Shown: positions 1 to 64,000, numbered from the stretch's first letter. The stretch: DNA of 64,000 bases from an uncultured Chloroflexia bacterium (GCA_963751345.1 CAVVUS010000014.1:212601-276600); one strand, 5' to 3'. A program made the numbers and translations. The notes: a model not told the origin generated them from the letters alone.

Positions 1-420
1 GAGGTGCCGCTCGAAGAGCCGCGCCATTTCCCCGTCATCGACGGCTTGCGCGTCCTCTCCACGCCGTATCAGCATACGCCGTTGCGATGCCAGAGTCTCA
101 TCCATTTGGCGGCGCATGAAGAGAACTTTGTATCTGTAGCTATCGGGCAGATGCTGCAACAAAGCAGCGATCACCTTGACTGCCCTTCCTTGAGCATCGG
201 CCAACCAGGCCGTATCCCCGTCCGGCAGCTTCTTGACGCGCTCGAATTCGTAGTAACCCTTGGGGTTGTCCGAATTGGGCGTGCGGACCCCGTCTTGCAG
301 CACCGGGACACCGCCCTGCTCGAGCATACACATCATCATCGACGTGCCTGACCGCGGCAAGCCGGATACGATGATCACCGGGCTCTGCCGCGTACCGAAC
401 AGCTTCCTCAGGAATCCCAT
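1..420 (-). CDS. sulfotransferase family protein (N-terminal 140 codons; runs off the window start)
   Basis: My own translation of the minus strand from the ATG at 420-418 gives MGFLRKLFGTRQSPVIIVSGLPRSGTSMMMCMLEQGGVPVLQDG... GLPRSGTS matches the 5'-phosphosulfate-binding loop of PAPS-dependent sulfotransferases. The frame stays open to base 1, so it is absent from the ORF track. It starts 24 nt after the sat/cysC stop. Confidence 0.6.
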   Translation of the reverse strand, partial: MGFLRKLFGTRQSPVIIVSGLPRSGTSMMMCMLEQGGVPVLQDGVRTPNSDNPKGYYEFERVKKLPDGDTAWLADAQGRAVKVIAALLQHLPDSYRYKVLFMRRQMDETLASQRRMLIRRGEDAQAVDDGEMARLFERHL

Positions 421-444
421 TGGCGCCCTCTGCCTGAAAGCGAT

Positions 445-3743
<3,299 letters not shown>

Positions 3744-3772
3744 GGTCCCTCCTCAGAGCACAGACAGGCAAG

Positions 3773-3811
3773 GAAAAAGCTCGTACCCACGACGCTGCCG
3801 GGTACGAGCTC
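3773..3811 (-). terminator. intrinsic-terminator-like hairpin with U-tract, 30 nt upstream of the pgm ATG
   Basis: Minus strand reads AGCTCGTACCC-(11 nt loop)-GGGTACGAGCT followed by TTTTTCC. The stem is 11 bp and perfect. Confidence 0.6.
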
Positions 3812-3829
3812 CTAGACCCGATAACGGGC

Positions 3830-3857
3830 ATCCTACTTGAACCATAGGCCTTGTCAA
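3830..3857 (-). promoter_or_regulatory. sigma70-like promoter candidate (TTGACA-N16-TAGGAT) upstream of the hairpin and pgm
   Basis: Read by eye on the minus strand: TTGACA at 3857-3852 and TAGGAT at 3835-3830, with a 16-nt spacer. Confidence 0.45.
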
Positions 3858-3923
3858 GCCATGCAACCTACCAGTCTGATGCAACACGACTTGCCACCTG
3901 TGCACAGCCGCCCCAATGTCTGG

Positions 3924-4568
3924 TCAAGTTCCCTTCTGCTCGACGGCCTTGAGCGCGGTAAGTAAGCGCACCATCTGCAGATTGTTCGTGACGTCGCCTC
4001 GCGTTCGCTCCAACACTCCCCGAAGCTGATCCACCCTCCGCCGCAGCCCACGCGTGATCGCATCCGGGTAGCTGAAAGACATCAGGACCTCGTATACGGC
4101 ATCCATTGCCGCCAGCAGCCGCTCTGCCTCATCAAGATTCTCGTGGCGCAACATGTCTAGACAGCGTCGCCGCAGTTCGCTCGCGGCCTCACAGACGCCG
4201 TTGAGGTACGTGTTGAGCGGTATGCCGGCGGTGTCCACGGACGGCAAGGCCCGATTCGAGATCAGGGCCAACGTCACGCGCGCCTCGACGAGCTCCTTCA
4301 GCGCATCCTGCGTATAGCCCGCATAGTCAAGCTCGGGATAGGGAGCCAGTAACGTCTGCATCTCCCGTCCGACACGCTCGGCCTCGGCCAACAGTGACTC
4401 AGCCTCATCCCATTGATCCCTATGGCCTGCGCGAATGGCGTTGGAGCAAAGACGAATCAACGCCCGGCTCTGCTGGAGGGCCTCGTCTCTGATCCGATTC
4501 TGTGTGGCAAGATCGTCCTCCGCCAGCGAGGCCAGCGAATCCAGCCAGGTGTGAAGTGCTTCGTTCAT
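3924..4568 (-). CDS. translin family protein
   Basis: 214 aa, helical. The segment YLNGVCEAASELRRRCLD...LRRRVDQLRGVLERTRGDV parallels translin/TRAX (YLxGxxxxxxELxR ... LRKRYDxLKYDVKKVE). The start is 6 nt after the DUF3467 stop. Confidence 0.65.
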   Translation of the reverse strand: MNEALHTWLDSLASLAEDDLATQNRIRDEALQQSRALIRLCSNAIRAGHRDQWDEAESLLAEAERVGREMQTLLAPYPELDYAGYTQDALKELVEARVTLALISNRALPSVDTAGIPLNTYLNGVCEAASELRRRCLDMLRHENLDEAERLLAAMDAVYEVLMSFSYPDAITRGLRRRVDQLRGVLERTRGDVTNNLQMVRLLTALKAVEQKGT

Positions 4569-4574
4569 CGTCCG

Positions 4575-4892
4575 TCACTCTCCTTCCGGCGGTGTCTTTC
4601 CGCCGAAGAAAGAACGAATAAGGTCGTCGCTCTGACCGGGCGTGGCGATCTCACCATATGTAGCCTCGTATTTGCCCAGATTCTCCTGAAGCGCCCGCAA
4701 CATCAACTTGGCATTGAGCGGTGTCATGATCACCCGCGAGCGAACGCGTACTGAGGGCTGATTGGGGAGCATCTGGGCGAAATCTACGATCAACTCCGAC
4801 GGCGTATGGGAGATCAGCGCAAAGTTTGCGTAGGTCGGTTCTAGGTCCGCCGGCAACTCGATGTTCAACGACCTTGGCTTCGGCTGTGCCAT
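4575..4892 (-). CDS. DUF3467 domain protein
   Basis: 105 aa. YANFALISHTPSELIVDFAQMLPNQP...VIMTPLNAKLMLRALQENLGKYEATYGEI matches my memory of the DUF3467 family pattern. Confidence 0.7.
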   Translation of the reverse strand: MAQPKPRSLNIELPADLEPTYANFALISHTPSELIVDFAQMLPNQPSVRVRSRVIMTPLNAKLMLRALQENLGKYEATYGEIATPGQSDDLIRSFFGGKTPPEGE

Positions 4893-4907
4893 CCTGCCTC
4901 CTCACTT

Positions 4908-4943
4908 AGAGAAAACAACAGAGGGGAGAGGTCCCCTCTGTTG
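4908..4943 (-). terminator. rho-independent terminator downstream of ssb
   Basis: Minus strand reads ACAACAGAGGGGA-cctc-TCCCCTCTGTTGT followed by TTTTCTCT. The stem is 13 bp and perfect. Confidence 0.75.
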
Positions 4944-4969
4944 TCGATATGCTAGCATTGGGCAGGGGC

Positions 4970-5395
4970 TCAGAACGGGATCTCGTCCTCGGCGACGTAA
5001 TCCGGGCCCTCGGCTTCCTCGCCACCGCCACCGGGTGCGGTATCGCCGCGCCCGCCCAGGAAGATGATGCGGTCGGCTGTCACTTCGTAGCTGGCCCCCG
5101 GAGTCCCGTCCTGTCGAGTCCAGATGCGCGGGCCACCAGTGGCCTTGTCGGGCGTTAGCCGCCCCTCGACCATAACCTGCCTTCCCTTGCTCAGATACTG
5201 AGCAGCTATCTCGGCCTGCCGGCGCCAAACGGAGACGCGGAACCAAACCGTCTCCTCGCCCTGAGAGCCGTCTGAGTTCGTCCAGCGTCTGTTGGTTGCT
5301 ATGCTGAAGGACGTAACGGGCGTTCCGTCTGGGGTGTATCGCATCTCGGGGTCACGCCCCAGGTTACCGACAATGATCAACTTCTGGTAGGACAT
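4970..5395 (-). CDS. ssb: single-stranded DNA-binding protein
   Basis: 141 aa. It has an OB-fold N-terminus (LIIVGNLGRDPEMRYTPDGTPVTSFSIATNRRW), a Gly-rich linker and the acidic tail DEIPF. Confidence 0.95.
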   Translation of the reverse strand: MSYQKLIIVGNLGRDPEMRYTPDGTPVTSFSIATNRRWTNSDGSQGEETVWFRVSVWRRQAEIAAQYLSKGRQVMVEGRLTPDKATGGPRIWTRQDGTPGASYEVTADRIIFLGGRGDTAPGGGGEEAEGPDYVAEDEIPF

Positions 5396-5453
5396 TGCGT
5401 ACGACTCCTTTCAAGAGCAATCCTTGGTGCCGCGGAGGAAGGCTAATATCCCT

Positions 5454-5482
5454 ATTTTACTGCAGAGAGACTCGAAAGGCAA
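5454..5482 (-). promoter_or_regulatory. sigma70-like promoter candidate for ssb (TTGCCT-N17-TAAAAT)
   Basis: On the minus strand, TTGCCT lies at 5482-5477 and TAAAAT at 5459-5454. An AAGGAG RBS sits 9 nt before the ATG. Confidence 0.5.
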
Positions 5483-5560
5483 ACGCAATAGCAGAAATAC
5501 GCCGCACCATCTGCATTTTGCGCCAACTCCGTTGCCAAGGGCAGGCCGGCCTGCCCGCGC

Positions 5561-6925
5561 TTAGGTCGAGGGTAGAGATGGGGGTCCTGCAGCCGGCTCC
5601 TGGACTTCGAGGTAGGGTCGCGGATTGACCCAATCCTGCAGAGCGGGCACGTGGAGCCCCTCGACACGCATTCCCAGGTGCAGATGCGTCCCGGCAGGAT
5701 CTCCCGCCGGATCGATCAACCCAAGCAAATCTCCTCTCGAGACCAGCGTGCCAATCGACACCTCGATCGTCGAGAGATGTGCGTATAAAAGCGTGATCTC
5801 TTCCCCTCCGGGTCCATAGCTGCGCACTCGAACGTGATAACCATAGCCATCTCGATCCAGCGCAACCTGCGTTACGGTGCCGGCGAGCGACGCGCAGATC
5901 GGGCTTGGCCCGGTCGACGCGTCGGCCAAGCCGAGGTCAACTCCGTTGTGCCCCCCGACCATCCCGTAGGTTTGGTAGTAGGTCTCCTGCTCCTGACCAA
6001 ACACGCGCTCGTAGTGGCGGGATGGTGTGGGCCAGAGCAATGGCATCTGCTGCGGGTCCGGTAGCCTGGGCCGGTTGGCGACTGCCGAGATGACATCCCG
6101 AGGCGTCCCGTCGGTATCCAGCCACGCGATAGGATCGAGCCGTGGATCTCGCGAGCGGAACGGGAAACCGCACGCACCCAGCACACGATCGTACTGGGCG
6201 GTCAACGTCAGGAACTCCGCATACTCACGACCCCGCCGGACAGGAGAGACGCCGGGATCTAGGTCGGCAAACTCGGTCACGATGCAGTCTCGCTGTGGGG
6301 AAGCGTCAAGATACGCCCTTAGAAACCACATAGCACCTTCATACTCACGCATCTCGTCGAGCGAGCGCCAGTAGATATGGAGGGCGACCCAGTCGGCGCT
6401 GTCAAGTGCACCTGCACATTGGTGAAGGAACACGACATCATCGCCGACCGTTGCGACATCCGGATGCGGCCGCCCGACGGCAACAAGCGCAGGAAAACCG
6501 ATCTTGACATCGTAGCCGAATCGGCCGTGTAGACACCGCACGACCTCGCCAAACCATGCCGAGAAGGCCGCTCCATCCTCCCAAGAACGTGTGAGACCGC
6601 GATCGACCCGGTTTGGCTCATCGTGAATCTCGAGGAAGCGCGCGCCGGCATCCAGGAATAGCCCGATTTGGCTTGAGAACTCATCAACGAAAGCCGACGG
6701 GGTCACGGCCTGCCTTGCCGGCGTGGGGCTCAACAGGTGGAGCACAAAGCTATCGGCTCCGGCGTCGCGCCACTTTTGGAGATCCGACACCGGATTGACG
6801 TGGCATCTTAGCCGGACCATGGGCCTATCGGCGCCCGCCAATCCGCTCGCGTAAGCGACGAGATCCGCTCGCCGCACCGGACCTGCCGGGGCAACTACGC
6901 CCGGCGCGGCGTGGCCTACACTCAA
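5561..6925 (-). CDS. fusion protein: clan GH-A-like TIM-barrel domain plus C-terminal M23 peptidase
   Basis: 454 aa. The N-terminal part has GH-A-like motifs (FLEIHDEPN, IVTEFAD). The C-terminal part has M23 signatures (HNGVDL ... THLHLGMRV). A TTG start overlaps the amidase stop (TTGA). Confidence 0.7.
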   Translation of the reverse strand: MSVGHAAPGVVAPAGPVRRADLVAYASGLAGADRPMVRLRCHVNPVSDLQKWRDAGADSFVLHLLSPTPARQAVTPSAFVDEFSSQIGLFLDAGARFLEIHDEPNRVDRGLTRSWEDGAAFSAWFGEVVRCLHGRFGYDVKIGFPALVAVGRPHPDVATVGDDVVFLHQCAGALDSADWVALHIYWRSLDEMREYEGAMWFLRAYLDASPQRDCIVTEFADLDPGVSPVRRGREYAEFLTLTAQYDRVLGACGFPFRSRDPRLDPIAWLDTDGTPRDVISAVANRPRLPDPQQMPLLWPTPSRHYERVFGQEQETYYQTYGMVGGHNGVDLGLADASTGPSPICASLAGTVTQVALDRDGYGYHVRVRSYGPGGEEITLLYAHLSTIEVSIGTLVSRGDLLGLIDPAGDPAGTHLHLGMRVEGLHVPALQDWVNPRPYLEVQEPAAGPPSLPST

Positions 6926-7698
6926 GGGGATGCGCCCTCGATGAAACAGACCAGGCCATTGGCAATGCCCTGGGCCACAACGTTCGGGCGTTGGGTCAAC
7001 AACTCCCGATCATCGAGCATGAAACCAAGCTCGATGATCGCCGCCGGCGTGTTGGGATCTATCTCGTAGTAGGCGTGATAACGTCGCATATCGTACGTGA
7101 TCGTGTAGGGGTCAAAAGCCAGACCGGTCGCCTCTGCATAGTAACGACTCACGCAATCGACAAGCCGGTCCTCAGGGTCAGGAATATAGCTGGATTCAGC
7201 ACGCGCCATCTTGAAGCCGGAACGCCCCTCCACATTGCAGGAATCCGAATGGATGGAGAGCAGCGCATCTGCCTGGAAGCCCTGCAGGCGCGCATCGAAC
7301 TCCTCAAGTTGCTCCACCTCCCAACCGCGTGCCGCCAGCAAGGCCACTACGCGCCGTGCGACGTCCGAGTTGATATCAACCTCCTGGAGTCCGTCGTCAC
7401 AGACTGCGCCGCTGTCGCTGCCGGTATGTCCGGCAATGATACCGACGTGCGGGACGGTGGGCGTTGGGGTGAACTGGGGTACCGGCGTCGTCGTGGGCGT
7501 AGGCACTTCCGTACGGAGGGGGATAACAATTGGGCCCTCTACCTGGGTAAGCTCCCCACTCTCATCCGTCGCCACGGCCACGATGGGAACCAGGCCTGTG
7601 GGCACTGTGAAGGCCGCGATAAAGGCAAGAAATACCACCACACGGACCGCCCAGCCCATTGCCCACGGATCGGAATCCGTCTTCCTTTTTATTGGCAT
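6922..7698 (-). CDS. N-acetylmuramoyl-L-alanine amidase (Amidase_3) with N-terminal membrane anchor
   Basis: 258 aa. The TM segment is AVRVVVFLAFIAAFTV. The amidase pattern reads GIIAGHTGSDSGAV...LLSIHSDS...AAIIELGFM. Confidence 0.85.
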   Translation of the reverse strand: MPIKRKTDSDPWAMGWAVRVVVFLAFIAAFTVPTGLVPIVAVATDESGELTQVEGPIVIPLRTEVPTPTTTPVPQFTPTPTVPHVGIIAGHTGSDSGAVCDDGLQEVDINSDVARRVVALLAARGWEVEQLEEFDARLQGFQADALLSIHSDSCNVEGRSGFKMARAESSYIPDPEDRLVDCVSRYYAEATGLAFDPYTITYDMRRYHAYYEIDPNTPAAIIELGFMLDDRELLTQRPNVVAQGIANGLVCFIEGASP

Positions 7699-7725
7699 TT
7701 GTCCCCATACACCCCTGGATAGCGC

Positions 7726-8514
7726 CTAGCGCATACGGCGCTTCCACTCATCCTTGATCTGGATCTGGCCCCAGTCGTCTCGATGAGTCAGGAAGTCGCG
7801 CAGCAGCCGGCTGAACTTATTCGCCTCGTCCAACATAGGATAGTGCTGGGCCCCGTCAAAGACAAATGAATATACGTTGCGCCCCAACATCGCCAGTGAT
7901 CCCTCATCCGGCGGAGAGATGATGGGATCATCCTGTCCGCTGACGAGAAGGATTGGAAGATCCTGATCCCGGAGCATTTTAACCAGATCCGCCGCAAGCA
8001 CCGAGCGCACACTCCGTACCACAGCTTCCCCGTCGGTCTTTGCAGCTTCCATATCCACTTCTTCGTAGGATTTGAGCCGCCGCCCCAGGATCACCTTCGC
8101 CGGGTTGTCACCACCGCTATAGCTTGCCAGAGCGCGTGTGATACCCTCACCCGACAGAGGGACACTGACCGCCATCACCTGATCCACGCGGTCAGCATGA
8201 GCCATAGCGAAAGAGATCGCAACAACTCCGCCGAGGCCGTGACCGATGATGGGCACCCGCCCGATCCCCATCTGATCCAGGAACAGCTCAACCTGGGCGA
8301 CGTAACCCGGGATATCGTAACGACCGGCAACTCTGTCCGAGTCACCGAATCCCCAGAAATCGAGGGCGTATGCCCGATAGGATGACGACAGCTCGACCAT
8401 CGTGGGCACCCAGTAGCGCCAGGAACCCAGCCAACCGTGCAGAAAGAGCAAGGGCCGACCCCGGCCCAATGCCTCATAGTGCACCAGGCTGCTCTCAAGG
8501 ATAATGGCGCTCAT
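7726..8514 (-). CDS. alpha/beta-hydrolase-fold protein whose nucleophile serine is replaced by glycine (paralogue of 16359..17159)
   Basis: 262 aa. The nucleophile elbow reads IIGHGLGGVV (codon GGC) where GHSxGG is expected. The Asp (GQDDPI) and His (AQHYPMLDE) positions are kept. The N-terminal 60 aa are about 60% identical to the 16359..17159 product. Confidence 0.8.
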   Translation of the reverse strand: MSAIILESSLVHYEALGRGRPLLFLHGWLGSWRYWVPTMVELSSSYRAYALDFWGFGDSDRVAGRYDIPGYVAQVELFLDQMGIGRVPIIGHGLGGVVAISFAMAHADRVDQVMAVSVPLSGEGITRALASYSGGDNPAKVILGRRLKSYEEVDMEAAKTDGEAVVRSVRSVLAADLVKMLRDQDLPILLVSGQDDPIISPPDEGSLAMLGRNVYSFVFDGAQHYPMLDEANKFSRLLRDFLTHRDDWGQIQIKDEWKRRMR

Positions 8515-8575
8515 CGCATGAGTTCACACGTCGAAAGGTTGACCCGCCCGCACGTTCAAGCGGCGATCACCCTCA

Positions 8576-8962
8576 TCAGAGGCTCCGACCCTTCTCAGTA
8601 TCCCCCAGGACACGCTCGACTTGCTCCGTGAGGTCGTCCGGTGCAAAAGGCTTGAGGATGTAGTCAACCGCGCCCACGTCGAGCCCCTCTTGGATCTCGC
8701 TCTCCTGTCCCTTTGCCGACAGGAAGATCACAGGCACATCCTTGGTCTCGGCTCGCTTCTTCAGCGCTTCACAGGCCTGATAGCCCGTCATCCTGGGCAT
8801 TCGCACGTCCATAAGAATCAGATCGGGATTGACCTCAAGCGCTTTCTCGACAGCCTCCGCTCCGTTTGCGACCAGGACCACCTCATGGCCTGCGAACTGG
8901 AGCGTGAAGGCAATCAGCTCCCGGATGTCACGCTCATCTTCAGCAACCAGGATCTTCGCCAT
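8576..8962 (-). CDS. single-domain response regulator (CheY-like receiver)
   Basis: MAKILVAEDERDIRE...LILMDVRMPRMTGY...VIFLSAKG...DYILKPF. I prefer the ATG at 8962, which overlaps the kinase stop by 23 nt, over the ORF-track start at 9010. Confidence 0.9.
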   Translation of the reverse strand: MAKILVAEDERDIRELIAFTLQFAGHEVVLVANGAEAVEKALEVNPDLILMDVRMPRMTGYQACEALKKRAETKDVPVIFLSAKGQESEIQEGLDVGAVDYILKPFAPDDLTEQVERVLGDTEKGRSL

Positions 8963-11900
8963 ACTTGGACTCCTTGTCAGCGCCATTTTCGCTGATTTCA
9001 GCATAGACATCAGCCGCCAGCTCGTCCACGGAGAACGGTTGTGGCACGAAGCGGATACCGGTCTGATCCTTCAGCTTTTCCTGTAGTTCTGCAGCCTGAC
9101 TCTGCGCAGCAATGTCGGACCCATAGGTCACCACCACCGGGACCTTGGACGTTCTACGATCCCGCCTGAGGCGATCCAGGAATAGATACCCGTCGATGTC
9201 CGTCAGTGCAAGGTCAAGCACCACCATCGCAGGGCACAGATGACGGGCCAGCCCGAGCGCTCGCTCCCCACGCATTGTCGCCCTCACCGCGATGCCCCTC
9301 GTCCGTAGAGCTGAACGCAGTTGGTCCAGCGATTCACCGGTGCCGCCGGCCAACAGGACCACTTCGTGTGGTCGCAGGTTGCGTCGAATGACATCAAGGA
9401 GTTTCTGCTCATCCAGCGGCTTATTGAGGTAGTCGAATACGCCTAATGCTCGCCCACGGTCGCGGTCCGAGACCACCGAGACGATGGCCACCGGGATATC
9501 AGCGGTCTCCGGATCTCGCTGGAGCAACTGCAACACCGCAAGGCCATCAAGATCCGGAAGACGGATATCCAGCGAGATGAAATCAGGAAGCTTCTCACGC
9601 GCCATCTGCAGCGCCGCCTCACCTGAGGCAGCTTTCAGCACCTTCATGCCCTCTGACTCGAGCGTGACCTGAAGCAGCCTGGAAATCTCCGGATCGTCCT
9701 CCACGACTAAGATCGTAGGTACCGGCTCGGTGGTCACCGGTGGAGGCAACACACCCACATCCTCGGTGGGCTCACCTTCTGCAAGAGGAATCGAGAAGGT
9801 GAAAATGCTACCCTTTCCGAGCTCGCTTTCAAGCCAGATGCTGCCCCCGTGCATCTGGATCAGCGAAAGCGTGATAGCGAGTCCCAGGCCGGTGCCCGAC
9901 ACTTCATAGACAGCAGGGTCGTCTTCGACGCGGTAGAACCTCTCGAAGATGCGTTTCTGGTTCTCGGGCGCTATGCCGATGCCCGTGTCTGCCACCGCCA
10001 CGTGTAGTGAAGCCTCGCGGACGTAGGTATAGACAGTAACCCGTCCACCTGCCGGAGTGTACTTGTAGGCATTGCCAATCAGGTTCAGCAGGATTTGTAT
10101 GAGCCGGTCGGGATCTCCATAGACCTTGGGCAACCCCGGGGGAAGAACAGTGAAAAACGTCTGATCCTTCTCCGCGACCCTTGGCTCAACGTCGGCAGCA
10201 ACTTGGGTGATGATCTCTTCCATTGAGACCGGACGGCTCAAGAGCTCGATCCGCCCTTGCTCAATCCGGGAAATATCCAACAGATCGTTGACGAGGTTCG
10301 TCAAGCGGTCCGCATTGGTCTTCACCCGCCTGAGAAACTCCAACTGCATCTCCGGAAAGGTCCCTGCGGCGCCGTTGAGCATCAGATCGACGTAGCCGAC
10401 AATGGAGGTCATAGGCGTCCGGAGCTCGTGAGAGACCGTGGAGACGAAATCGGTTTTCGCTCGATCGGCCTCGATCTCAGAGGTGACATCCCTAAAGACA
10501 GAGACGACCCCAAGGAATTCCCTCGTAGTCGATACCACGGGGGAGATATGGACGCTCACGTAGCGGCGATCAACCGTAAGCCGCCGCGTAAGAATGGCGC
10601 CGGCGGCGTAGCGTTCCGGATACGTACGCCAGTTCACGATCGGCGAAAGCCACTCGTGTACATCACTGCTGAACAATCCCAAGATCTCGGTTTGGTCTCG
10701 TCCTAACGCTTGCTGACGCATAATGGAGAGTATCTTCTCCGCAGCAGCGTTGAAGAGGACAATGTCACCACGCTCATCCGCAACCATCACGCCGTCCGCG
10801 ATATCCTCCAGGATGGCCTGGTCCTTGGCTGCATCGATCTGCTGTGTGCGTAACATCGTGCCGAGCCGCTCCGCTTGCTCGCGGATAAGACGATAGAGTT
10901 CGGCGTTGTTCAGGGCATTTCCCAACTGGACGGCAGCAGCCTCGACCAGACGTAACTGCGCCTCGTCAAAGACGTCTACCAGCGGCGACTCAAATAGGAT
11001 AACGCCAAGCGACTCTCCGGCGCTGCTGACGATGGGAACAGCCATCACCGACAAAGCCGACCCGACCTCCACCAGGCCGAACCGATTCTCGAGGCGTACA
11101 TCAGGAATCACCAACGATGTGCGTTTTTCCAGCACCCACCCCACAAGGCTGGTGCTGCGATCGAAAGCCACCAACCTGCCCCCCGGAGGGATTGGCTCCG
11201 CATGCCCAATCGCCGCGCGGTAGGATAGCTGCCCCGTGCTGTTGTCGAGCAGGATGACAGAACTGCGCGAAGCTCGGACGGCTCGCTGCAGCAGCATCAA
11301 AGCTTGGCTCAACACGAGATCAATATCAAGGCTCGCCACCAGCTCCGAAGCAATATGATAGAGCACCTCGGAACGATCCCGTTGGAAGCGCAGGCGCTCC
11401 AGCGCCTCAGCAAGCTCCTGCGTGCGCTCCGAAACGCGCTCCTCCAATTCCTCATTGAAGTGCTTGACTTCCTCAAAGAGACGCGCATTGTCTACTGCCA
11501 CCGATACCTGATCCGCCAATGCCATCAGTGTCGCGACATCCGCTGCAGAAAACTCCCCCTTTTGCTTACGGTCGGCAGTGAGAATGCCCACGGACCGACC
11601 CTCGGCCATCAGAGGCACCACGATGGAGGAGCCCATTGGGATAGGCGTGGAGGCAAACCGAGGATCATCCTCGGTATCCTCGGCCACAATCGGCATCCCC
11701 GTGTGAATCACTTCACGAATAAAGCCCGCCTCACCAGTCATCGAGACGTCGGCAGGGTAGTACTCCAATGCATAACCCGAAGACGCCATCGGCGTAAAGG
11801 CTTGCTCAGTGCGGTTCTGGAGGAATATGGTGGAGAAGTCGTAGCCCAGGAGATTCGTAACAGACTGCACAACGGTGTTCAGGACCAACGGCAGATCCAG

Positions 11901-13460
11901 TTTGGTCGTAATTGAGCGGTTTAGCTCGTTGAAGAGCTGCAACGTTGTGACCTGCTTGCGCAGGCTTTCCACCAGGCGCTGATTCTCGATGATCTGCGCG
12001 ACCTGGGACGCAAAAACCTCGATGACTTCCGCCGTCATCGCTGTTGGCGCGAGCCCATCTCTGGGGCGATCCACCGACATGATGCCGATGATATCTTCGG
12101 CGCTGCCACGCAGCGGCACAAAGAAGACGTCCTCGTTATGCCAGAGCGTGAGATCCTCGTCTACGTCAAGCCTGTCTGGGACAAAGACATCGAGACCCTC
12201 GGTGAGAGCGCGGAACTGCTCCGGTATATAATAACACTGGCCAAGTCTGAAGCGGTCCTGGAACAGGCGTCGGACCCGATCCCAGCGAAGTCGAACTCTC
12301 TTACGCTTCTCCAGCTCCGTCAAGGGGATACCGGCCCCGGCCACGCGACGAAGAGAGTTGCCCTCCAGCACGCTGATCAGCACGAGGTCGAAACCCGTGC
12401 CTTCCTGCACTGCATAGGCCACGTCCAGCAGGACGTCCTCCAACGGGCGCTCCGAGCGCATCGTGCGGCTGACTTCCAGCAGAAGCGACATCTGCTCAGC
12501 CCGCTGACGCATCTGCTCACCACGTCGGAGCTGCTCCTCAAAGCGACGCGCATTGCCCACGGCGATCGCTGCCTGGCCCGACAACGCCTCGACAAGGGTA
12601 ACGGCATCAGACGTGAAAGCATCCGATCGGGTTGACTGAACCAGGATTGAGCCCACCTGGTGCTGTTCGTAGAACACTGGCGTCACCAACATGCTACGAA
12701 TTGGACCCAGTACTTCGTCAATCGGCCCACCCGCGAAGTCCGGGAAATAGAGGGTCTCCCCCGCACTGAACCACCCCCTGAGTTCGCTCCTTTTCTCCCC
12801 TTCCAAGAGCGCAGTAGCAATCTTGGCGAGATCCTCGTCATTGTAACCGCTGGCGGCGTAGATCTGGGCACTGCCATCCGTAAAAAGCGCGATGAAGCCG
12901 GCCTCAGCCCGCAAGGCTCCCAGCGCATCGTCCAGAACCACGCGCAAGATGTGATCGAGATCGATCGTCGATGTGATCTCGGTCGTGACGTGCCTCAGTG
13001 CCTCTATCTGACGGAGGTGCGCGGACTCGCTCTGCTGCCGGCCCGTGATCCCCACCACTGCAAGCCGGGCCATCTCACCGATCCAGGTTGCAGCCGCCAG
13101 GTCACTATCGCTATACGGACCGTCATCGCGGCCTAGCACGAGCCAACCGCGCCAACTGTCGACTGTCACGGGAACAAACAGGCTGCCGGTAGGGGACCCA
13201 TCTGCGGCATCGGGACCAATGGATAGAGGGGCCTCGGGCGAGCCGGCCCGTGCGAGTATCTGCTGCCAGGTGCCGGAATCCGACACCCGCGATCCTGATC
13301 CGACCTCGACTTTGGGCCGAGGTGCGGACCAGATCCAGGCACCGGCGTCGGCAGCGAGCTCGCGCATCGCGGCCTCCAACGCAATGGACCACGCCTGATC
13401 CACGCGAGAGGCTGCGGCGAACTGCTCTCCGACCGCCTTGAGCCCTAAGGTGTGCGGCAA
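8940..13460 (-). CDS. multi-GAF/PAS hybrid sensor histidine kinase with two C-terminal receiver-like domains
   Basis: 1506 aa with a TTG start. There are at least five GAF-like segments (ITSTIDLDHILRVVLDDA, SRTMRSERPLEDVLLDVA, NRSITTKLDLPLVLNTVV, ASELVASLDIDLVLSQAL and an N-terminal one) and a PAS domain (ILEDIADGVMVADERGDIVLFN). The H-box is FVSTVSHELRTPMTS and the ATPase boxes are DTGIGI and GTGLGLAI. REC1 reads TILVVEDDPEI...SLDIRLPDLDG. REC2 lacks the acidic pair (VVLLAGGTG). Confidence 0.9.
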   Translation of the reverse strand: MPHTLGLKAVGEQFAAASRVDQAWSIALEAAMRELAADAGAWIWSAPRPKVEVGSGSRVSDSGTWQQILARAGSPEAPLSIGPDAADGSPTGSLFVPVTVDSWRGWLVLGRDDGPYSDSDLAAATWIGEMARLAVVGITGRQQSESAHLRQIEALRHVTTEITSTIDLDHILRVVLDDALGALRAEAGFIALFTDGSAQIYAASGYNDEDLAKIATALLEGEKRSELRGWFSAGETLYFPDFAGGPIDEVLGPIRSMLVTPVFYEQHQVGSILVQSTRSDAFTSDAVTLVEALSGQAAIAVGNARRFEEQLRRGEQMRQRAEQMSLLLEVSRTMRSERPLEDVLLDVAYAVQEGTGFDLVLISVLEGNSLRRVAGAGIPLTELEKRKRVRLRWDRVRRLFQDRFRLGQCYYIPEQFRALTEGLDVFVPDRLDVDEDLTLWHNEDVFFVPLRGSAEDIIGIMSVDRPRDGLAPTAMTAEVIEVFASQVAQIIENQRLVESLRKQVTTLQLFNELNRSITTKLDLPLVLNTVVQSVTNLLGYDFSTIFLQNRTEQAFTPMASSGYALEYYPADVSMTGEAGFIREVIHTGMPIVAEDTEDDPRFASTPIPMGSSIVVPLMAEGRSVGILTADRKQKGEFSAADVATLMALADQVSVAVDNARLFEEVKHFNEELEERVSERTQELAEALERLRFQRDRSEVLYHIASELVASLDIDLVLSQALMLLQRAVRASRSSVILLDNSTGQLSYRAAIGHAEPIPPGGRLVAFDRSTSLVGWVLEKRTSLVIPDVRLENRFGLVEVGSALSVMAVPIVSSAGESLGVILFESPLVDVFDEAQLRLVEAAAVQLGNALNNAELYRLIREQAERLGTMLRTQQIDAAKDQAILEDIADGVMVADERGDIVLFNAAAEKILSIMRQQALGRDQTEILGLFSSDVHEWLSPIVNWRTYPERYAAGAILTRRLTVDRRYVSVHISPVVSTTREFLGVVSVFRDVTSEIEADRAKTDFVSTVSHELRTPMTSIVGYVDLMLNGAAGTFPEMQLEFLRRVKTNADRLTNLVNDLLDISRIEQGRIELLSRPVSMEEIITQVAADVEPRVAEKDQTFFTVLPPGLPKVYGDPDRLIQILLNLIGNAYKYTPAGGRVTVYTYVREASLHVAVADTGIGIAPENQKRIFERFYRVEDDPAVYEVSGTGLGLAITLSLIQMHGGSIWLESELGKGSIFTFSIPLAEGEPTEDVGVLPPPVTTEPVPTILVVEDDPEISRLLQVTLESEGMKVLKAASGEAALQMAREKLPDFISLDIRLPDLDGLAVLQLLQRDPETADIPVAIVSVVSDRDRGRALGVFDYLNKPLDEQKLLDVIRRNLRPHEVVLLAGGTGESLDQLRSALRTRGIAVRATMRGERALGLARHLCPAMVVLDLALTDIDGYLFLDRLRRDRRTSKVPVVVTYGSDIAAQSQAAELQEKLKDQTGIRFVPQPFSVDELAADVYAEISENGADKESKYGEDPGC

Positions 13461-13486
13461 TTTCCCTCCAACCGTGCTAGCCCTGG

Positions 13487-14377
13487 CTAGCTGGTGCCCC
13501 GGCGGCGCGCCTCGGCGGCGGCCTCGGTGATCTCACGGATATCCGTGAACGGTCCATCCTCGGTCGTTAATATACCGACGGCCAAGCTCATCAACGGGGT
13601 ATGAAGCTCGTTACCTTCGTCGTCCTTGGTGACGAGATAGCCTTGCATCCGGGTCATGAAGTCGTAGTGCGTGCCGACATCTTTGCTGAACCGCCGGACG
13701 ATCCCGTCCCTGAGCGCCTCGGCCCTTGACGCTCGTGAGATAACCACGAAATCGTCGCCGCCAATGTGCCCCACAAAGTCGTCTGGGGTACCAAACGTGT
13801 CGACGGCCTCATTCAACACGATCCCCGTGAAGCGCAACACGTCCCCGCCGGCTACAAAGCCATAGGCCTGGTTAAAGGCATCCAATCCCTTGATCCCGAT
13901 ATAGAGAATGGACCAGTCATCGGCGCCCATGAGCTCGCGAAGCTGCTCCTCTATCAGACGTCCACTTGCCAGCCCCGTGCTGGGGCTGGTCAGACTGGCG
14001 ATCTCCGCGCTCTTGATCGTGTTGCGCACGCGCAGACGGAGTTCCTCGACATCGAACGGCTTCGTGATGTAGTCGTCCGCACCGAGCTCGAGACCACGGA
14101 TCTTGTCGCTGCGCTCATCTTTCTGCGTCAAGAAGATAATCGGAATGTGGCTGGTTCTCAGGTTCGTTCGGAGGCGACGACAGACCTCATACCCATCGAT
14201 ATCGGGCAGCATAATATCGAGCACGATCACGTTGGGCATTTTCTGCCGCGTCATGTTAAGGGCATCATTCCCAACCGGCGCAACGAAGACCTCATAACCC
14301 TGCGATTTGAAGTAGAGCTGCAGCATGTTGGAGATGTCTGCATCATCTTCCACGACGAGGATGCGACCTTCACTCAT
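13487..14377 (-). CDS. response regulator with a short GGDEF-like output domain carrying GGDDF
   Basis: 296 aa. The receiver reads RILVVEDDADI...VLDIMLPDIDGY...DYITKPF. The output domain resembles a diguanylate cyclase (TGLASGRLIEEQL...FNQAYGFVAGGDVL...GHIGGDDFVVI). No RxxD I-site is seen upstream of the motif. Confidence 0.8.
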   Translation of the reverse strand: MSEGRILVVEDDADISNMLQLYFKSQGYEVFVAPVGNDALNMTRQKMPNVIVLDIMLPDIDGYEVCRRLRTNLRTSHIPIIFLTQKDERSDKIRGLELGADDYITKPFDVEELRLRVRNTIKSAEIASLTSPSTGLASGRLIEEQLRELMGADDWSILYIGIKGLDAFNQAYGFVAGGDVLRFTGIVLNEAVDTFGTPDDFVGHIGGDDFVVISRASRAEALRDGIVRRFSKDVGTHYDFMTRMQGYLVTKDDEGNELHTPLMSLAVGILTTEDGPFTDIREITEAAAEARRRGTS

Positions 14378-14451
14378 CCGATACCTCCTAGTTGGGAAAT
14401 CGAATCCATCACCACCTGCCCCCTGGAACAGGGAGGAGCGAAATCCATAAC

Positions 14452-15705
14452 CTAATCCCGCGGATAGAGCCTGGGATGCAACTGCTCCCCATTCTCCAGC
14501 TTGAGATGATCACTATCCTCCCAAAGCACGTTCCTGCGGATCACATACCGCTCAGGAGATGCAAGAAGGACGACGTCGGAATCGATCATGCGAGCGGGGT
14601 ACACAAGTATGCCGGACCCGATCCGAACGTGATGACCAACAGCGCCGCCGAGCGCCGTCATCCCCGTTTCCTCCAGCTTGCCGTGAAAGTGCGATCTGAT
14701 CGACTTATCCACAAGGTTGAAGTCCGTGAACGTGTTCCCTGCACCGATGAACGATCCTCGTCCAACGACACACATCTGGAGACACGTATTCTGCGCCACC
14801 ATACAATCTTCCATCAGGATCGTGCGATAGAGCGAGGCCCTGAAGGGAAGGAATGACCGATCTCCGACGACACTGAGCATCAGTTGGCAACCCTGATCGA
14901 TCGTCACGTTATTGCCGATGTAGCAGTTGCCGATCACGGCGCCCGCACCGATTGAGACGTTGTCGCCAATGACAGTCGGGCCCTGGATCGTGGCGGTAGG
15001 ATCGATGCTGCAGTTTCTGCCGACCTTCACCAACAGAGACGAAGTGAGAACCTGTTTGCGCTCCAGCATGCCGCGCCAGAGAAGCTTGAGGTTCAGCCCA
15101 ACGTCACATTCGGCCTGCTGCTCAAAGCGTGCGCCGATGGCAAAGATGCCAAAGTCGATATTAGCGTGCAGGACCTGCAGCCAATGCTCGACCGAGAGGA
15201 AGGGCTTGGTTGGTAGGTCATAGACAAGATCCCCGTACTGGTCAGACATGTGCGTCGGCACGTGATAAAAGCCAACCTCGCGTGTCTCGGTGTCCATTAC
15301 CAGAGGCCGGACGACGGGCTCGACGCCATAGGGGTAGTACCATAGGTCCGCGACATAGTGCGCACCTTCTTGGCGAATGCCCCGTTGTAGATACAGCGCG
15401 TGCCCTACGATGGCAGGATCGTCCAACGCAAAAGCGACCTGACACGCCTTGCCGGAAGCTCGAGCCCGAAGGATAAACTCGTCGATGAAAACCTCATCGA
15501 AGTAGAGGTTATCGCGATAGACGAGGGTCTCCTGCCGGTCAGTTGGGAGATCGGATAGCGCCTCGACTTCCCGTTCCTCGGTAGTGTACCGCGCCAACAC
15601 GTCGCGCTGAAAAAGCCAGAGGGGCTTCGTCAACACGCTCAACTCGCGTGCCGGCTCGTTGAATGGAGGAATCTTCCGTCGATCTCGTAATATGACCTTA
15701 TGCAC
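14452..15705 (-). CDS. left-handed beta-helix (hexapeptide-repeat) protein, function unknown
   Basis: 417 aa. The C-terminal half has imperfect hexapeptide repeats (IDPTATIQGPTVIGDNVSIGAGAVIGNCYIGNNVTIDQGC...). The N-terminal half vaguely resembles GlmU-like sugar nucleotidyltransferase folds, but I recognise no diagnostic motif. Confidence 0.55.
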   Translation of the reverse strand: MHKVILRDRRKIPPFNEPARELSVLTKPLWLFQRDVLARYTTEEREVEALSDLPTDRQETLVYRDNLYFDEVFIDEFILRARASGKACQVAFALDDPAIVGHALYLQRGIRQEGAHYVADLWYYPYGVEPVVRPLVMDTETREVGFYHVPTHMSDQYGDLVYDLPTKPFLSVEHWLQVLHANIDFGIFAIGARFEQQAECDVGLNLKLLWRGMLERKQVLTSSLLVKVGRNCSIDPTATIQGPTVIGDNVSIGAGAVIGNCYIGNNVTIDQGCQLMLSVVGDRSFLPFRASLYRTILMEDCMVAQNTCLQMCVVGRGSFIGAGNTFTDFNLVDKSIRSHFHGKLEETGMTALGGAVGHHVRIGSGILVYPARMIDSDVVLLASPERYVIRRNVLWEDSDHLKLENGEQLHPRLYPRD

Positions 15706-15726
15706 CTGAGATCCTTCCGCCCGCGA

Positions 15727-16362
15727 CTAACGCAGCGGCTCCCTCTCGACCAAGAAGGTACAGACGGGATCGCCACAGGCAATACACGTCGTCTCTTCCA
15801 CCAGAAACCTCTGGCCGCGACTCACCCAGAAGAGCGTCTCCTCCAGGAGGCCAACGGGAAAGGCACACACCGGCTCATCAGTCCTGCGACGGGCACAGAA
15901 CCCGCACGTCTCAAGAACGAAAAAAAAACCGCTGCTTCCCCTCCCGAGCGTCACGCTTTGATCCGAGTAACGGTTGAAGATCTCGGCCAGGACCTCCAGT
16001 CCTATCCGAGCTCGCAGGCTGACGGGCAGGACACGTAGGGCGACATCGGCGAAGCCAAGAATACCGCCGAATCCCTCAACCCAGTACTTGAAGCTCTCGC
16101 GGCCTGCTTGCCGCGCCAGCCGATGGCCACCTTGAACCCCATAGATACTCTCGATCGCCTCAAACAGACGACCGACCTCAACGAAAGACAGTCCCGGCTC
16201 AAAATCCGCAGGGGGCGTCCCATCGATAAGGTGGGCAAGCCTCGCCGTCGTCAGGACGGCACTGCTCCCGTTCTCACCCAGAACTTCCTTGACTGCCAGT
16301 AACAGGATGCGCGAGATCTTGTTAGGAAACCCTGCACGGTGTTGGACCGAATCCGCGCTCAC
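15727..16362 (-). CDS. V4R (4-vinyl-reductase-type) domain protein
   Basis: 211 aa. The C-terminal pattern LETCGFCARRR...VCAFPVGLLEETL...VEETTCIACGDPVCTF is typical of COG1719/V4R proteins. The start overlaps the upstream hydrolase stop (ATGA). Confidence 0.7.
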   Translation of the reverse strand: MSADSVQHRAGFPNKISRILLLAVKEVLGENGSSAVLTTARLAHLIDGTPPADFEPGLSFVEVGRLFEAIESIYGVQGGHRLARQAGRESFKYWVEGFGGILGFADVALRVLPVSLRARIGLEVLAEIFNRYSDQSVTLGRGSSGFFFVLETCGFCARRRTDEPVCAFPVGLLEETLFWVSRGQRFLVEETTCIACGDPVCTFLVEREPLR

Positions 16363-17159
16363 GTGTCGGCCAAAAACCCGAGAATCACTTCGTGGAAATG
16401 CTGTGTCTCGTCCAGCATAGGGAAATGACCGGACTCCTCAAAGTAATGCACGACAGCCGGAGTCCCGTGGTCACCGATCCCATTCCGGAGAACGTCGCCC
16501 TGTTTAGGATCGACGATATTGTCTTTGCGTCCGTAGATCCCCATCGTTGGGACCCGGCATTCGTGTAGGCGCGGGCGAAGGTCCGTCTGGCGCAGATCCT
16601 CGATACTCCGCGAGAACGATTCAACGGTTGTGCGAGAGAGATCCCTGGACAGCATTCCCCAGAGCGTGCGCCAGTCCTGGGCATAGGTCGTCGAAAGCAT
16701 CTTGATCATCGCGGGAAGCAGGCCCGGAATCGCATAGAGTAGCTGGGCGACGCGGCGGCGTCCGGAGAACTTCAACAGCATACTCAGGCCGGACCCGACA
16801 ATCGGCGATCCCACGACGGCGACTTTGGAGACCCGCTCCGGATGCTGGAGTGTGAGCGATAGGGAAACCGTTCCGCCCATCGAATGTCCCATCACACGGG
16901 CGCTGGACAGCCCCATCCGCTCCATGAACTGATTCACCATATCAACATATTCGTCGACGGAGAAGGCACCCTGCTTTGCGGACTCGCCAAAACCCCAGAA
17001 GTCGAGAGCGTACGTCTTATACTGGTGTTCGGCCAGATACTCCATCGTCGACAGCCAATAATTCCACGAGCCGAGCCAGCAATGCAACAACACCACCGGC
17101 CTGCCGCGGCCAAAGGTCTCATAGTGAACGATGCCCCTGTCCGTCACAATCGAGCTCAT
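16359..17159 (-). CDS. alpha/beta hydrolase (catalytic triad apparently intact)
   Basis: 266 aa. HCWLGSWNYW...ALDFWGFGES, nucleophile elbow VMGHSMGGTV, and a C-terminal SGHFPMLDE histidine loop. Confidence 0.85.
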   Translation of the reverse strand: MSSIVTDRGIVHYETFGRGRPVVLLHCWLGSWNYWLSTMEYLAEHQYKTYALDFWGFGESAKQGAFSVDEYVDMVNQFMERMGLSSARVMGHSMGGTVSLSLTLQHPERVSKVAVVGSPIVGSGLSMLLKFSGRRRVAQLLYAIPGLLPAMIKMLSTTYAQDWRTLWGMLSRDLSRTTVESFSRSIEDLRQTDLRPRLHECRVPTMGIYGRKDNIVDPKQGDVLRNGIGDHGTPAVVHYFEESGHFPMLDETQHFHEVILGFLADT

Positions 17160-17177
17160 CGCAAGAAGATCACACCC

Positions 17178-17203
17178 TTACGCGTTCAAACGTATTGACG
17201 TCC
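17178..17203. repeat. short copy (3 units) of the 8-bp-periodic CGT repeat
   Basis: TTACGCGT TCAAACGT ATTGACGT, with CGT at 17183, 17191 and 17199. It lies in the 45-nt gap between the GTPase stop and the hydrolase start. Confidence 0.5.
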
Positions 17204-17204
17204 A

Positions 17205-17738
17205 TTACTCCGCGTCGACGAGTTCCAGGATAGCGTACAACAGCTCCAATAGGACCTGCTTCACCGTATCCTTACTGTTGGCAATGCACGGGATGACTTT
17301 GATTCCTGGCTCCACCCGCAATACGATGCGCAGATCCTCCGGGGACCAGGCATCTATCAAATCCTGCTTGTTTGCCGCGACAATATAGGGCACGGGAGAG
17401 TAACTGCGGAAGGTATCGAGAATCCTTCGGGCCTCACGGAATGTCTCGGGACGCGTGCTATCCACCATGACGACGAAGCCCAGCATCCCCTCCGAGAGAA
17501 TCTCCCACATGAAATCGAAGCGCCGCTGTCCCGGCGTGCCGAAGAGATAGAGGATGAGCTCCTCATCCACGGTGATTCGACCGAAGTCCATCGCGACGGT
17601 CGTCTGATCCTTGATCCGCTCCGACACCTGAGTGATCTTGCGTTCGGTGGCGACGACGTCAATCTCACTGATGGCCTGGATGAACTCGGTCTTGCCAGAT
17701 GAGAACGGCCCCGTTACAACGATCTTCACCGTCTGCAT
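17205..17738 (-). CDS. small Ras-superfamily GTPase of the CvnD / COG2229 type
   Basis: 177 aa. G1 is GPFSSGKT. TTVAMDFGRI...LYLFGTPGQRRFDFMW is the hallmark stretch of conservon CvnD-like GTPases. G4 is NKQD. Confidence 0.85.
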   Translation of the reverse strand: MQTVKIVVTGPFSSGKTEFIQAISEIDVVATERKITQVSERIKDQTTVAMDFGRITVDEELILYLFGTPGQRRFDFMWEILSEGMLGFVVMVDSTRPETFREARRILDTFRSYSPVPYIVAANKQDLIDAWSPEDLRIVLRVEPGIKVIPCIANSKDTVKQVLLELLYAILELVDAE

Positions 17739-17741
17739 GGA

Positions 17742-18596
17742 CTACAGCTCCCGAATACGCCGGATCAGCCTCTGGATGATGCCTCGCTTGACCGCTGGTC
17801 GGCGCATTTGAGGAGCCGCAGCAGCTTTCTCGACGCTCTCTCCGTCCGCAGGACGAGGACTGGGGGGAGCGGCAGCCGGTCGCGCCGGCCGGACCATCTC
17901 CACAAGCCCCGCCTGCAGCAGACCGTAGACGATCTTGCGGATCTGAAGCTCGTCCATATTGTTGTAGTGGGCGACCTGCTGAATAGTGTTGCGCGGGTTG
18001 ATAAAGGAGATCACCCGCCATTCCTCGACGCTCAGGTTGATGTCACGCAGGGGCGTCGATGGTCGCTCGGCAAACTTCAGCGCGATATCCAGGTCAGGAA
18101 GCTCATCACGGAGCAGTTCCCATTCCTTGAGCCGCCGGTTACCCTCCATAATCAGGTTTTCCAGGGCGATGGAGGTTGTGATCTTGCCCTGCACCGGCAG
18201 TTCGGAGGCCTCAAACCTGAAGGTGCCGCGGTTCCAGGAGATTACCTGATAGACGAGGGTGACAATGTATTCGCGCACGTGGCGCATGACAACCTGCTGC
18301 TTGAGACGACCGCTGGTAATCAGGACCCTGGCAATGTCCTGATCGGATTTCCCGGGCATGTTCTCCCGGATCATCCGGACATGATCAGCGGTAAAGACGC
18401 CGGCCCGCTGAAGAATTACGGGGAGATCGTCATCGATACCGGCTTTCGCCGCATGGATCAGCTTGCCCTCACGGAAGCACAGATAGGCCTCGTCCTCGGG
18501 ACCATGGAGATAGAGAGTGCCACTCTTGCGCGCCAAGTTGATAAGATTCAGCAACTGGGTGATACCAAAGTCCTCGATCTTACCCCTGAGTGCCAT
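17742..18596 (-). CDS. PATAN/DUF4388 domain protein with a C-terminal winged-helix-like segment
   Basis: 284 aa. The N-terminus LRGKIEDFGITQLLNLINLARKSGTLYLHG fits the DUF4388 pattern. The C-terminal part (EEWRVISFINPRNTIQQVAHYNNMDELQIRKIVYGLLQAGLVEMV) resembles DUF742/CvnC-type wHTH. The stop is 3 nt before the GTPase start. Confidence 0.7.
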   Translation of the reverse strand: MALRGKIEDFGITQLLNLINLARKSGTLYLHGPEDEAYLCFREGKLIHAAKAGIDDDLPVILQRAGVFTADHVRMIRENMPGKSDQDIARVLITSGRLKQQVVMRHVREYIVTLVYQVISWNRGTFRFEASELPVQGKITTSIALENLIMEGNRRLKEWELLRDELPDLDIALKFAERPSTPLRDINLSVEEWRVISFINPRNTIQQVAHYNNMDELQIRKIVYGLLQAGLVEMVRPARPAAAPPSPRPADGESVEKAAAAPQMRRPAVKRGIIQRLIRRIREL

Positions 18597-18684
18597 ATGC
18601 GACCGTCCTTAGTATGACCTGACGAGACAGGGAAGGAGCCGGTTCACCTACAATGATCGATCCGTCCCATAAGACTTTGTGATC

Positions 18685-18712
18685 ATTATAATGGTCTTCT
18701 AACATTCAGCAA
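18685..18712 (-). promoter_or_regulatory. sigma70-like promoter candidate (TTGCTG-N16-TATAAT) heading the DUF4388-GTPase array
   Basis: On the minus strand, TTGCTG lies at 18712-18707 and TATAAT at 18690-18685. The leader of about 85 nt contains the inverted repeat AATGATC-N22-GATCATT. Confidence 0.55.
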
Positions 18713-18742
18713 CCGCTGCAGTAGGCTGCGTACCGCTCAGTC

Positions 18743-20590
18743 CTAAACCTCTGTCCCCCGGCTTCTATGCTCCTTCACCTTCGCGGCCTGATCCAGGATC
18801 TCTTGGGCGCCCCGCACAGCCGCCGCGCCGTTGGTTCCCAGCATTTGCGATAGTTCCACGATCCGCTCATCGGGGCCAAGTAGGGTGACGTGGGTAACGG
18901 TTCGGTTGCCCACGATCTCTTTGGCCACCTTGAAGTGGGCGTCGCCAAAGCCCGCCAACTGAGGAAGGTGGGTGATGCAGAGCACTTGGTGGCCGATGGC
19001 ATCGTCGCGATCCGTAGCGGTCAGGCGCCACAACTTCCTGCCCACAACCGTCCCGATGCGCCCGCCGATGCCCTGGTCGATCTCGTCAAAGATCAGGGTC
19101 GGCGTGCGATCGGCTCGGGCCAGGACTGTCTTGAGCGCCAACATCAGTCGCGACGTCTCACCGCCAGAGGCGGTGCGCACGAGGGGCTTGAGGCCCTCGC
19201 CCACGTTGGGTGCGACGAGAAATTCCACCCGGTCGATTCCGGTCGCATCAAACGCCGCCCTCCGCACGACGGCTTCCTCCAGGACTTCGGTACCATCGCT
19301 CGATACCGCAATGACGTGGGAAACGGGAGAGGACAGCAGGACACCATCCTCGGCTTCGTCCCAGCGGAAGGCGACGCCAAAGCGGGCGCCCGCCATTCGC
19401 AGATCGTCGAGTTCGACCTCGATGGCCGCCGCAAGTTGTGAGGAGGCCTCCCTGCGCCGCAGGGAAAGCTCCTCCGCCAACTCGCCACACGTTGTCAGGA
19501 GCGCACTCTCTTGCTGCTGTAGCTCCCCAATCCGTTCATCACTATGTTCGAGCGTTTCGAGCTCCGCCGCCGCGCTCTCGGCATAGGCCAGGATATCCTC
19601 GATATCGCCGCCGTATTTGCGCTCCAGATGTCGCAACAGACTGAGACGTTCCTCAACCCAGGTCTGCCGCTTCGGGTTGAACTCGATCTCGGCAGCGTAA
19701 TCCCGAAGGGTCCGGGCGATGTCCTCGATCTGATAGCCGATCTCATCCAGGGTCTGCATCTGAGGGCCAAGACTGGGGTCAACCCGCACAAGGGATGCCA
19801 TATCCTTTTGGCAGCGGCCCAGCAAGTCCAGGATCGCCCCCGCCCGGAGAGCACCCGATCGCTCACTACCTTCCTCCAGACGCTCCACGATGCCGGTAGC
19901 CAGGGTGACGAGCTGTTCTGCATTGGTTAGGCGCAGCAGCTCGGCCTCTAGGGTTTCCTTTTCACCGGACTTCAGTTGCGCGCTGCGAATATCCTCGACC
20001 TGAAAGCGCAGAAGATCGATCCGCTGCATCCGCTCGCGTTCGTTGCTGAGGAGCTGGTTGAGCTCGCGGCGAATCCCACGGATCTCGCGAACGGCGCCGG
20101 CCATGCGCTCGGCCAGCGGCTCAAGCCCCGCAAAGCGATCCAGGAGGCTCAAGTGCTCCCTGACCCTGAGCAGGCTGAGGTGCTCGCTCTGGCCGTGGAC
20201 ATCCACAAGCTTCTCGGCGATCTCTCGCAGCAGAGAGACGGACACCGCCCGACCATTGACACGGGCTATCGTGCGGCCGGAGCTGCGCAGTTCGCGCGCC
20301 AACCACAACGTGTCCGGGGCATCGCCTTCCAGTCCCTCGCGCTCCAGAATGGGGGCGAGGGCAGTCTGCATGTCCGGAGAGAGCAGGAACATTCCCTCGA
20401 CGCGTCCGCTCTCTGCGCCCTGGCGGAGGGCGCTGGTATCGGCACGTTCGCCAAGGATGAGGGTTACCGCATCAATCAGGATCGACTTGCCCGCTCCTGT
20501 CTCGCCGGTGAGGATATTGAAGCGCGGCTCCAATGTGAGATGGAGCTCATCGATGATCGCGAAGTCCTCGATGTGCAGTTCGCGTAACAC
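18743..20590 (-). CDS. recN: DNA repair protein RecN
   Basis: 615 aa. The N-terminus is LRELHIEDFAIIDELHLTLEPRFNILTGETGAGKSILIDA, followed by a long coiled-coil middle and a C-terminal SGGETSRLMLALK signature. Confidence 0.95.
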   Translation of the reverse strand: MLRELHIEDFAIIDELHLTLEPRFNILTGETGAGKSILIDAVTLILGERADTSALRQGAESGRVEGMFLLSPDMQTALAPILEREGLEGDAPDTLWLARELRSSGRTIARVNGRAVSVSLLREIAEKLVDVHGQSEHLSLLRVREHLSLLDRFAGLEPLAERMAGAVREIRGIRRELNQLLSNERERMQRIDLLRFQVEDIRSAQLKSGEKETLEAELLRLTNAEQLVTLATGIVERLEEGSERSGALRAGAILDLLGRCQKDMASLVRVDPSLGPQMQTLDEIGYQIEDIARTLRDYAAEIEFNPKRQTWVEERLSLLRHLERKYGGDIEDILAYAESAAAELETLEHSDERIGELQQQESALLTTCGELAEELSLRRREASSQLAAAIEVELDDLRMAGARFGVAFRWDEAEDGVLLSSPVSHVIAVSSDGTEVLEEAVVRRAAFDATGIDRVEFLVAPNVGEGLKPLVRTASGGETSRLMLALKTVLARADRTPTLIFDEIDQGIGGRIGTVVGRKLWRLTATDRDDAIGHQVLCITHLPQLAGFGDAHFKVAKEIVGNRTVTHVTLLGPDERIVELSQMLGTNGAAAVRGAQEILDQAAKVKEHRSRGTEV

Positions 20591-20775
20591 GGTGGACGTT
20601 AGCTCCTGGTGCCGTTGCCTGAATGTCTTTCAATGAAGAACATACCTTTTTCGAGAATAGCGCAATCGGTGAGGAAGGCAAGACGCACGGCTGGGGTTAA
20701 GCCAATAACAGCCCACAAGCGTATGCATGCGGTTAGAAACAGTGATCTGGTAGCTTTTGAGAGAGAGCCTGTGCT

Positions 20776-22122
20776 ATGATTCGTACGGCGGAAAGCGAAA
20801 CAGTGCCCACAATACCAACAACCATCCATACGGTGACTCCTGTGGCGAACTCACGACTCAGTGGCTTCTACCAGCGCTCCATCGAAGAACGCATCAAAGT
20901 CATTCGGGACCAGGTCTCCTTGTCGGACGATGAGGTCCGGGTTCTGAGCGCGGGTATGGGGCTGCAGGCCGATCAGGCCGATCATATGGTCGAGAACGCC
21001 CTCGGTCTGTATGCCTTGCCGCTGGGCATTGCCACGAACTTCGTCGTAAACCACAAAGACGTGCTGGTGCCTATGGTGATCGAAGAGCCCTCGGTGATCG
21101 CCGGCGCATCTCTGGCTGCCAAGCTGGCACGCGCGGGGGGCGGGTTCCACGCCGAAGCGGACGATCCTGTGATGATCGGCCAGATCCAGCTCGTCGACGT
21201 CGCCGACCTCCAGGCTGGGCGCGAAGCGATCCAAACGCACAAGTCCGAGTTGATGGCACTCGCCGATGAGGTCGATCCGGTGCTCGTCGGGCTTGGCGGG
21301 GGCGCTAGGGACATCCACGTACGTGCCCTGGACACGCCGAAGGGTCCGATGTTAATTGTGCACTTGCTCTTCGACGTCCGGGATGCGATGGGGGCCAATG
21401 CGGTGAACACGGCGTGCGAGCAGCTTGCGCCAAAGCTTGGCGCGCTCACCGGCGGCAGGCCCTATTTGCGCATCCTGAGTAATCTGGCAGATCAACGGCT
21501 GGCGCGGGCTACGGTAACGATACCTGAGGCTGCGTTGGCGTTCAGAGATTTCGAGGGAAGTGAGGTGGCCGAGGGCATCGAGTTGGCCTGGGCCTTCGCT
21601 GCCGCTGATCCCCATCGCGCCACAACACACAACAAGGGCATCATGAACGGAGTCGATGCCGTAGTATTGGCCACCGGCAACGATTGGCGCGCTGTTGAGG
21701 CAGGCGCGCACGCCTATGCCGCCCGGAATGGAACGTATACCAGCCTGAGCACGTGGCGCCGCGACGGCAAAGGGAATCTCGTCGGAACTCTTGAAATGCC
21801 GCTGGCCCTTGGTACCATCGGGGGCGCGACGCGGGTCCACCCCACGGCCCAGGTGGTGCTGAAGGTCCTTGGTGTCGAGAACGCGAGAGAGCTTGCAGAG
21901 ATTGTCGTGAGCGTGGGGCTGGCTCAGAATCTGGCCGCCATCCGGGCCCTGGCTACGGAGGGCATCCAGAAGGGCCATATGAGTCTGCACGCTCGCCAGG
22001 TGGCGATGGCGGCAGGCGCCCAGGGACCAGAGATCGATCAGGTCGCCCAAGCTATGATTGCTGATCATACGATTCGTATTGACTACGCCAAGACGCTGCT
22101 TGATGGACAGCGCAAATGTTGA
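20776..22122 (+). CDS. mvaA: hydroxymethylglutaryl-CoA reductase, class II
   Basis: 448 aa. It is collinear with the Pseudomonas mevalonii HMGR as I remember it (VLVPMVIEEPSVIAGAS, DVRDAMGANAVNT, ATHNKGIMNG, GNDWRAVEAGAHAYA, LATEGIQKGHMSLHAR). Confidence 0.92.
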   Translation: MIRTAESETVPTIPTTIHTVTPVANSRLSGFYQRSIEERIKVIRDQVSLSDDEVRVLSAGMGLQADQADHMVENALGLYALPLGIATNFVVNHKDVLVPMVIEEPSVIAGASLAAKLARAGGGFHAEADDPVMIGQIQLVDVADLQAGREAIQTHKSELMALADEVDPVLVGLGGGARDIHVRALDTPKGPMLIVHLLFDVRDAMGANAVNTACEQLAPKLGALTGGRPYLRILSNLADQRLARATVTIPEAALAFRDFEGSEVAEGIELAWAFAAADPHRATTHNKGIMNGVDAVVLATGNDWRAVEAGAHAYAARNGTYTSLSTWRRDGKGNLVGTLEMPLALGTIGGATRVHPTAQVVLKVLGVENARELAEIVVSVGLAQNLAAIRALATEGIQKGHMSLHARQVAMAAGAQGPEIDQVAQAMIADHTIRIDYAKTLLDGQRKC

Positions 22123-22134
22123 GAGGAGTGGTGT

Positions 22135-23196
22135 GTGAGTAGTGTGCGTTTGATGAACCCGCAGCGGGCCGTAGGGATTGCCGGTTATGGCTCATACATC
22201 CCTATGTATCGGCTGCCCGGTACGGAAATCGCGAGGGTGTGGTCCGGTTCAGGACGCGGTCCCATTCGCGAAAAGGCCGTTGCCGGTCTCGATGAGGACA
22301 CGGTGACCATCTCGCTGGAGGCCGCACGCAATGCCATCGCGCGGTCCGAGGTTCCGCCCGAAGCGCTGCGAGCTATCTGGATTGGCAGCGAATCTCCACC
22401 TTACGCCGTGAAGCCCTCGTCCACAATAGTGGCCGAGGCCCTCGGTGCGACACCGTACCTGCTGGCGGCCGATTTCGAGTTTGCGTGCAAAGCGGGCACA
22501 GAGGCCCTACAAGCCGCGCTCGGGCTGGTGGGCTCCGGGATGGGAGAGTTTGCCCTGGCCATCGGCGCCGACACCGCGCAGGGGCGTCCCGGCGACGAAC
22601 TCGAATATACTGCGGCCAGCGGCGGCAGTGCCTTCGTGGTAGGGCCGGCGGATAGCGCGGTGGCGACCTTTCTTGGATCGCTCTCCTACGCCACCGACAC
22701 ACCTGATTTCTGGCGCCGCGCCTACCAGCACTACCCCAGCCACGGCGGACGATTCACCGGCGAGCCCGCCTACTTCCATCATACGGAGTCCGCTGCGGCT
22801 GCCTTGATGGAGGAGCTGGGTATGTCGGCGAGTGATTTCGACTACGCGGTCTTCCACCAGCCAAACGTCAAGTTTCCCACGCGCGCTGCCAAGCGATTGG
22901 GATTCACACCGGAGCAGATCGAGCCGGGTCTCCTGAGCAACGTGATCGGCAACACCTATGCAGGCGCATCCCTGACAGGCTTCTCGGCGGTGCTGGACAT
23001 TGCCCAGCCGGGCGCGCGGATCCTCCTGGTCAGCTTCGGCTCCGGCGCAGGCTCGGACGCCTTTGCCTGGGAGGTCACGGAGCGCATCGAATCGCGCCGG
23101 GACAAGGCCCCGACCGTGTCTGACTATATTCGCCGGCGTGTGGAGATCGACTACGCACTTTACGCCCGCTTCCGCGGGAAACTGCGGGACGCCTAG
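22135..23196 (+). CDS. hydroxymethylglutaryl-CoA synthase, archaeal-like short form
   Basis: 353 aa. The thiolase-fold condensing enzyme reads [14 protein letters not shown]...[11 protein letters not shown]...[11 protein letters not shown]...GNTYAGAS. The track uses a GTG start; the ATG at 22153 is an alternative. Confidence 0.85.
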
Positions 23197-23252
23197 GACT
23201 ATCTCCCCCGTGGGAGGGAGTTGGAACCAGTAAGAAGGGACAGAGAACTCGA

Positions 23253-24482
23253 ATGCGGGATGTAGCTATTATCGGTATCGGTCAGACCCGAGTGGATGAG
23301 CATTGGAGCGTCGGTATCCGGCACCTGATGCTGGAGGCGGGGCTCAGTGCCCTGCGAGACGCCAACCTCGAGACGGTCGACGCCGTCTACGTGGGCAATA
23401 TGCTCTCAGGTGAGATCTCGGGTCAATCACATTTAGGCGCCCTGGCAGTGGACTTTATGGGCCTGCACGGCGCCGAGGCCTTCAAGGTGGAGGCTGCGTG
23501 CGCCTCGGGCGCAGCGGCTTTGAGAGTGGGCTATATGGCGGTCGCCAGCGGGCTCGTCGACCTCGTCCTGGCCTTGGGCGTCGAGAAGATGACGGACACC
23601 TCAGGGCGTGAGACGACGGCGGCATTGGCCGGGGCAGCGGACGCCGAGTATGAGGTCAGCCAGGGCATCTCGTTTGTGGCGCTCAATGCGCTGTTGATGC
23701 AGCGCTATATGTACGAGTTCGGCTGGAAACGGGAGGACTTCGCCAACTTCTCCGTCAACGCCCACGCTAACGGCGCCAATAATCCTAACGCGATGTTCCA
23801 ATCGAAGATCACGGCTGAGGCTTACGCACGCGCGCCGATGATCGCGACGCCGGTGGGGCTCTTCGATGCCTCGCCGGTGTGTGACGGCTCGGCCGCAGTG
23901 GTGTTGGCCCCCGCGGAATATGCGCGGACCTTGAGCCCGGCGCCGGTGAAACTTCGAGCCTCGGCCGTGGGAATGGCACCGTTGGCAGTTCACGACCGGA
24001 AAGACCCCCTGACCCTTGAGGCTGCGGTGACCTCGTCACAAAAAGCCTTCAAGCAGGCAGGAATCACGCGGAAGGATCTCGACTTCTTCGAGCTACACGA
24101 CGCCTTCACAATTATGGCGGCGTTGAGCCTGGAGGCGGCGGGCTTCGCCGAGCGAGGCAAGGGGGTGCAGCTTGCGATGGACAATGAGATCTCACTCCAG
24201 GGCCGAGTGCCCATCGCCACGATGGGGGGGCTGAAAGCGCGAGGCCATCCCGTCGGCGCGACGGGCCTCTATCAGATCGTGGAGACCGTTCTGCAACTAC
24301 GAGGACTGGCAGGACCCAACCAAATACCGAACGCGCATCTCGCCATGACGCAGAATATCGGCGGAAGTGGCGCGACGATCATCACACACATCCTGGAGAC
24401 GGATGGAGTAACAGAGCGTTGGCGCGTTTTAACGTTCAAACGTTTGAACGTGAAAACGTGTCAACGCAATAGCGTCTTATAG
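23253..24482 (+). CDS. thiolase (acetyl-CoA acetyltransferase, archaeal-like), with its 3' end running into a repeat array
   Basis: 409 aa. VAIIGIGQT...VEAACASGAAALR...FELHDAFTI...GHPVGATG...NIGGSGAT. The last 20 or so codons (ERWRVLTFKRLNVKTCQRNSVL) are encoded by the 8-bp-periodic repeat. Confidence 0.85.
   Translation: MRDVAIIGIGQTRVDEHWSVGIRHLMLEAGLSALRDANLETVDAVYVGNMLSGEISGQSHLGALAVDFMGLHGAEAFKVEAACASGAAALRVGYMAVASGLVDLVLALGVEKMTDTSGRETTAALAGAADAEYEVSQGISFVALNALLMQRYMYEFGWKREDFANFSVNAHANGANNPNAMFQSKITAEAYARAPMIATPVGLFDASPVCDGSAAVVLAPAEYARTLSPAPVKLRASAVGMAPLAVHDRKDPLTLEAAVTSSQKAFKQAGITRKDLDFFELHDAFTIMAALSLEAAGFAERGKGVQLAMDNEISLQGRVPIATMGGLKARGHPVGATGLYQIVETVLQLRGLAGPNQIPNAHLAMTQNIGGSGATIITHILETDGVTERWRVLTFKRLNVKTCQRNSVL
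24416..24479. repeat. 8-bp-periodic CGT/AACGT array (8 registers)
   Basis: CGT (once CGC) occurs at 24417, 24425, 24433, 24441, 24449, 24457, 24465 and 24473. The core AACGTTCAAACGTTTGAACGT is a near-perfect 21-bp palindrome. Confidence 0.8.
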
Positions 24483-24500
24483 CGAAAGGGAGCCAACATT

Positions 24501-24902
24501 ATGGAGTCCAAAGTAGCAAACGATTGGCGGTTGCGGGGACAGCGCTATCGGCTGGAGGGTGAAGTATGCGACCACTGCGGGGCGGCCATCTTCCCCCCGC
24601 GCGACATCTGCCCGGAGTGCAACGAGCCGGCCAAGACCCCGGCCCCGTTGAGTGGTCGTGGCGAGGTGTACTCCTTTAGCACCGTCTACAGCGCGCCCGA
24701 GGGCTTTGAGCCCTACACACCCTATACCGTGGCGCTTGTGAAGCTGGAAGAGGGCCCCGTCGTCACGGCGCAGCTCACCGACGTCGCCCCGAACGACGTC
24801 CGGATCGGGATGTCCGTCGAGATGGTCACCCGCCGCCTGCGCACGAACGGCGACGAGGGCACGATTGTGTATGGCTATAAGTTCCGACCTTCTGGATTTT
24901 AA
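24501..24902 (+). CDS. DUF35 Zn-ribbon/OB-fold protein (scaffold partner of archaeal thiolase/HMG-CoA synthase)
   Basis: 133 aa. The Zn ribbon is CDHCGAAIFPPRDICPECN and the OB-fold part is GEVYSFSTVY...VALVKLEEGPVVTAQL. Confidence 0.85.
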   Translation: MESKVANDWRLRGQRYRLEGEVCDHCGAAIFPPRDICPECNEPAKTPAPLSGRGEVYSFSTVYSAPEGFEPYTPYTVALVKLEEGPVVTAQLTDVAPNDVRIGMSVEMVTRRLRTNGDEGTIVYGYKFRPSGF

Positions 24903-24954
24903 CATTCGCTGGAACTTCACAGCCCACGTATCATCGCCTCTTCGCAGTATCTGA

Positions 24955-24982
24955 GTTGCCGCCGGTGAGGCCCGGCGGCAAC
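24955..24982. terminator. GC-rich hairpin between convergent genes (no clear U-tract)
   Basis: GTTGCCGCCGG-tgaggc-CCGGCGGCAAC. The stem is 11 bp and perfect. Confidence 0.45.
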
Positions 24983-25002
24983 CCAAGATCGTCACCTACA
25001 GC

Positions 25003-26778
25003 TCAGCCGTGGTAGGTAACGGTGCCGTCCGGCTCACGGGTGAAGTGGCACAGGAACGTGTCCCACGTCAACTGCGCCATCTCCGCGGTGTAGGTGTGCG
25101 GGCAATTGCGCATGATCGTGAACTGCACCATAGGCGCGTGGTTCCCGTCGTACATCACGAGCGTGTGATAGTTGCCGTTGTCATACCAGTTGTCCGGCTG
25201 CATCGCCATAGCGTTGGCCTTGCAATAGGCGGCGAGCGTCTCCCACGCCACCGAGCCCTCGCTGAGATCGCCTGAAAACAGATCGTATTCCCCGATCATG
25301 AACCAGGTGGGACGCTGGATTTCGTTTGGGAGGGGTTCGACCTTGCCGGGCCCCATAGCGCCGAGAGAACCCGTCGGGCTGAACGCCGCGAAGCGTTCCG
25401 GCATCGTGCGGCTGAGATCCTGAACCATCATGCCGCCATTGGAGTGACCGACGGCATAGATGCGCGACGCGTCGATGGCGTAGTTACCGGTCATATCGTC
25501 GAGAAGCCTCTCGAAGTACGGGATCTCGCTGATGTCGCCCTCTCTCTGTAGCGCCCCACAAGCCCATCTGGGGAGTTGCAGCCTTGCCAGCATCCCCCCC
25601 TGGGGATAGGCGGACGGGAATACCACGAAGAAGCCGCGCTCCTCGCCCAGCCTGTACCAGTCGCTGGTCTGCTCGAAGTACTCGGAGTTGCAGGAATAGC
25701 CGTGAATCGCCAGGACCAGCGGGTAGGTCTTCCCGTCGTCGGGCCGGTAACAGGACGGCACGTAGACGTCCCAGTATCGGTCAAGTCCGTCGATCACCTG
25801 GTGCACGCGCTCGACGCCCACGTCCTCGGGGCTTCGGCGAGGGCGCAGGTGATTGTTGCCGAAGCCGCCCCACCGGGCAAACCTTAGCACAAAACTCAGC
25901 ATCTCCTCGTCCAGGGTCTCGCGGCTCATCCCATCCACGCTCTTAGCGTCCGCGATCCAGACCTGCGAGATCGGCTGGTCGTTCACGAAGTATGCCCCGC
26001 GCCTCGGCTGCTCCAGGTACACCTGGGCAAAGCCGTTGGACAGGTGCTCCTCCTTCGCACGGATGATCTCCTTCATATACGCCGCGGTCGCGCCCGCCTT
26101 GCCACTTCTGTCCACGATGAAGCCCGGCAGCGCGATGTCCGTCTTTTTCAGCGTGTCGATGCCGTCCGACGGGAGCCGCCGCAGGACATCCAATAGCTCC
26201 GGGTCCACGGCGCAGTCGCCGTCGGCTGCAAAGGCCGGATACGTCGCGCTATACGTGAGGGCAAACGCTGTCGCGATGGTCGCACCCTCGCCAAAGCCTA
26301 TGGGGTAGATGAAGGCCTCGCAGATATCCACGGTCACGCGGGCCAGATACTCCAGGTCCACGATCTTCTGGGCGTAGTCGAACTCCTTGGAGATGTCCTC
26401 TTTGTCCCAGGCCTCACTCTCAAGCACGATGAGCGCCATATGGTACTTTTCTGCCAGCGCCGTCCAGTGGCCGGACCGCAGGAACGCCTCCGCCTTCACG
26501 CCGCTGTCGGGGAAGATCAGCGCCGCCGGGCCCTTGGAGGGCATGCTGTGGGCCACGTAGATCGCATAGGCGCGCTTATGCGTCCCCATATCCGCTTCCC
26601 TCAGGAAGAGTCCCGTGTTCGGTTGGGCGTAGGGATTCGCCGGATCGATCGGCACGGTCTCGTCAACGGGCGCGCGCTTCATCGGCTTCGGCGCGTACTT
26701 GGTTCCCTTTGGGATACGCGGCATCAGCATGGACCGGTTGTTCAACGGGCTGAAATGAAAGCTGGTGTATTTTCCCAT
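25003..26778 (-). CDS. two-domain alpha/beta hydrolase; C-terminal PHB-depolymerase/esterase-like domain
   Basis: The ORF runs to 26871. I prefer the ATG at 26778 (MGKYTSFHF), which has a GGAGAGG RBS 6 nt upstream. The C-terminal domain has the GHSNGG nucleophile elbow and LAIHGYS. Confidence 0.6.
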   Translation of the reverse strand: MGKYTSFHFSPLNNRSMLMPRIPKGTKYAPKPMKRAPVDETVPIDPANPYAQPNTGLFLREADMGTHKRAYAIYVAHSMPSKGPAALIFPDSGVKAEAFLRSGHWTALAEKYHMALIVLESEAWDKEDISKEFDYAQKIVDLEYLARVTVDICEAFIYPIGFGEGATIATAFALTYSATYPAFAADGDCAVDPELLDVLRRLPSDGIDTLKKTDIALPGFIVDRSGKAGATAAYMKEIIRAKEEHLSNGFAQVYLEQPRRGAYFVNDQPISQVWIADAKSVDGMSRETLDEEMLSFVLRFARWGGFGNNHLRPRRSPEDVGVERVHQVIDGLDRYWDVYVPSCYRPDDGKTYPLVLAIHGYSCNSEYFEQTSDWYRLGEERGFFVVFPSAYPQGGMLARLQLPRWACGALQREGDISEIPYFERLLDDMTGNYAIDASRIYAVGHSNGGMMVQDLSRTMPERFAAFSPTGSLGAMGPGKVEPLPNEIQRPTWFMIGEYDLFSGDLSEGSVAWETLAAYCKANAMAMQPDNWYDNGNYHTLVMYDGNHAPMVQFTIMRNCPHTYTAEMAQLTWDTFLCHFTREPDGTVTYHG

Positions 26779-27000
26779 TCTTTTCCTCTCCGGATCAACT
26801 TGAGTGTTCGATGATGCGTCCGAGCACCGGAACTTCGTCATTGGGTCGGGATGCGACCTGCCGCCCGGCACCCCTCCGGAGAATCTGCAAGCCTTCTACG
26901 AAACGGTGCGGGCGGCATAGCGGTACAAGGATCCTATCTTGGCCGGAGGCTCCGGGCCTTGGCAGACCAAACGTTCAGGGTGATGTGACCATGACGGACT

Positions 27001-28140
27001 CTACTGCGACGGCGTTTTCCCTGCCAGCAGCCTGTCCGCCCCGGACTGCGCGACCATCCGCGCCATCTCCAGCGGTCCCAGTTTCCCGCGGGTGTGGGCC
27101 AGGCGGATCATCGTGCGGGCGATATCCGGCGGGATGTTGGGTTGCTCTGCGTCAGGCTTGCGCTCTAATGTCAGTGCCCCCGTCGGACAGGTGCTGACGC
27201 ACAGGCCGCAGCCGATGCAACGTCCGAGATCCAGCGTCGCCCTGCCGGCTACGACCGCCAGGGCCTCCATCTGACAGCGACCCACGCACACCCCACAGCC
27301 GATGCACGTCTCCGGGTCGAGGTGCGCTCGAAAGGTCGTGGCGACGAGCGACGCAGGGTCGGGATAGCGCTTCAGGTTGCGGAGCACGCCGCAACAGCAG
27401 CCGCAGCACGCACAGATGAAGGCTGCCTCCCTGGAGTTGCTGGGCTGTAGCACGAGGCCCGCCTCATTGGCCAACGCGATGACGTCCAGCGCCTCTTCGT
27501 GGGTGATATAGCGTCCCATCCCGTTGCGCACGTAGAAATCGGCCCCACCGTCGAAGGAGAGGCACGTCTCCCGCGGTTTGTCACAGGGATCGCCGAGGAT
27601 CTCTTTCTCCTGACGGCAGATGCACGGCGCCACCGCGACACGGTCGTGGCTTCGAATCAGGGGCTCTGCCTGCTCGTAGGCCAGGACTTCGGGGGTCGTA
27701 GAAATGGCTTCGTTGACGGGAATAGTACGGAGTTGGGGAACCCGTTCCCACACGTCAGGCTTGAAGAGCGTGGGCCAGTAGGCCTCCACGTCGCGGATGA
27801 AACCCTCGTCCATCTTGTTCAGTTGGTATTCGTAGATGCCGACGACGAACTGGGCCGCCTGATAACGCGGCGGACGATTCTCGTGGTGGATGCTGAAAAT
27901 GAGCCCCTTCTCCGCCATTGCGGCGAGCAACGACGCCATCTCCTCCGTCGGTCGGCCGGCCCTCCGAGCGATGACACGCGCGGTCTCGGGAATCAGCGTG
28001 AGCCGACAGGCAATCTCGGCCTCCTCCGGGGTAAAGAGCCGGCGGAGAATCCGGAGTTCCAGCCCGTCTTCGGTGGCAGGGAAGCCGCCGGGCAGGTCAT
28101 CCAGGTGCTCGCGCAAAGCCTCGTAGATCGGGTCGTTCAA
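27001..28140 (-). CDS. 4Fe-4S dicluster domain protein with a Cys-rich CCGCCC motif
   Basis: 379 aa. There are two ferredoxin motifs, CIGCGVCVGRC and CIGCGLCVSTCP, plus FICACCGCCCGVL and CICRQEK upstream. Confidence 0.75.
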   Translation of the reverse strand: MNDPIYEALREHLDDLPGGFPATEDGLELRILRRLFTPEEAEIACRLTLIPETARVIARRAGRPTEEMASLLAAMAEKGLIFSIHHENRPPRYQAAQFVVGIYEYQLNKMDEGFIRDVEAYWPTLFKPDVWERVPQLRTIPVNEAISTTPEVLAYEQAEPLIRSHDRVAVAPCICRQEKEILGDPCDKPRETCLSFDGGADFYVRNGMGRYITHEEALDVIALANEAGLVLQPSNSREAAFICACCGCCCGVLRNLKRYPDPASLVATTFRAHLDPETCIGCGVCVGRCQMEALAVVAGRATLDLGRCIGCGLCVSTCPTGALTLERKPDAEQPNIPPDIARTMIRLAHTRGKLGPLEMARMVAQSGADRLLAGKTPSQ

Positions 28141-28340
28141 ATCGCTCTCCTCGTTGGGACCAACGGTATGGCCCTATGGTACCGGGTCGGCGACCGGAGG
28201 CAAGCGGCGCAGGCAGGGGCGCGGCGCAGGTTGGTAACACATCGCACCGACCGCAGTGCAGCTTTCCCACGATTTGAAGTTGTCCGGCTTTCACATTACA
28301 CTCTAGCCCTTGTTCTCATCATCTTACGTGGGGGTGTCCG

Positions 28341-29594
28341 GTGGAACAGCCGACGTTCAAAGTCTACGGTTATCGTTGGATCGTGCTCTTAGCATTCATG
28401 TGTATCGTCGTCGCCAACCAGTTCTTATGGATCACGTTCGCGCCGATCACGAGCAGTGCCGCCGCCTTTTACGGCGTCTCGGATCTCAGCATCGGGCTCC
28501 TGTCAATGAGCTTCATGATCGTCTACCTCGTCGTCTCGATCCCTGCCTCATGGGCCATAGACACGTATGGGATCCGCGTTGCCGTGGGGATAGGCGCGGC
28601 GCTCACAGGTGTCTTTGGCCTGCTTCGGGGTCTGTTGGCGGCGAATTTCACGCTGGTACTCATTTCGCAAATCGGCATCGCCGTGGGGCAACCGTTTATC
28701 CTCAACGCCATCACCAAGGTAGCCGCACGTTGGTTTCCAATTCGCGAACGCGCGACCGCGTCAGGTTTCGCGTCGCTGGCCATGTATCTTGGGATTATGC
28801 TCGGCCTGGTGCTGACTCCCTACCTTACGATTCGCTCCGGCATGGCTCAGATGCTTGTCATCTATGGTATCGTGTCCGTGATCGCCGCGATGGTGTTCTT
28901 TGGGTTTGCCAGGGAGCATCCCCCAACACCTCCGTGTCTCCCAGGCCAGGAGGAGCGCGCGCTGGTTTTTGACGGCCTCAAACTGGCCCTAGGCAGGAAG
29001 AGCTTTGTCCTGCTGATGCTGGTCTTCTTTGTGGGGTTGGGCGTGTTCAATGCAGTCACGACGTGGATCGAGGACATCGTAAGGCCGAGGGGGTTCTCGA
29101 TCACGCAGGCGGGCATGACCGGAGGCCTGATGGTCATCGGGGGCATCGTCGGTGCTCTGGTTCTGCCAACGCTGTCCGATCGCTCTCACAGGAGAATCCC
29201 CTTCATGATCCTGGCTTTGGCCGGTGCAACTCTAGGGCTGATCGGCATCACCTACGCCACGGTCTACTGGCTCCTGCTTGTCTCTGCATTTTCCATGGGT
29301 TTCTTTCTGCTGGCTTCAGGCCCGATCGGATTCCAGTACGGCGCCGAGATTGCCTACCCGGCGCCGGAGGGCACCACAAACGGCTTGCTCCTGCTCATGG
29401 GCCAGATCTCGGGGATCGCCTTCATCTTTGGGATGGACGCCCTCAAGTCTCCGGCTACAGGCTCGATGACCCTCTCACTGGCTATTCTCATTGGGTTGAT
29501 GGTCCTGGGCCTGCTCCTTGGCACAAGGCTCAGGGAATCGACGATGATGACCGGAGACGTGAGCCCTTCACAGCCCGACCTGCAGGGCTACTAA
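28341..29594 (+). CDS. MFS transporter
   Basis: 417 aa with about 12 hydrophobic segments. The loop WFPIRERATASG is typical of MFS. GTG start. Confidence 0.85.
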   Translation: MEQPTFKVYGYRWIVLLAFMCIVVANQFLWITFAPITSSAAAFYGVSDLSIGLLSMSFMIVYLVVSIPASWAIDTYGIRVAVGIGAALTGVFGLLRGLLAANFTLVLISQIGIAVGQPFILNAITKVAARWFPIRERATASGFASLAMYLGIMLGLVLTPYLTIRSGMAQMLVIYGIVSVIAAMVFFGFAREHPPTPPCLPGQEERALVFDGLKLALGRKSFVLLMLVFFVGLGVFNAVTTWIEDIVRPRGFSITQAGMTGGLMVIGGIVGALVLPTLSDRSHRRIPFMILALAGATLGLIGITYATVYWLLLVSAFSMGFFLLASGPIGFQYGAEIAYPAPEGTTNGLLLLMGQISGIAFIFGMDALKSPATGSMTLSLAILIGLMVLGLLLGTRLRESTMMTGDVSPSQPDLQGY

Positions 29595-29796
29595 ACCAAT
29601 CCGGTCAAGAGGATGGCGATAGGGCCCGCCCATCCGATTGAGTCACGGGGCGAAGTGCATCTGGCATTCCCTTCAGCCTGAGAAGATGCCCCGCGATTTC
29701 GCGAGGCGTCTTCTTGTGTTACTATGCCGTCGGACGTGGGTTCAGCACCGGATCCTGGCTGGTCCATCTCACGCTGGACCCGGAGCGTGATGGATC

Positions 29797-30936
29797 TTGT
29801 TCCACATCTGCGAAGCATATCACAAAGGAGACTTTCAGGTGAAAACCAATCCTTTCCTCGATCTCGGAGATCTTTATGCCGGCCCAGAGATGCAGGTGAT
29901 CCACGAGCAGATGATTCGGTGGATGGAAAGCACGTTCGGATGGGTCGACGGTGTACTGCGTCAGAATCCACCCACATGGCCGGAACCGGCGATTCGCCGG
30001 CACGCATTGTTCGTATTGGACGACCCCCTCCACGTGCTATCGGCACCGATTGAGCCGTGCTTGAACACGTTTCTCAACAGCAGAATCGAGCATGTGGTAT
30101 CGGAGATTGAGGAGGAGGTGGTCACCAGCGGGGCGACCCTCTGGAAGCTATACAACCACGGCTTCGTGGTCAAGACGCCCGAACTCACGATTGGATTCGA
30201 TCTCCATCGAGGTCCCTTCGAGACCTTCCAAATCGAGTCGGGGCTATTCGATAGGATTCTGGAGGCCACGCAGGCGCTCTTCATCAGTCACGCGCATGGC
30301 GACCACGCTGATGCCGATGCCATTCCCAGGATGGTCGAGCTAGATCGACCGGTGATCGTCCCTCCCGGACTCTGGTCAGAGGCCGCGATCTATCCCAAGT
30401 TGGTCAAGCCCGAACGATACTGGGAGCAGGAGAATCGCTTGGCCTTGGGCGACACGGCTATCACGTATCGCGTCTTCCCGGGGCACCAAGGCACGGAACT
30501 GCTCAACAATGTTTACCTGGTGGGCTTGCCGAACGGCCTCCACGTGATGCACACCGGCGACCAGTCGAACCGGGAGGATTTCGGCGTCTGGATCGATGGG
30601 TTGCACGAGCGGTTCAGCGTCGACGTCCTGCTTCCCAACTGCTGGTCAACCGACCTACCGCGGCTGATTCATGAGGTGACTCCCCGTCTGGTGATCACGG
30701 GCCACGAAAACGAGATGTCCCATCCGGTAGACCACCGCGAAGCCTTCTCCAAGACCTATGCGCACATCGCCGGCGAGCCGACCCCGGTCCTGGTGATGGC
30801 CTGGGGCGAACGTTATCACTACGAGCAAGGCCAACTTCTTGGTCCTGTGGCGCCTGAGGATGGTTCGAGAGTGGGTCAAGTACAGGACAGCGCTCTCAAG
30901 ACGGTCCAGGACTACTTACACAGATTTGACGGATAG
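29797..30936 (+). CDS. MBL-fold metallo-hydrolase
   Basis: 379 aa. It carries the HxHxDH motif ISHAHGDHAD, followed later by HTGD and GHENE. The exact start is uncertain. Confidence 0.7.
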   Translation: MFHICEAYHKGDFQVKTNPFLDLGDLYAGPEMQVIHEQMIRWMESTFGWVDGVLRQNPPTWPEPAIRRHALFVLDDPLHVLSAPIEPCLNTFLNSRIEHVVSEIEEEVVTSGATLWKLYNHGFVVKTPELTIGFDLHRGPFETFQIESGLFDRILEATQALFISHAHGDHADADAIPRMVELDRPVIVPPGLWSEAAIYPKLVKPERYWEQENRLALGDTAITYRVFPGHQGTELLNNVYLVGLPNGLHVMHTGDQSNREDFGVWIDGLHERFSVDVLLPNCWSTDLPRLIHEVTPRLVITGHENEMSHPVDHREAFSKTYAHIAGEPTPVLVMAWGERYHYEQGQLLGPVAPEDGSRVGQVQDSALKTVQDYLHRFDG

Positions 30937-31002
30937 TGGGTGGCGCTATGAGGACAGCCCAAAAGCCCCCACGGAACCCCGACGCCCCCGAGGATAGATA
31001 GA

Positions 31003-32289
31003 GTGGCACCACGTCATAGCCAAATAGATGGTCACATTGATATGGGGAGACTGCTGTTCCCGCTCGGACTGGGAACCGCCCTGTCGCTCATGGGAGATGC
31101 GACGCTATATACCGTACTCCCCACCCACACAGCCGAGGCGGGTATCACCTTAGGAGGGGTAGGCGTCCTGCTCGGGGTCAACCGCGCCGTGCGGCTGTTC
31201 CTCAACGGCCCTGCCGGCCTGGCCTACGATCGTTGGCCCCGCCGCCGGCTCTTCATCTCGGCCCTCTTCATCGGGGCGCTCTCCACCGCACTATATGCCG
31301 CGACTCACGGGTTCTGGCCTCTGCTTGTTGGGCGCATGCTCTGGGGGCTGGCATGGTCGGGCATCTGGGTCGGCGGGGCGACGATGATCCTCGATGCAGC
31401 GGCGACCCAAGAGCGAGGTCGATGGACCGGGCTCTACCAGACATGGTTCTTCGTGGGGTCGGCCCTCGGCGCGTTCGGCGGCGGGGTGCTCACGGACCTG
31501 CTGGGCTACACCCTGACCATGGCGATCGGTGCGGCGCTGACGGCTGCGGGCGGCGTGGTCGCCTTTTTCCTGTTGCCGGAGACATCCGGCGCCCGAGCGC
31601 TGATGGATGCCGCCGGCGCGCGCAGCGCACCTGCCTCGAGCCCGGGCTTGAGGCCCGACAGGCCCAATCGCCTGAGCCTCAGGGCGAATGGGGGGCTTTG
31701 GCTCACCATCTCCTTGCAGGGCGTCAACCGTTTCATCGTCTCGGGCGTGGTGTCAGCCACCCTCGGGCTCTTGATCCAGGACTGGGCTCAGAGAGCCGGC
31801 ATAGCGATCGGCGTTGCGACCCTGACGGGCGTGGCGATGGCCGGGCGGACGCTGCTAAGTATGGTGGCAGCTCCACTCGCCGGGACGATGTCGGACCGGC
31901 AGGGCAGTCGCTGGCCGGTCGTCGCGTGGAGTCTGGGCATCGGGACGGCTGGGATGGGACTGTTGGCACTGGGCGGGCCGGTCTGGATCTTGCTGGGTGT
32001 CTCAACCGTGGCAGTTTCCGGCGGAGGTCTGCAGGCCCTGGCGACAGCGCTAACCGGCGACGCCGTCGATCCCTCACAACGAGGCCGAGCCATCGGCCTG
32101 CTGCACACCGCGGGTGATTTCGGCAGCGCCATCGGCCCGTCGCTGGCCTATGCACTGCTGCCGGTCATTGGGCTGCGCGCAATGTACCTACTGTGCGCAG
32201 CTGTCTTTCTGGTCAGTCTGGGCCCGGTTATTCGCTTCTTCGGCAAAGAGCAAGGGCAACACACCACAGCTCAGGCTTCACACGGTTAG
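31003..32289 (+). CDS. MFS transporter
   Basis: 428 aa, multi-TM. It has the YDRWPRRR loop and the MSDRQGSRW loop. The real start may be the ATG at 31042. Confidence 0.85.
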   Translation: MAPRHSQIDGHIDMGRLLFPLGLGTALSLMGDATLYTVLPTHTAEAGITLGGVGVLLGVNRAVRLFLNGPAGLAYDRWPRRRLFISALFIGALSTALYAATHGFWPLLVGRMLWGLAWSGIWVGGATMILDAAATQERGRWTGLYQTWFFVGSALGAFGGGVLTDLLGYTLTMAIGAALTAAGGVVAFFLLPETSGARALMDAAGARSAPASSPGLRPDRPNRLSLRANGGLWLTISLQGVNRFIVSGVVSATLGLLIQDWAQRAGIAIGVATLTGVAMAGRTLLSMVAAPLAGTMSDRQGSRWPVVAWSLGIGTAGMGLLALGGPVWILLGVSTVAVSGGGLQALATALTGDAVDPSQRGRAIGLLHTAGDFGSAIGPSLAYALLPVIGLRAMYLLCAAVFLVSLGPVIRFFGKEQGQHTTAQASHG

Positions 32290-32502
32290 GGGCCCCGAGA
32301 CCGAACTGGGAGGCCAAGGAGCCGGGGTATCGATACTCACGACAACGCTGCCCTGATAGCTTTCTCCCGCACGGCACCCTGTCCACCAAGAAGACTTGCG
32401 AAGGGCGTGCGACTGCGATACGATGCAGCGAGCTCGAGAACAATGCCGGAGCCCCCGGCACCATGTCACCGATTCTCTCATGCGCTGAGTTGCTGATTTG
32501 CC

Positions 32503-33201
32503 ATGGACACTCGCTACCACATTGCGCTGACACGGATGGCTCTGAAGGACGACTTCAGCGAGGCCGCGCTCGCCGAGGTGATCGCGGCGAACCTGGGTCA
32601 GGATGCCCTACGCTATCAACTCGGCGCTTATCCGCACTTCCACTTCGACAACAACCGCATCGCAGCCTCGCTCGCCTATGTTGAAGACCAACATGCCGCT
32701 ATCGCTGCGGCGGCGTCAGAGAGAGATGGTCCGCGGATGCGGGCCGCGCTAGGCCACATCTTTCACACCGTGCAGGACTTCTACGCCCACGCCAACTACG
32801 TCGACCTCTGGCTGGAGGCCCAGGAGGGTCCGTCGCGCCCACCCCCTGAGGCCATCGACGGCCTGAACGAGCAGATCCTGGCCCATCCCAACCTGCGGAC
32901 CGGCACCTTCGTGATGCTGCGGGACTTCATTTATTACGTACCCCTCATCGGACGCATTGCCCGCAGGATCTACGTCCCGCCGGGCTCACACGAGGCAATG
33001 CACCTCGATTCACCCGACCGTGGCTGGAAGTTCAACTACGCCTTCAGGGCCGCCTACCAGCGCACGTGCGCCGAATATCGGCGCGCAGGTGATGCGGTCA
33101 TCCGGGCCGGTGGCCAGGCGGCCCTCCGGTCATTGACAACCGAGGGCCAGGAATCCGGATTCAGTTCGTCGCCTTCTCCGCCACCGGCAAGACCACTGTG
33201 A
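32503..33201 (+). CDS. hypothetical protein with a Het-C / zinc-phospholipase-C-like His motif
   Basis: 232 aa. HFHFDNN and HTVQDFYAHANYV resemble the Het-C / VWA7 N-terminal domain pattern (HxxQDxxAHSNxV). Its 3' end overlaps the convergent kinase gene by about 40 nt. Confidence 0.4.
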   Translation: MDTRYHIALTRMALKDDFSEAALAEVIAANLGQDALRYQLGAYPHFHFDNNRIAASLAYVEDQHAAIAAAASERDGPRMRAALGHIFHTVQDFYAHANYVDLWLEAQEGPSRPPPEAIDGLNEQILAHPNLRTGTFVMLRDFIYYVPLIGRIARRIYVPPGSHEAMHLDSPDRGWKFNYAFRAAYQRTCAEYRRAGDAVIRAGGQAALRSLTTEGQESGFSSSPSPPPARPL

Positions 33202-34678
33202 ACCGGCTGCCCTCGCCAGGACGGCTCTCCACCTCGACGCGCCCTCCGTAAGCCTCTGCCACGCCTTTTACCAGCGCGAGGCCCAAGCCGGCTCCCCCCT
33301 TCTTGCGCGCCCGCGCTTTGTCGACCCGGTAAAAGCGGTCGAAAATGCGGGGGATATCCTCCGGCGGGATCCCCGGGCCGGTGTCGATGACAGAGACCCG
33401 GACGGTCCGGTTGGTCACTTCTGCGGCAAGGGTGATGGTACCGTCAGGTGCCGTGTACTTGATCGCATTGTCCAACAGGTTGCGGATGGCCGCCTGAATC
33501 TGGTCCACGTTGGCAGAGACCGGCGGCAGATGCGGCGGAACCTCGACCTGCAGACGATGACCGGCAAGTTGTAGCAGCGGACCGAAGTCGTCGGCTACCT
33601 GATACAGCAGTGGCGCCAGGTCGATCTGCGCATAGGGCGGCAGTTCGTGGGCGTCCAGCGCCGCCAAAGCCAGCAGATGGTCAACAAGGCGGCGCAGATG
33701 CTGGATCTCGTCCGCCATCTGCCCCACGTAATGATCGACCAGTTCGGGCTGGTCCTTCCCGTGTGCCTGAGCAAGCTCAAGCCGGAGGCTCAGAGCAGTG
33801 AGCGGGGTCCGCAGCTCGTGGGCGGCATGAGCGACGAAGTCACGCTGACGGGCCAGCATATCCCGAAGACGGGCCGTCATTTGATTGAAGGCAGTTGCCA
33901 GGCGGCGGAGCTCTTCCGGGCCACCGGGCCGAACCTGGTAAGTCAGATCCCCGCCGGCAATAGCGTCAGCACCACGCGTCAAGGCGCCAATAGGATGCAG
34001 GATGAAGTGCGCCATGCCGATGCTGATGAGGATGGTCAACAGGGCCACGCCACCCCCGGCAAGGAAGAGGCCGGCCCAGGTCTCCGCAATCTGCCGGTTA
34101 ACCGACGCCATTGGGAGCGAGAGCTGGACATACCCGGCGAGGGCACCGCCGGTGTTGAGCATCGGCGCGGCGACAAACAACCTGCGATCCTGCGACCACG
34201 CATCTCGACGAACATCACGGGTTTGGGTGCTGAACTCCGGCGCGGAAGCGGGAACTTCTGCCCCCAGCGGGATGGCACCGTCGGAACTGAAGATAACACG
34301 CCGATGAGCATCGGTCAACGTCACGCGCCCGCCGGTACTCGCCGCCGCAGACATCACCAGGTGTGTGAGCGTCTCGTCCGGGGCAATGACCTGGACCGAA
34401 CCGTCGTGGTCATCATCATCCGTCTCCAGCGCGTGTTCCGATTCCACACGGCGCACCAGCGGCTCCTCCAGCCCGTTGGCGACGAGGCGAGCCTGCAGCT
34501 CAAGGTCGTTCCCGGCCTGCGTCAAGGCAGCGGATTGCATCCGCAGCCCAAACCAGAGGATCAGGCCGCCAACGCTCAACACGACCAATGCCAGATAGGT
34601 AGCGGGCAGCAGAAAACGCAACCTCTGGGGCTTGATGCCCCGGAGCACTGGGAACCTGCGCGACTTACGTGACGACAT
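33161..34678 (-). CDS. sensor histidine kinase (TM-sensor-TM, HAMP, HisKA, HATPase)
   Basis: The ORF runs to 34813. The likely start is ATG 34678 (MSSRKSRRFPVL), overlapping the regulator stop. The H-box is FVAHAAHELRTPLTAL and the ATPase boxes are DTGPGI and GGAGLGLALV. Confidence 0.9.
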   Translation of the reverse strand: MSSRKSRRFPVLRGIKPQRLRFLLPATYLALVVLSVGGLILWFGLRMQSAALTQAGNDLELQARLVANGLEEPLVRRVESEHALETDDDDHDGSVQVIAPDETLTHLVMSAAASTGGRVTLTDAHRRVIFSSDGAIPLGAEVPASAPEFSTQTRDVRRDAWSQDRRLFVAAPMLNTGGALAGYVQLSLPMASVNRQIAETWAGLFLAGGGVALLTILISIGMAHFILHPIGALTRGADAIAGGDLTYQVRPGGPEELRRLATAFNQMTARLRDMLARQRDFVAHAAHELRTPLTALSLRLELAQAHGKDQPELVDHYVGQMADEIQHLRRLVDHLLALAALDAHELPPYAQIDLAPLLYQVADDFGPLLQLAGHRLQVEVPPHLPPVSANVDQIQAAIRNLLDNAIKYTAPDGTITLAAEVTNRTVRVSVIDTGPGIPPEDIPRIFDRFYRVDKARARKKGGAGLGLALVKGVAEAYGGRVEVESRPGEGSRFTVVLPVAEKATN

Positions 34679-35390
34679 CGGGGTCCGCGAAGCGGTAGCC
34701 ATAGCCGCGCACCGTCTCAATGAAGCGTGGGGAGGAAGGATCATCCTCCACTTTCTCTCGAAGCCAGCGAATATGCACGTCCAACGTGCGGACATCGCCG
34801 ATCCAATCTTCACCCCACACCGTGTCCAATAGGGTCTGCCGCGCGACGGCGTGCCCGGCCTCTGCCATCAGGGCATAGAGCAAATCAAACTCCCGCTGAG
34901 TGAGCTCAACGGAGCGCTCTCCACGCCAGGCCAGGCGGGCCGTACGATCCAGTACCAAGTCTCCCACCTTGAGGCGCTCGTGCGGCTCATCGATGCCGCG
35001 GTCGAGCTCGCGGCGACGCAGAATCGCACGCACGCGGGCCAACAGCTCGCGGAAACTGAACGGCTTGACGATGTAGTCATCCGCGCCCAGCTCCAGCCCC
35101 ATCACGCGGTCCATCTCCTGGCCACGTGCGGTAAGCATTAGGATGGGGACCGCCGAAGATTTGCGCAGCGCCCGGCAGACAGCGTAGCCGTCCATCGTGG
35201 GCAACATCACGTCGAGCAGGACCAAATCGGGGTCATGATCGAGCGCTTGGGTCAATCCATCTCGACCATCGGTGCTGTGAAGCACGCGAAATCCGGCATC
35301 CTGGAGACCGAAGATCAACGGCTCGGCAATCAGCTCATCATCTTCAATCAGCAGGATCATGACCGGCGTAGGGCCTTGTGATACGGACAT
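34665..35390 (-). CDS. OmpR/PhoB-family response regulator
   Basis: The receiver reads ILLIEDDELI...LLDVMLPTMDGY...DYIVKPF. The winged-helix output reads LTQREFDLLYALM...VDVHIRWLREK...IETVRGYGYRF. Confidence 0.95.
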   Translation of the reverse strand: MSVSQGPTPVMILLIEDDELIAEPLIFGLQDAGFRVLHSTDGRDGLTQALDHDPDLVLLDVMLPTMDGYAVCRALRKSSAVPILMLTARGQEMDRVMGLELGADDYIVKPFSFRELLARVRAILRRRELDRGIDEPHERLKVGDLVLDRTARLAWRGERSVELTQREFDLLYALMAEAGHAVARQTLLDTVWGEDWIGDVRTLDVHIRWLREKVEDDPSSPRFIETVRGYGYRFADPDVVT

Positions 35391-36075
35391 GCACCTCCTC
35401 AGGCGCGCCTGCCCTGGAAGACACGGAGATCAGGATCCGGTAGACGGTCAATGCATAGGTAACCAGCCCAGTACTCAGATAGAGCGCCAACGCCCAGGGA
35501 GTCTGCGCATCCGTCCCTGCGAGCAGACCGTGTGCGAGTGCCAGATAGAATAGGATGAACGTGGTGTAATGCAAAGCGCGCCAGACCCTGGTGCCGATGC
35601 GGCGGCGCACGTAGGAACTAAGCGCGACCATGGCCAACAGGTAGGCCGCGACCTGCCCCAAGCCCACCCAGAACGGCCGGTATGCCGTAGTCGCGAAAGG
35701 CACCAGCAGCGAAATGAGGCTGAATCCAATGTAGCGATCCCCCAGCAGAATCAGCATATGAAAGACAATATAGACCAGCGCCAACACGCTGAGGCTGCGG
35801 TGTATGCTAGCGGCCTGTCCCGCACCGGGCCAGGCACGAGCGACCTTGCTCGTGAGAAGCAGGCCAAAAGTCACCGATAGCCACACCAAGACGTAGGCTA
35901 CGAAGCCACCCACACGGGCCAGATACCAAAAGGCCGTCTCCTGGGAGATGGAGGTGCCCAGGGCCGGGAACGCTCCCGGCAGCAGGGCTATGACTAACGC
36001 AATGCTCAGGACCCCCACAGCCACTATTCCCCACGATATAGCATCGCGACCCTTCACAGTATCACCTCCACGCAT
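35344..36075 (-). CDS. ferric-reductase-like transmembrane protein (putative di-haem b, MsrQ/FRD type)
   Basis: There are six hydrophobic segments with conserved-looking His (IHRSLS, VFHMLIL, LHYTTF, LAHGLL). I prefer the ATG at 36075, which overlaps the apbE end by 14 nt. Confidence 0.6.
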   Translation of the reverse strand: MRGGDTVKGRDAISWGIVAVGVLSIALVIALLPGAFPALGTSISQETAFWYLARVGGFVAYVLVWLSVTFGLLLTSKVARAWPGAGQAASIHRSLSVLALVYIVFHMLILLGDRYIGFSLISLLVPFATTAYRPFWVGLGQVAAYLLAMVALSSYVRRRIGTRVWRALHYTTFILFYLALAHGLLAGTDAQTPWALALYLSTGLVTYALTVYRILISVSSRAGAPEEVHVRITRPYAGHDPAD

Positions 36076-37174
36076 GATCGTCGCGCACTCTGCCTGGCAG
36101 GTAGGCTCCCATCCCCTGCGTCCGCCACTGACGCCCGTCCTGATCCACAAGCACGCCCTCGAGCTCGGGGTGTGCCTCCAATAGGGTCAGCCCAGCCGAG
36201 CGGCCCAGAACCATCACCACGAGAGCATAGAGATCAGCCCTGGCCGCATCCGGAGCGATCACGGTAGCCGTAAGCAGGTCAGTGGCAGCCGGCTGACCGG
36301 TGCGTGGATCGATGATGTGATGCTGCACAGCACCATTTGAGACCCAGCGGCGGTAGTCTACACCGGAGGTGGCCACGCCGCGGTCATGCACCACAATCGT
36401 CGCAATCGGAAGTACGTCGTTGTTGGGGTCGGCGATACCGATTGGCCACCCACGTACACCGGGCAAGCTCCCACGCACTGCCAGATCGCCACCCGCGTCC
36501 ACCAGACACGGGCCCAGCGATGTCAGCATATCGGCAGCACGTGCCGCGGCCCAACCCTTTGCCGTTCCGCTCAAGTCGAGACGAAGGCCGGGCGGCAGGA
36601 TCACCGTACGATGCATCGCATCACGTTCAATCGTCCGCCAGTGCCCACCGTTCCCCTGCCACCCACTGATCTGATGGCTTCCATCTGTCTGCTGGCGCTC
36701 GCCGGTCTGCTGGCGCTCGCCGGTCTGCTGGCGCTCGCCGGTCTGCCGGCGCATGGCCCTTGAACTTGGGGCACCAGCACCGCCCCCGCGGCGGATCTCG
36801 TCGAAATCCCTCTCGTATCCTGCAGCAACCAGAGCGTCCAGCATCGTGGGATTATAGAGCCCACCGGTCTCCTGTGCTGCCTTCAGTGCCCAGGCCAGTG
36901 CATCCCATAGTAGCGAGCTGACAGCTACCTGCCGGCCGGGAGAGACATTCAGACGACCGAGCTCGCTATCCGGTTGGAAGCGGGTGAGTCTGGCATCCAC
37001 CAGCATCATCCACATTTGCACCAGGTCGAGCCGCTCCTCGGCAGCGGCCCTATCACGCGCCAACACCCACGCACCCATTTCGCAGCCCATGGCGCGGAAC
37101 GCCACGTGGTAGAGCTTGGCATCAAGCTCTACCGGGTCGGCGAACCGCACCGGGGCCGTCATCGTGGTCATCAT
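36062..37174 (-). CDS. apbE: FAD:protein FMN transferase (ApbE family) with an internal ERQQTG tandem-repeat insertion
   Basis: ApbE-like segments are FRAMGCEM, DLSGTAKGWA, GGDLAV and VATSGDYRRW-like (VATSGVDYRRW). The start ATG at 37174 overlaps the upstream stop (ATGA). I do not recognise an N-terminal signal peptide. Confidence 0.85.
   Translation of the reverse strand: MMTTMTAPVRFADPVELDAKLYHVAFRAMGCEMGAWVLARDRAAAEERLDLVQMWMMLVDARLTRFQPDSELGRLNVSPGRQVAVSSLLWDALAWALKAAQETGGLYNPTMLDALVAAGYERDFDEIRRGGGAGAPSSRAMRRQTGERQQTGERQQTGERQQTDGSHQISGWQGNGGHWRTIERDAMHRTVILPPGLRLDLSGTAKGWAAARAADMLTSLGPCLVDAGGDLAVRGSLPGVRGWPIGIADPNNDVLPIATIVVHDRGVATSGVDYRRWVSNGAVQHHIIDPRTGQPAATDLLTATVIAPDAARADLYALVVMVLGRSAGLTLLEAHPELEGVLVDQDGRQWRTQGMGAYLPGRVRDDHAWR
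36687..36753 (-). repeat. 18-bp tandem repeat, 3 perfect copies plus one partial, in frame within apbE
   Basis: The plus-strand unit GTCTGCTGGCGCTCGCCG occurs three times, then GTCTGCCGGCGCA. It encodes (E)RQQTG repeats. Confidence 0.95.
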
Positions 37175-37518
37175 CTGGACGAGCGCGTTGTCACAAACGG
37201 CCGCGCAGGCAACGGGGCCGAGGCTGATGGCGCCTGGGTCTGTGGACGCGACGCGGGCGCCGCCACTTGCGGCACCGGGGGAAGGTCCACCTGAGATCCG
37301 GATGGCGACGCCGGCGCGGCATAGGCCTGCAGTGCCTGAACAGTAGGGATTGGCGGCAGCTCGACCGTCACCGATTGCGTTGCACCAGATGTTGCCGGCG
37401 CAACTTGCGGCGTGGAATCTGTGGCCTGGCGGGCCAGGAACACCCACCCACCTACCGTAGCGCCAAGCGACAGCGCAACCATCCAGGGCTTGAGCACCGA
37501 ATTGCGTGGTTTAGTCAT
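37171..37518 (-). CDS. small membrane-anchored Pro/Ala-rich protein containing a TSGAT motif
   Basis: This is the inner part of ORF 37171..37797, from ATG 37518 (MTKPRNSVLKPWMVALSLGATVGGWVFLARQ...). The start overlaps the upstream stop (ATGACTAA) and the stop overlaps the apbE start. The alternative reading, a Cys-rich apbE N-terminal extension, looks less protein-like. Confidence 0.5.
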   Translation of the reverse strand: MTKPRNSVLKPWMVALSLGATVGGWVFLARQATDSTPQVAPATSGATQSVTVELPPIPTVQALQAYAAPASPSGSQVDLPPVPQVAAPASRPQTQAPSASAPLPARPFVTTRSSR

Positions 37519-37966
37519 CGTCCCCCTCCCGATTGTGTGACTCAAAGGCCCCATCGTCAGAATAGGGTTGCCCATAGGCAGGGGCCGCGGGGGCAGGCGA
37601 CGCCTGTCGTGCCGCCTGTTGCTGCAGTAGGGCGTTAGCGCGTTGGAGCGTCTGTTGGTAGGCAGCCTCACGCGCCAGTAACGTCTGGTTCTGAGTGACC
37701 AGCGCCGCCTGTTCTTGCTGCAGTTGCGCGATCGTGGCATTTGCCTGCTGGATCTCTTGATTAGCCTTCTGTAGCCGAGCTTGGTATTCCGCCTCACGAG
37801 CTAACAGAATATCGACCGTTGCAGGATCCGATGGGGACACGACGGCAGCTTCTACCGGAGCAGGGCCCCTCTGCCCGTGCATCAACGACAGCGCTATCAA
37901 GCTACCGGCGCCCAGCACAAAGACCGTCAGCACCGCCGTGATCCACAAAGCCCTCCGCTGCCTCAT
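37511..37966 (-). CDS. membrane-anchored coiled-coil protein
   Basis: 151 aa. An N-terminal TM (LWITAVLTVFVLGAGSLIALSL) is followed by Q/A-rich heptad-like repeats (LLAREAEYQARLQKANQEIQQANATIAQLQQEQAAL...). Confidence 0.6.
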   Translation of the reverse strand: MRQRRALWITAVLTVFVLGAGSLIALSLMHGQRGPAPVEAAVVSPSDPATVDILLAREAEYQARLQKANQEIQQANATIAQLQQEQAALVTQNQTLLAREAAYQQTLQRANALLQQQAARQASPAPAAPAYGQPYSDDGAFESHNREGDDD

Positions 37967-38024
37967 CGCATGCCTCCTGTGTGTGGGGATGCAATGAGTA
38001 TAACGGGTTAGCGGTGACCTGAGG

Positions 38025-38052
38025 TTAAGCAGGACTTAAGCGAAGTTTAAGG
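38025..38052 (-). promoter_or_regulatory. three TTAAG(C/G) direct repeats at 11-bp spacing upstream of the 37966 operon
   Basis: On the plus strand, TTAAGC lies at 38025, TTAAGC at 38036 and TTAAGG at 38047. A TATACT -10 candidate (minus strand) lies at 38002-37997, and no good -35 is present. Confidence 0.35.
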
Positions 38053-38239
38053 GGAGGTTATGTCGCGGAATCCTGATCCCATGCGCCGTTTTGTGACTCA
38101 CGTAAATCTCCAGAGCGTGCTGGGGCAGCACATCCCGCACGCTCTGGAGAAGATCACTGTCACTGTCGTAGGGCATGATCTTGCCCTCACTTCCGATCAA
38201 CTACCCGCTATTTTCCTCGCTCGCTCCCTCAGTGACTTG

Positions 38240-39205
38240 TTAGTTCACCGAGTTGCCCACCGGGGGCAGGAGCTCGGGCGGCGTGGGTGTTGCCGGCTGT
38301 GCCTCCAATTGCTGCTCAACCTTACGCGCACCCTCACGCCAGCGCAGCCAGAGGCTGAACAGACCGGCCGCACCGATAAAAGCCTGAGCGATGAATATGT
38401 CCAGGCCGGAGGCAACATAGTTGGACAGCAGCCCGGGAAGCCCATCCCACAGACCATGCAGGGCTACGACCCAAAGATAGGCGCCGATCACCTTCAGGTT
38501 GATCCGGAAGTGCCCCTCCCTGCTCTCGCGAAACAGCACTGCAGCCAATATCGCGGTCCACGTACCGTGGCCCAAGGGCGAGAGAAAGCCACGGAGAAGG
38601 GTCACGCCCACCGTCGCCGACAGGCTTCCCTGGCTGCTCAGGAACGCCGTGAAGGCGTAACCGGTGCTCTCAAGCGCGGCAAACCCCATCCCTGCAGCGG
38701 CGCCCAATATGAGGCCGTCGATTTCCGAGTCATGACCTCGACGGCGGGCGACGATCAAGACGCCCAGGATCTTCACGAACTCCTCGATGAAGCCGATGAC
38801 GAAGGCGGTGACGAAGTCCAGACGACGGACGAAAAGCGGCTCCAGGATTGAGGCAGCAATGACGCCCAACACACCGCCATAGACCATAGCCATGGCCGTG
38901 GTTGGCATCGTTAGTTTGCTGTAGTGGCGGTGCTCGTAAAAGAAGGCCACGTAGGTGATAGGCACCAAGAAGTTTCCTACCATGACCACCGTCGGAAACA
39001 GATTCGGGTTGCCGGTGAGAACAAGGGCGGCCAGGCCCAGGAAGTAGAACACAATGCCGAGCACCAAGACCTTCCACCATGACCAGGAAGGCTTTTTCTT
39101 GTCTTTTGCCGATTTGCCCACTCCCGCAGGCGCTGCTGTTCCGACGGGCGTACCTGTTCCGACAGGCGTACCCGTTCCGACGGGCGTTAGTTCGCTTTCA
39201 GCCAT
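38240..39205 (-). CDS. prsW: PrsW-family intramembrane protease
   Basis: 321 aa, multi-TM. It has the signature IEEFVK and HGLWD motifs. The N-terminal tail carries TPVGTG repeats. Confidence 0.8.
   Translation of the reverse strand: MAESELTPVGTGTPVGTGTPVGTAAPAGVGKSAKDKKKPSWSWWKVLVLGIVFYFLGLAALVLTGNPNLFPTVVMVGNFLVPITYVAFFYEHRHYSKLTMPTTAMAMVYGGVLGVIAASILEPLFVRRLDFVTAFVIGFIEEFVKILGVLIVARRRGHDSEIDGLILGAAAGMGFAALESTGYAFTAFLSSQGSLSATVGVTLLRGFLSPLGHGTWTAILAAVLFRESREGHFRINLKVIGAYLWVVALHGLWDGLPGLLSNYVASGLDIFIAQAFIGAAGLFSLWLRWREGARKVEQQLEAQPATPTPPELLPPVGNSVN
39138..39191 (-). repeat. 18-bp tandem repeat (3 copies) in the prsW 5' region
   Basis: The copies are GTTCCGACGGGCGTACCT, GTTCCGACAGGCGTACCC and GTTCCGACGGGCGTTAGT. 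They encode TPVGTG repeats. Confidence 0.9.
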
Positions 39206-39433
39206 CGTTCATCCTCCTCTGGACAAGACTTTCTTGCGGCAAAGCTCTCGAAGATGAGACATTCCACACTTTGGTCCGGAGCTACCGACCGAAAACAAAA
39301 GTGCCTTCTCATCAGAATACCACATGAACGATAGACACTCTATTCGGAGTCGGGTTGGATTTGGTTTGCCACGGTTGGGATAGTTGGAGATAGACAGGGC
39401 TTCCTCAATGCGATGCCGAGGATCGGCGATGGC

Positions 39434-39480
39434 AACAAAAAGGGCGGCGCCACCCCTGATTACTGTAGGGTGGCGCCGCC
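39434..39480 (-). terminator. rho-independent terminator downstream of rny
   Basis: Minus strand reads GGCGGCGCCACCC-(12 nt)-GGGTGGCGCCGCC followed by CTTTTTGTTGCC. Confidence 0.8.
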
Positions 39481-39513
39481 ACAGGCAGCGTAACGTTTGA
39501 TCGTTCCGACGGT

Positions 39514-41044
39514 TTACTTGGCGTATTCGACCGCGCGGGTCTCCCGGATCACGGTCACCTTGATCTGACCGGGATACTCCATCGTCTCCTCGATCTTGTG
39601 CGCTACTTCACGCGACAGCTTGAGCGATGCCAGATCGTCGATCTCACCGGGGCGGACGATAATCCGAATCTCGCGCCCGGCCTGAATCGCGTAGGACTCC
39701 TCCACACCATCGAAGGAGCGCGCAATCTCCTCAAGACCCCGAATGCGCTTGATGTAGTGCTCCAGGCTCTCCCGACGGGCACCCGGGCGCGCGCCGGAGA
39801 TCGCATCCGCGGCCTCAACCAGAACGGACTCGAGCGACTGCTGCTCGACCTCGTGGTGGTGCGACTCAATGCAGTTGATCACTGCCTTGGGGACCCCGTA
39901 GCGGCGGGCCAACTCGGCCCCGATCGTCGCGTGCGTGCCCTCAATCTCGAAATCGACCGCCTTGCCGATGTCGTGGAGCAACCCACCCATCCGCGCGATC
40001 TCGGGATTGCCTCCTACCTCGGCAGCTAACAAGCTGGACAGCTTGGCGACCTCGACAGCGTGTCCCAGTTGGTTCTGGCCATAGCTGGTTCTGAAGTATA
40101 GCCGACCCAGCAGCTTCATCAGCTCCGGATGCAGGTTCGGGACCTCAGCCTCGTAGACGGCCCGGTCAGCCTGCTCCTTCATGATCTGGTCCACTTCCTT
40201 GGTCGCCTTCTCCAGCACCTTCTCGATGCGGGCCGGGTGGATTCGCCCGTCCGCGACCAGGTAGTGCATGGCCCGTCGCCGCGATCTCCCTGCGAATAGG
40301 ATTGAATGATGAGATCGTGATCAACTCCGGCGTGTCATCGACGATGACATCCACGGCAGCCTTCTGCTCGAAGACACGGATATTGCGCCCACCACGACCA
40401 ATGATACGCCCCTTGAGTTCATCGTTGGGGATTTCGAGCGTCTTGGTGGTCAGCTCGGCAACCTGCTCCGAAGCGAGTCGCTGGATCGATGTGGTGATGA
40501 TGTCGCGCGCTCGTTCGTCCGACTCCTGCCGCGCCCGCATCTCCTCCTCGCGCATCACCCGCGCCATATCCTGGCGTGTTTCCTGCGCGACCTGATCCAG
40601 GAGTACATTCCGGGCATCCTCAACCGTGAGATTTGCGATGCGCTGCAACTCCTCCAGGCGCTGCTCTTCCACCTTCTGCAGATCGTTGTGGCGCTTATCA
40701 AGTGCGCTCTGGCGCTTACTCAACTGCTGCTCACGCTGATCGACGCGTTCCTGTCGGGTGTCCAGCTGCTCACGGCGCTTCTGTAAGCGATCTTCCTCAC
40801 GCCGTAACTGCTGATTCCGTGCATCGAGCTCGGCCTCCATCTCTTGCCGAGTCTTGAGGGTCTCATCCCTCGCGTTAAGCACGATGTCCCGAGCCTGTTT
40901 CTCTGCTTCCTCAAGCAAGCGGGCCCGCATCGCCTCCAGATTACCGAGCTCTTGCTGGAAACGCTGCTGGCGGACGAAGTATCCTGCTGCTCCGCCGGCG
41001 GCCAGTCCGATGATTAGTGCAATGACACCAATAAGCCACTCCAT
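39514..41044 (-). CDS. rny: ribonuclease Y, reading frame interrupted by one extra nucleotide near 40276-40282
   Basis: ORF 40166..41044 supplies the TM anchor, coiled coil and KH domain ([15 protein letters not shown]). ORF 39514..40269 supplies the HD domain (GLLHDIGKA). Removing one G from ATCGCGGCGACGG gives ...[28 protein letters not shown]..., the canonical RNase Y junction. Confidence 0.85.
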
Positions 41045-41690
41045 TCAGTCCTCCTCGCTGTTTTCATCATGTAATTGGGGGAAGTCTTGAGTAGCCAGCG
41101 TATCCTGGATAAGGTCATAGGAGAATCCGCGACGGGCCAGTCGACCAACGAGGCGACGTCGGAACTCGTCGGGCGGCTAAGTTGCTCAAGCGCCGTGCCT
41201 GTTCCTGCGCCACTTTTGTGATAGCAGCGACCTCGTCGTAGTCTTCAAGGGCAACCTCTATCGCATCCGAAGCGATGCCCTTCTGGCCCAACTCATATCT
41301 TAGCATCCTACTTCCCCGAGGGCGGAAACTAGCCCGGTTGTCGCGCCAATAGCGGGCGAAAGCTTCATCGTCAACCAGCCCAACGCGCTTCAAACGGACG
41401 ATCACTTCTTCGATAACGTTCTCCGAAGAACCCTTATCTGCCAGGTACTCCCGCAACTCAGCTTCGCTGCGCGGTCGGTATGTGAGATAGTCCAACGCTC
41501 TGCTGTGGGCTTTCTCGATCACGTCGGCCACGTCAAGCTCGGCGATGACCTCATCGGATAACCACGAACCCACCTTCAGATGCGCGGCAACAGAAACCGC
41601 CAAGCCAAAAGCAAACTCACCATCCAGGTAGACATTCACCCGGTCCTTGGAACGTTTCTGAGGCTCCAGCGCCGTGATTCTTCCGGCCAT
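41045..41690 (-). CDS. recX: recombination regulator RecX, frame interrupted by one extra nucleotide near 41170-41177
   Basis: The N-terminal part comes from ORF 41115..41750 (MAGRITALEPQKRSKDRVNVYLDGEFAF...). After GCCGCC(C)GAC the alternative frame reads DEFRRRLVGRLARRGFSYDLIQDTL...EED*, the canonical RecX C-terminus. That frame stops at TGA 41047-41045, immediately before the rny ATG. Confidence 0.75.
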
Positions 41691-41740
41691 ACCTATCCTA
41701 ACGGCTGAACGTCGAAACATGTGGACGTGAGCACGTCTAC

Positions 41741-41780
41741 AGAAACACAAAAACGGCTATGGCAGACTTACCATAGCCGT
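41741..41780 (-). terminator. intrinsic terminator on the minus strand with no annotated gene upstream of it
   Basis: Minus strand reads ACGGCTATGG-taagtctg-CCATAGCCGT followed by TTTTTGTGTTTCT. Confidence 0.65.
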
Positions 41781-41909
41781 TGAGCACGCGGGCCGCCCCC
41801 GCCCTGAAAGGCAAACCTGGCTAAGACATACGAATGTCGTCGGAGACATCCATGCCGCTCGGGTCACAAATCTTCCTACGAGCGACCGCCTCCGAAAACA
41901 CTCCCCTCG

Positions 41910-41973
41910 AAAACGTTCAAACACCTCGACGTTCTAACGTCAAAACGCTTGAACGTCCGAACGTCTCAACGTT
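41910..41973. repeat. 8-bp-periodic CGT/AACGT array (8 registers)
   Basis: The units are AAAACGTT CAAACACC TCGACGTT CTAACGTC AAAACGCT TGAACGTC CGAACGTC TCAACGTT. The CGT/CGC triplet falls exactly every 8 bp at 41914 (41922 is degenerate), 41930, 41938, 41946, 41954, 41962 and 41970. Confidence 0.85.
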
Positions 41974-42297
41974 CCCTGTCAGAGCCATCCACATTCCAGA
42001 CTGAACCATGGGCGTTCCCACAGCTTGCGATTTCCACAACAGCTAGACTCGTCTACCACACGGATCCAGTCCCGACTTCGATGTCCCGGTGCACAGGCCG
42101 CGAACTCAGGCACATACCCTGTTCACACGCAAACACTTTACAGCGGTAAAGTCACCAAAACATCGTGACGCGTCGGGTTGCTCCATCACCTCATCCGCAT
42201 TCTATCTATTCTACACTAGTCTTGGATAAAAGGAAGACCCGCACGCAACACGCGCGCGGCGACCTGCCGCACTCCGCATGAGGTGCGTCGCGTCGTC

Positions 42298-42325
42298 TTG
42301 CCAATATCGACGATCTGGGTATAAT
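42298..42325 (+). promoter_or_regulatory. sigma70-like promoter for tRNA-Thr (TTGCCA-N16-TATAAT)
   Basis: TTGCCA lies at 42298-42303 and TATAAT at 42320-42325, 13 nt before the tRNA 5' end. Confidence 0.6.
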
Positions 42326-42338
42326 GTTCGGGCTAAGC

Positions 42339-42411
42339 GCCACCCTAGCTCAATCGGCAGAGCAGACGCTTCGTAAGCGCCAGGTTCTGGGTTCAATTCC
42401 CAGGGGTGGCT
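42339..42411 (+). tRNA. tRNA-Thr (anticodon CGT)
   Basis: I folded the cloverleaf by hand. The acceptor is GCCACCC/GGGTGGC, the D arm GCTC-AATCGGC-GAGC, and the anticodon arm GACGC-TTCGTAA-GCGCC (one A-C mismatch). The variable loop is AGGTT and the T arm CTGGG-TTCAATT-CCCAG. The discriminator is T and CCA is not encoded. Confidence 0.85.
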
Positions 42412-42414
42412 CTA

Positions 42415-42443
42415 AAGCCCCGGCAGCATTCGGGGCTTTTTTC
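42415..42443 (+). terminator. rho-independent terminator after tRNA-Thr
   Basis: AAGCCCCG-gcagcatt-CGGGGCTT followed by TTTTC. Confidence 0.8.
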
Positions 42444-42465
42444 TTATAGGGGAATCGTGCAACCA

Positions 42466-43479
42466 ATGCGGATCAGGCGGCTGGCGAACCAGCTATGGGG
42501 AGGGTTGGGTGACCAAAGGCTTGCCCTTCTGGCCCTGGTCCTCCTGTCAATCACCCAGATTGCCGCCTTCATCCTTCCCCAGATCCCCGTCTCGTCGGAC
42601 CAGAGCGTGCTGTTCAATCGCTGGCTGGCCGAGTTTCGTCCACGATTGGGCGAGGCCGCCCGCCCCCTCGCAGCGTTGGGCCTTCTGACAATCCGTGCTT
42701 CATACCTTCTCCGGGCGATCCTGGCGTTTTTCGGCCTGCTCGTCGCGGCCAACTTGGACCGGCTGCGTGAGATCCGGCGCGCTCGGACCCCGATGCCCAG
42801 GCAGATCGGGCGAATCTTGATCTGCATAGGTGGCCTGCTGATCATCGGTGGTTGGGCGGGCCAAATGAGTGCGGGTTGGCGCGACCCGGAGGTCATCGCG
42901 TGGCCCGGCGCGGAGATCGCCGTTCCGGACCACAATCTGTCGCTCCCGCAACCCTCCGGCCCGCTCGGTGTTTGGCGCGGGGGCTATGGCTACTATGTCA
43001 TCTCCCGAGGCCAACGCATCGGGCTCGAGATCCAGGCCGCCGACGATGCAGGCGACAGCCTCCCGCTCCTACCGGCGGTGGGCGAAGCCCCACAGCCAAG
43101 CTTGCGGCTGGCTTTCACGACGGCAGAGCCCGAGGCATTCTTCGCCATTCAGGAAGCCGGCCTGATCTTTCGGCTGAACCAGATTGCTGACAACATCCAG
43201 GTGCAAGCGTACCGCAGCGCCAGCGGTGAGTTACTCACCGAAGTTCAGCTCGACGGCAACGCGACATCCACGCTGCAGCTTGACGGGACCAAAGTGACCA
43301 TCGTCCAGACCCTTCTCCCACGCTATGAAGTGATCTATAATCCAGGTGCCGCTCTTGAGGGCAGTGGGATGGTGCTCTTCGCCGTGGGCGCGGTGCTTGG
43401 TACATTGCACAGCGCTCGGCGGCACGTGAGACGAAGCTTGCTGGACGAAGCGTCAGAGCAGCACGAGACGACGGGGTAG
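42466..43479 (+). CDS. membrane protein, weakly ResB/Ccs1-like (hypothetical)
   Basis: ORF 42406..43479 begins inside the tRNA terminator, so I start it at ATG 42466 (MRIRRLANQLWGGLGDQRLALLALVLLSITQIAAFILPQ). The N-terminal topology resembles cytochrome c biogenesis ResB, but I see no diagnostic motif. Confidence 0.4.
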   Translation: MRIRRLANQLWGGLGDQRLALLALVLLSITQIAAFILPQIPVSSDQSVLFNRWLAEFRPRLGEAARPLAALGLLTIRASYLLRAILAFFGLLVAANLDRLREIRRARTPMPRQIGRILICIGGLLIIGGWAGQMSAGWRDPEVIAWPGAEIAVPDHNLSLPQPSGPLGVWRGGYGYYVISRGQRIGLEIQAADDAGDSLPLLPAVGEAPQPSLRLAFTTAEPEAFFAIQEAGLIFRLNQIADNIQVQAYRSASGELLTEVQLDGNATSTLQLDGTKVTIVQTLLPRYEVIYNPGAALEGSGMVLFAVGAVLGTLHSARRHVRRSLLDEASEQHETTG

Positions 43480-43494
43480 GGAGTCAGAGCCGGC

Positions 43495-44113
<619 letters not shown>

Positions 44114-44212
44114 GTGCCGCTTCGAGGGCGCGCCGATGTATGCAGTGGGGACTGACCATTACCTGATCCGAGGCTACAGCGAGACCCATCACAGCCCCTC
44201 GCAGGTCTAGCT

Positions 44213-45658
44213 ATGCAGGAGAGCCTGGCCAAACGTGCCATCTCCTCGACGCTCTGGCAGAGCAGCGCCAGCCTCATCACTACCGCCATTGTCTTTGTGC
44301 GCTCGGTTCTCCTCGCTCGCTGGGTACCCGTCGAAGCATTCGGCATCTATGGGTATGCGGGCGCTATCATCGGCTTCAGCTCGATCCTCGCGGATTTCGG
44401 CATGGGTGCGGCCTTCATCCACCAGACCCAGGAAACGGAAGACGAATCTGAGGCTGCCGCCAACTATCTCGCCGTCAAGGCCATCTTGGCCATCGTTTGG
44501 GCAGCCCTGGTCATCGCCTGCAGTCGGATCTTCATCGCGCCACAATACCGCCCGGCCCTGGTTATCCTGACCCTGATCCAAGCTGGGACGAGCCTCACGG
44601 CTGTTCCACGGCTGATTCTGCAGCGGCGTGTTGTTCACAGGCGGCTCTCGCTGCTCAGTACTCTGGATATCGTCGTAGGCAGCGCCGCCGCTCTGAGTCT
44701 TGCGCTGCTAAGGCAGCCTCTCTGGGCGTTGATGGTCACAAACCTCGCCGGGCTCGTCGTTAACGTCATCGGGCTGTACGTTTGGCGTCCCGTCTGGCGC
44801 CCGAAATTACGCTGGTCCCCACCCGTCGTGCGCTATCTATTGGGATTTGGTGCCCGCAGTTTTGTGGCAGGTCTGCTCGCCCGAGCTTTGGATCAACTGG
44901 ATGACATCTGGACGGGGAGCGTGCTTGGCAGTGTGGCCGTTGGCTTCTATAGTAAGGCTTATTCCTTTGCCACCTACCCCAGGAAGGTCGTCGCGGCTCC
45001 CCTCATAGCGGTGTCGACCGGGAGTTATGCTGCTCTCAAGGGCGACCGGCAGCGGCTGTCCGAAGCCTTCTTCCGTGTGAATGCAGCGCTGGTGAGATCA
45101 AGCTTTCTGTTCGGTGGGCTGTTGGCGCTAATCGCCCCGGAGTTCATCCGCATCCTCTTAGGTGCCCAATGGCTACCCATGTTGAATGCTTACCGCCTCA
45201 TGCTGGTCTTTACGTTACTCGATCCGATCAAGGTCACGATTGCCAATCTTTTCACCGCGGTTGGCAAACCCGAGCACGTGATCACGGCACGGGTTGTACA
45301 ATTGCTGGTCCTGGTCGTTGGTCTCGCTGCGCTGGGCCCCCGGTTTGGTATCGCGGGCGTAGCCATCGCAGTTGACGTGATGCTCTTCATCGGTATAGTA
45401 CTCTTGCTTTGGCGGGCACGGGCATACGTCGACTTCTCTCCTGTCCGCCTCTTCGGCATCCCCACCGTGGCACTGGCGCTCGGCATGGCGGTCGCCCGTG
45501 GGACACTGGCCCTCCCGGGGATCCTGGGCTCTGACTGGCGCACGGCAGGTGTAAAGATCTGTGCTTATGGTGTCGTCTACGCCGGCATGTTGCTGCTTAT
45601 GGAGCGCCACGAGACAGCAAGAATGGTGAGGTGGACAGTCGCCACGCTGCGGTCCTAA
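44213..45658 (+). CDS. polysaccharide biosynthesis protein, MOP/Wzx-type flippase
   Basis: 481 aa with about 12-14 TM segments. The N-terminus SSTLWQSSASLITTAIVFVRSVLLARWV is typical of Wzx-like proteins. Confidence 0.75.
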   Translation: MQESLAKRAISSTLWQSSASLITTAIVFVRSVLLARWVPVEAFGIYGYAGAIIGFSSILADFGMGAAFIHQTQETEDESEAAANYLAVKAILAIVWAALVIACSRIFIAPQYRPALVILTLIQAGTSLTAVPRLILQRRVVHRRLSLLSTLDIVVGSAAALSLALLRQPLWALMVTNLAGLVVNVIGLYVWRPVWRPKLRWSPPVVRYLLGFGARSFVAGLLARALDQLDDIWTGSVLGSVAVGFYSKAYSFATYPRKVVAAPLIAVSTGSYAALKGDRQRLSEAFFRVNAALVRSSFLFGGLLALIAPEFIRILLGAQWLPMLNAYRLMLVFTLLDPIKVTIANLFTAVGKPEHVITARVVQLLVLVVGLAALGPRFGIAGVAIAVDVMLFIGIVLLLWRARAYVDFSPVRLFGIPTVALALGMAVARGTLALPGILGSDWRTAGVKICAYGVVYAGMLLLMERHETARMVRWTVATLRS

Positions 45659-45677
45659 CGACCGGCAACGAAAAGGC

Positions 45678-45705
45678 TTTGCTCTGCAATCATTCCTGGT
45701 AGAAT
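45678..45705 (+). promoter_or_regulatory. promoter candidate with an extended -10 (TTTGCT-N16-TAGAAT, preceded by TGG)
   Basis: TTTGCT lies at 45678-45683 and CTGGTAGAAT ends at 45705. The same CTGGTAGAAT string recurs at 60093-60102. Confidence 0.45.
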
Positions 45706-45773
45706 CCGGCTAATGCAGGATCTGAAGTAGGAGAGACCGCGGTTCGGACATTGAGGATCATCGTAAGAACCCT

Positions 45774-46619
45774 ATGACAACGACGGTGGAACAGCTTGAC
45801 CTGCCGGTCACCATCATCAAGCCCAAACGAGGCTGGATCTCACTCGACTTGCGTGAGCTGTGGGAATATCGCGAATTGCTCTTCTTCCTCTCGTGGCGCG
45901 ACATCAAGGTACGATATACGCAGACCGCCTTAGGGATCGCGTGGGCGATTCTCCAGCCCGTTTTCACGATGGTGATATTCAGTGTCTTCTTGGGCCGGCT
46001 GGCGAAGATCCCCTCCGAGAACATTCCGTATCCCATCTTTAGCTTTGCTGCTCTCGTGCCCTGGCAGTTCTTCGCCAATGGACTGAGCGCCTCGGCGGAC
46101 AGCCTGGTGGCTAGCGCCAATCTCCTGAAAAAAGTCTATTTCCCGCGGCTCGTGATTCCCATTTCAGCCGTGCTCTCGGGTGCACTGGACTTTGCCATCG
46201 CCTTTGTTGTACTACTCGGGATGATGCTGGCCTACGGCATTGTGCCAACCTGGAACGTTCTGTGGCTTCCACTGCTGATATTGCTGGCACTGGTGACGTC
46301 GTTAGGCGTGGGACTATGGCTAACCGCGATGAACGTGCAATTTCGCGATGTCCGCTATGCCATCCCCTTTCTGGTTCAAGCCTGGATGTATGCCTCGCCC
46401 ATCGTTTATCCCAGCACCATCTTGAGTGAGCCCTGGCGGACCGTCTACGGTATCAACCCCATGGTCGGTGTCGTCGAAGGCTTCCGTTGGGCGCTGCTGG
46501 GCACAGACACGGCGCCCGGCCCGATGGTCCTGGTCTCGTCGCTGGTCGCGATTGCACTTCTGTTCAGCGGTGCTTACTACTTCCGGAGAATGGAGAAGAG
46601 CTTCGCGGATGTGGTCTGA
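45774..46619 (+). CDS. wzm: ABC-2 type polysaccharide/teichoic-acid exporter permease (Wzm/TagG-like)
   Basis: 281 aa with six TM segments. The N-terminal LWEYRELLFFLSWRDIKVRYTQTALGIAWAILQP is the classic ABC-2 permease motif. Confidence 0.88.
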   Translation: MTTTVEQLDLPVTIIKPKRGWISLDLRELWEYRELLFFLSWRDIKVRYTQTALGIAWAILQPVFTMVIFSVFLGRLAKIPSENIPYPIFSFAALVPWQFFANGLSASADSLVASANLLKKVYFPRLVIPISAVLSGALDFAIAFVVLLGMMLAYGIVPTWNVLWLPLLILLALVTSLGVGLWLTAMNVQFRDVRYAIPFLVQAWMYASPIVYPSTILSEPWRTVYGINPMVGVVEGFRWALLGTDTAPGPMVLVSSLVAIALLFSGAYYFRRMEKSFADVV

Positions 46620-46660
46620 ACGCTTACACATGCCAACCTTGAGGCGTTGAAACGAGCATA

Positions 46661-47947
46661 ATGTCTGATATTGCGATCCGAGTCGAAGGCTTATCAAAGC
46701 AATACCGCATCGGTGGCCCGCAAGCGCACTACAAGACGCTGCGGGAATCGCTGATGGCCGCGGCGAAAGTCCCACTGCAACGGCTCCGTTCTACCTTCGG
46801 ACGGTCTGGCGGCGCACACCCCAACGACACGATCTGGGCCCTGAAGGACGTCTCCTTCGATATCAACCGCGGGGAGGTCGTCGGCATCATTGGGCGAAAC
46901 GGAGCGGGGAAAAGCACACTACTCAAGATCCTCAGCCGTATCACTGAGCCGACCGACGGGTACGCTGAGCTTCACGGGCGGGTTGGTTCGCTGCTCGAGG
47001 TCGGGACCGGCTTTCATCCGGAACTGACCGGGCGGGACAACATCTACCTGAATGGCGCCATCCTCGGGATGAAGCGCGACGAGATCGAGCGCAAGTTTGA
47101 CGAGATCGTAGACTTCGCCGAGATTGAGAAGTTCTTGGACACCCCGGTCAAGCACTATTCGAGCGGGATGTACGTGCGTCTCGCCTTTGCCGTCGCGGCA
47201 CATCTCGAACCGGAGATTCTGCTGGTCGATGAAGTGCTCGCGGTGGGGGATGCTGCGTTCCAGAAGAAGTGCTTGGGGAAAATGGGAGACGTGGCGAAGA
47301 GTGGACGGACAGTGCTGTTTGTGAGTCACAATATGGCCGCGATCCTAAACCTATGTAGGAGAGGCATTCTGCTAAGACATGGGCATTTGGCCATGTCCGG
47401 CGCTCCGCGCGAGGCGGCGGAACCGTATCTAGCAGAAGATGCAGAAACAACCGGAGAGGCATTGTTGTCAGCAGAGCCGGGAAAAGTCGCTGACGGATTC
47501 TGCTTTAGGGGCATTCGAACACGAAGACCGGGCGGTGGGGTAATTGGCCAAATTCCCCTGGAAACGGGAGTTGATATCGAAATCACATACGAGCTTGCAC
47601 ATCCAGTGGGTGGGATGAATGTGGCGTTTCATCTCTTCGATAGCACAGGGATCTGCATCCTATCCAGTACAGATGTCGATCAGGATCCCTCATCCATCGC
47701 CAAGCATCGTGAGCCCGGAAGGTATCAGGCTACATGCCATATTCCGTCGGAATACTTACGCCCCGGTAGATACTACCTTAGTCTGTCATCAAGTATTCCT
47801 CGTGTCAAGGTCCTAGCCAATCTAACACATGCGCTTTCTTTCGATATCGTGGACACAGGCAGCGTGGAGTCAACGATCGCTCAAGGGCGACAAGGCGTGA
47901 TCTCGCCAATCCTCGAATGGTCCACACTACATATTGATGAACCATGA
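46661..47947 (+). CDS. wzt: ABC exporter ATP-binding protein with a C-terminal glycan-binding-type domain (Wzt/TagH-like)
   Basis: 428 aa. Walker A is GRNGAGKST, the signature is YSSGM and Walker B is ILLVDEV. About 170 aa of extra C-terminal beta-rich domain follow. Confidence 0.88.
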   Translation: MSDIAIRVEGLSKQYRIGGPQAHYKTLRESLMAAAKVPLQRLRSTFGRSGGAHPNDTIWALKDVSFDINRGEVVGIIGRNGAGKSTLLKILSRITEPTDGYAELHGRVGSLLEVGTGFHPELTGRDNIYLNGAILGMKRDEIERKFDEIVDFAEIEKFLDTPVKHYSSGMYVRLAFAVAAHLEPEILLVDEVLAVGDAAFQKKCLGKMGDVAKSGRTVLFVSHNMAAILNLCRRGILLRHGHLAMSGAPREAAEPYLAEDAETTGEALLSAEPGKVADGFCFRGIRTRRPGGGVIGQIPLETGVDIEITYELAHPVGGMNVAFHLFDSTGICILSSTDVDQDPSSIAKHREPGRYQATCHIPSEYLRPGRYYLSLSSSIPRVKVLANLTHALSFDIVDTGSVESTIAQGRQGVISPILEWSTLHIDEP

Positions 47948-48064
47948 AGATTGGCAAAGAGTCATTGCGGCGATTGCCTGAACGAAATGCCCTCTTGCGT
48001 TTGTGTCACCGGGTAAGATCTGCTCTCAAGAATAGGCTATTACCTCCAGAACGATTGGGCAACC

Positions 48065-49180
48065 TTGACCTTCGAAAGGAGAAGACCACGACCGCTCACT
48101 AAGAGAGCACTGCTCTCTTACATAGTGCATCCGTTTGCCACTTCGCCGGATACTACTCGCTTCCCGCCTCACATCAATATCTGGCACGCCTGGGAAATGG
48201 TCAGAGTACTGAATCAACTGGGCTTTATTGTCGATGTCGTCGATTACAGAGATGAAGGTTTTGCGCCAAGTCAGAGATATGACCTATTTATCGGTCACGG
48301 GGGTATCAATTACGTGAAGATCGCTGGCCGGCTGCATGCGAGCGCAACGAAGATCTACTTCTCGACCGGATGCTACTGGAAGTTCCACAACGAGCAGGAA
48401 TTGGCCCGCTTTTCCGCGCTTAGAGAACGGCGAGGCGTTACCCTACCACCGGATCGGCTTATCACCACCAGCGAAGAGGAAGCCTTGCTGGCAGCTGATG
48501 GCATCGTCGGAATAGGCAACGATTTCACGAAAAACACATATGTGGGCTACTCACCCATCACTATGATCAACGGTACCTCACTGTTTGATGATCACTATGA
48601 TCAGCACGACAAGAATTTCGATAAGGGTAGAGAGCATTTCCTCTATTTTGCTCGTTCAGGCAACGTACACAAAGGCCTGGACCTATTGCTAGAGGCATTT
48701 GCAGATCTAAGACAACATCTATGGATCTGTTCCAAAATCGATCAGGGATTCGCAGACGTTTACTCAAAGGAACTGCACGACCTACCAAATATCCATCTAG
48801 TGAGTTGGGTGCAGGAACGTTTTGCCAAGTTCTATGAAATGATGGATACATGTAACTTTGTCATCTTGCCTTCCTGCAGTGAAGGACAGGCTCAGTCTGT
48901 AGTAAAATGCATGAATCAAGGGCTAATTCCTATCGTCAGTTCAGCATGTGGACTGGCGGTCGGCGGCTACGGAGTCTCACTAACACCCTGTACCATCGAG
49001 CAGATCGCGAGAGTTCTCCCGATGCTCGCCTCCACTTCGGCCACATCATGCAGAAAGATGTCCCTAGAAGTACGTAAAGTTGCTGCCCTAGACTTCTCGG
49101 AGAGTGCGTTTACCTACAGCTTTACCGAGGCAATTCGCTACTACATCGCTCAGACAGAGCCCAGTAAGCGACGGCAGTAG
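48065..49180 (+). CDS. glycosyltransferase (GT-B fold, GT4-like); the 5' end may be frame-shifted
   Basis: It carries a GT-B C-terminal pattern (FLYFARSGNVHKGLDLLLEAF...VILPSCSEGQAQSVVKCMNQGLIPIVS). An ATG at 47944 overlaps the wzt stop (ATGA) and opens a 52-codon frame (MKIGKESLRRLPERNALL...LDLRKEK). That frame would join this ORF after a 1-nt shift near 48085-48095. Confidence 0.6.
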   Translation: MTFERRRPRPLTKRALLSYIVHPFATSPDTTRFPPHINIWHAWEMVRVLNQLGFIVDVVDYRDEGFAPSQRYDLFIGHGGINYVKIAGRLHASATKIYFSTGCYWKFHNEQELARFSALRERRGVTLPPDRLITTSEEEALLAADGIVGIGNDFTKNTYVGYSPITMINGTSLFDDHYDQHDKNFDKGREHFLYFARSGNVHKGLDLLLEAFADLRQHLWICSKIDQGFADVYSKELHDLPNIHLVSWVQERFAKFYEMMDTCNFVILPSCSEGQAQSVVKCMNQGLIPIVSSACGLAVGGYGVSLTPCTIEQIARVLPMLASTSATSCRKMSLEVRKVAALDFSESAFTYSFTEAIRYYIAQTEPSKRRQ

Positions 49181-49449
49181 GGAAAGGTTGGAGTGCCTTA
49201 AGCTGACTCTGTAAAGCGACTAGGTAACTTACTTTCGCACGTTCGCAGGCAGATTGAAAGCCGCAGCCCTACGCACAATAGGCCGATCGAGAGCTCAGGG
49301 AGGCTCCCACTCACAAGGGCCCTTACTCTTGATACCTGCTTTAGTGGAACGAATTCGGCAACCTCTCCACTGGTCGAGAAGCCGCAGCACAACTTGCACC
49401 ATAAAGATGGACATCAGATGATCCAGGAAGAGCACGGGGTATCACCGAG

Positions 49450-50130
49450 GTGGATGTGGTACGCTGGGAAGAAGCGCAACGCTACGAACATCGGGTATGG
49501 ATGGGGGAAAGTGGGCTCAACGCCGGGGAGGACCGCAATAAGGCACACGAACGAGCCTTCAGTAACTACGCAGTCATCCGTGGAGAGCGCTTCGAGAACG
49601 CTATCGAGATCGGGTGTGGTCCATTCACGAGACATGATCCGCATTCTGAAGTACGTTCGATGCAAAGATTACCCTCCTCGATCCGCTCATGAAGATATGA
49701 CTATCTCCTCCACCCCAATTGCACGTACAGACGCAAACGGCTCGGAGGGTGGCCGGGCGTGAATGTCCAGACCATTGCCATGCCGATCGAGAACTTCGCC
49801 ACTAGTCAGAGCTATGATCTAGTGGTGGTTGTCAATGTGCTGGAACACTGTTTTTCGGCATCGAAGTTCTTTGACCAAATCCTTTCTCTCACAGCGCCAC
49901 ACGGCACTTTCTGGTATTCTATGACAAGCTTATCCCAGCCACGATGATCCATACCTTCGTTGAGAACATCTTACGATGCTGGCCATCCACTGCGTATAGC
50001 TGGAGATCTGATTCTGAGATTTCTGAGCGGAAACTACAACCAAGTCTACAACGAACATGAGTCAATACCCTCCCCCATTGGTCAGTTTGATTCTGTCTAC
50101 TTTATCGGCAAGAAGAGAGGGTAACTCGTA
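49450..50130 (+). pseudogene. class I SAM-dependent methyltransferase, fragmented over all three frames (at least 4 shifts)
   Basis: The pieces are VRWEEAQRYEHRVWMGE...IEIGCGPFT, MIRILKYV, ITLLDPLMKI, VNVQTIAMPIENFATSQSYDLVVVVNVLEHCF and a tail ending GKKRG. They lie in different frames. Confidence 0.6.
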
Positions 50131-50141
50131 ATGCGGATTGC

Positions 50142-50812
50142 ATGGAAGTTGCCCAGAGGCTTCGGATGATCATCGCAAGGACGTTCCCTGGACGCTTTCC
50201 AGACCTGTACTCAACCCTAGATCACCCTATGGTCGGCTACCGTACAGGCCGCAGCATACCAGCTCGCTGTCAGTGACTACATCCATCCAGGCGATCGGAT
50301 CCTGGATGTTGGGTTCGGCTAGGCTATGGACTCAGAATGATGGCACATGAAGCCGAGGAGTTGTGCGGCATTGAGATTGATCGTAGGGCGTCTCTAGGGG
50401 AGTAAGATTCCTTCGGGGGATTCCAGCAATTCGCGAACTTCAGCAATACGATGGATGTACAATTCCCTATCAGAGCGCTGCCTTTGATGTTGTTACCTGT
50501 ATAGACGTTCTAGAGCACGTCCACGACTATGTAGGACTAATCAGGGAGCTTCTTCGAACATCAAAGCGGGTGGTTCTAATCTCTACGCCAAACCGCCGTC
50601 CTGAATACACGATGCCCGATGGAAGGCCTCGGAACCGCTGGCATTTGCGTGAATGGTCCTTTGAAGAACTGGATACCATCTTACGAGCAGTTCCCCATAT
50701 CGATATAGAGTGGAATTTCTTGAGCGGCCCGTGGGAAGGGCCTTGCGAGCGCACATCAACCATATCTTCGGAAACCTTGGCCCTGACGCCAGCTCTCCTA
50801 ATGCGAAGATGA
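50142..50812 (+). pseudogene. class I SAM-dependent methyltransferase, fragmented (at least 3 shifts)
   Basis: The pieces are MEVAQRLRMIIARTFPG, AAAYQLAVSDYIHPGDRILDVGFG, GYGLRMMAHEAEELCGIEIDRRA and AAFDVVTCIDVLEHVHDYVGLIRELLRTSKRVVLISTPN... One break is GGC(C)TAGGC, which fits a missing C. Confidence 0.6.
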
Positions 50813-50819
50813 GCCTTGC

Positions 50820-51935
50820 ATGGGGGACAGACTGAGACTGACCGTTGATGGTGTCATCTTCCAGCTACAGACATACGGAGGGATCTCGCGTCTATTCAGT
50901 GAGATACTACCCCGAATGTGCGATCAATTCCCGCGCCTGTACATCACTCTGCTGACGGAAGGCAAACTCCAGCAGGATCCACCGCTTCACGAACGTATCT
51001 CCAACCGCGCGATTCCCGATGTTGGACGCTACCTACACCCCGACGGATATGGCAGCCTGCCGCACAGATCGTCCGACGCCTTGTAAGAGAGCGGTATGTG
51101 GAACTTGGAGAAGACCGGATCTGGCACTCCACATACTACACGATGCCAACTCGGTGGGATGGTAAACAGGTTGTTACAGTAATGGACATGATCCACGAGC
51201 ACTATGCTGGGTTGTTCACCGGACAAACAAACGACAACTTCCGGGCACGAAAGGAAGAATGTGTCTCAAGGGCTGATGCAGTCATTTGTATATCACAGAC
51301 CACACGCCTGGACGTAGAAAGGTACTATGGCATCAATGGCGGTGCCCGCTATGTTGTGCCCTTGGGTTACAGCCCTGTTTTCAGGCAGATGGGACGAAAT
51401 CAGGAGCAATCAAATCCACCGTACCCACAACCCTTCATGCTTTACGTTGGCAGGCGTTCACATTACAAGAACTTCAGCACACTGCTTCAGGCTTACAGTG
51501 TGTGGAAACACAGAAATGAAATCACCCTCGCCGCCGTTGGCCCTCCCTGGTCTCGTGTCGAGGAACAGCAATTAGCGAAGCTGGGAATCCACGATCAGTG
51601 CACTACCTGACGAATGTAAACGACGAGGAACTGTGTCTGCTGTACAACGAGGCCATTGCTTTTGTCTATCCTTCTTTATACGAAGGCTTCGGGGTTCCTA
51701 CTATAGGCGATGGCGAGCGGTTGTCTCATTGACCGCTTCCCGCATTTCTGCAACGATTCAAGTAGAATAGGAGAATGCCCAGTGTACTTTGAAGCTACCG
51801 CAACCGGGTTGCGGCTGAAGGCGTTAGACGTCTCACATTCTGGAGGGCAGAGACTTGAAACAAGTGTAGCTGGGACTTGAGCAGGCTGTCTCAACATATC
51901 GGGGATCGGACTAATTAAAAACTGGAGGACTATCA
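50820..51935 (+). pseudogene. GT4-family glycosyltransferase, fragmented (at least 3 shifts)
   Basis: The pieces are MGDRLRLTVDGVIFQLQTYGGISRLFSEILPRM, HSTYYTMPTRWDGKQVVTVMDMIHE...FMLYVGRRSHYKNF, LTNVNDEELCLLYNEAIAFVYPSLYEGFGVP and AMASGCLI... They lie in different frames. Confidence 0.65.
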
Positions 51936-52033
51936 AACGCCGTCCACTCTTGAGCGCACTCCCTCCCTCCGCTGGGCAAGACAGGCTGGCCTTGGATGGC
52001 AGAGCGGGCCACAACCTCGGGGCCAGGTCGTCG

Positions 52034-52857
52034 ATGGCGCTCTCTGGCCCTGAATAAGCATCGTCACGCCGTCGTACAACCAGGGACAATTCCTTGAAGA
52101 GACCATCCGCTCGGTGTTGTCACAAAATACCCAAATCTCGAATACATCGTCATGGACGGTGGAAGCACCGACGGAAGCGCGGACATCATCCGACAGTACG
52201 AGCCATGGCTTAGCTATGTACGAATCGGGCCTGATGACGGTCAGGCAGCAGCCATTGCCGAGGGATTTCGCCACGCTACCGGAGACATCCTCGCCTGGCT
52301 CAATTCCGACGACCGCTACCGGTCCGGGACATTGCAACGGGTGGGGCGCTTCTTCACAATGCACAAGGATGTGGTCTTCGCCAACGGAGACGTGAACTAC
52401 ATCGATGTCGACGGGAATTTCGTCCTCCGTAGTTACGCGGTTCGGCCGAATCGTCTCCTTGGCCGCTAACATCGCCGTTCACGGCTGGCCGCAGCCTGGC
52501 TGTTTTTGGCGCCGTGAAGCCTACGAACAGGTGGGGGGGATAGATCCATCTCTGCAGTTCTCTATGGATCGCGACCTGTTTATACGACTGATCTCGGTCG
52601 GTGACAGCAGAACTATTCCTGGCCCTCCACTCGCCGACTTCCGGACCCACGGTAAAGCGAAGAGTTCCACACTACGGACTGTGCAGGCCAGGGAGGATCA
52701 AACGGTAATCGCCAGATATGAAGACCCACGCTATCGTTCACTGAAATGGTTGCTCCGCTTCCTCTGGTGGCTGTGGTGCAAACCAAAGGGCTTACAGGCA
52801 AGACTGAACAAGGTCCTCACAAACGAGACCCGATGGAACCGATTGTTAGCGTCATAG
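52034..52857 (+). pseudogene. GT2-family glycosyltransferase, fragmented (at least 3 shifts)
   Basis: The pieces are MALSGPE, SIVTPSYNQGQFLEETIRSVLSQN, (Y)PNLEYIVMDGGSTDGSADIIRQYEPWL...AWLNSDDRY and AANIAVHGWPQPGCFWRREAYEQVGGIDPSLQFSMDRDLFIRL. One break is AAAT(T)ACCC. Confidence 0.7.
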
Positions 52858-53815
52858 TTCCCACATATAACAGGGCCAACTACCTTGGAGAAGCACTCGA
52901 CAGCATTCTGGGTCAAACGTATGCCGGGAATGAAATCATCGTTGTCGATGACGGTTCCACTGACTGCACCGCCGAATTGGTCAGATCGGTGCCGGATCCG
53001 CGTATTCGCTATGTATACCAGGAAAACCAAGGAGTGAGCAGTGCCCGCAACAGAGGGATCCGGGAAGCTCGGGGGAGCTACATCGCCTTCCTGGATTCAG
53101 ATGACCTCTGGCTGCCAGAATTACTCGAGACTGCCACAAAAGTGCTGGGTTCAGATTCCACCATCGGATTGGTCTATGCCAGAGCGCAAGCCTTTCACTC
53201 CAAGGGGAACCCATTACCTTACACAAGTGGAGCTCCCCCGAGATTTGCGGACGACCTACTCAAGAGTGCTTTGTGGGGCGACTTCGTTTGCACGATCACA
53301 TCTGTGGTGAGACGTGAGGTCCTTGACCGGGCGGGCCTTTCGACGAAACTATGAAAGGCAATGAGGACTGGGACATGTGGATCCGGCTCTCGCGGGTAAC
53401 GGGTTTCCGATTCGTCGACCGAGTCCTCGCGCTATTCAGAGTTCACAGTGGACGTATGACCCTCAGCGCCTCCGAACACTTCGAAACTATCACTGAGGGG
53501 CGGTTCCAGCCCCTCAACAAGGTCTTCGATGATCCCGGGGCGTCCGAGCACATCCTGAGCCTGAAACCGTTGGCGTACCGCAACGCCCACATCGATGTGG
53601 CTTGCAGATGGATGACTGCTGGGAAAGTCAGCAAGGGACTAACACACGTACGTAAGGCAATCGCAGTTGGTCCATCCCCCATCGCAACTCTTGCACGCGT
53701 CGCACAGAGCATACTTTTCTCTCAGGTGCTTGTGAAGCATACCTGGGGATTCCAGCTCTTACAGAAGGGAGCTGCAGCCAGGCGTAAGTTGCATTGGCTC
53801 GCTAGACGCTCGTAG
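52833..53815 (+). pseudogene. GT2-family glycosyltransferase split by one missing T near 53338-53340
   Basis: The first part is MEPIVSVIVPTYNRANYLGEALDSILGQTY...FLDSDDLW. After CTTT(T)CGAC the next frame continues DETMKGNEDWDMWIRLS... Confidence 0.7.
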
Positions 53816-53854
53816 CGTCTTGATCAGAATGAGTCCAGGTGTTCGTCATCCGAC

Positions 53855-54652
53855 TTGGAATCGCCAGGCCACAACTTTTCGGCTTATGCAGGGCCGAGCG
53901 GGCCAGTTCACCAGTGTGTTCTTTGTGGGAGATCTATGCCTAGCAATATGCTGAGAGTAAAGTCCTACGCGAAGAAGTGGTTGGGCCGACTCGGTCTGCT
54001 TGAACGCCTTAGGCACCTGCATAGACCGCAGATGACCTGTCCTATCCAGCATCTGGGCAGTGCATACGGTGGATGGGCGGTGTGTCCCCTCACCCTTTCC
54101 GCGAACAGCATAGTCTATTCATTTGGCATAGGAGAAGACGCATCCTTCGATCAGGATGTGATAGAGCGATACGGCGCACAGGTGTTTGCCTTCGACCCCA
54201 CACCGGATTCTATCAATTGGGTAGCCCATCAAGAGTGGCCTGCGAACTTCAGTTTCTTTCCGTGGGGACTAGCCGGTGGAGACGGCAAACGTTACCTGTA
54301 CCCGCCGTCTGATCCCAGCCATATCTCTCACACTGTACTGACCCGACGGCACATGGTTGGCGATCCCATTGAAGTGAGCATGTATCAGTTGAGTACGATA
54401 GCTAGGACTTTAGGGCATCGGCACATTGATGTGCTGAAGATGGACATAGAAGGTGCCGAATACGAAGTCATAGATAACATCGTTGCGCTAGAACGGGTCG
54501 AAATTGACCAGATTCTGGTGGAATTCCATCATTTCTTCCCAAACGTGAGGCACCGGCAAACGCGAAAAGCGGTCCGCCTGCTAAATGCGGCTGGATACCG
54601 GATATTCTACATATCGCCCAGTGGCCACGAGTACAGTCTTGTCAAGCTCTGA
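53855..54652 (+). CDS. FkbM-family methyltransferase
   Basis: 265 aa. YSFGIGEDASFD...VFAFDPTP...IDVLKMDIEGAEYEVI... Confidence 0.8.
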   Translation: MESPGHNFSAYAGPSGPVHQCVLCGRSMPSNMLRVKSYAKKWLGRLGLLERLRHLHRPQMTCPIQHLGSAYGGWAVCPLTLSANSIVYSFGIGEDASFDQDVIERYGAQVFAFDPTPDSINWVAHQEWPANFSFFPWGLAGGDGKRYLYPPSDPSHISHTVLTRRHMVGDPIEVSMYQLSTIARTLGHRHIDVLKMDIEGAEYEVIDNIVALERVEIDQILVEFHHFFPNVRHRQTRKAVRLLNAAGYRIFYISPSGHEYSLVKL

Positions 54653-55850
54653 GCAGCACCTTAGAATCGCATGCCTGACTCGCATCACATTGGCCCACAA
54701 GGTCAAAGGGGGAATGGAGCAACACCTGCGAGTTTTGGCAGAAGGCCTGACGGACTTGGGACACGAGGTGGAGGTCTACACAACTGCTAGTCCAACCGGT
54801 GAAGCCGATATCACTCTTAACGGTATTCCATACCACTTTTTGGCCTCTCCAGCAGGTCGATACAGACCAGCGTGGACGCGGGAGAGCCAGATAGTAGCTA
54901 AGCAGATGGGCCACGACCACACAGTTGATGTTCTATGGGGCCAAGGGGCGGGAGCCGAAGCAGCTTCGAGACTATCACGGCGCAGTCGTCCTCCTCTGGT
55001 AACAGTGCTTCATGGTACCTTCCTTGGTGAGTTCCGAACCAATATCCGGAATCTCGGCGGGGTGCGAAGTGCAGCACTGGCCCTCCTAATGATCTGGAGA
55101 TTTGCGGCATGGCGCGGTCACATAAAGAAAGCGGACCATCTTGTAGTTCTCACGCATTCAGAGGAACAGAGCCTGCGCCGATGGTTTCGTGATCTTCCAC
55201 CGATGACGGTGATTCCAAATGGAATAGATGTCGGTCTCTTCGCTCCAGACCCAATCGCGGGAAGTCACATCAGAGAGCAACTCAGTATCCCACGAAGTAC
55301 ACCTCTGTTGATCGCCGTTGGGCGATTAGTACATGAAAAGGGGACTCACCTCGCTATCGCCGCTCTACAGGGCCTCAAAAACCGAAACGCGCATCTCGTG
55401 ATTGTCGGAGATGGCCCAGATCGGGAGGCCCTTCGAAATATGTCACAAACACTCGGCGTGTCGCAGCGTGTTCGTTTCGTCGGGCATGTGGACCGAGCCC
55501 AACTTCCGGCCTATTACAGCTCCGCCGATGCCTTCATTATGCCTACTCTCCGCCACGAAGGCCTTCCGCTCACACTGATCGAGGCAATGGCATCTGGCTT
55601 GCCCACGGTGGCGACGAACGTCAGTGGAATCTCTGCTGCCATCACGCAGCATCGGGAGGGACTACTTATCCCTATGGGAGACAAGGCTGCTCTGGTCAGG
55701 GCCATTGATCAACTTCTCGATAGTCCCACCATTGCCCTTCAGCTCGGCCGGAATGCAAGAGCCAAGGCTGTAGACCAATTCAGTGTCAAGCGTATGATCA
55801 CTGACACCGAGAAAGTATTCAGACAGGTTGTGGCGGAACACGTTGGATGA
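54585..55850 (+). CDS. GT4-family glycosyltransferase
   Basis: LRIACLTRI...KGGMEQHLRVLAEGLTDLGHEVEVYT...GRLVHEKG...RHEGLPLTLIEAMASGLPTVAT. The start is uncertain. The track start overlaps the FkbM gene by 68 nt. Confidence 0.8.
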   Translation: MRLDTGYSTYRPVATSTVLSSSEQHLRIACLTRITLAHKVKGGMEQHLRVLAEGLTDLGHEVEVYTTASPTGEADITLNGIPYHFLASPAGRYRPAWTRESQIVAKQMGHDHTVDVLWGQGAGAEAASRLSRRSRPPLVTVLHGTFLGEFRTNIRNLGGVRSAALALLMIWRFAAWRGHIKKADHLVVLTHSEEQSLRRWFRDLPPMTVIPNGIDVGLFAPDPIAGSHIREQLSIPRSTPLLIAVGRLVHEKGTHLAIAALQGLKNRNAHLVIVGDGPDREALRNMSQTLGVSQRVRFVGHVDRAQLPAYYSSADAFIMPTLRHEGLPLTLIEAMASGLPTVATNVSGISAAITQHREGLLIPMGDKAALVRAIDQLLDSPTIALQLGRNARAKAVDQFSVKRMITDTEKVFRQVVAEHVG

Positions 55851-55900
55851 ACACATAAGCATCTCAAACGCCGTTCGCACCGGACAGGAGAGTCCCAGCA

Positions 55901-56752
55901 TTGGGCGGACCGGATAGCCTCTCAGTGATAATTCCTTCCTTGCGTGGAGTTCCGCAGGAGCTGTTACACAGTATTGAAGGTCAGTCTCTTGTTCCAGGTG
56001 AGACTGAGATTGTCGTCGGTGTGAGCCCAAATGGACGAGCACGCAATGTAGGTGTGGCCCGCACAACAGGAAGCGTCTTGTTCTTCATCGATGATGATGC
56101 TGTGTTGGCACATAGTCGCGTGATAGAGACAATGGTCTCCCTCCTCGAAGACCCTGAAGTTGGTGTCGTTGGGGCATCAAGGTTGGTGCCGCCCGAATCG
56201 TCCCCCTTCCAACAACGTGTGGCGCGCCAGGTAGCCCGGATCAACAATCCCGTGGTCCACGTACCCCTGGAGACAAATCCCGATCCGCCGTTGTACAGCA
56301 CCCAAGTCACGACGACTTGTGCAGCTATGAGAAGAGAGGTCTTTGAGCGGGCGGGCGGATTCAGCGAGGTGCTTGTCCGCAGCGTTGATCCGGAGTTCTT
56401 CCATCGTGTGCGGGCACTTGGCTACCGGTTTTTTCTTGCGCCGGACGTATGGGCTTGGCACCCTGCTCCGCCAACGCTCCGGAAGCTGGTAATCAAGCAT
56501 TTCAACTATGGCCTCGGACATGCCCAAGCTGCGCATATACATCCGGAACTAGCTCGTGGGCCGGAGCGCTATCCTTTGCCATACTTCATCCTGAGAACCC
56601 TTCTGGCGCCTCTGCAGATCTTCACGTCGTATTCATTTGGCGATCCAGACTTTCGCCTCACATTTGCGCCACTCAAAGCCGTGGCGAGCTACGCTAGTGC
56701 CGTGGGCTACGTCTATGGTTGCCTGGCAAATGTCGACCAGAAGTATGTGTGA
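55901..56752 (+). CDS. GT2-family glycosyltransferase
   Basis: 283 aa. LSVIIPSLRG...ARNVGVARTTGSVLFFIDDDAVL... Confidence 0.75.
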   Translation: MGGPDSLSVIIPSLRGVPQELLHSIEGQSLVPGETEIVVGVSPNGRARNVGVARTTGSVLFFIDDDAVLAHSRVIETMVSLLEDPEVGVVGASRLVPPESSPFQQRVARQVARINNPVVHVPLETNPDPPLYSTQVTTTCAAMRREVFERAGGFSEVLVRSVDPEFFHRVRALGYRFFLAPDVWAWHPAPPTLRKLVIKHFNYGLGHAQAAHIHPELARGPERYPLPYFILRTLLAPLQIFTSYSFGDPDFRLTFAPLKAVASYASAVGYVYGCLANVDQKYV

Positions 56753-56795
56753 CCATAAGACATCGAGCGGGGACAGATAGGCGGAGGAACGTAGG

Positions 56796-57563
56796 GTGGA
56801 CAGAGTTGTTAGGACGCATTACGATGCCGTAATCTCAGAATTGGCGAGGTCCTATCCGAAAGACCCGAGTCTGTCCCAATTCCAGAACCTGGTGTCCGCA
56901 CATCAATACTTCCGCCTGTATGACACCATCGCCAAATACTTGCTCCCGGGCAAGACAGTCTTGGACTGGGGTTCGGGCAATGGCCACTTCTCCTATTACC
57001 TGGTGCGCTCGGGATACCTCACTTGCGGATATGGGTTCAATGACGTACCTCAGATCTGCCGAGACCTGCCGGACAAGGCCTACGTCTATCGACAAGGCAG
57101 CACGGATGACCCGGTCAGGATCCCTTATGAAGACCAGAGCTTCGACGCTGTGGTTTCGGTGGGGGTTCTCGAGCACGTACGCGAGTCAGGTGGTGACGAG
57201 ATCAGCAGCCTCAGGGAGATCCATCGACTGCTCAAACCGGGCGGCGTTTTCATCTGCTATCATCTGCCGAACCAATACAGTTTGATAGAGTGGGGCCTGC
57301 GCCGGGTCGGGCGGTGGTCTCACAAATACCGCTATACCCAGCGCGACATCCTCTCACTCGCATCTTCAGCGGATCTGCGGGTGGTCGAGACCATGCGCTA
57401 TGCAATCTTGCCCAGGAACATCTGGTTTTGGGCCAACAAAAACGAAGTGAGCTTGTCTAGGAGACTGGCGCGCGTGTATGACCGTCTGGATGATGCGCTG
57501 TCTCTCCTGGCCTCGCCGATCTGCCAGAACTACCTCTTTGTCGCCGAAAGGGCTCGCTCATAG
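56796..57563 (+). CDS. class I SAM-dependent methyltransferase
   Basis: 255 aa. Motif I is VLDWGSGNGHFSYYL and the post-I/II region is DAVVSVGVLEHV...LKPGGVFI. Confidence 0.8.
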   Translation: MDRVVRTHYDAVISELARSYPKDPSLSQFQNLVSAHQYFRLYDTIAKYLLPGKTVLDWGSGNGHFSYYLVRSGYLTCGYGFNDVPQICRDLPDKAYVYRQGSTDDPVRIPYEDQSFDAVVSVGVLEHVRESGGDEISSLREIHRLLKPGGVFICYHLPNQYSLIEWGLRRVGRWSHKYRYTQRDILSLASSADLRVVETMRYAILPRNIWFWANKNEVSLSRRLARVYDRLDDALSLLASPICQNYLFVAERARS

Positions 57564-57710
57564 TCCGCGTAAGCGGGTGCCCGTGGGATGGCTTGCTCAC
57601 GCCTCAGAATCTGCTATCGTTCACAGGATTCCAACAGAGGCGGACCCAAATGTCCACCAAGGAGCCTGACGTTCGTCCAACAATGTAGGCCGTTAACACC
57701 AGCACATCTT

Positions 57711-58464
57711 GTGAGATTAGAGCCCTTGACCACCCGCATCATCATCCCAACCTATAACGAACGAGAGAACATCGCGCCGCTCGTCGAGCGGCTGCTCGCC
57801 CAACCCGTAGACATCGGCGTGATCGTCGTCGACGACGCCTCCCCCGACGGCACCGGCGAGATCGCCGACCGGCTGGCGGCGCAGCACGACGGGCGCGTCC
57901 AGGTGATCCACCGCGAGGGCAAGCTCGGCCTCGGCACCGCCTACATCGCCGGGTTCCGCCGAGCGATTGCGGAGGGCGCCGACTTCGCCATCACGATGGA
58001 CGCCGACTTCTCCCACCCGCCCGAGAAGGTCCCCGAGCTGCTCGCCAAAGCCCGGGACGGCTACGACCTGGTCATCGGCAGCCGCTACGTGCCGGGGGGT
58101 CGCGCGGTCGAGTGCACCCTGCCTCGCAAGATGCTGAGTTGGGGCGCCAACGCCTTCGCGCGCGATCTTGTTGGGCCTCAAGGCCCACGACACCACCGCC
58201 GGCTTCCGCTGCTACCGCGGCGAGGTCCTGGCCTCCATTGCGCTCGAACAGATCTTCTCCGATGGCTACTCCTTTCTGATGGAGATGCTCTACAAGGTGC
58301 AGCGAGCGGGCTGGCGCGTCGGCGAGGTCCCCATCGTCTTTCATAACCGCCAGCAGGGCGTCTCCAAGATCTCGCGAACCGAAGTATATAAGGCGCTCTA
58401 CACCGTCTTGCGTCTCTTCAAGTCGCGGGTGTTCCCCACGTCGAGCGCCCCCCCACCCGCATGA
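57711..58464 (+). CDS. polyprenol/dolichol-phosphate mannosyltransferase-like GT2 (Dpm1-like), frame interrupted near 58157-58164
   Basis: From GTG 57711 it reads [20 protein letters not shown]...[14 protein letters not shown]...[10 protein letters not shown]...GSRYVPGG...ANAFAR. After removing one G from GCGCGCGATC the next frame continues [18 protein letters not shown]...YSFLMEMLY...[14 protein letters not shown]. Confidence 0.8.
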
Positions 58465-59438
58465 TGTACACCCGCTGCAACCTCTGCGGTGCCGACGATG
58501 CCGTGGAGATCATTCCCTCCACCCTGGATCCGGAGGGAAAGAGCGAAAGTCCTCCTCGTGACCGCGCCAGACAGGGCAATTGGTCCGCCTACGCCTGCAC
58601 GAGCGGCGGCTATGGCCTGCACGGCCCCATCGTCAAGTGCCGGCGGTGTGGTCTCGTCTACGTGGCGCCGCGGCCCAACCACGACGACGTGGTCGGTATC
58701 TACACCGCCGTCAAGGACCCCCTCTACGTCGCCGAGCGCGCCGGGCGTGTGCTGACCTTCGAACACCACCTGAGACCTATGGAACGCTTCACCGGCCCTG
58801 CGGATGGACGCCGGCTGCTGGACGTCGGGGCCTATACCGGCGTCTTCGTCGAGATCGCATCCGACCACGGATGGAACGCGTGGGGCGTCGAGCCCAGCGC
58901 GTGGGCCGTGGCCGAGGCTCGCAGTCAAGGGTTACAGATGGTGCTCGGCACCCTGGAGGATGCGGACGTCGGCGAGGGCGGACCCCTCGCACACGGTAGC
59001 TTCAGCGTCGTGACGATGTGGGACGTGATCGAGCACGTCGCCGATCCCCTGGCCACGCTGCAAGCAGCCTGGCATGCGCTCAAGCCGGGGGGCTATCTGG
59101 TGGTGCACACGATGGATCTCGATAGCTTCTTCGCGCGACTGATGGGCAGTCGCTGGCCGTGGTTCATGGAGATGCACCTCACGTACTTTACGCGAAGCAC
59201 CTTGCGGCACATGCTGGAAGCGGCGGGATTCACCGTCTTCTGGATGGGCGCCCAGGGCCGCTATCTACATGCGGGCTACCTGGCAAGCAGGGTCACCGCG
59301 CTGTTTCGCCGGTCCCCCGTCACCCGCCTCCTCGGCCCCTCGCTGGAGTGGGCCGTCAACATGACGAAGCTATCCAACCTGCCCCTGCGCGTCAACCTGG
59401 GCGACCTCTTCACGACCTACGCACGCAAACCAACCTGA
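58461..59438 (+). CDS. class I SAM-dependent methyltransferase with an N-terminal Zn-ribbon
   Basis: 325 aa. The ribbon is CNLCGADD...CRRCGLVY and motif I is RLLDVGAYTGVF. The ATG overlaps the upstream stop (ATGA). Confidence 0.8.
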   Translation: MMYTRCNLCGADDAVEIIPSTLDPEGKSESPPRDRARQGNWSAYACTSGGYGLHGPIVKCRRCGLVYVAPRPNHDDVVGIYTAVKDPLYVAERAGRVLTFEHHLRPMERFTGPADGRRLLDVGAYTGVFVEIASDHGWNAWGVEPSAWAVAEARSQGLQMVLGTLEDADVGEGGPLAHGSFSVVTMWDVIEHVADPLATLQAAWHALKPGGYLVVHTMDLDSFFARLMGSRWPWFMEMHLTYFTRSTLRHMLEAAGFTVFWMGAQGRYLHAGYLASRVTALFRRSPVTRLLGPSLEWAVNMTKLSNLPLRVNLGDLFTTYARKPT

Positions 59439-59549
59439 ATTCCAACGCGAACCACCGATTCCGGCTCGCCCGGCCTGCTATGCTGAGAGTGAGGAAGTCT
59501 AGGGCAAGATCATCCGCTGCTTGCAGGCGACAGGGAAGCGGAGAGGACT

Positions 59550-59960
59550 ATGGATAAGGTCATTGTTCAGCAAAACCGAGAGTTTCAGGTAGCATTCCGG
59601 GCGCAGAGTGAGGAGGAAGAGGAGCTTCACGAGGTCGCGCATATCTACGAGCTTTCCCCCTACACGATGATGCTGGCGAGCTTGGGCGTGTGCACGACCA
59701 TTGTGATGCACACATATGCGCAGCACCACGGGGTCGATCTCGACCTGGTGCAGGCAACCGTCACCTATCATCGCAAAGAGCACGAGGACGCGCAGGGAGA
59801 CCAACCCTTCGATGAATGGATCGAGGAGGAGCTCTCAATGGAGGGCGACCTGACCGATGCTCAATACGAACGCCTGGGACACGTTGGCCACGCCTGTTCC
59901 ATCCGCAAGATGCTGGAATCGGGCATCGAGGTGAGATCCAGGCTCGCAGAACCCGCGTGA
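59550..59960 (+). CDS. OsmC/Ohr-family protein
   Basis: 136 aa. LSPYTMMLASLGVCTTIVMHTYA ... CSIRKML, the two-Cys OsmC pattern. Confidence 0.7.
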   Translation: MDKVIVQQNREFQVAFRAQSEEEEELHEVAHIYELSPYTMMLASLGVCTTIVMHTYAQHHGVDLDLVQATVTYHRKEHEDAQGDQPFDEWIEEELSMEGDLTDAQYERLGHVGHACSIRKMLESGIEVRSRLAEPA

Positions 59961-60073
59961 GAAGGAAACCTTGCGAAGATGACGAAGGCTCGTGCTAGCG
60001 AAGGTAGCGTTCGTAAGCGAACGACACCTAGTTTCTGACGAAGCCGCGCTAACCTGCGCAAGGTTCGCCCGGT

Positions 60074-60102
60074 TTGGCGAAATCGCCAGAGGCTGGTAGA
60101 AT
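60074..60102 (+). promoter_or_regulatory. promoter candidate TTGGCG-N17-TAGAAT (CTGGTAGAAT)
   Basis: TTGGCG lies at 60074-60079 and TAGAAT at 60097-60102. The palindrome AACCTGCGCAAGGTT lies just upstream at 60051-60065. Confidence 0.4.
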
Positions 60103-60105
60103 AGT

Positions 60106-60136
60106 GACGGCTCCAGTAGGAGCCGTCTTTCTTGTT
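60106..60136 (+). terminator. terminator-like hairpin with T-tract, either in the AKR leader or ending the OsmC transcript
   Basis: GACGGCTCC-agta-GGAGCCGTC followed by TTTCTTGTT. The downstream GGCTCC can pair alternatively with GGAGCC. Confidence 0.55.
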
Positions 60137-60181
60137 AGGCTCCACAGGAGTCCCAATAACGTTACAGAGGGGGAAATGTAG

Positions 60182-61297
60182 ATGATCTACCGTACATTAG
60201 GGCGGACTGGACTTAAGGTCTCACAGTTGGGCTTTGGCGCTATGCGCCTGCCGATGACCGAGGTGGACGGCAAGAAAGTCGTCGATCGCGAGTTATCCAC
60301 GCCCATGATCCACCGGGCCTTCGAGGCCGGCCTCAACTACATCGACACCGCCGTGGGCTACTGCGACGAGGATAGCCAGCGGGCCGTCGGCGCCGCCCTC
60401 AAGGGCTGGCGTGACAAGATCGTGGTTTCGACCAAGAACCATTACTACGGTGAGGACGAAAGCGAGTGGTGGGCCCACCTGGAGCATAGCCTGGAGCGTC
60501 TTGACGTCGACTACATCGACATCTACAACCATCATGGCATCAACTGGGAGCGCTACGAGAACAACGTCGAGCCCCGGGTCAGCAAGTGGATGCTGAAAGC
60601 CAAGGACCAGGGACTCATCAGGCACATCTGCACCTCGTTCCACGACAGCAACGAGGCCCTGATGAAGCTGGTGGATACCGGATATGTCGAGTCCATCACG
60701 CTGCAGTACAACCTGCTCTACCGCGACCTCGAAGAAGGCATCGCCTACGCCAAGGAGAATAACGTCGGCGTGGTCGTGATGGGCCCCGTCGCCGGCGGCC
60801 GCCTGGCCGGACCTTCCGACGTGCTGACCGGCCTCGTCCCGGGCATCGAGCGCGTGCCTGAGCTGGCGCTGCGTTTCGTGCTGTCCAACCCCAACGTCAC
60901 CGTTGCCCTGTCCGGCATGGGCACCATGCAGATGGTGGAGGAGAATACGGCCATCGCAGCAGACGCGATCAGCCTGACCGCAGACGAGCGCGCAAACATC
61001 GAGACGCACGTCCAGCGGCTGGTGGAGATGGAGAAGCTCTACTGCACAGGCTGCAAGTACTGCCAACCGTGTCCCCAGGAGGTCAATATCCCCCACATCT
61101 TCGAGCAGTACAACCTGGGCAAAGTCTACGGACTGTGGACCGTGGCCAAGGACAACTACGCCAAGTTCCCCGACCAGCGATGGATTGGCGGCAAGCAGGC
61201 CGACGCGTGTATCGAATGCGGCGAGTGCGAGGACAAGTGCCCGCAGCACATCGAGATCCGCGAGCAGCTCAAGGCAGCCCACGCCGCTCTAGCATAA
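60182..61297 (+). CDS. aldo/keto reductase fused to a C-terminal 4Fe-4S ferredoxin domain
   Basis: 371 aa. The AKR N-terminus is GRTGLKVSQLGFGAMRL...NYIDTA. The C-terminal Cys motifs are CTGCKYCQPCP and CIECGECEDKCP. Confidence 0.88.
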   Translation: MIYRTLGRTGLKVSQLGFGAMRLPMTEVDGKKVVDRELSTPMIHRAFEAGLNYIDTAVGYCDEDSQRAVGAALKGWRDKIVVSTKNHYYGEDESEWWAHLEHSLERLDVDYIDIYNHHGINWERYENNVEPRVSKWMLKAKDQGLIRHICTSFHDSNEALMKLVDTGYVESITLQYNLLYRDLEEGIAYAKENNVGVVVMGPVAGGRLAGPSDVLTGLVPGIERVPELALRFVLSNPNVTVALSGMGTMQMVEENTAIAADAISLTADERANIETHVQRLVEMEKLYCTGCKYCQPCPQEVNIPHIFEQYNLGKVYGLWTVAKDNYAKFPDQRWIGGKQADACIECGECEDKCPQHIEIREQLKAAHAALA

Positions 61298-61304
61298 TTC
61301 CCGC

Positions 61305-61374
61305 AACCTTGCGAAGGTGGCCCGAGCCCCGACAGACGACCGTCGGGGACTCGGGCTTGAACCTTCGCGAGGTT
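61305..61374. terminator. long composite hairpin after the AKR gene, capped by two AACCTT..AAGGTT motifs
   Basis: The inner stem is GCCCGAGCCCCGAC / GTCGGGG(A)CTCGGGC. The outer arms are AACCTTGCGAAGGT (61305-61318) and AACCTTCGCGAGGTT (61360-74), which are near reverse complements. Confidence 0.6.
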
Positions 61375-61433
61375 TAGCACCTTCCTAGTGCATTAGCATA
61401 GTACCTCTTCGTGATAAGCGCCTGAGGCGCATG

Positions 61434-61495
61434 TTCCAGGCGGATCTGTGATCCGCCGTCTGCACGGAGACGACGGATCACAGATCCGCCTGGAA
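61434..61495. repeat. 27-bp inverted repeat (26/27) with an 8-nt spacer; each arm is itself a palindrome
   Basis: The arms are TTCCAGGCGGATCTGTGATCCGCCGTC and GACGACGGATCACAGATCCGCCTGGAA, separated by tgcacgga. Inside the arms, GGCGGATC-tgt-GATCCGCC is palindromic. The element carries four GATC sites. Confidence 0.9.
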
Positions 61496-61536
61496 CGAGG
61501 TCAGGATCTCTCCCGAAAAGCTCCCTTGACTTTGCA

Positions 61537-62838
61537 CTAGTCGAAAAACATCACCTTCACGTGCGCCCCGGCCGGAGCGTTGGACCAATCTTCTGGGATG
61601 ATTGCCAGGCCATTCGCTCTGACCATCGAGTTGAGAATGCCCGACCCCTGCTCACCCGTCAGGCTCGCGTGATAGATCCCGTCCCCAGCAACCTGGGCCC
61701 CAGGCTGCTGGCGCTCGCCAGGCTGCTGGCGCTCGATCCGCACGCGCACGTAGTGGCGGCGGTCGTCCTTGGATAGGATCGGGTCGTCAAGGATAGCGTC
61801 GAACATCGGCCGGCTCAAGTCCTTGTAGCCGAGCATCGTCAGGATCGCGGGCCGGACGAAGAGCTCAAACGAGACCATCGCCGAGACGGGATTCCCCGGC
61901 ATGCCCAGCACCGGGACGGTACGGGTGACACCACCGACATCTGCCGTAATCTTGCCGAACGCCAGGGGCTTGCCCGGCTTCATCCGCACGCGCCAGAACG
62001 TCATCTCGCCCTCGGCGATCAGCACCTGCTTCACTACGTCAAAATCACCTACCGACACGCCGCCGGAGGTGAGCAGCAGGTCAGCCCCCATCTCCAACCC
62101 CTGTCGGATCTTGTCTGTAAGGTCGCCGATGCTATCCTGCGCGATGCCCAGCATCAGTGGCTCCCCACCGTACTTCAACACCTGCGCTGCATTCGAGTAG
62201 CCGTTGGCATTGCGGATCTTCCCGGGCGTCAGCGGCGCATCGATGTCGACAAGCTCATCTCCCGTGGCCAAAATCGCCACGCGAGGCCGCCGGATCGCCT
62301 TGATCTGCGAATAGCCCAGCGCCGCCAGCATTCCGATCTCCTGGGGTCGCAAGCGCGCACCCGCGGAGAGCACCTGTGTCCCCTCGCGCACATCCTCCCC
62401 TGCGAAGCGCACGTTCTTCCCCACGGCCATCTCGGCGAAGAGTGCCACCTGGTCCCCTTCTTGCTGCGTCTCCTCGAAAGGTATCACCGCATCGGCCCCG
62501 TCAGGCATCGGCGCGCCCGTCATGATACGGATCGCCGTTCCCGAGGTTACCTCCGCCTCGGCCATATAGCCTGCGGCCAGGTTCTCTATGACGCGCAGCG
62601 TTCTGGGAGAGTCGGACGTGGCACCGGCGGTATCTGCGGCGATGACGGCATAGCCATCCATCGCGGTGTTTGCATGAGGGGGGATGTCCCCCCGGGCATA
62701 GGCGTCCTCGGCCAGTACACGCCCCAGGGCCTCCAAGATCGGCACCTGTTCCGCCTCCAGCGGGTGAAACGCGCCCAGCACCCGCTCCAACGCCCGCTCA
62801 ACGCTCAACATCGGGTACAACTCGTGGTGGTGTCTCAT
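61537..62838 (-). CDS. moeA: molybdopterin molybdotransferase MoeA with an ERQQPG tandem repeat
   Basis: From ATG 62838 it reads [21 protein letters not shown]...TAMDGYAV...GDELV...[13 protein letters not shown]...MKPGKPL...PGNPVSA. The ORF track extends the frame upstream into moaE-coding sequence with no stop codon. Confidence 0.9.
61701..61736 (-). repeat. 18-bp tandem repeat (2 copies) in frame in moeA, sharing a 15-mer with the apbE repeat
   Basis: The copies are CAGGCTGCTGGCGCTCGC and CAGGCTGCTGGCGCTCGA. The core CTGCTGGCGCTCGCC is identical to the apbE unit at 36687-36753. Confidence 0.9.
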
Positions 62839-63290
62839 AGCTCGCTTTTCCACTCCGCCTCCAGTTGGCCCGCCTTCACCGACCCAGACTTCCTTCTTCC
62901 AGATGGGGGCGATCTCCTTCAAACGATCGATCGCATAGCGCAGCGCGTCGAACGTGTCCCGCCGGTGCGCCGCCGCCAATGCAATCACGACGGCCGTCTC
63001 GCCAATCTCCAGATCGACCCACCCGATGGAGGATGGCCGCATCCCGGATGTCGGGCCACCGCTCACGCACCTCATCTGCGATCTGCCGTCAACACTTGCA
63101 CCGCCATCTCCGGATAGGCCTCGTACTCCAGGTAACGCACTTCGCGCCCGTCCGTTTCGCCGCGCACCACGCCCACAAACGTAACCACGGCACCAACGGC
63201 AGGGACGACGAGCCGCGAGATGACCTCGTCGACGGTGAGCACCTGGTCCGTGACCGCGAACCTTCGATCCCGTACATCCCCTCCGGCCAT
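62839..63290 (-). CDS. moaE: molybdopterin synthase catalytic subunit MoaE, split over three frames by two single-nt insertions and lacking its own stop
   Basis: Frame A (63072..63305) reads [32 protein letters not shown]. Frame B (62876..63070) reads [24 protein letters not shown]. Frame C, continuous with moeA, reads [43 protein letters not shown]. The breaks are near 63085-63088 and 63012-63015. Confidence 0.8.
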
Positions 63291-63294
63291 CACT

Positions 63295-63534
63295 TTACCC
63301 ACCACCCACCGGAGGGATCACAGCGACCTCGTCCGACTCGTGGAGACGCTGCTCCAGTGGCGCGTACGCCGCATTCACTGCAAAGCGCAACTTCAGGGCC
63401 TCCAAACTCGGGTAATGCCGGAAAAGGGCATCCTGCAGGTCCGCCAACGTATCCCCGTCGGTGAGATCGTGTTCGATCTCCGAGGCGCCTGCCAACTCCC
63501 TGGAAAACGCGAAGAATCGCACTTTAACCTTCAT
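63295..63534 (-). CDS. moaD: molybdopterin synthase sulfur carrier MoaD
   Basis: MKVKVRFFAFSRELAG...DEVAVIPPVGGG, with the ubiquitin-like fold signature and C-terminal GG. I prefer the ATG at 63534 over the track start at 63570. Confidence 0.85.
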   Translation of the reverse strand: MKVKVRFFAFSRELAGASEIEHDLTDGDTLADLQDALFRHYPSLEALKLRFAVNAAYAPLEQRLHESDEVAVIPPVGGG

Positions 63535-63573
63535 GTTGTACTCCATCCTCGTTGTGGAAAACCTTGCCAAGGT

Positions 63574-64000
63574 TCAAGCCCCAGTCTGCTCGGACGCCTT
63601 CGCAAGGTCAATAGCCCACGTCCCGCTCTTGCCGCCTTCCTTGCGAACGAGGCGTATGTTTGTGATTTGCATCGTCTTCTCGACGGCCTTTGCCATATCG
63701 TAGATCGTCAGTGCCGCCACGCTGACCGCGGTCAAGGCCTCCATCTCCACCCCGGTCTTGCCCCGCGTGCGTACAGTCGCCGTGATCCCGATGCGTGCAC
63801 GCCCAGTCTGCTGGGCGCGCCGTCCGAGGCGCGAGGCCTCCTCGTCAATCTCAAAAGTGACATCGATCTTGGTGAGTGCCAGCGGATGGCAGAGCGGGAT
63901 CAGATCGGCCGTATGCTTGGCCGCCATTATCCCCGCAATCTGGGCAGTCGTCAGGACGTCGCCTTTCGGCACACCCTCGGTCGCGATAAGGTGCAGCGTT
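63574..64000 (-). CDS. moaC: cyclic pyranopterin monophosphate synthase MoaC (N-terminus beyond the window end)
   Basis: [36 protein letters not shown]...[20 protein letters not shown]. The frame stays open upstream of the track's GTG (..[13 protein letters not shown]) to base 64000. Confidence 0.9.

Follow-up and report, generated by a model that had tools for sequence, protein, structure and literature searches.

An array of eleven co-directional genes in an uncultured Chloroflexia bacterium raises the question of which of these genes belong together and what they might do. The window, the whole stretch of DNA analysed, comprises 64,000 nt (GCA_963751345.1 CAVVUS010000014.1:212601-276600), with the feature at 5561-18712. 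A first-pass annotation had proposed that a hydrophobic signal, processed by a hydrolase and bound by a V4R protein, is relayed through a CvnD-type GTPase and then a phosphorelay to peptidoglycan remodelling by a co-transcribed amidase and M23 peptidase. Judged from gene order and sequence comparison, the first nine genes form an array conserved among filamentous Anaerolineae, probably a cytoplasmic signalling operon centred on an MglA-type small GTPase, whereas the amidase and M23 genes merely adjoin it locally.

Gene content and upstream signals

The eleven minus-strand open reading frames and their domains were borne out by the ORF table and Pfam searches, and the junctions recomputed from the coordinates (3, 45, -4, 21, 74, 26, -23, 61, 27 and -4 nt) were identical to those reported earlier. 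From upstream to downstream, the features are as follows.

18685..18712, minus strand: putative array promoter, -35 TTGCTG at 18712-18707, 16-nt spacer, -10 TATAAT at 18690-18685
18600..18611, minus strand: TAAGGACGGTCG box containing the Shine-Dalgarno AAGGA and flanking bases, its end 3 nt upstream of the PATAN start codon
17742..18596, minus strand: PATAN (DUF4388/PatA_N) protein, 284 aa (Pfam)
17205..17738, minus strand: MglA-family small GTPase, group-5-like by motif, 177 aa (matches ATP_bind_1, Ras and Arf)
16359..17159, minus strand: ABH1, alpha/beta-hydrolase 1, Ser-Asp-His triad intact (Pfam Abhydrolase_1)
15727..16362, minus strand: stand-alone V4R protein (Pfam V4R), modelled H-NOX/V4R/Bet3 fold, Cys cluster conserved
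14452..15705, minus strand: protein with a nucleotidyltransferase-like N-domain and a left-handed beta-helix (LbH), 417 aa (Pfam Hexapep/LbH)
13487..14377, minus strand: response regulator, REC plus an apparently degenerate GGDEF domain (GGDDF) (Pfam)
8940..13460, minus strand: soluble hybrid histidine kinase, 1506 aa (Pfam)
8576..8962 (ORF reaching 9010), minus strand: single-domain CheY-like receiver (REC) (Pfam)
7726..8514, minus strand: ABH2, Ser-less alpha/beta-hydrolase paralogue (Abhydrolase), final gene of the conserved array
6922..7698, minus strand: N-terminally membrane-anchored N-acetylmuramoyl-L-alanine amidase (Pfam Amidase_3)
5561..6925, minus strand: M23 peptidase, N-terminal 300 aa without assignment (Pfam Peptidase_M23)

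The one good promoter candidate that had been placed at the head of the array proved to be phylogenetically conserved: its hexamers and spacing were kept as tTTGCT[gc]-N-TTATAAT in 12/12 aligned SMC-PATAN intergenic regions from different genomes, regions that were otherwise unalignable, and the TAAGGACGGTCG box was almost invariant in 12/12 aligned upstream regions. A consensus promoter scan did not call this site because its -35 hexamer agrees at only 3/6 positions. It is a putative sigma-70-type promoter that would drive the nine genes. Terminator-like hairpins were at chance level (13 found versus 10.2 +/- 3.0 expected), and comparison of their coordinates with the ORF table placed every one within an ORF and none in a junction, in agreement with the earlier statement that the array holds no intrinsic terminator. 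Beyond the conserved promoter, co-transcription of the array is suggested by the short or overlapping junctions only. The 4-nt overlap between the ABH1 stop and the V4R start, which suggests translational coupling, recurred in L001, L005, L007, and L168. No transmembrane segments were found in the core proteins (in the kinase, any TM-like segment falls within a GAF domain), and all nine core products are predicted to be cytoplasmic.

Conservation of the array and its downstream boundary

The comparative set consisted of 84 GTPase-centred species loci and 46 ABH2-centred loci, and conservation was assessed within Anaerolineae; the best 80 hits of the genome scan almost all carried Anaerolineae or Chloroflexota labels, with one (L076) labelled Cellvibrionaceae. 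The 84 species loci came from Anaerolineales, Thermoflexales, Caldilineaceae, Aggregatilineales, and Promineifilaceae. The conserved order was PATAN, GTPase, ABH1, V4R, LbH, (a Rossmann protein), REC-degenerate GGDEF, kinase, REC, and ABH2, and this full array was the commonest architecture among GTPase-centred loci. The expected linkage of the GTPase, DUF4388, V4R, hydrolase, and LbH genes was therefore present in related Anaerolineae genomes; of the proposed eleven-gene linkage, the nine genes from PATAN to ABH2 held across several Anaerolineae orders, and the amidase and M23 genes fell outside it. L010 lacked most of the array, as did about a dozen loci with just PATAN, GTPase, and sometimes V4R; because of these reduced loci and of gaps in kinase and V4R occurrence, only the PATAN-GTPase pair is obligatory. 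No description of the full array composition was found in the searchable literature, as the first-pass annotation had supposed, although the PATAN-MglA pairing alone has already been published.

Might this order simply be inherited, as class-level synteny without functional coupling? The closest relatives were also syntenic for HMGR, an SMC-like ATPase, SSB, DUF3467, and PGM. However, from L016 onward the HMGR/SMC block upstream and SSB downstream were gone and the PATAN-to-ABH2 array stayed; start/stop overlaps were conserved, and paralogous hydrolases and V4R copies recurred solely in the array context. Uncoupled inheritance is accordingly disfavoured, and we regard it as very improbable.

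The downstream boundary bears directly on the proposed cell-wall output. In its favour are the eleven co-directional genes with short, hairpin-free junctions, the intact triad of ABH1, the ligand-binding fold modelled for V4R, and the position of the amidase directly after ABH2 in the closest ABH2-centred relatives (5/5 loci with ABH2 at least 60% identical to the window copy) as well as in L001 and L168. By contrast, the amidase followed ABH2 in 0/32 loci with ABH2 less than 60% identical, so that peptidoglycan remodelling is not the conserved output; in 32/32 distant loci whose sequence reached far enough downstream, the array closed with ABH2. In close relatives the amidase travels with a flanking SSB/DUF3467/translin-like block, and it kept its place beside that block in L010, a locus that has lost the kinase and hydrolase genes. 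It is also set apart by a TM-like segment (residues 11-27) from a core predicted to be wholly cytoplasmic, and a promoter-like site (7859-7832, inside ABH2) lies upstream of it, the match being only at chance level. The M23 domain was matched by Pfam (Peptidase_M23, E 6e-14); among the loci compared, its gene occurred only in L008, L010, L092, and L094, and the N-terminal part, previously called GH-like, had Glyco_hydro_cc at E 0.05 as its sole match. The claim that the pathway ends in peptidoglycan remodelling thus found no comparative support, and the model built on it is quite unlikely. The amidase and M23 genes are better described as lineage-specific neighbours outside the core, which may be co-transcribed with it here.

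The GTPase, the PATAN protein, and the V4R protein

The GTPase carries the motifs GPFSSGKT (G1), QTTVAMDF (switch I), GTPGQ (G3), and NKQD (G4); GTPGQ, NKQD, and the Thr-Thr of switch I were invariant in 88/88 sequences, identity was 71-88% among 80 species loci, and the best solved relative was Thermus MglA (3t12, E 3e-8). In the motif classes of MglA groups given in PMC4316618, these motifs match groups 2-5 with a canonical G4, and GTPGQ, NKQD, and the Thr-Thr switch I identify the protein, at the level of motifs, as a group-5-like MglA. The earlier CvnD-type assignment did not stand: CvnD has NxFD as its G4 motif where the window GTPase has NKQD, which rules out a strict CvnD identity.

The PATAN gene lay upstream of the GTPase gene in 79/79 loci. 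Its product (Pfam PF14332, E 1e-25, 90 bits) comprises the PATAN domain, a winged-helix-like domain, a Pro/Ala-rich linker, and a C-terminal basic amphipathic helix; a profile of the C-terminal region matched the MarR winged helix (E 0.003), and the C-terminal motif (K/Q)(R/K)S(L/V)VxRLIxRIRxL was kept in almost all orthologues. Published work already places PATAN genes close to group 1/5 mglA and to mglB, and a Myxococcus study of regulators that work together with MglA on type IV pili counted PATAN proteins among its candidates, without analysing them further.

Neither Roadblock nor DUF742 was found by Pfam/HMM searches in any of the eleven products, and an HMM built from related loci found no Roadblock in the 64-kb window, confirming the reported absence of a Roadblock gene at the locus. 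The suggestion that V4R and a hydrolase sit in its place fared less well: a Roadblock gene was present beside the GTPase gene or immediately beside a V4R paralogue in 16/84 related loci, and V4R and the hydrolase are thus not its replacement. A Roadblock/MglB GAP is part of the system in some relatives; in this genome its gene must lie at another site or be lacking.

The V4R protein scored 32.5 bits against its Pfam model (cutoff 31), and the BchJ model aligned over its full length with a score below the BchJ cutoff. Its AlphaFold2 model (pLDDT 90.7) had H-NOX/sGC-beta as the best Foldseek match (E 6e-7, TM about 0.6), with TRAPPC3/Bet3, PoxR/MopR, and MJ1460 also matched. A ligand-binding H-NOX/V4R fold is confidently modelled, which upholds at fold level the earlier reading of V4R as a small-ligand-binding domain. 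In the family alignment C156, C166, and C193 were invariant and no His was.

The homology of V4R to Bet3 is published, Bet3/TRAPPC3 being a subunit of the eukaryotic Rab-GEF TRAPP, and the V4R protein could by analogy be a direct regulator or platform of the GTPase (a GEF, GAP cofactor, or GDI-like protein), acting with Roadblock where present, with any ligand secondary or regulatory. Consistent with this, a V4R gene lay within 5 kb of the GTPase gene in 40/54 loci, and its position took three independent forms: it followed ABH1 (37 loci), came straight after the GTPase (6 to about 10), or immediately adjoined Roadblock (11). L010, L035, L048, L051, L060, L074, and L086 kept PATAN, GTPase, and V4R and had lost the hydrolase, LbH, and kinase genes; in L018 and L022 the Roadblock and V4R genes overlapped or were separated by 16 nt; and Foldseek also matched TRAPPC3/Bet3 and TRAPPII-Rab complex chains (E 1e-4 to 1e-3). 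The top structural matches, however, were H-NOX sensors rather than Bet3, V4R was lacking in about 26% of loci and so cannot be an obligatory GEF, no prokaryotic V4R protein is known to contact a GTPase, and the conclusion of an Asgard study was that TRAPPC3/V4R proteins bind ligands. On balance, we consider a TRAPP-like role unlikely.

Two-component proteins, (pseudo)enzymes, and a proposed switch

The kinase contains 4 GAF, PAS, HisKA, HATPase, and 2 REC domains (Pfam); of the GTPase-centred loci 35/54 had a GAF kinase gene downstream, and of the ABH2-centred loci 37/37 had one upstream, whereas L001-L004 lacked it. The CheY-like receiver (Pfam REC, E 1e-30) probably starts at the ATG at 8962, its orthologues being 125 aa long, and in 39/42 loci its gene immediately preceded ABH2. 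The REC-GGDEF-like gene, present in 40/59 loci, encodes a strong REC domain (E 2.5e-30) and a weakly matched GGDEF domain (E 4e-7), whose GGDDF aligns with the GGEEF of diguanylate cyclases in the PDB. Among the 51 aligned regulators, the most frequent forms of this site were GGDDF (15), GGDNF (11), and GSDDF (4), GG[DE]EF was not among the tabulated forms, and the phospho-acceptor Asp context LD(I/V)xLPD was retained in 51/51. By these motifs the GGDEF domain is degenerate and predicted to be dead.

ABH1 (Pfam Abhydrolase_1, E 7e-31; present in 59/77 loci) has GHSMGG in 65/65 orthologues with conserved Asp and His positions, and is catalytically intact as judged by this triad. ABH2 was earlier described as its serine-less paralogue, correctly so: it is 32% identical to ABH1 (E 5e-49), has GHGLGG in place of GxSxG, and shows Ser replaced by Gly in 7/8 aligned rows, of which the near-identical L001-L004 supply 4, with Asp and His retained. 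It lacks the nucleophile and is dead by motif.

The LbH protein, encoded in 49/67 loci, matched Hexapep, LbH_EIF2B, and GMPPB_C in its C-terminal half only, with no Pfam match in residues 1-220. Its AlphaFold2 model was poor (pLDDT 52.6, low confidence), and every Foldseek match to that model was a two-domain enzyme combining a nucleotidyltransferase (NT) and an LbH domain (e.g., ST0452, GlmU, and GMPPA/B). At the place of the expected GxGxR(L) signature the N-terminus reads KVILRDRRKIPPF, and the protein is probably a non-catalytic pseudo-nucleotidyltransferase.

These proteins might alternatively belong to a metabolic operon for the synthesis or modification of a small molecule or a sugar-nucleotide-derived envelope component. 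ABH1, V4R, and the NT/LbH protein, joined in most genomes by the Rossmann protein, would carry out this chemistry, and the GTPase and two-component proteins would be no more than its regulators or neighbours. The intact ABH1 triad, the resemblance of the LbH protein to GlmU/ST0452/GMPPB-type enzymes, the Shikimate_DH-fold Rossmann protein encoded after LbH in 35/64 loci, and a GT2 glycosyltransferase gene after Roadblock-V4R in L018 (with a similar-sized ORF in L022) would fit. Against it stand the missing nucleotide-binding signature and Pfam-unrecognised N-domain of the LbH protein, the loss of the active-site motifs in ABH2 and the GGDEF domain, the dispensability of the Rossmann gene (absent in the window and in 29/64 loci), and the placement of the "enzyme" genes always between the GTPase and the receivers, not beside transporters or other pathway genes. 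We hold this reading to be improbable.

The segment 7726-18712 on the minus strand is, with somewhat better than even probability, one copy of a class-wide Anaerolineae signalling operon for a cytoplasmic G-protein/two-component switch, and the mechanism that we infer as most likely is a hybrid switch with ligand-binding (pseudo)enzyme accessories. The GAF/PAS domains of the kinase would read cytoplasmic small-molecule cues, as would the hydrolase, V4R, and LbH proteins in the role of stand-alone binders of (pseudo)enzyme type. The kinase would phosphorylate both receivers, and the receivers together with the accessory proteins would determine the nucleotide state of the GTPase or its choice of partner. 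In its GTP-bound form the GTPase would then work via its PATAN partner, whose conserved C-terminal amphipathic helix hints that it is recruited to the membrane or a docking site. Such a switch would be of the same kind as the Myxococcus Frz/MglA polarity module, and may be likened to the actinobacterial conservons, which couple a kinase, Roadblock, and GTPase and in which accessory GAF or P450 sensors modulate the kinase. Some relatives of this GTPase clade are fusions with GAF and with REC domains, physically linking the domain types of the array.

Composition and extent of the gene array

Eleven ORFs followed one another on the minus strand of the window (5561-18596): the nine genes of the array, from PATAN to ABH2, and the amidase and M23 genes downstream of ABH2. 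Pfam and NCBIfam bore out every domain call of the first-pass annotation except the "GH-like" label given to the N-terminal part of the M23 protein, which was unsupported (Pfam E 0.05).

Products of the eleven ORFs in 5' to 3' order, with the source of each assignment
Minus strand: PATAN/DUF4388 protein (Pfam PF14332, 90.4 bits against a cutoff of 25, residues 5-160)
17205-17738, minus strand: small GTPase (Pfam ATP_bind_1, Ras, Arf)
16359-17159, minus strand: ABH1, an alpha/beta-hydrolase (Pfam/NCBIfam)
Minus strand: V4R protein (Pfam PF02830, 32.5 bits against a cutoff of 31)
14452-15705, minus strand: hexapeptide/left-handed beta-helix (LbH) protein (Pfam/NCBIfam)
Minus strand: REC + weak GGDEF protein, here REC-GGDEF-like (Pfam/NCBIfam)
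Minus strand: 1506-aa kinase with 4 GAF, PAS, HisKA, HATPase, and 2 REC domains (Pfam/NCBIfam)
Minus strand: CheY-like REC (Pfam/NCBIfam)
7726-8514, minus strand: ABH2, a second alpha/beta-hydrolase, with GHGLGG replacing GxSxG (Pfam/NCBIfam and sequence)
Minus strand: Amidase_3 protein (Pfam/NCBIfam)
Minus strand: M23 peptidase (Pfam/NCBIfam)

Recomputed from coordinates, the ten junctions were exactly as first read (3, 45, -4, 21, 74, 26, -23, 61, 27, and -4 nt). None held a terminator, as had been claimed: terminator-like hairpins occurred at chance level (13 found against 10.2 +/- 3.0 expected), and comparison of their coordinates with the ORF table placed every one within an ORF. At gathering scores, Rfam matched no RNA element, riboswitches included, in the leader or at the junctions (window 5000-21000). 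Transmembrane segments were absent from the nine core proteins, and the amidase had one. An anti-phage defense-system identity was rejected because core genes (PATAN, GTPase, ABH1, V4R, LbH, and ABH2) had no match among the PADLOC defense models; the matches obtained were limited to generic REC and ABC-ATPase.

The promoter proposed to head the array (TTGCTG-N16-TATAAT, 18712-18685, minus strand) was not called by a consensus promoter scan, the counts of which were at chance level, because its -35 hexamer matches at only 3/6 positions. Phylogenetic footprinting was used instead, with the SMC-PATAN intergenic regions of 12 genomes aligned. Both hexamers and their spacing were kept across the 12 genomes (tTTGCT[gc]...TTATAAT), as was a TAAGGACGGTCG box ending 3 nt ahead of the PATAN start codon; the remainder of these 99-370-nt spacers was unalignable. 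This conservation is good comparative evidence that the predicted promoter and ribosome-binding region of the array are real.

The GTPase was extremely conserved, with the best 120 database matches at least 77% identical. A scan with conserved peptide patterns, covering one genome for each GTDB species, yielded at least 600 matched stretches; nearly all of the best 80, which were kept, were labeled Anaerolineae or Chloroflexota, and the groups named among these 80 were Anaerolineales, Thermoflexales, Caldilineaceae, Aggregatilineales, Promineifilaceae, Bellilinea, Longilinea, and Thermoflexus. One related locus labeled Cellvibrionaceae (L076; JBLIMP010000005.1) carried an array of the usual Anaerolineae type, its GTPase 76% identical to the window GTPase, and is most likely a mis-binned contig. 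For 84 non-redundant loci, ORFs were called and then assigned with family HMMs built from the window proteins.

Presence of array genes among the 84 loci (denominators are the loci with enough sequence)
PATAN, directly upstream of GTPase: 79/79
ABH1: 59/77
V4R, downstream and on the same strand: 45/74
LbH: 49/67
Shikimate_DH-fold Rossmann protein (not in the window): 35/64
REC-GGDEF-like: 40/59
GAF kinase: 35/54

The linkage of GTPase, DUF4388, V4R, hydrolase, and LbH genes was thus kept in relatives across the Anaerolineae, with PATAN-GTPase the sole obligatory pair and the rest modular. The commonest architecture (23 loci) was PATAN-GTPase-ABH1-V4R-LbH-Rossmann-REC-GGDEF-like-GAF kinase. One reading would reduce this linkage to synteny, yet the array outlasted its surroundings: the upstream flank (HMGR and SMC-like ATPase) and the downstream flank (SSB, DUF3467, translin-like, and PGM) were syntenic in the closest relatives only (L001-L015), and the array was retained in loci where these flanking genes had gone, which tells functional clustering apart from mere inherited order and contradicts pure synteny.

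Several variants were observed. The Rossmann protein (~367 aa) was encoded between LbH and REC-GGDEF-like in L005 (11923-13026) and 34 other loci, and the window and its closest relatives have a 74-nt gap (14378-14451) at this position. Loci L001-L004 (GTPase 88% identical) had no 4.5-kb multi-GAF kinase gene, with REC-GGDEF-like, REC, and ABH2 still adjacent (e.g., L001:13274-15404). Locus L010 (4525-10077; GTPase 85% identical) was reduced to PATAN-GTPase-V4R-REC-amidase-M23-SSB, having no ABH1, LbH, REC-GGDEF-like, GAF kinase, or ABH2, a state that either a natural deletion or an assembly artifact could explain.

Since the GTPase-centered loci were too short to reach beyond the 5-6-kb kinase, a metagenome scan was run with an ABH2 alignment, giving 46 loci of >5 kb. 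The kinase lay upstream of ABH2 in 37/37 loci and a single REC directly upstream in 39/42. An amidase followed ABH2 in all five loci whose ABH2 was at least 60% identical to the window copy but in none of 32 with a more distant ABH2, and M23 was present in four loci only. Together with L010, which keeps amidase, M23, and SSB despite its losses, these counts place amidase and M23 in a flanking synteny block outside the module, such that the conserved unit in the window is 7726-18712. The peptidoglycan remodeling put forward as the output of the system by the first-pass annotation is contradicted by the 0/32 count, and the view that cell-wall hydrolases are under the control of the system is thereby corrected. 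A promoter-like TTGACG-16-TATGTT (7832-7859, minus strand), situated in the 3'-terminal part of ABH2 and ~135 nt ahead of where the amidase gene starts, could give the amidase its own transcript, its match being at chance level.

The GTPase, PATAN, and Roadblock

The 177-aa GTPase carries G1 GPFSSGKT, switch I xTTVAMDF, G3 GTPGQ, and G4 NKQD, with G3 and G4 invariant in 88/88 sequences. It shares the MglA-family features (G1 GxxxxGK[ST], G3 xxPGQ, and single-domain Ras-superfamily size); its best PDB match was Thermus MglA (3t12), in alignment with which the "ERT" of MglA became "QTT." In the published classification, group 1 MglA proteins have TVPGQ and an intrinsic Arg finger next to the G2 Thr, groups 2-5 are defined by GTPGQ and a Thr replacing that finger, the G4 of CvnD (group 2) is NxFD, canonical NKxD occurs in groups 1, 4, and 5, and group 5 is found in Chloroflexi (PMC4316618). 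The window GTPase has the GTPGQ (88/88) and Thr of groups 2-5, and its NKQD (88/88) excludes group 2. Given these motifs, its canonical G4, and the occurrence of group 5 in Chloroflexi, it is probably best called a group-5-like MglA. The original "CvnD-like" description therefore stands at the level of Pfam family but not at G4.

Genes for PATAN near group 1/5 mglA and near mglB have already been reported (PMC4316618, in which Makarova et al. 2006 is cited for this association), and PATAN proteins were among the candidates, not analyzed further, of a Myxococcus study on type IV pilus regulators that act together with MglA. In the array PATAN protein, a winged-helix-like middle part (weak MarR, E 0.003) was followed by a variable Pro/Ala-rich linker and, at the extreme C terminus (17742-17800), by a conserved basic amphipathic helix, (K/Q)(R/K)S(L/V)VxRLIxRIRxL, also found in L001-L049. 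This helix (SLVNRLIxRIRSL) looks like a membrane-targeting or docking peptide. A DUF742 (CvnC) domain hidden in the winged-helix-like region was considered and not found: Pfam gave no DUF742 or Robl_LC7 match at E up to 10 on the C-terminal part of PATAN, and a PDB profile search gave the weak MarR match only, leaving the idea a lead, not a result. PATAN-GTPase fusions, sought as a "Rosetta stone," were absent from the ten long GTPase relatives scanned, which were HEAT-GTPase, TIR-HEAT-GTPase, nSTAND1-GTPase, GAF-GTPase, and TIR-HEAT-GTPase-REC fusions. Such multidomain fusions are among the nearest non-orthologous relatives of the GTPase (P0350-P0441, 42-60% identity), and the TIR-HEAT, nSTAND1, and GAF forms resemble conflict or STAND-type signaling proteins.

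The reported lack of a Roadblock gene held, both within four genes of the GTPase and elsewhere in the window: a Roadblock HMM built from related loci matched no ORF of the 64-kb window, and Pfam recognized no Robl_LC7 or DUF742 among the array products. A hidden Roadblock was likewise rejected, as the HMM had no match and hhalign gave the Roadblock profile a probability of at most 1% against the PATAN, V4R, LbH, Rossmann, REC-GGDEF, REC, ABH1, and GTPase family alignments. Among the 84 orthologous loci, however, the HMM search placed a Roadblock gene, a bona fide Robl_LC7 (Pfam E 8.6e-21), near the GTPase in 16.

Arrangements of the Roadblock gene in related loci (GT2 is Pfam-confirmed in L018 only)
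Roadblock directly after GTPase: L055, L058, L065, L068, L072
Roadblock-V4R-REC-GGDEF-like-PATAN-GTPase: L021, L032, L034, L043, L049
Convergent Roadblock-V4R-(GT2) unit: L018, L020, L022, L024, L026, L027

In 11 loci the Roadblock/LC7 gene sat immediately beside a distinct V4R paralogue (L018:11330-12353, L022:11343-12366, L021:6241-7305, and eight others), these paralogues having a mean identity of 65% within their subgroup. The Roadblock-V4R pair adjoined the PATAN-GTPase pair either convergently or co-directionally upstream with the REC-GGDEF-like gene. V4R accompanies Roadblock in related loci and does not, as had been supposed, sit in its place. The family is thus of MglA/MglB type, with an MglB gene that does not always lie next to the GTPase gene; orphan MglA genes made up 59/449 in a published survey (PMC4316618).

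The likeness to Myxococcus xanthus MglA/MglB and to MglA group 5 (PMC4316618) extends over the single-domain GTPase, GTPGQ, Thr for the group-1 Arg finger, NKxD, a PATAN adjacent to the GTPase (as for some group 1/5 members), and a Roadblock/MglB adjacent in the 16 related loci. Unlike these systems, the window has no MglB among the four genes nearest the GTPase on either side; the two hydrolases, V4R, nucleotidyltransferase/LbH, REC-dead-GGDEF, and multi-GAF hybrid kinase are not known as partners in any MglA system; no motility genes were among the annotated neighbors; and the hosts are filamentous Chloroflexota.

Conservons (AGPS) comprise a CvnA kinase, CvnB Roadblock, CvnC DUF742, and CvnD GTPase, with or without a CvnE P450 or CvnF GAF; kinase, Roadblock, and DUF742 control the GTPase, and the stand-alone GAF or P450 accessories modulate the sensor-less kinase. 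The array resembles them in pairing a histidine kinase with an MglA-family GTPase in one operon, in the GTPGQ of both GTPases, and in placing stand-alone cytoplasmic sensor/accessory proteins beside a kinase without an extracytoplasmic sensor. The four-gene core is nonetheless incomplete in the window, which has no Roadblock or DUF742, and G4 is NKQD rather than the NxFD of CvnD. In addition, the array kinase is a soluble hybrid multi-GAF protein with cognate receivers whereas CvnA is a membrane kinase, the array has PATAN, and the phylum is Chloroflexota rather than Actinomycetota.

Accessory proteins of the array

ABH1 has the features of a catalytic hydrolase (GHSMGG in 65/65 orthologues, Asp and His conserved). 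Its paralogue ABH2 (32% identity, E 5e-49) does not: its motif is GHGLGG, with Gly at the nucleophile position in 7/8 aligned rows, four of the seven Gly rows coming from the near-identical loci L001-L004. The C terminus of ABH2 (7726-7760) bears a conserved basic tail, K(D/E)EW(K/Q)RR(M/T)R, that ABH1 lacks. Small alpha/beta-hydrolases act in signaling in RsbQ-RsbP of Bacillus subtilis and in D14/KAI2, where the partners are a PP2C phosphatase and an F-box protein, respectively. These are precedents in role for an active hydrolase as ligand processor and a dead one as ligand receptor; the partners in the array are instead a GTPase and a phosphorelay.

Of 54 loci, 40 had a V4R gene no more than 5 kb from the GTPase, and three arrangements of it occurred; it was kept in several reduced loci without hydrolase, LbH, and kinase genes. 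A word-based V4R search retrieved 106 proteins, and every source name given was Anaerolineae or Anaerolineales. The V4R model (pLDDT 90.7) belonged to the V4R/H-NOX/Bet3 superfamily of two-layer helix/four-strand folds (Foldseek probability 1.00 to H-NOX, TRAPPC3, PoxR/MopR, and MJ1460), with H-NOX the best match (E 6e-7, TM ~0.6), followed by TRAPPC3/Bet3, the phenol sensors PoxR/MopR, and MJ1460. H-NOX proteins bind heme through a proximal His ligand and a YxSxR heme-propionate motif, and stand-alone H-NOX sensors control the histidine kinase or diguanylate cyclase encoded next to them. The array V4R shares the fold class of H-NOX and of the PoxR/MopR/DmpR V4R domains (Foldseek E 6e-7 to 1e-3) and, like stand-alone H-NOX, has a kinase gene and a GGDEF-type gene as neighbors; a V4R paralogue directly preceded a REC-GGDEF-like gene in five loci. 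However, no invariant or near-invariant His was present in a 33-sequence V4R alignment, nor was YxSxR, so that a role as H-NOX heme sensor was rejected and H-NOX-type heme binding is not expected. Conserved in that alignment were Cys156, Cys166, and Cys193, a cluster like that of V4R proteins, and the linkage to a small GTPase likewise sets the array V4R apart from H-NOX and PoxR systems. On the strength of the invariant Cys, the missing His, and the fold matches, V4R is thus predicted to be a V4R-type binder of a hydrophobic ligand and not a heme sensor. Identity with BchJ (bacteriochlorophyll 4-vinyl reductase, TIGR02019) was rejected at 27.4 bits over a full-length alignment against a cutoff of 74.3.

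LbH was also highly conserved (best 120 homologues 65-95% identical). Pfam recognized its C-terminal half only, with no match for the N-domain, and NCBIfam matches were all far below cutoffs and confined to the LbH part. Its model was poor (pLDDT 52.6 with 32 close homologues), and Foldseek returned only two-domain nucleotidyltransferase + LbH proteins (ST0452, GlmU, and GMPPA/B) at low TM scores. A GlmU/ST0452/GMPPB-type enzyme was rejected in that the N-domain reads ILRDRRKIPPF, without the GxGxR signature, although the low-confidence model shares the two-domain architecture; LbH may, tentatively, be a pseudo-enzyme of the GMPPA/eIF2B-gamma/epsilon architectural type. The source gene call for the window LbH (14452-15705) is 394 aa, and homologues favor a 417-aa protein with a GTG start; the name "multidrug transporter" borne by LbH orthologues in NCBI records is a misannotation.

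The C-terminal domain of the REC-GGDEF-like protein is a divergent GGDEF that aligned to diguanylate cyclases at E 4e-4. Its motif is GGDDF in the window, and GGDDF (15), GGDNF (11), and GSDDF (4) were the commonest forms in a 51-sequence alignment, among whose tabulated forms GG[DE]EF did not occur; a diguanylate cyclase identity was therefore rejected. The dead or degenerate active sites in the array weaken a reading of the array as metabolic.

Proposed mechanism and significance

Beyond the observed composition, order, conservation, and catalytic-site states of the array, we infer a mechanism by analogy with the Myxococcus polarity module, conservons, and stand-alone H-NOX sensors. We favor a cytoplasmic switch that would combine a G protein with a two-component system, the output of which would run through PATAN. 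At the receiver level, Frz action on the polarity module involves FrzX, FrzZ, and RomR. The encoding of receiver proteins and a kinase with the array GTPase is reminiscent of that action, the Frz chemosensory system being described as acting on Myxococcus MglA/MglB/RomR. Modest support for such a switch comes from GTPase-clade relatives fused to GAF (P0359) and to REC (P0402).

The most interesting alternative makes V4R, alone or together with Roadblock, a direct regulator of the GTPase in the manner of eukaryotic TRAPP, the GEF for Rab1/Rab11 built from Bet3 and longin subunits. V4R-Bet3 homology is published, and a Bet3/V4R-fold protein, a longin-related Roadblock, and a Ras-superfamily GTPase are co-encoded in 11 related loci, a likeness in gene adjacency (Roadblock-V4R, 11 loci) and fold. 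The recurrence of this adjacency and the fold homology argue for direct regulation; against it, V4R is missing in about one-quarter of loci, its best structural matches are H-NOX domains rather than Bet3, and the window has no Roadblock. We consider it unlikely that an Anaerolineae Bet3/V4R-fold protein, often with Roadblock, directly regulates an MglA-type GTPase as the bacterial counterpart of TRAPP Bet3 + longin/roadblock + Rab, with an eIF2B-epsilon/GMPPA-like pseudo-nucleotidyltransferase and a pair of hydrolase and pseudo-hydrolase drawn into the operon as accessories gated by ligands. The recurrent Roadblock/V4R/GTPase adjacency is a new comparative lead on whether small GTPases already had the Bet3-type subunit of TRAPP as a partner before eukaryotes arose.

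Earlier publications had reported orphan MglA genes as well as the adjacency of PATAN and MglA. Neither V4R with MglA/Roadblock nor the nine- to eleven-gene array was described in the full-text literature searched, subscription-only papers excepted, in agreement with the initial statement that no system of such composition was described; both the array and the Roadblock-V4R-GTPase association are, as far as we found, new within MglA-family G-protein signaling. To our knowledge, bacterial small Ras-like GTPases are understood in two settings only, Myxococcus/Bdellovibrio polarity and actinobacterial conservons. The G-protein/two-component switch favored here would be a third, class-wide small-GTPase system, in a phylum whose filamentous and largely uncultured members abound in sludge, sediments, and soils. 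Its partner set is unusually rich (active and dead hydrolases, a V4R/H-NOX-fold binder, a putative pseudo-nucleotidyltransferase, a dead GGDEF receiver, and a multi-GAF kinase) and offers concrete protein pairs for asking how bacterial G proteins connect to phosphorelays.

Two other regions of the window drew attention. On the plus strand at 20776-24482, a gene for HMG-CoA reductase (Pfam) is oriented divergently to the SMC-like gene and followed by ORFs of 353 and 409 aa, and positions matching these two ORFs in related loci held an HMG-CoA-synthase-like gene, a thiolase, and a DUF35/OB_ChsH2 gene. The HMG-CoA block of related loci is an archaeal-type entry to the mevalonate pathway and was syntenic in near relatives only. 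The stretch 46000-57000, with a G+C content of 0.51-0.56 against ~0.60 elsewhere, encodes glycosyltransferases (GT1, GT2, and GT4), an FkbM-type methyltransferase, and a Wzt-like ABC ATPase and is probably a polysaccharide-synthesis island.
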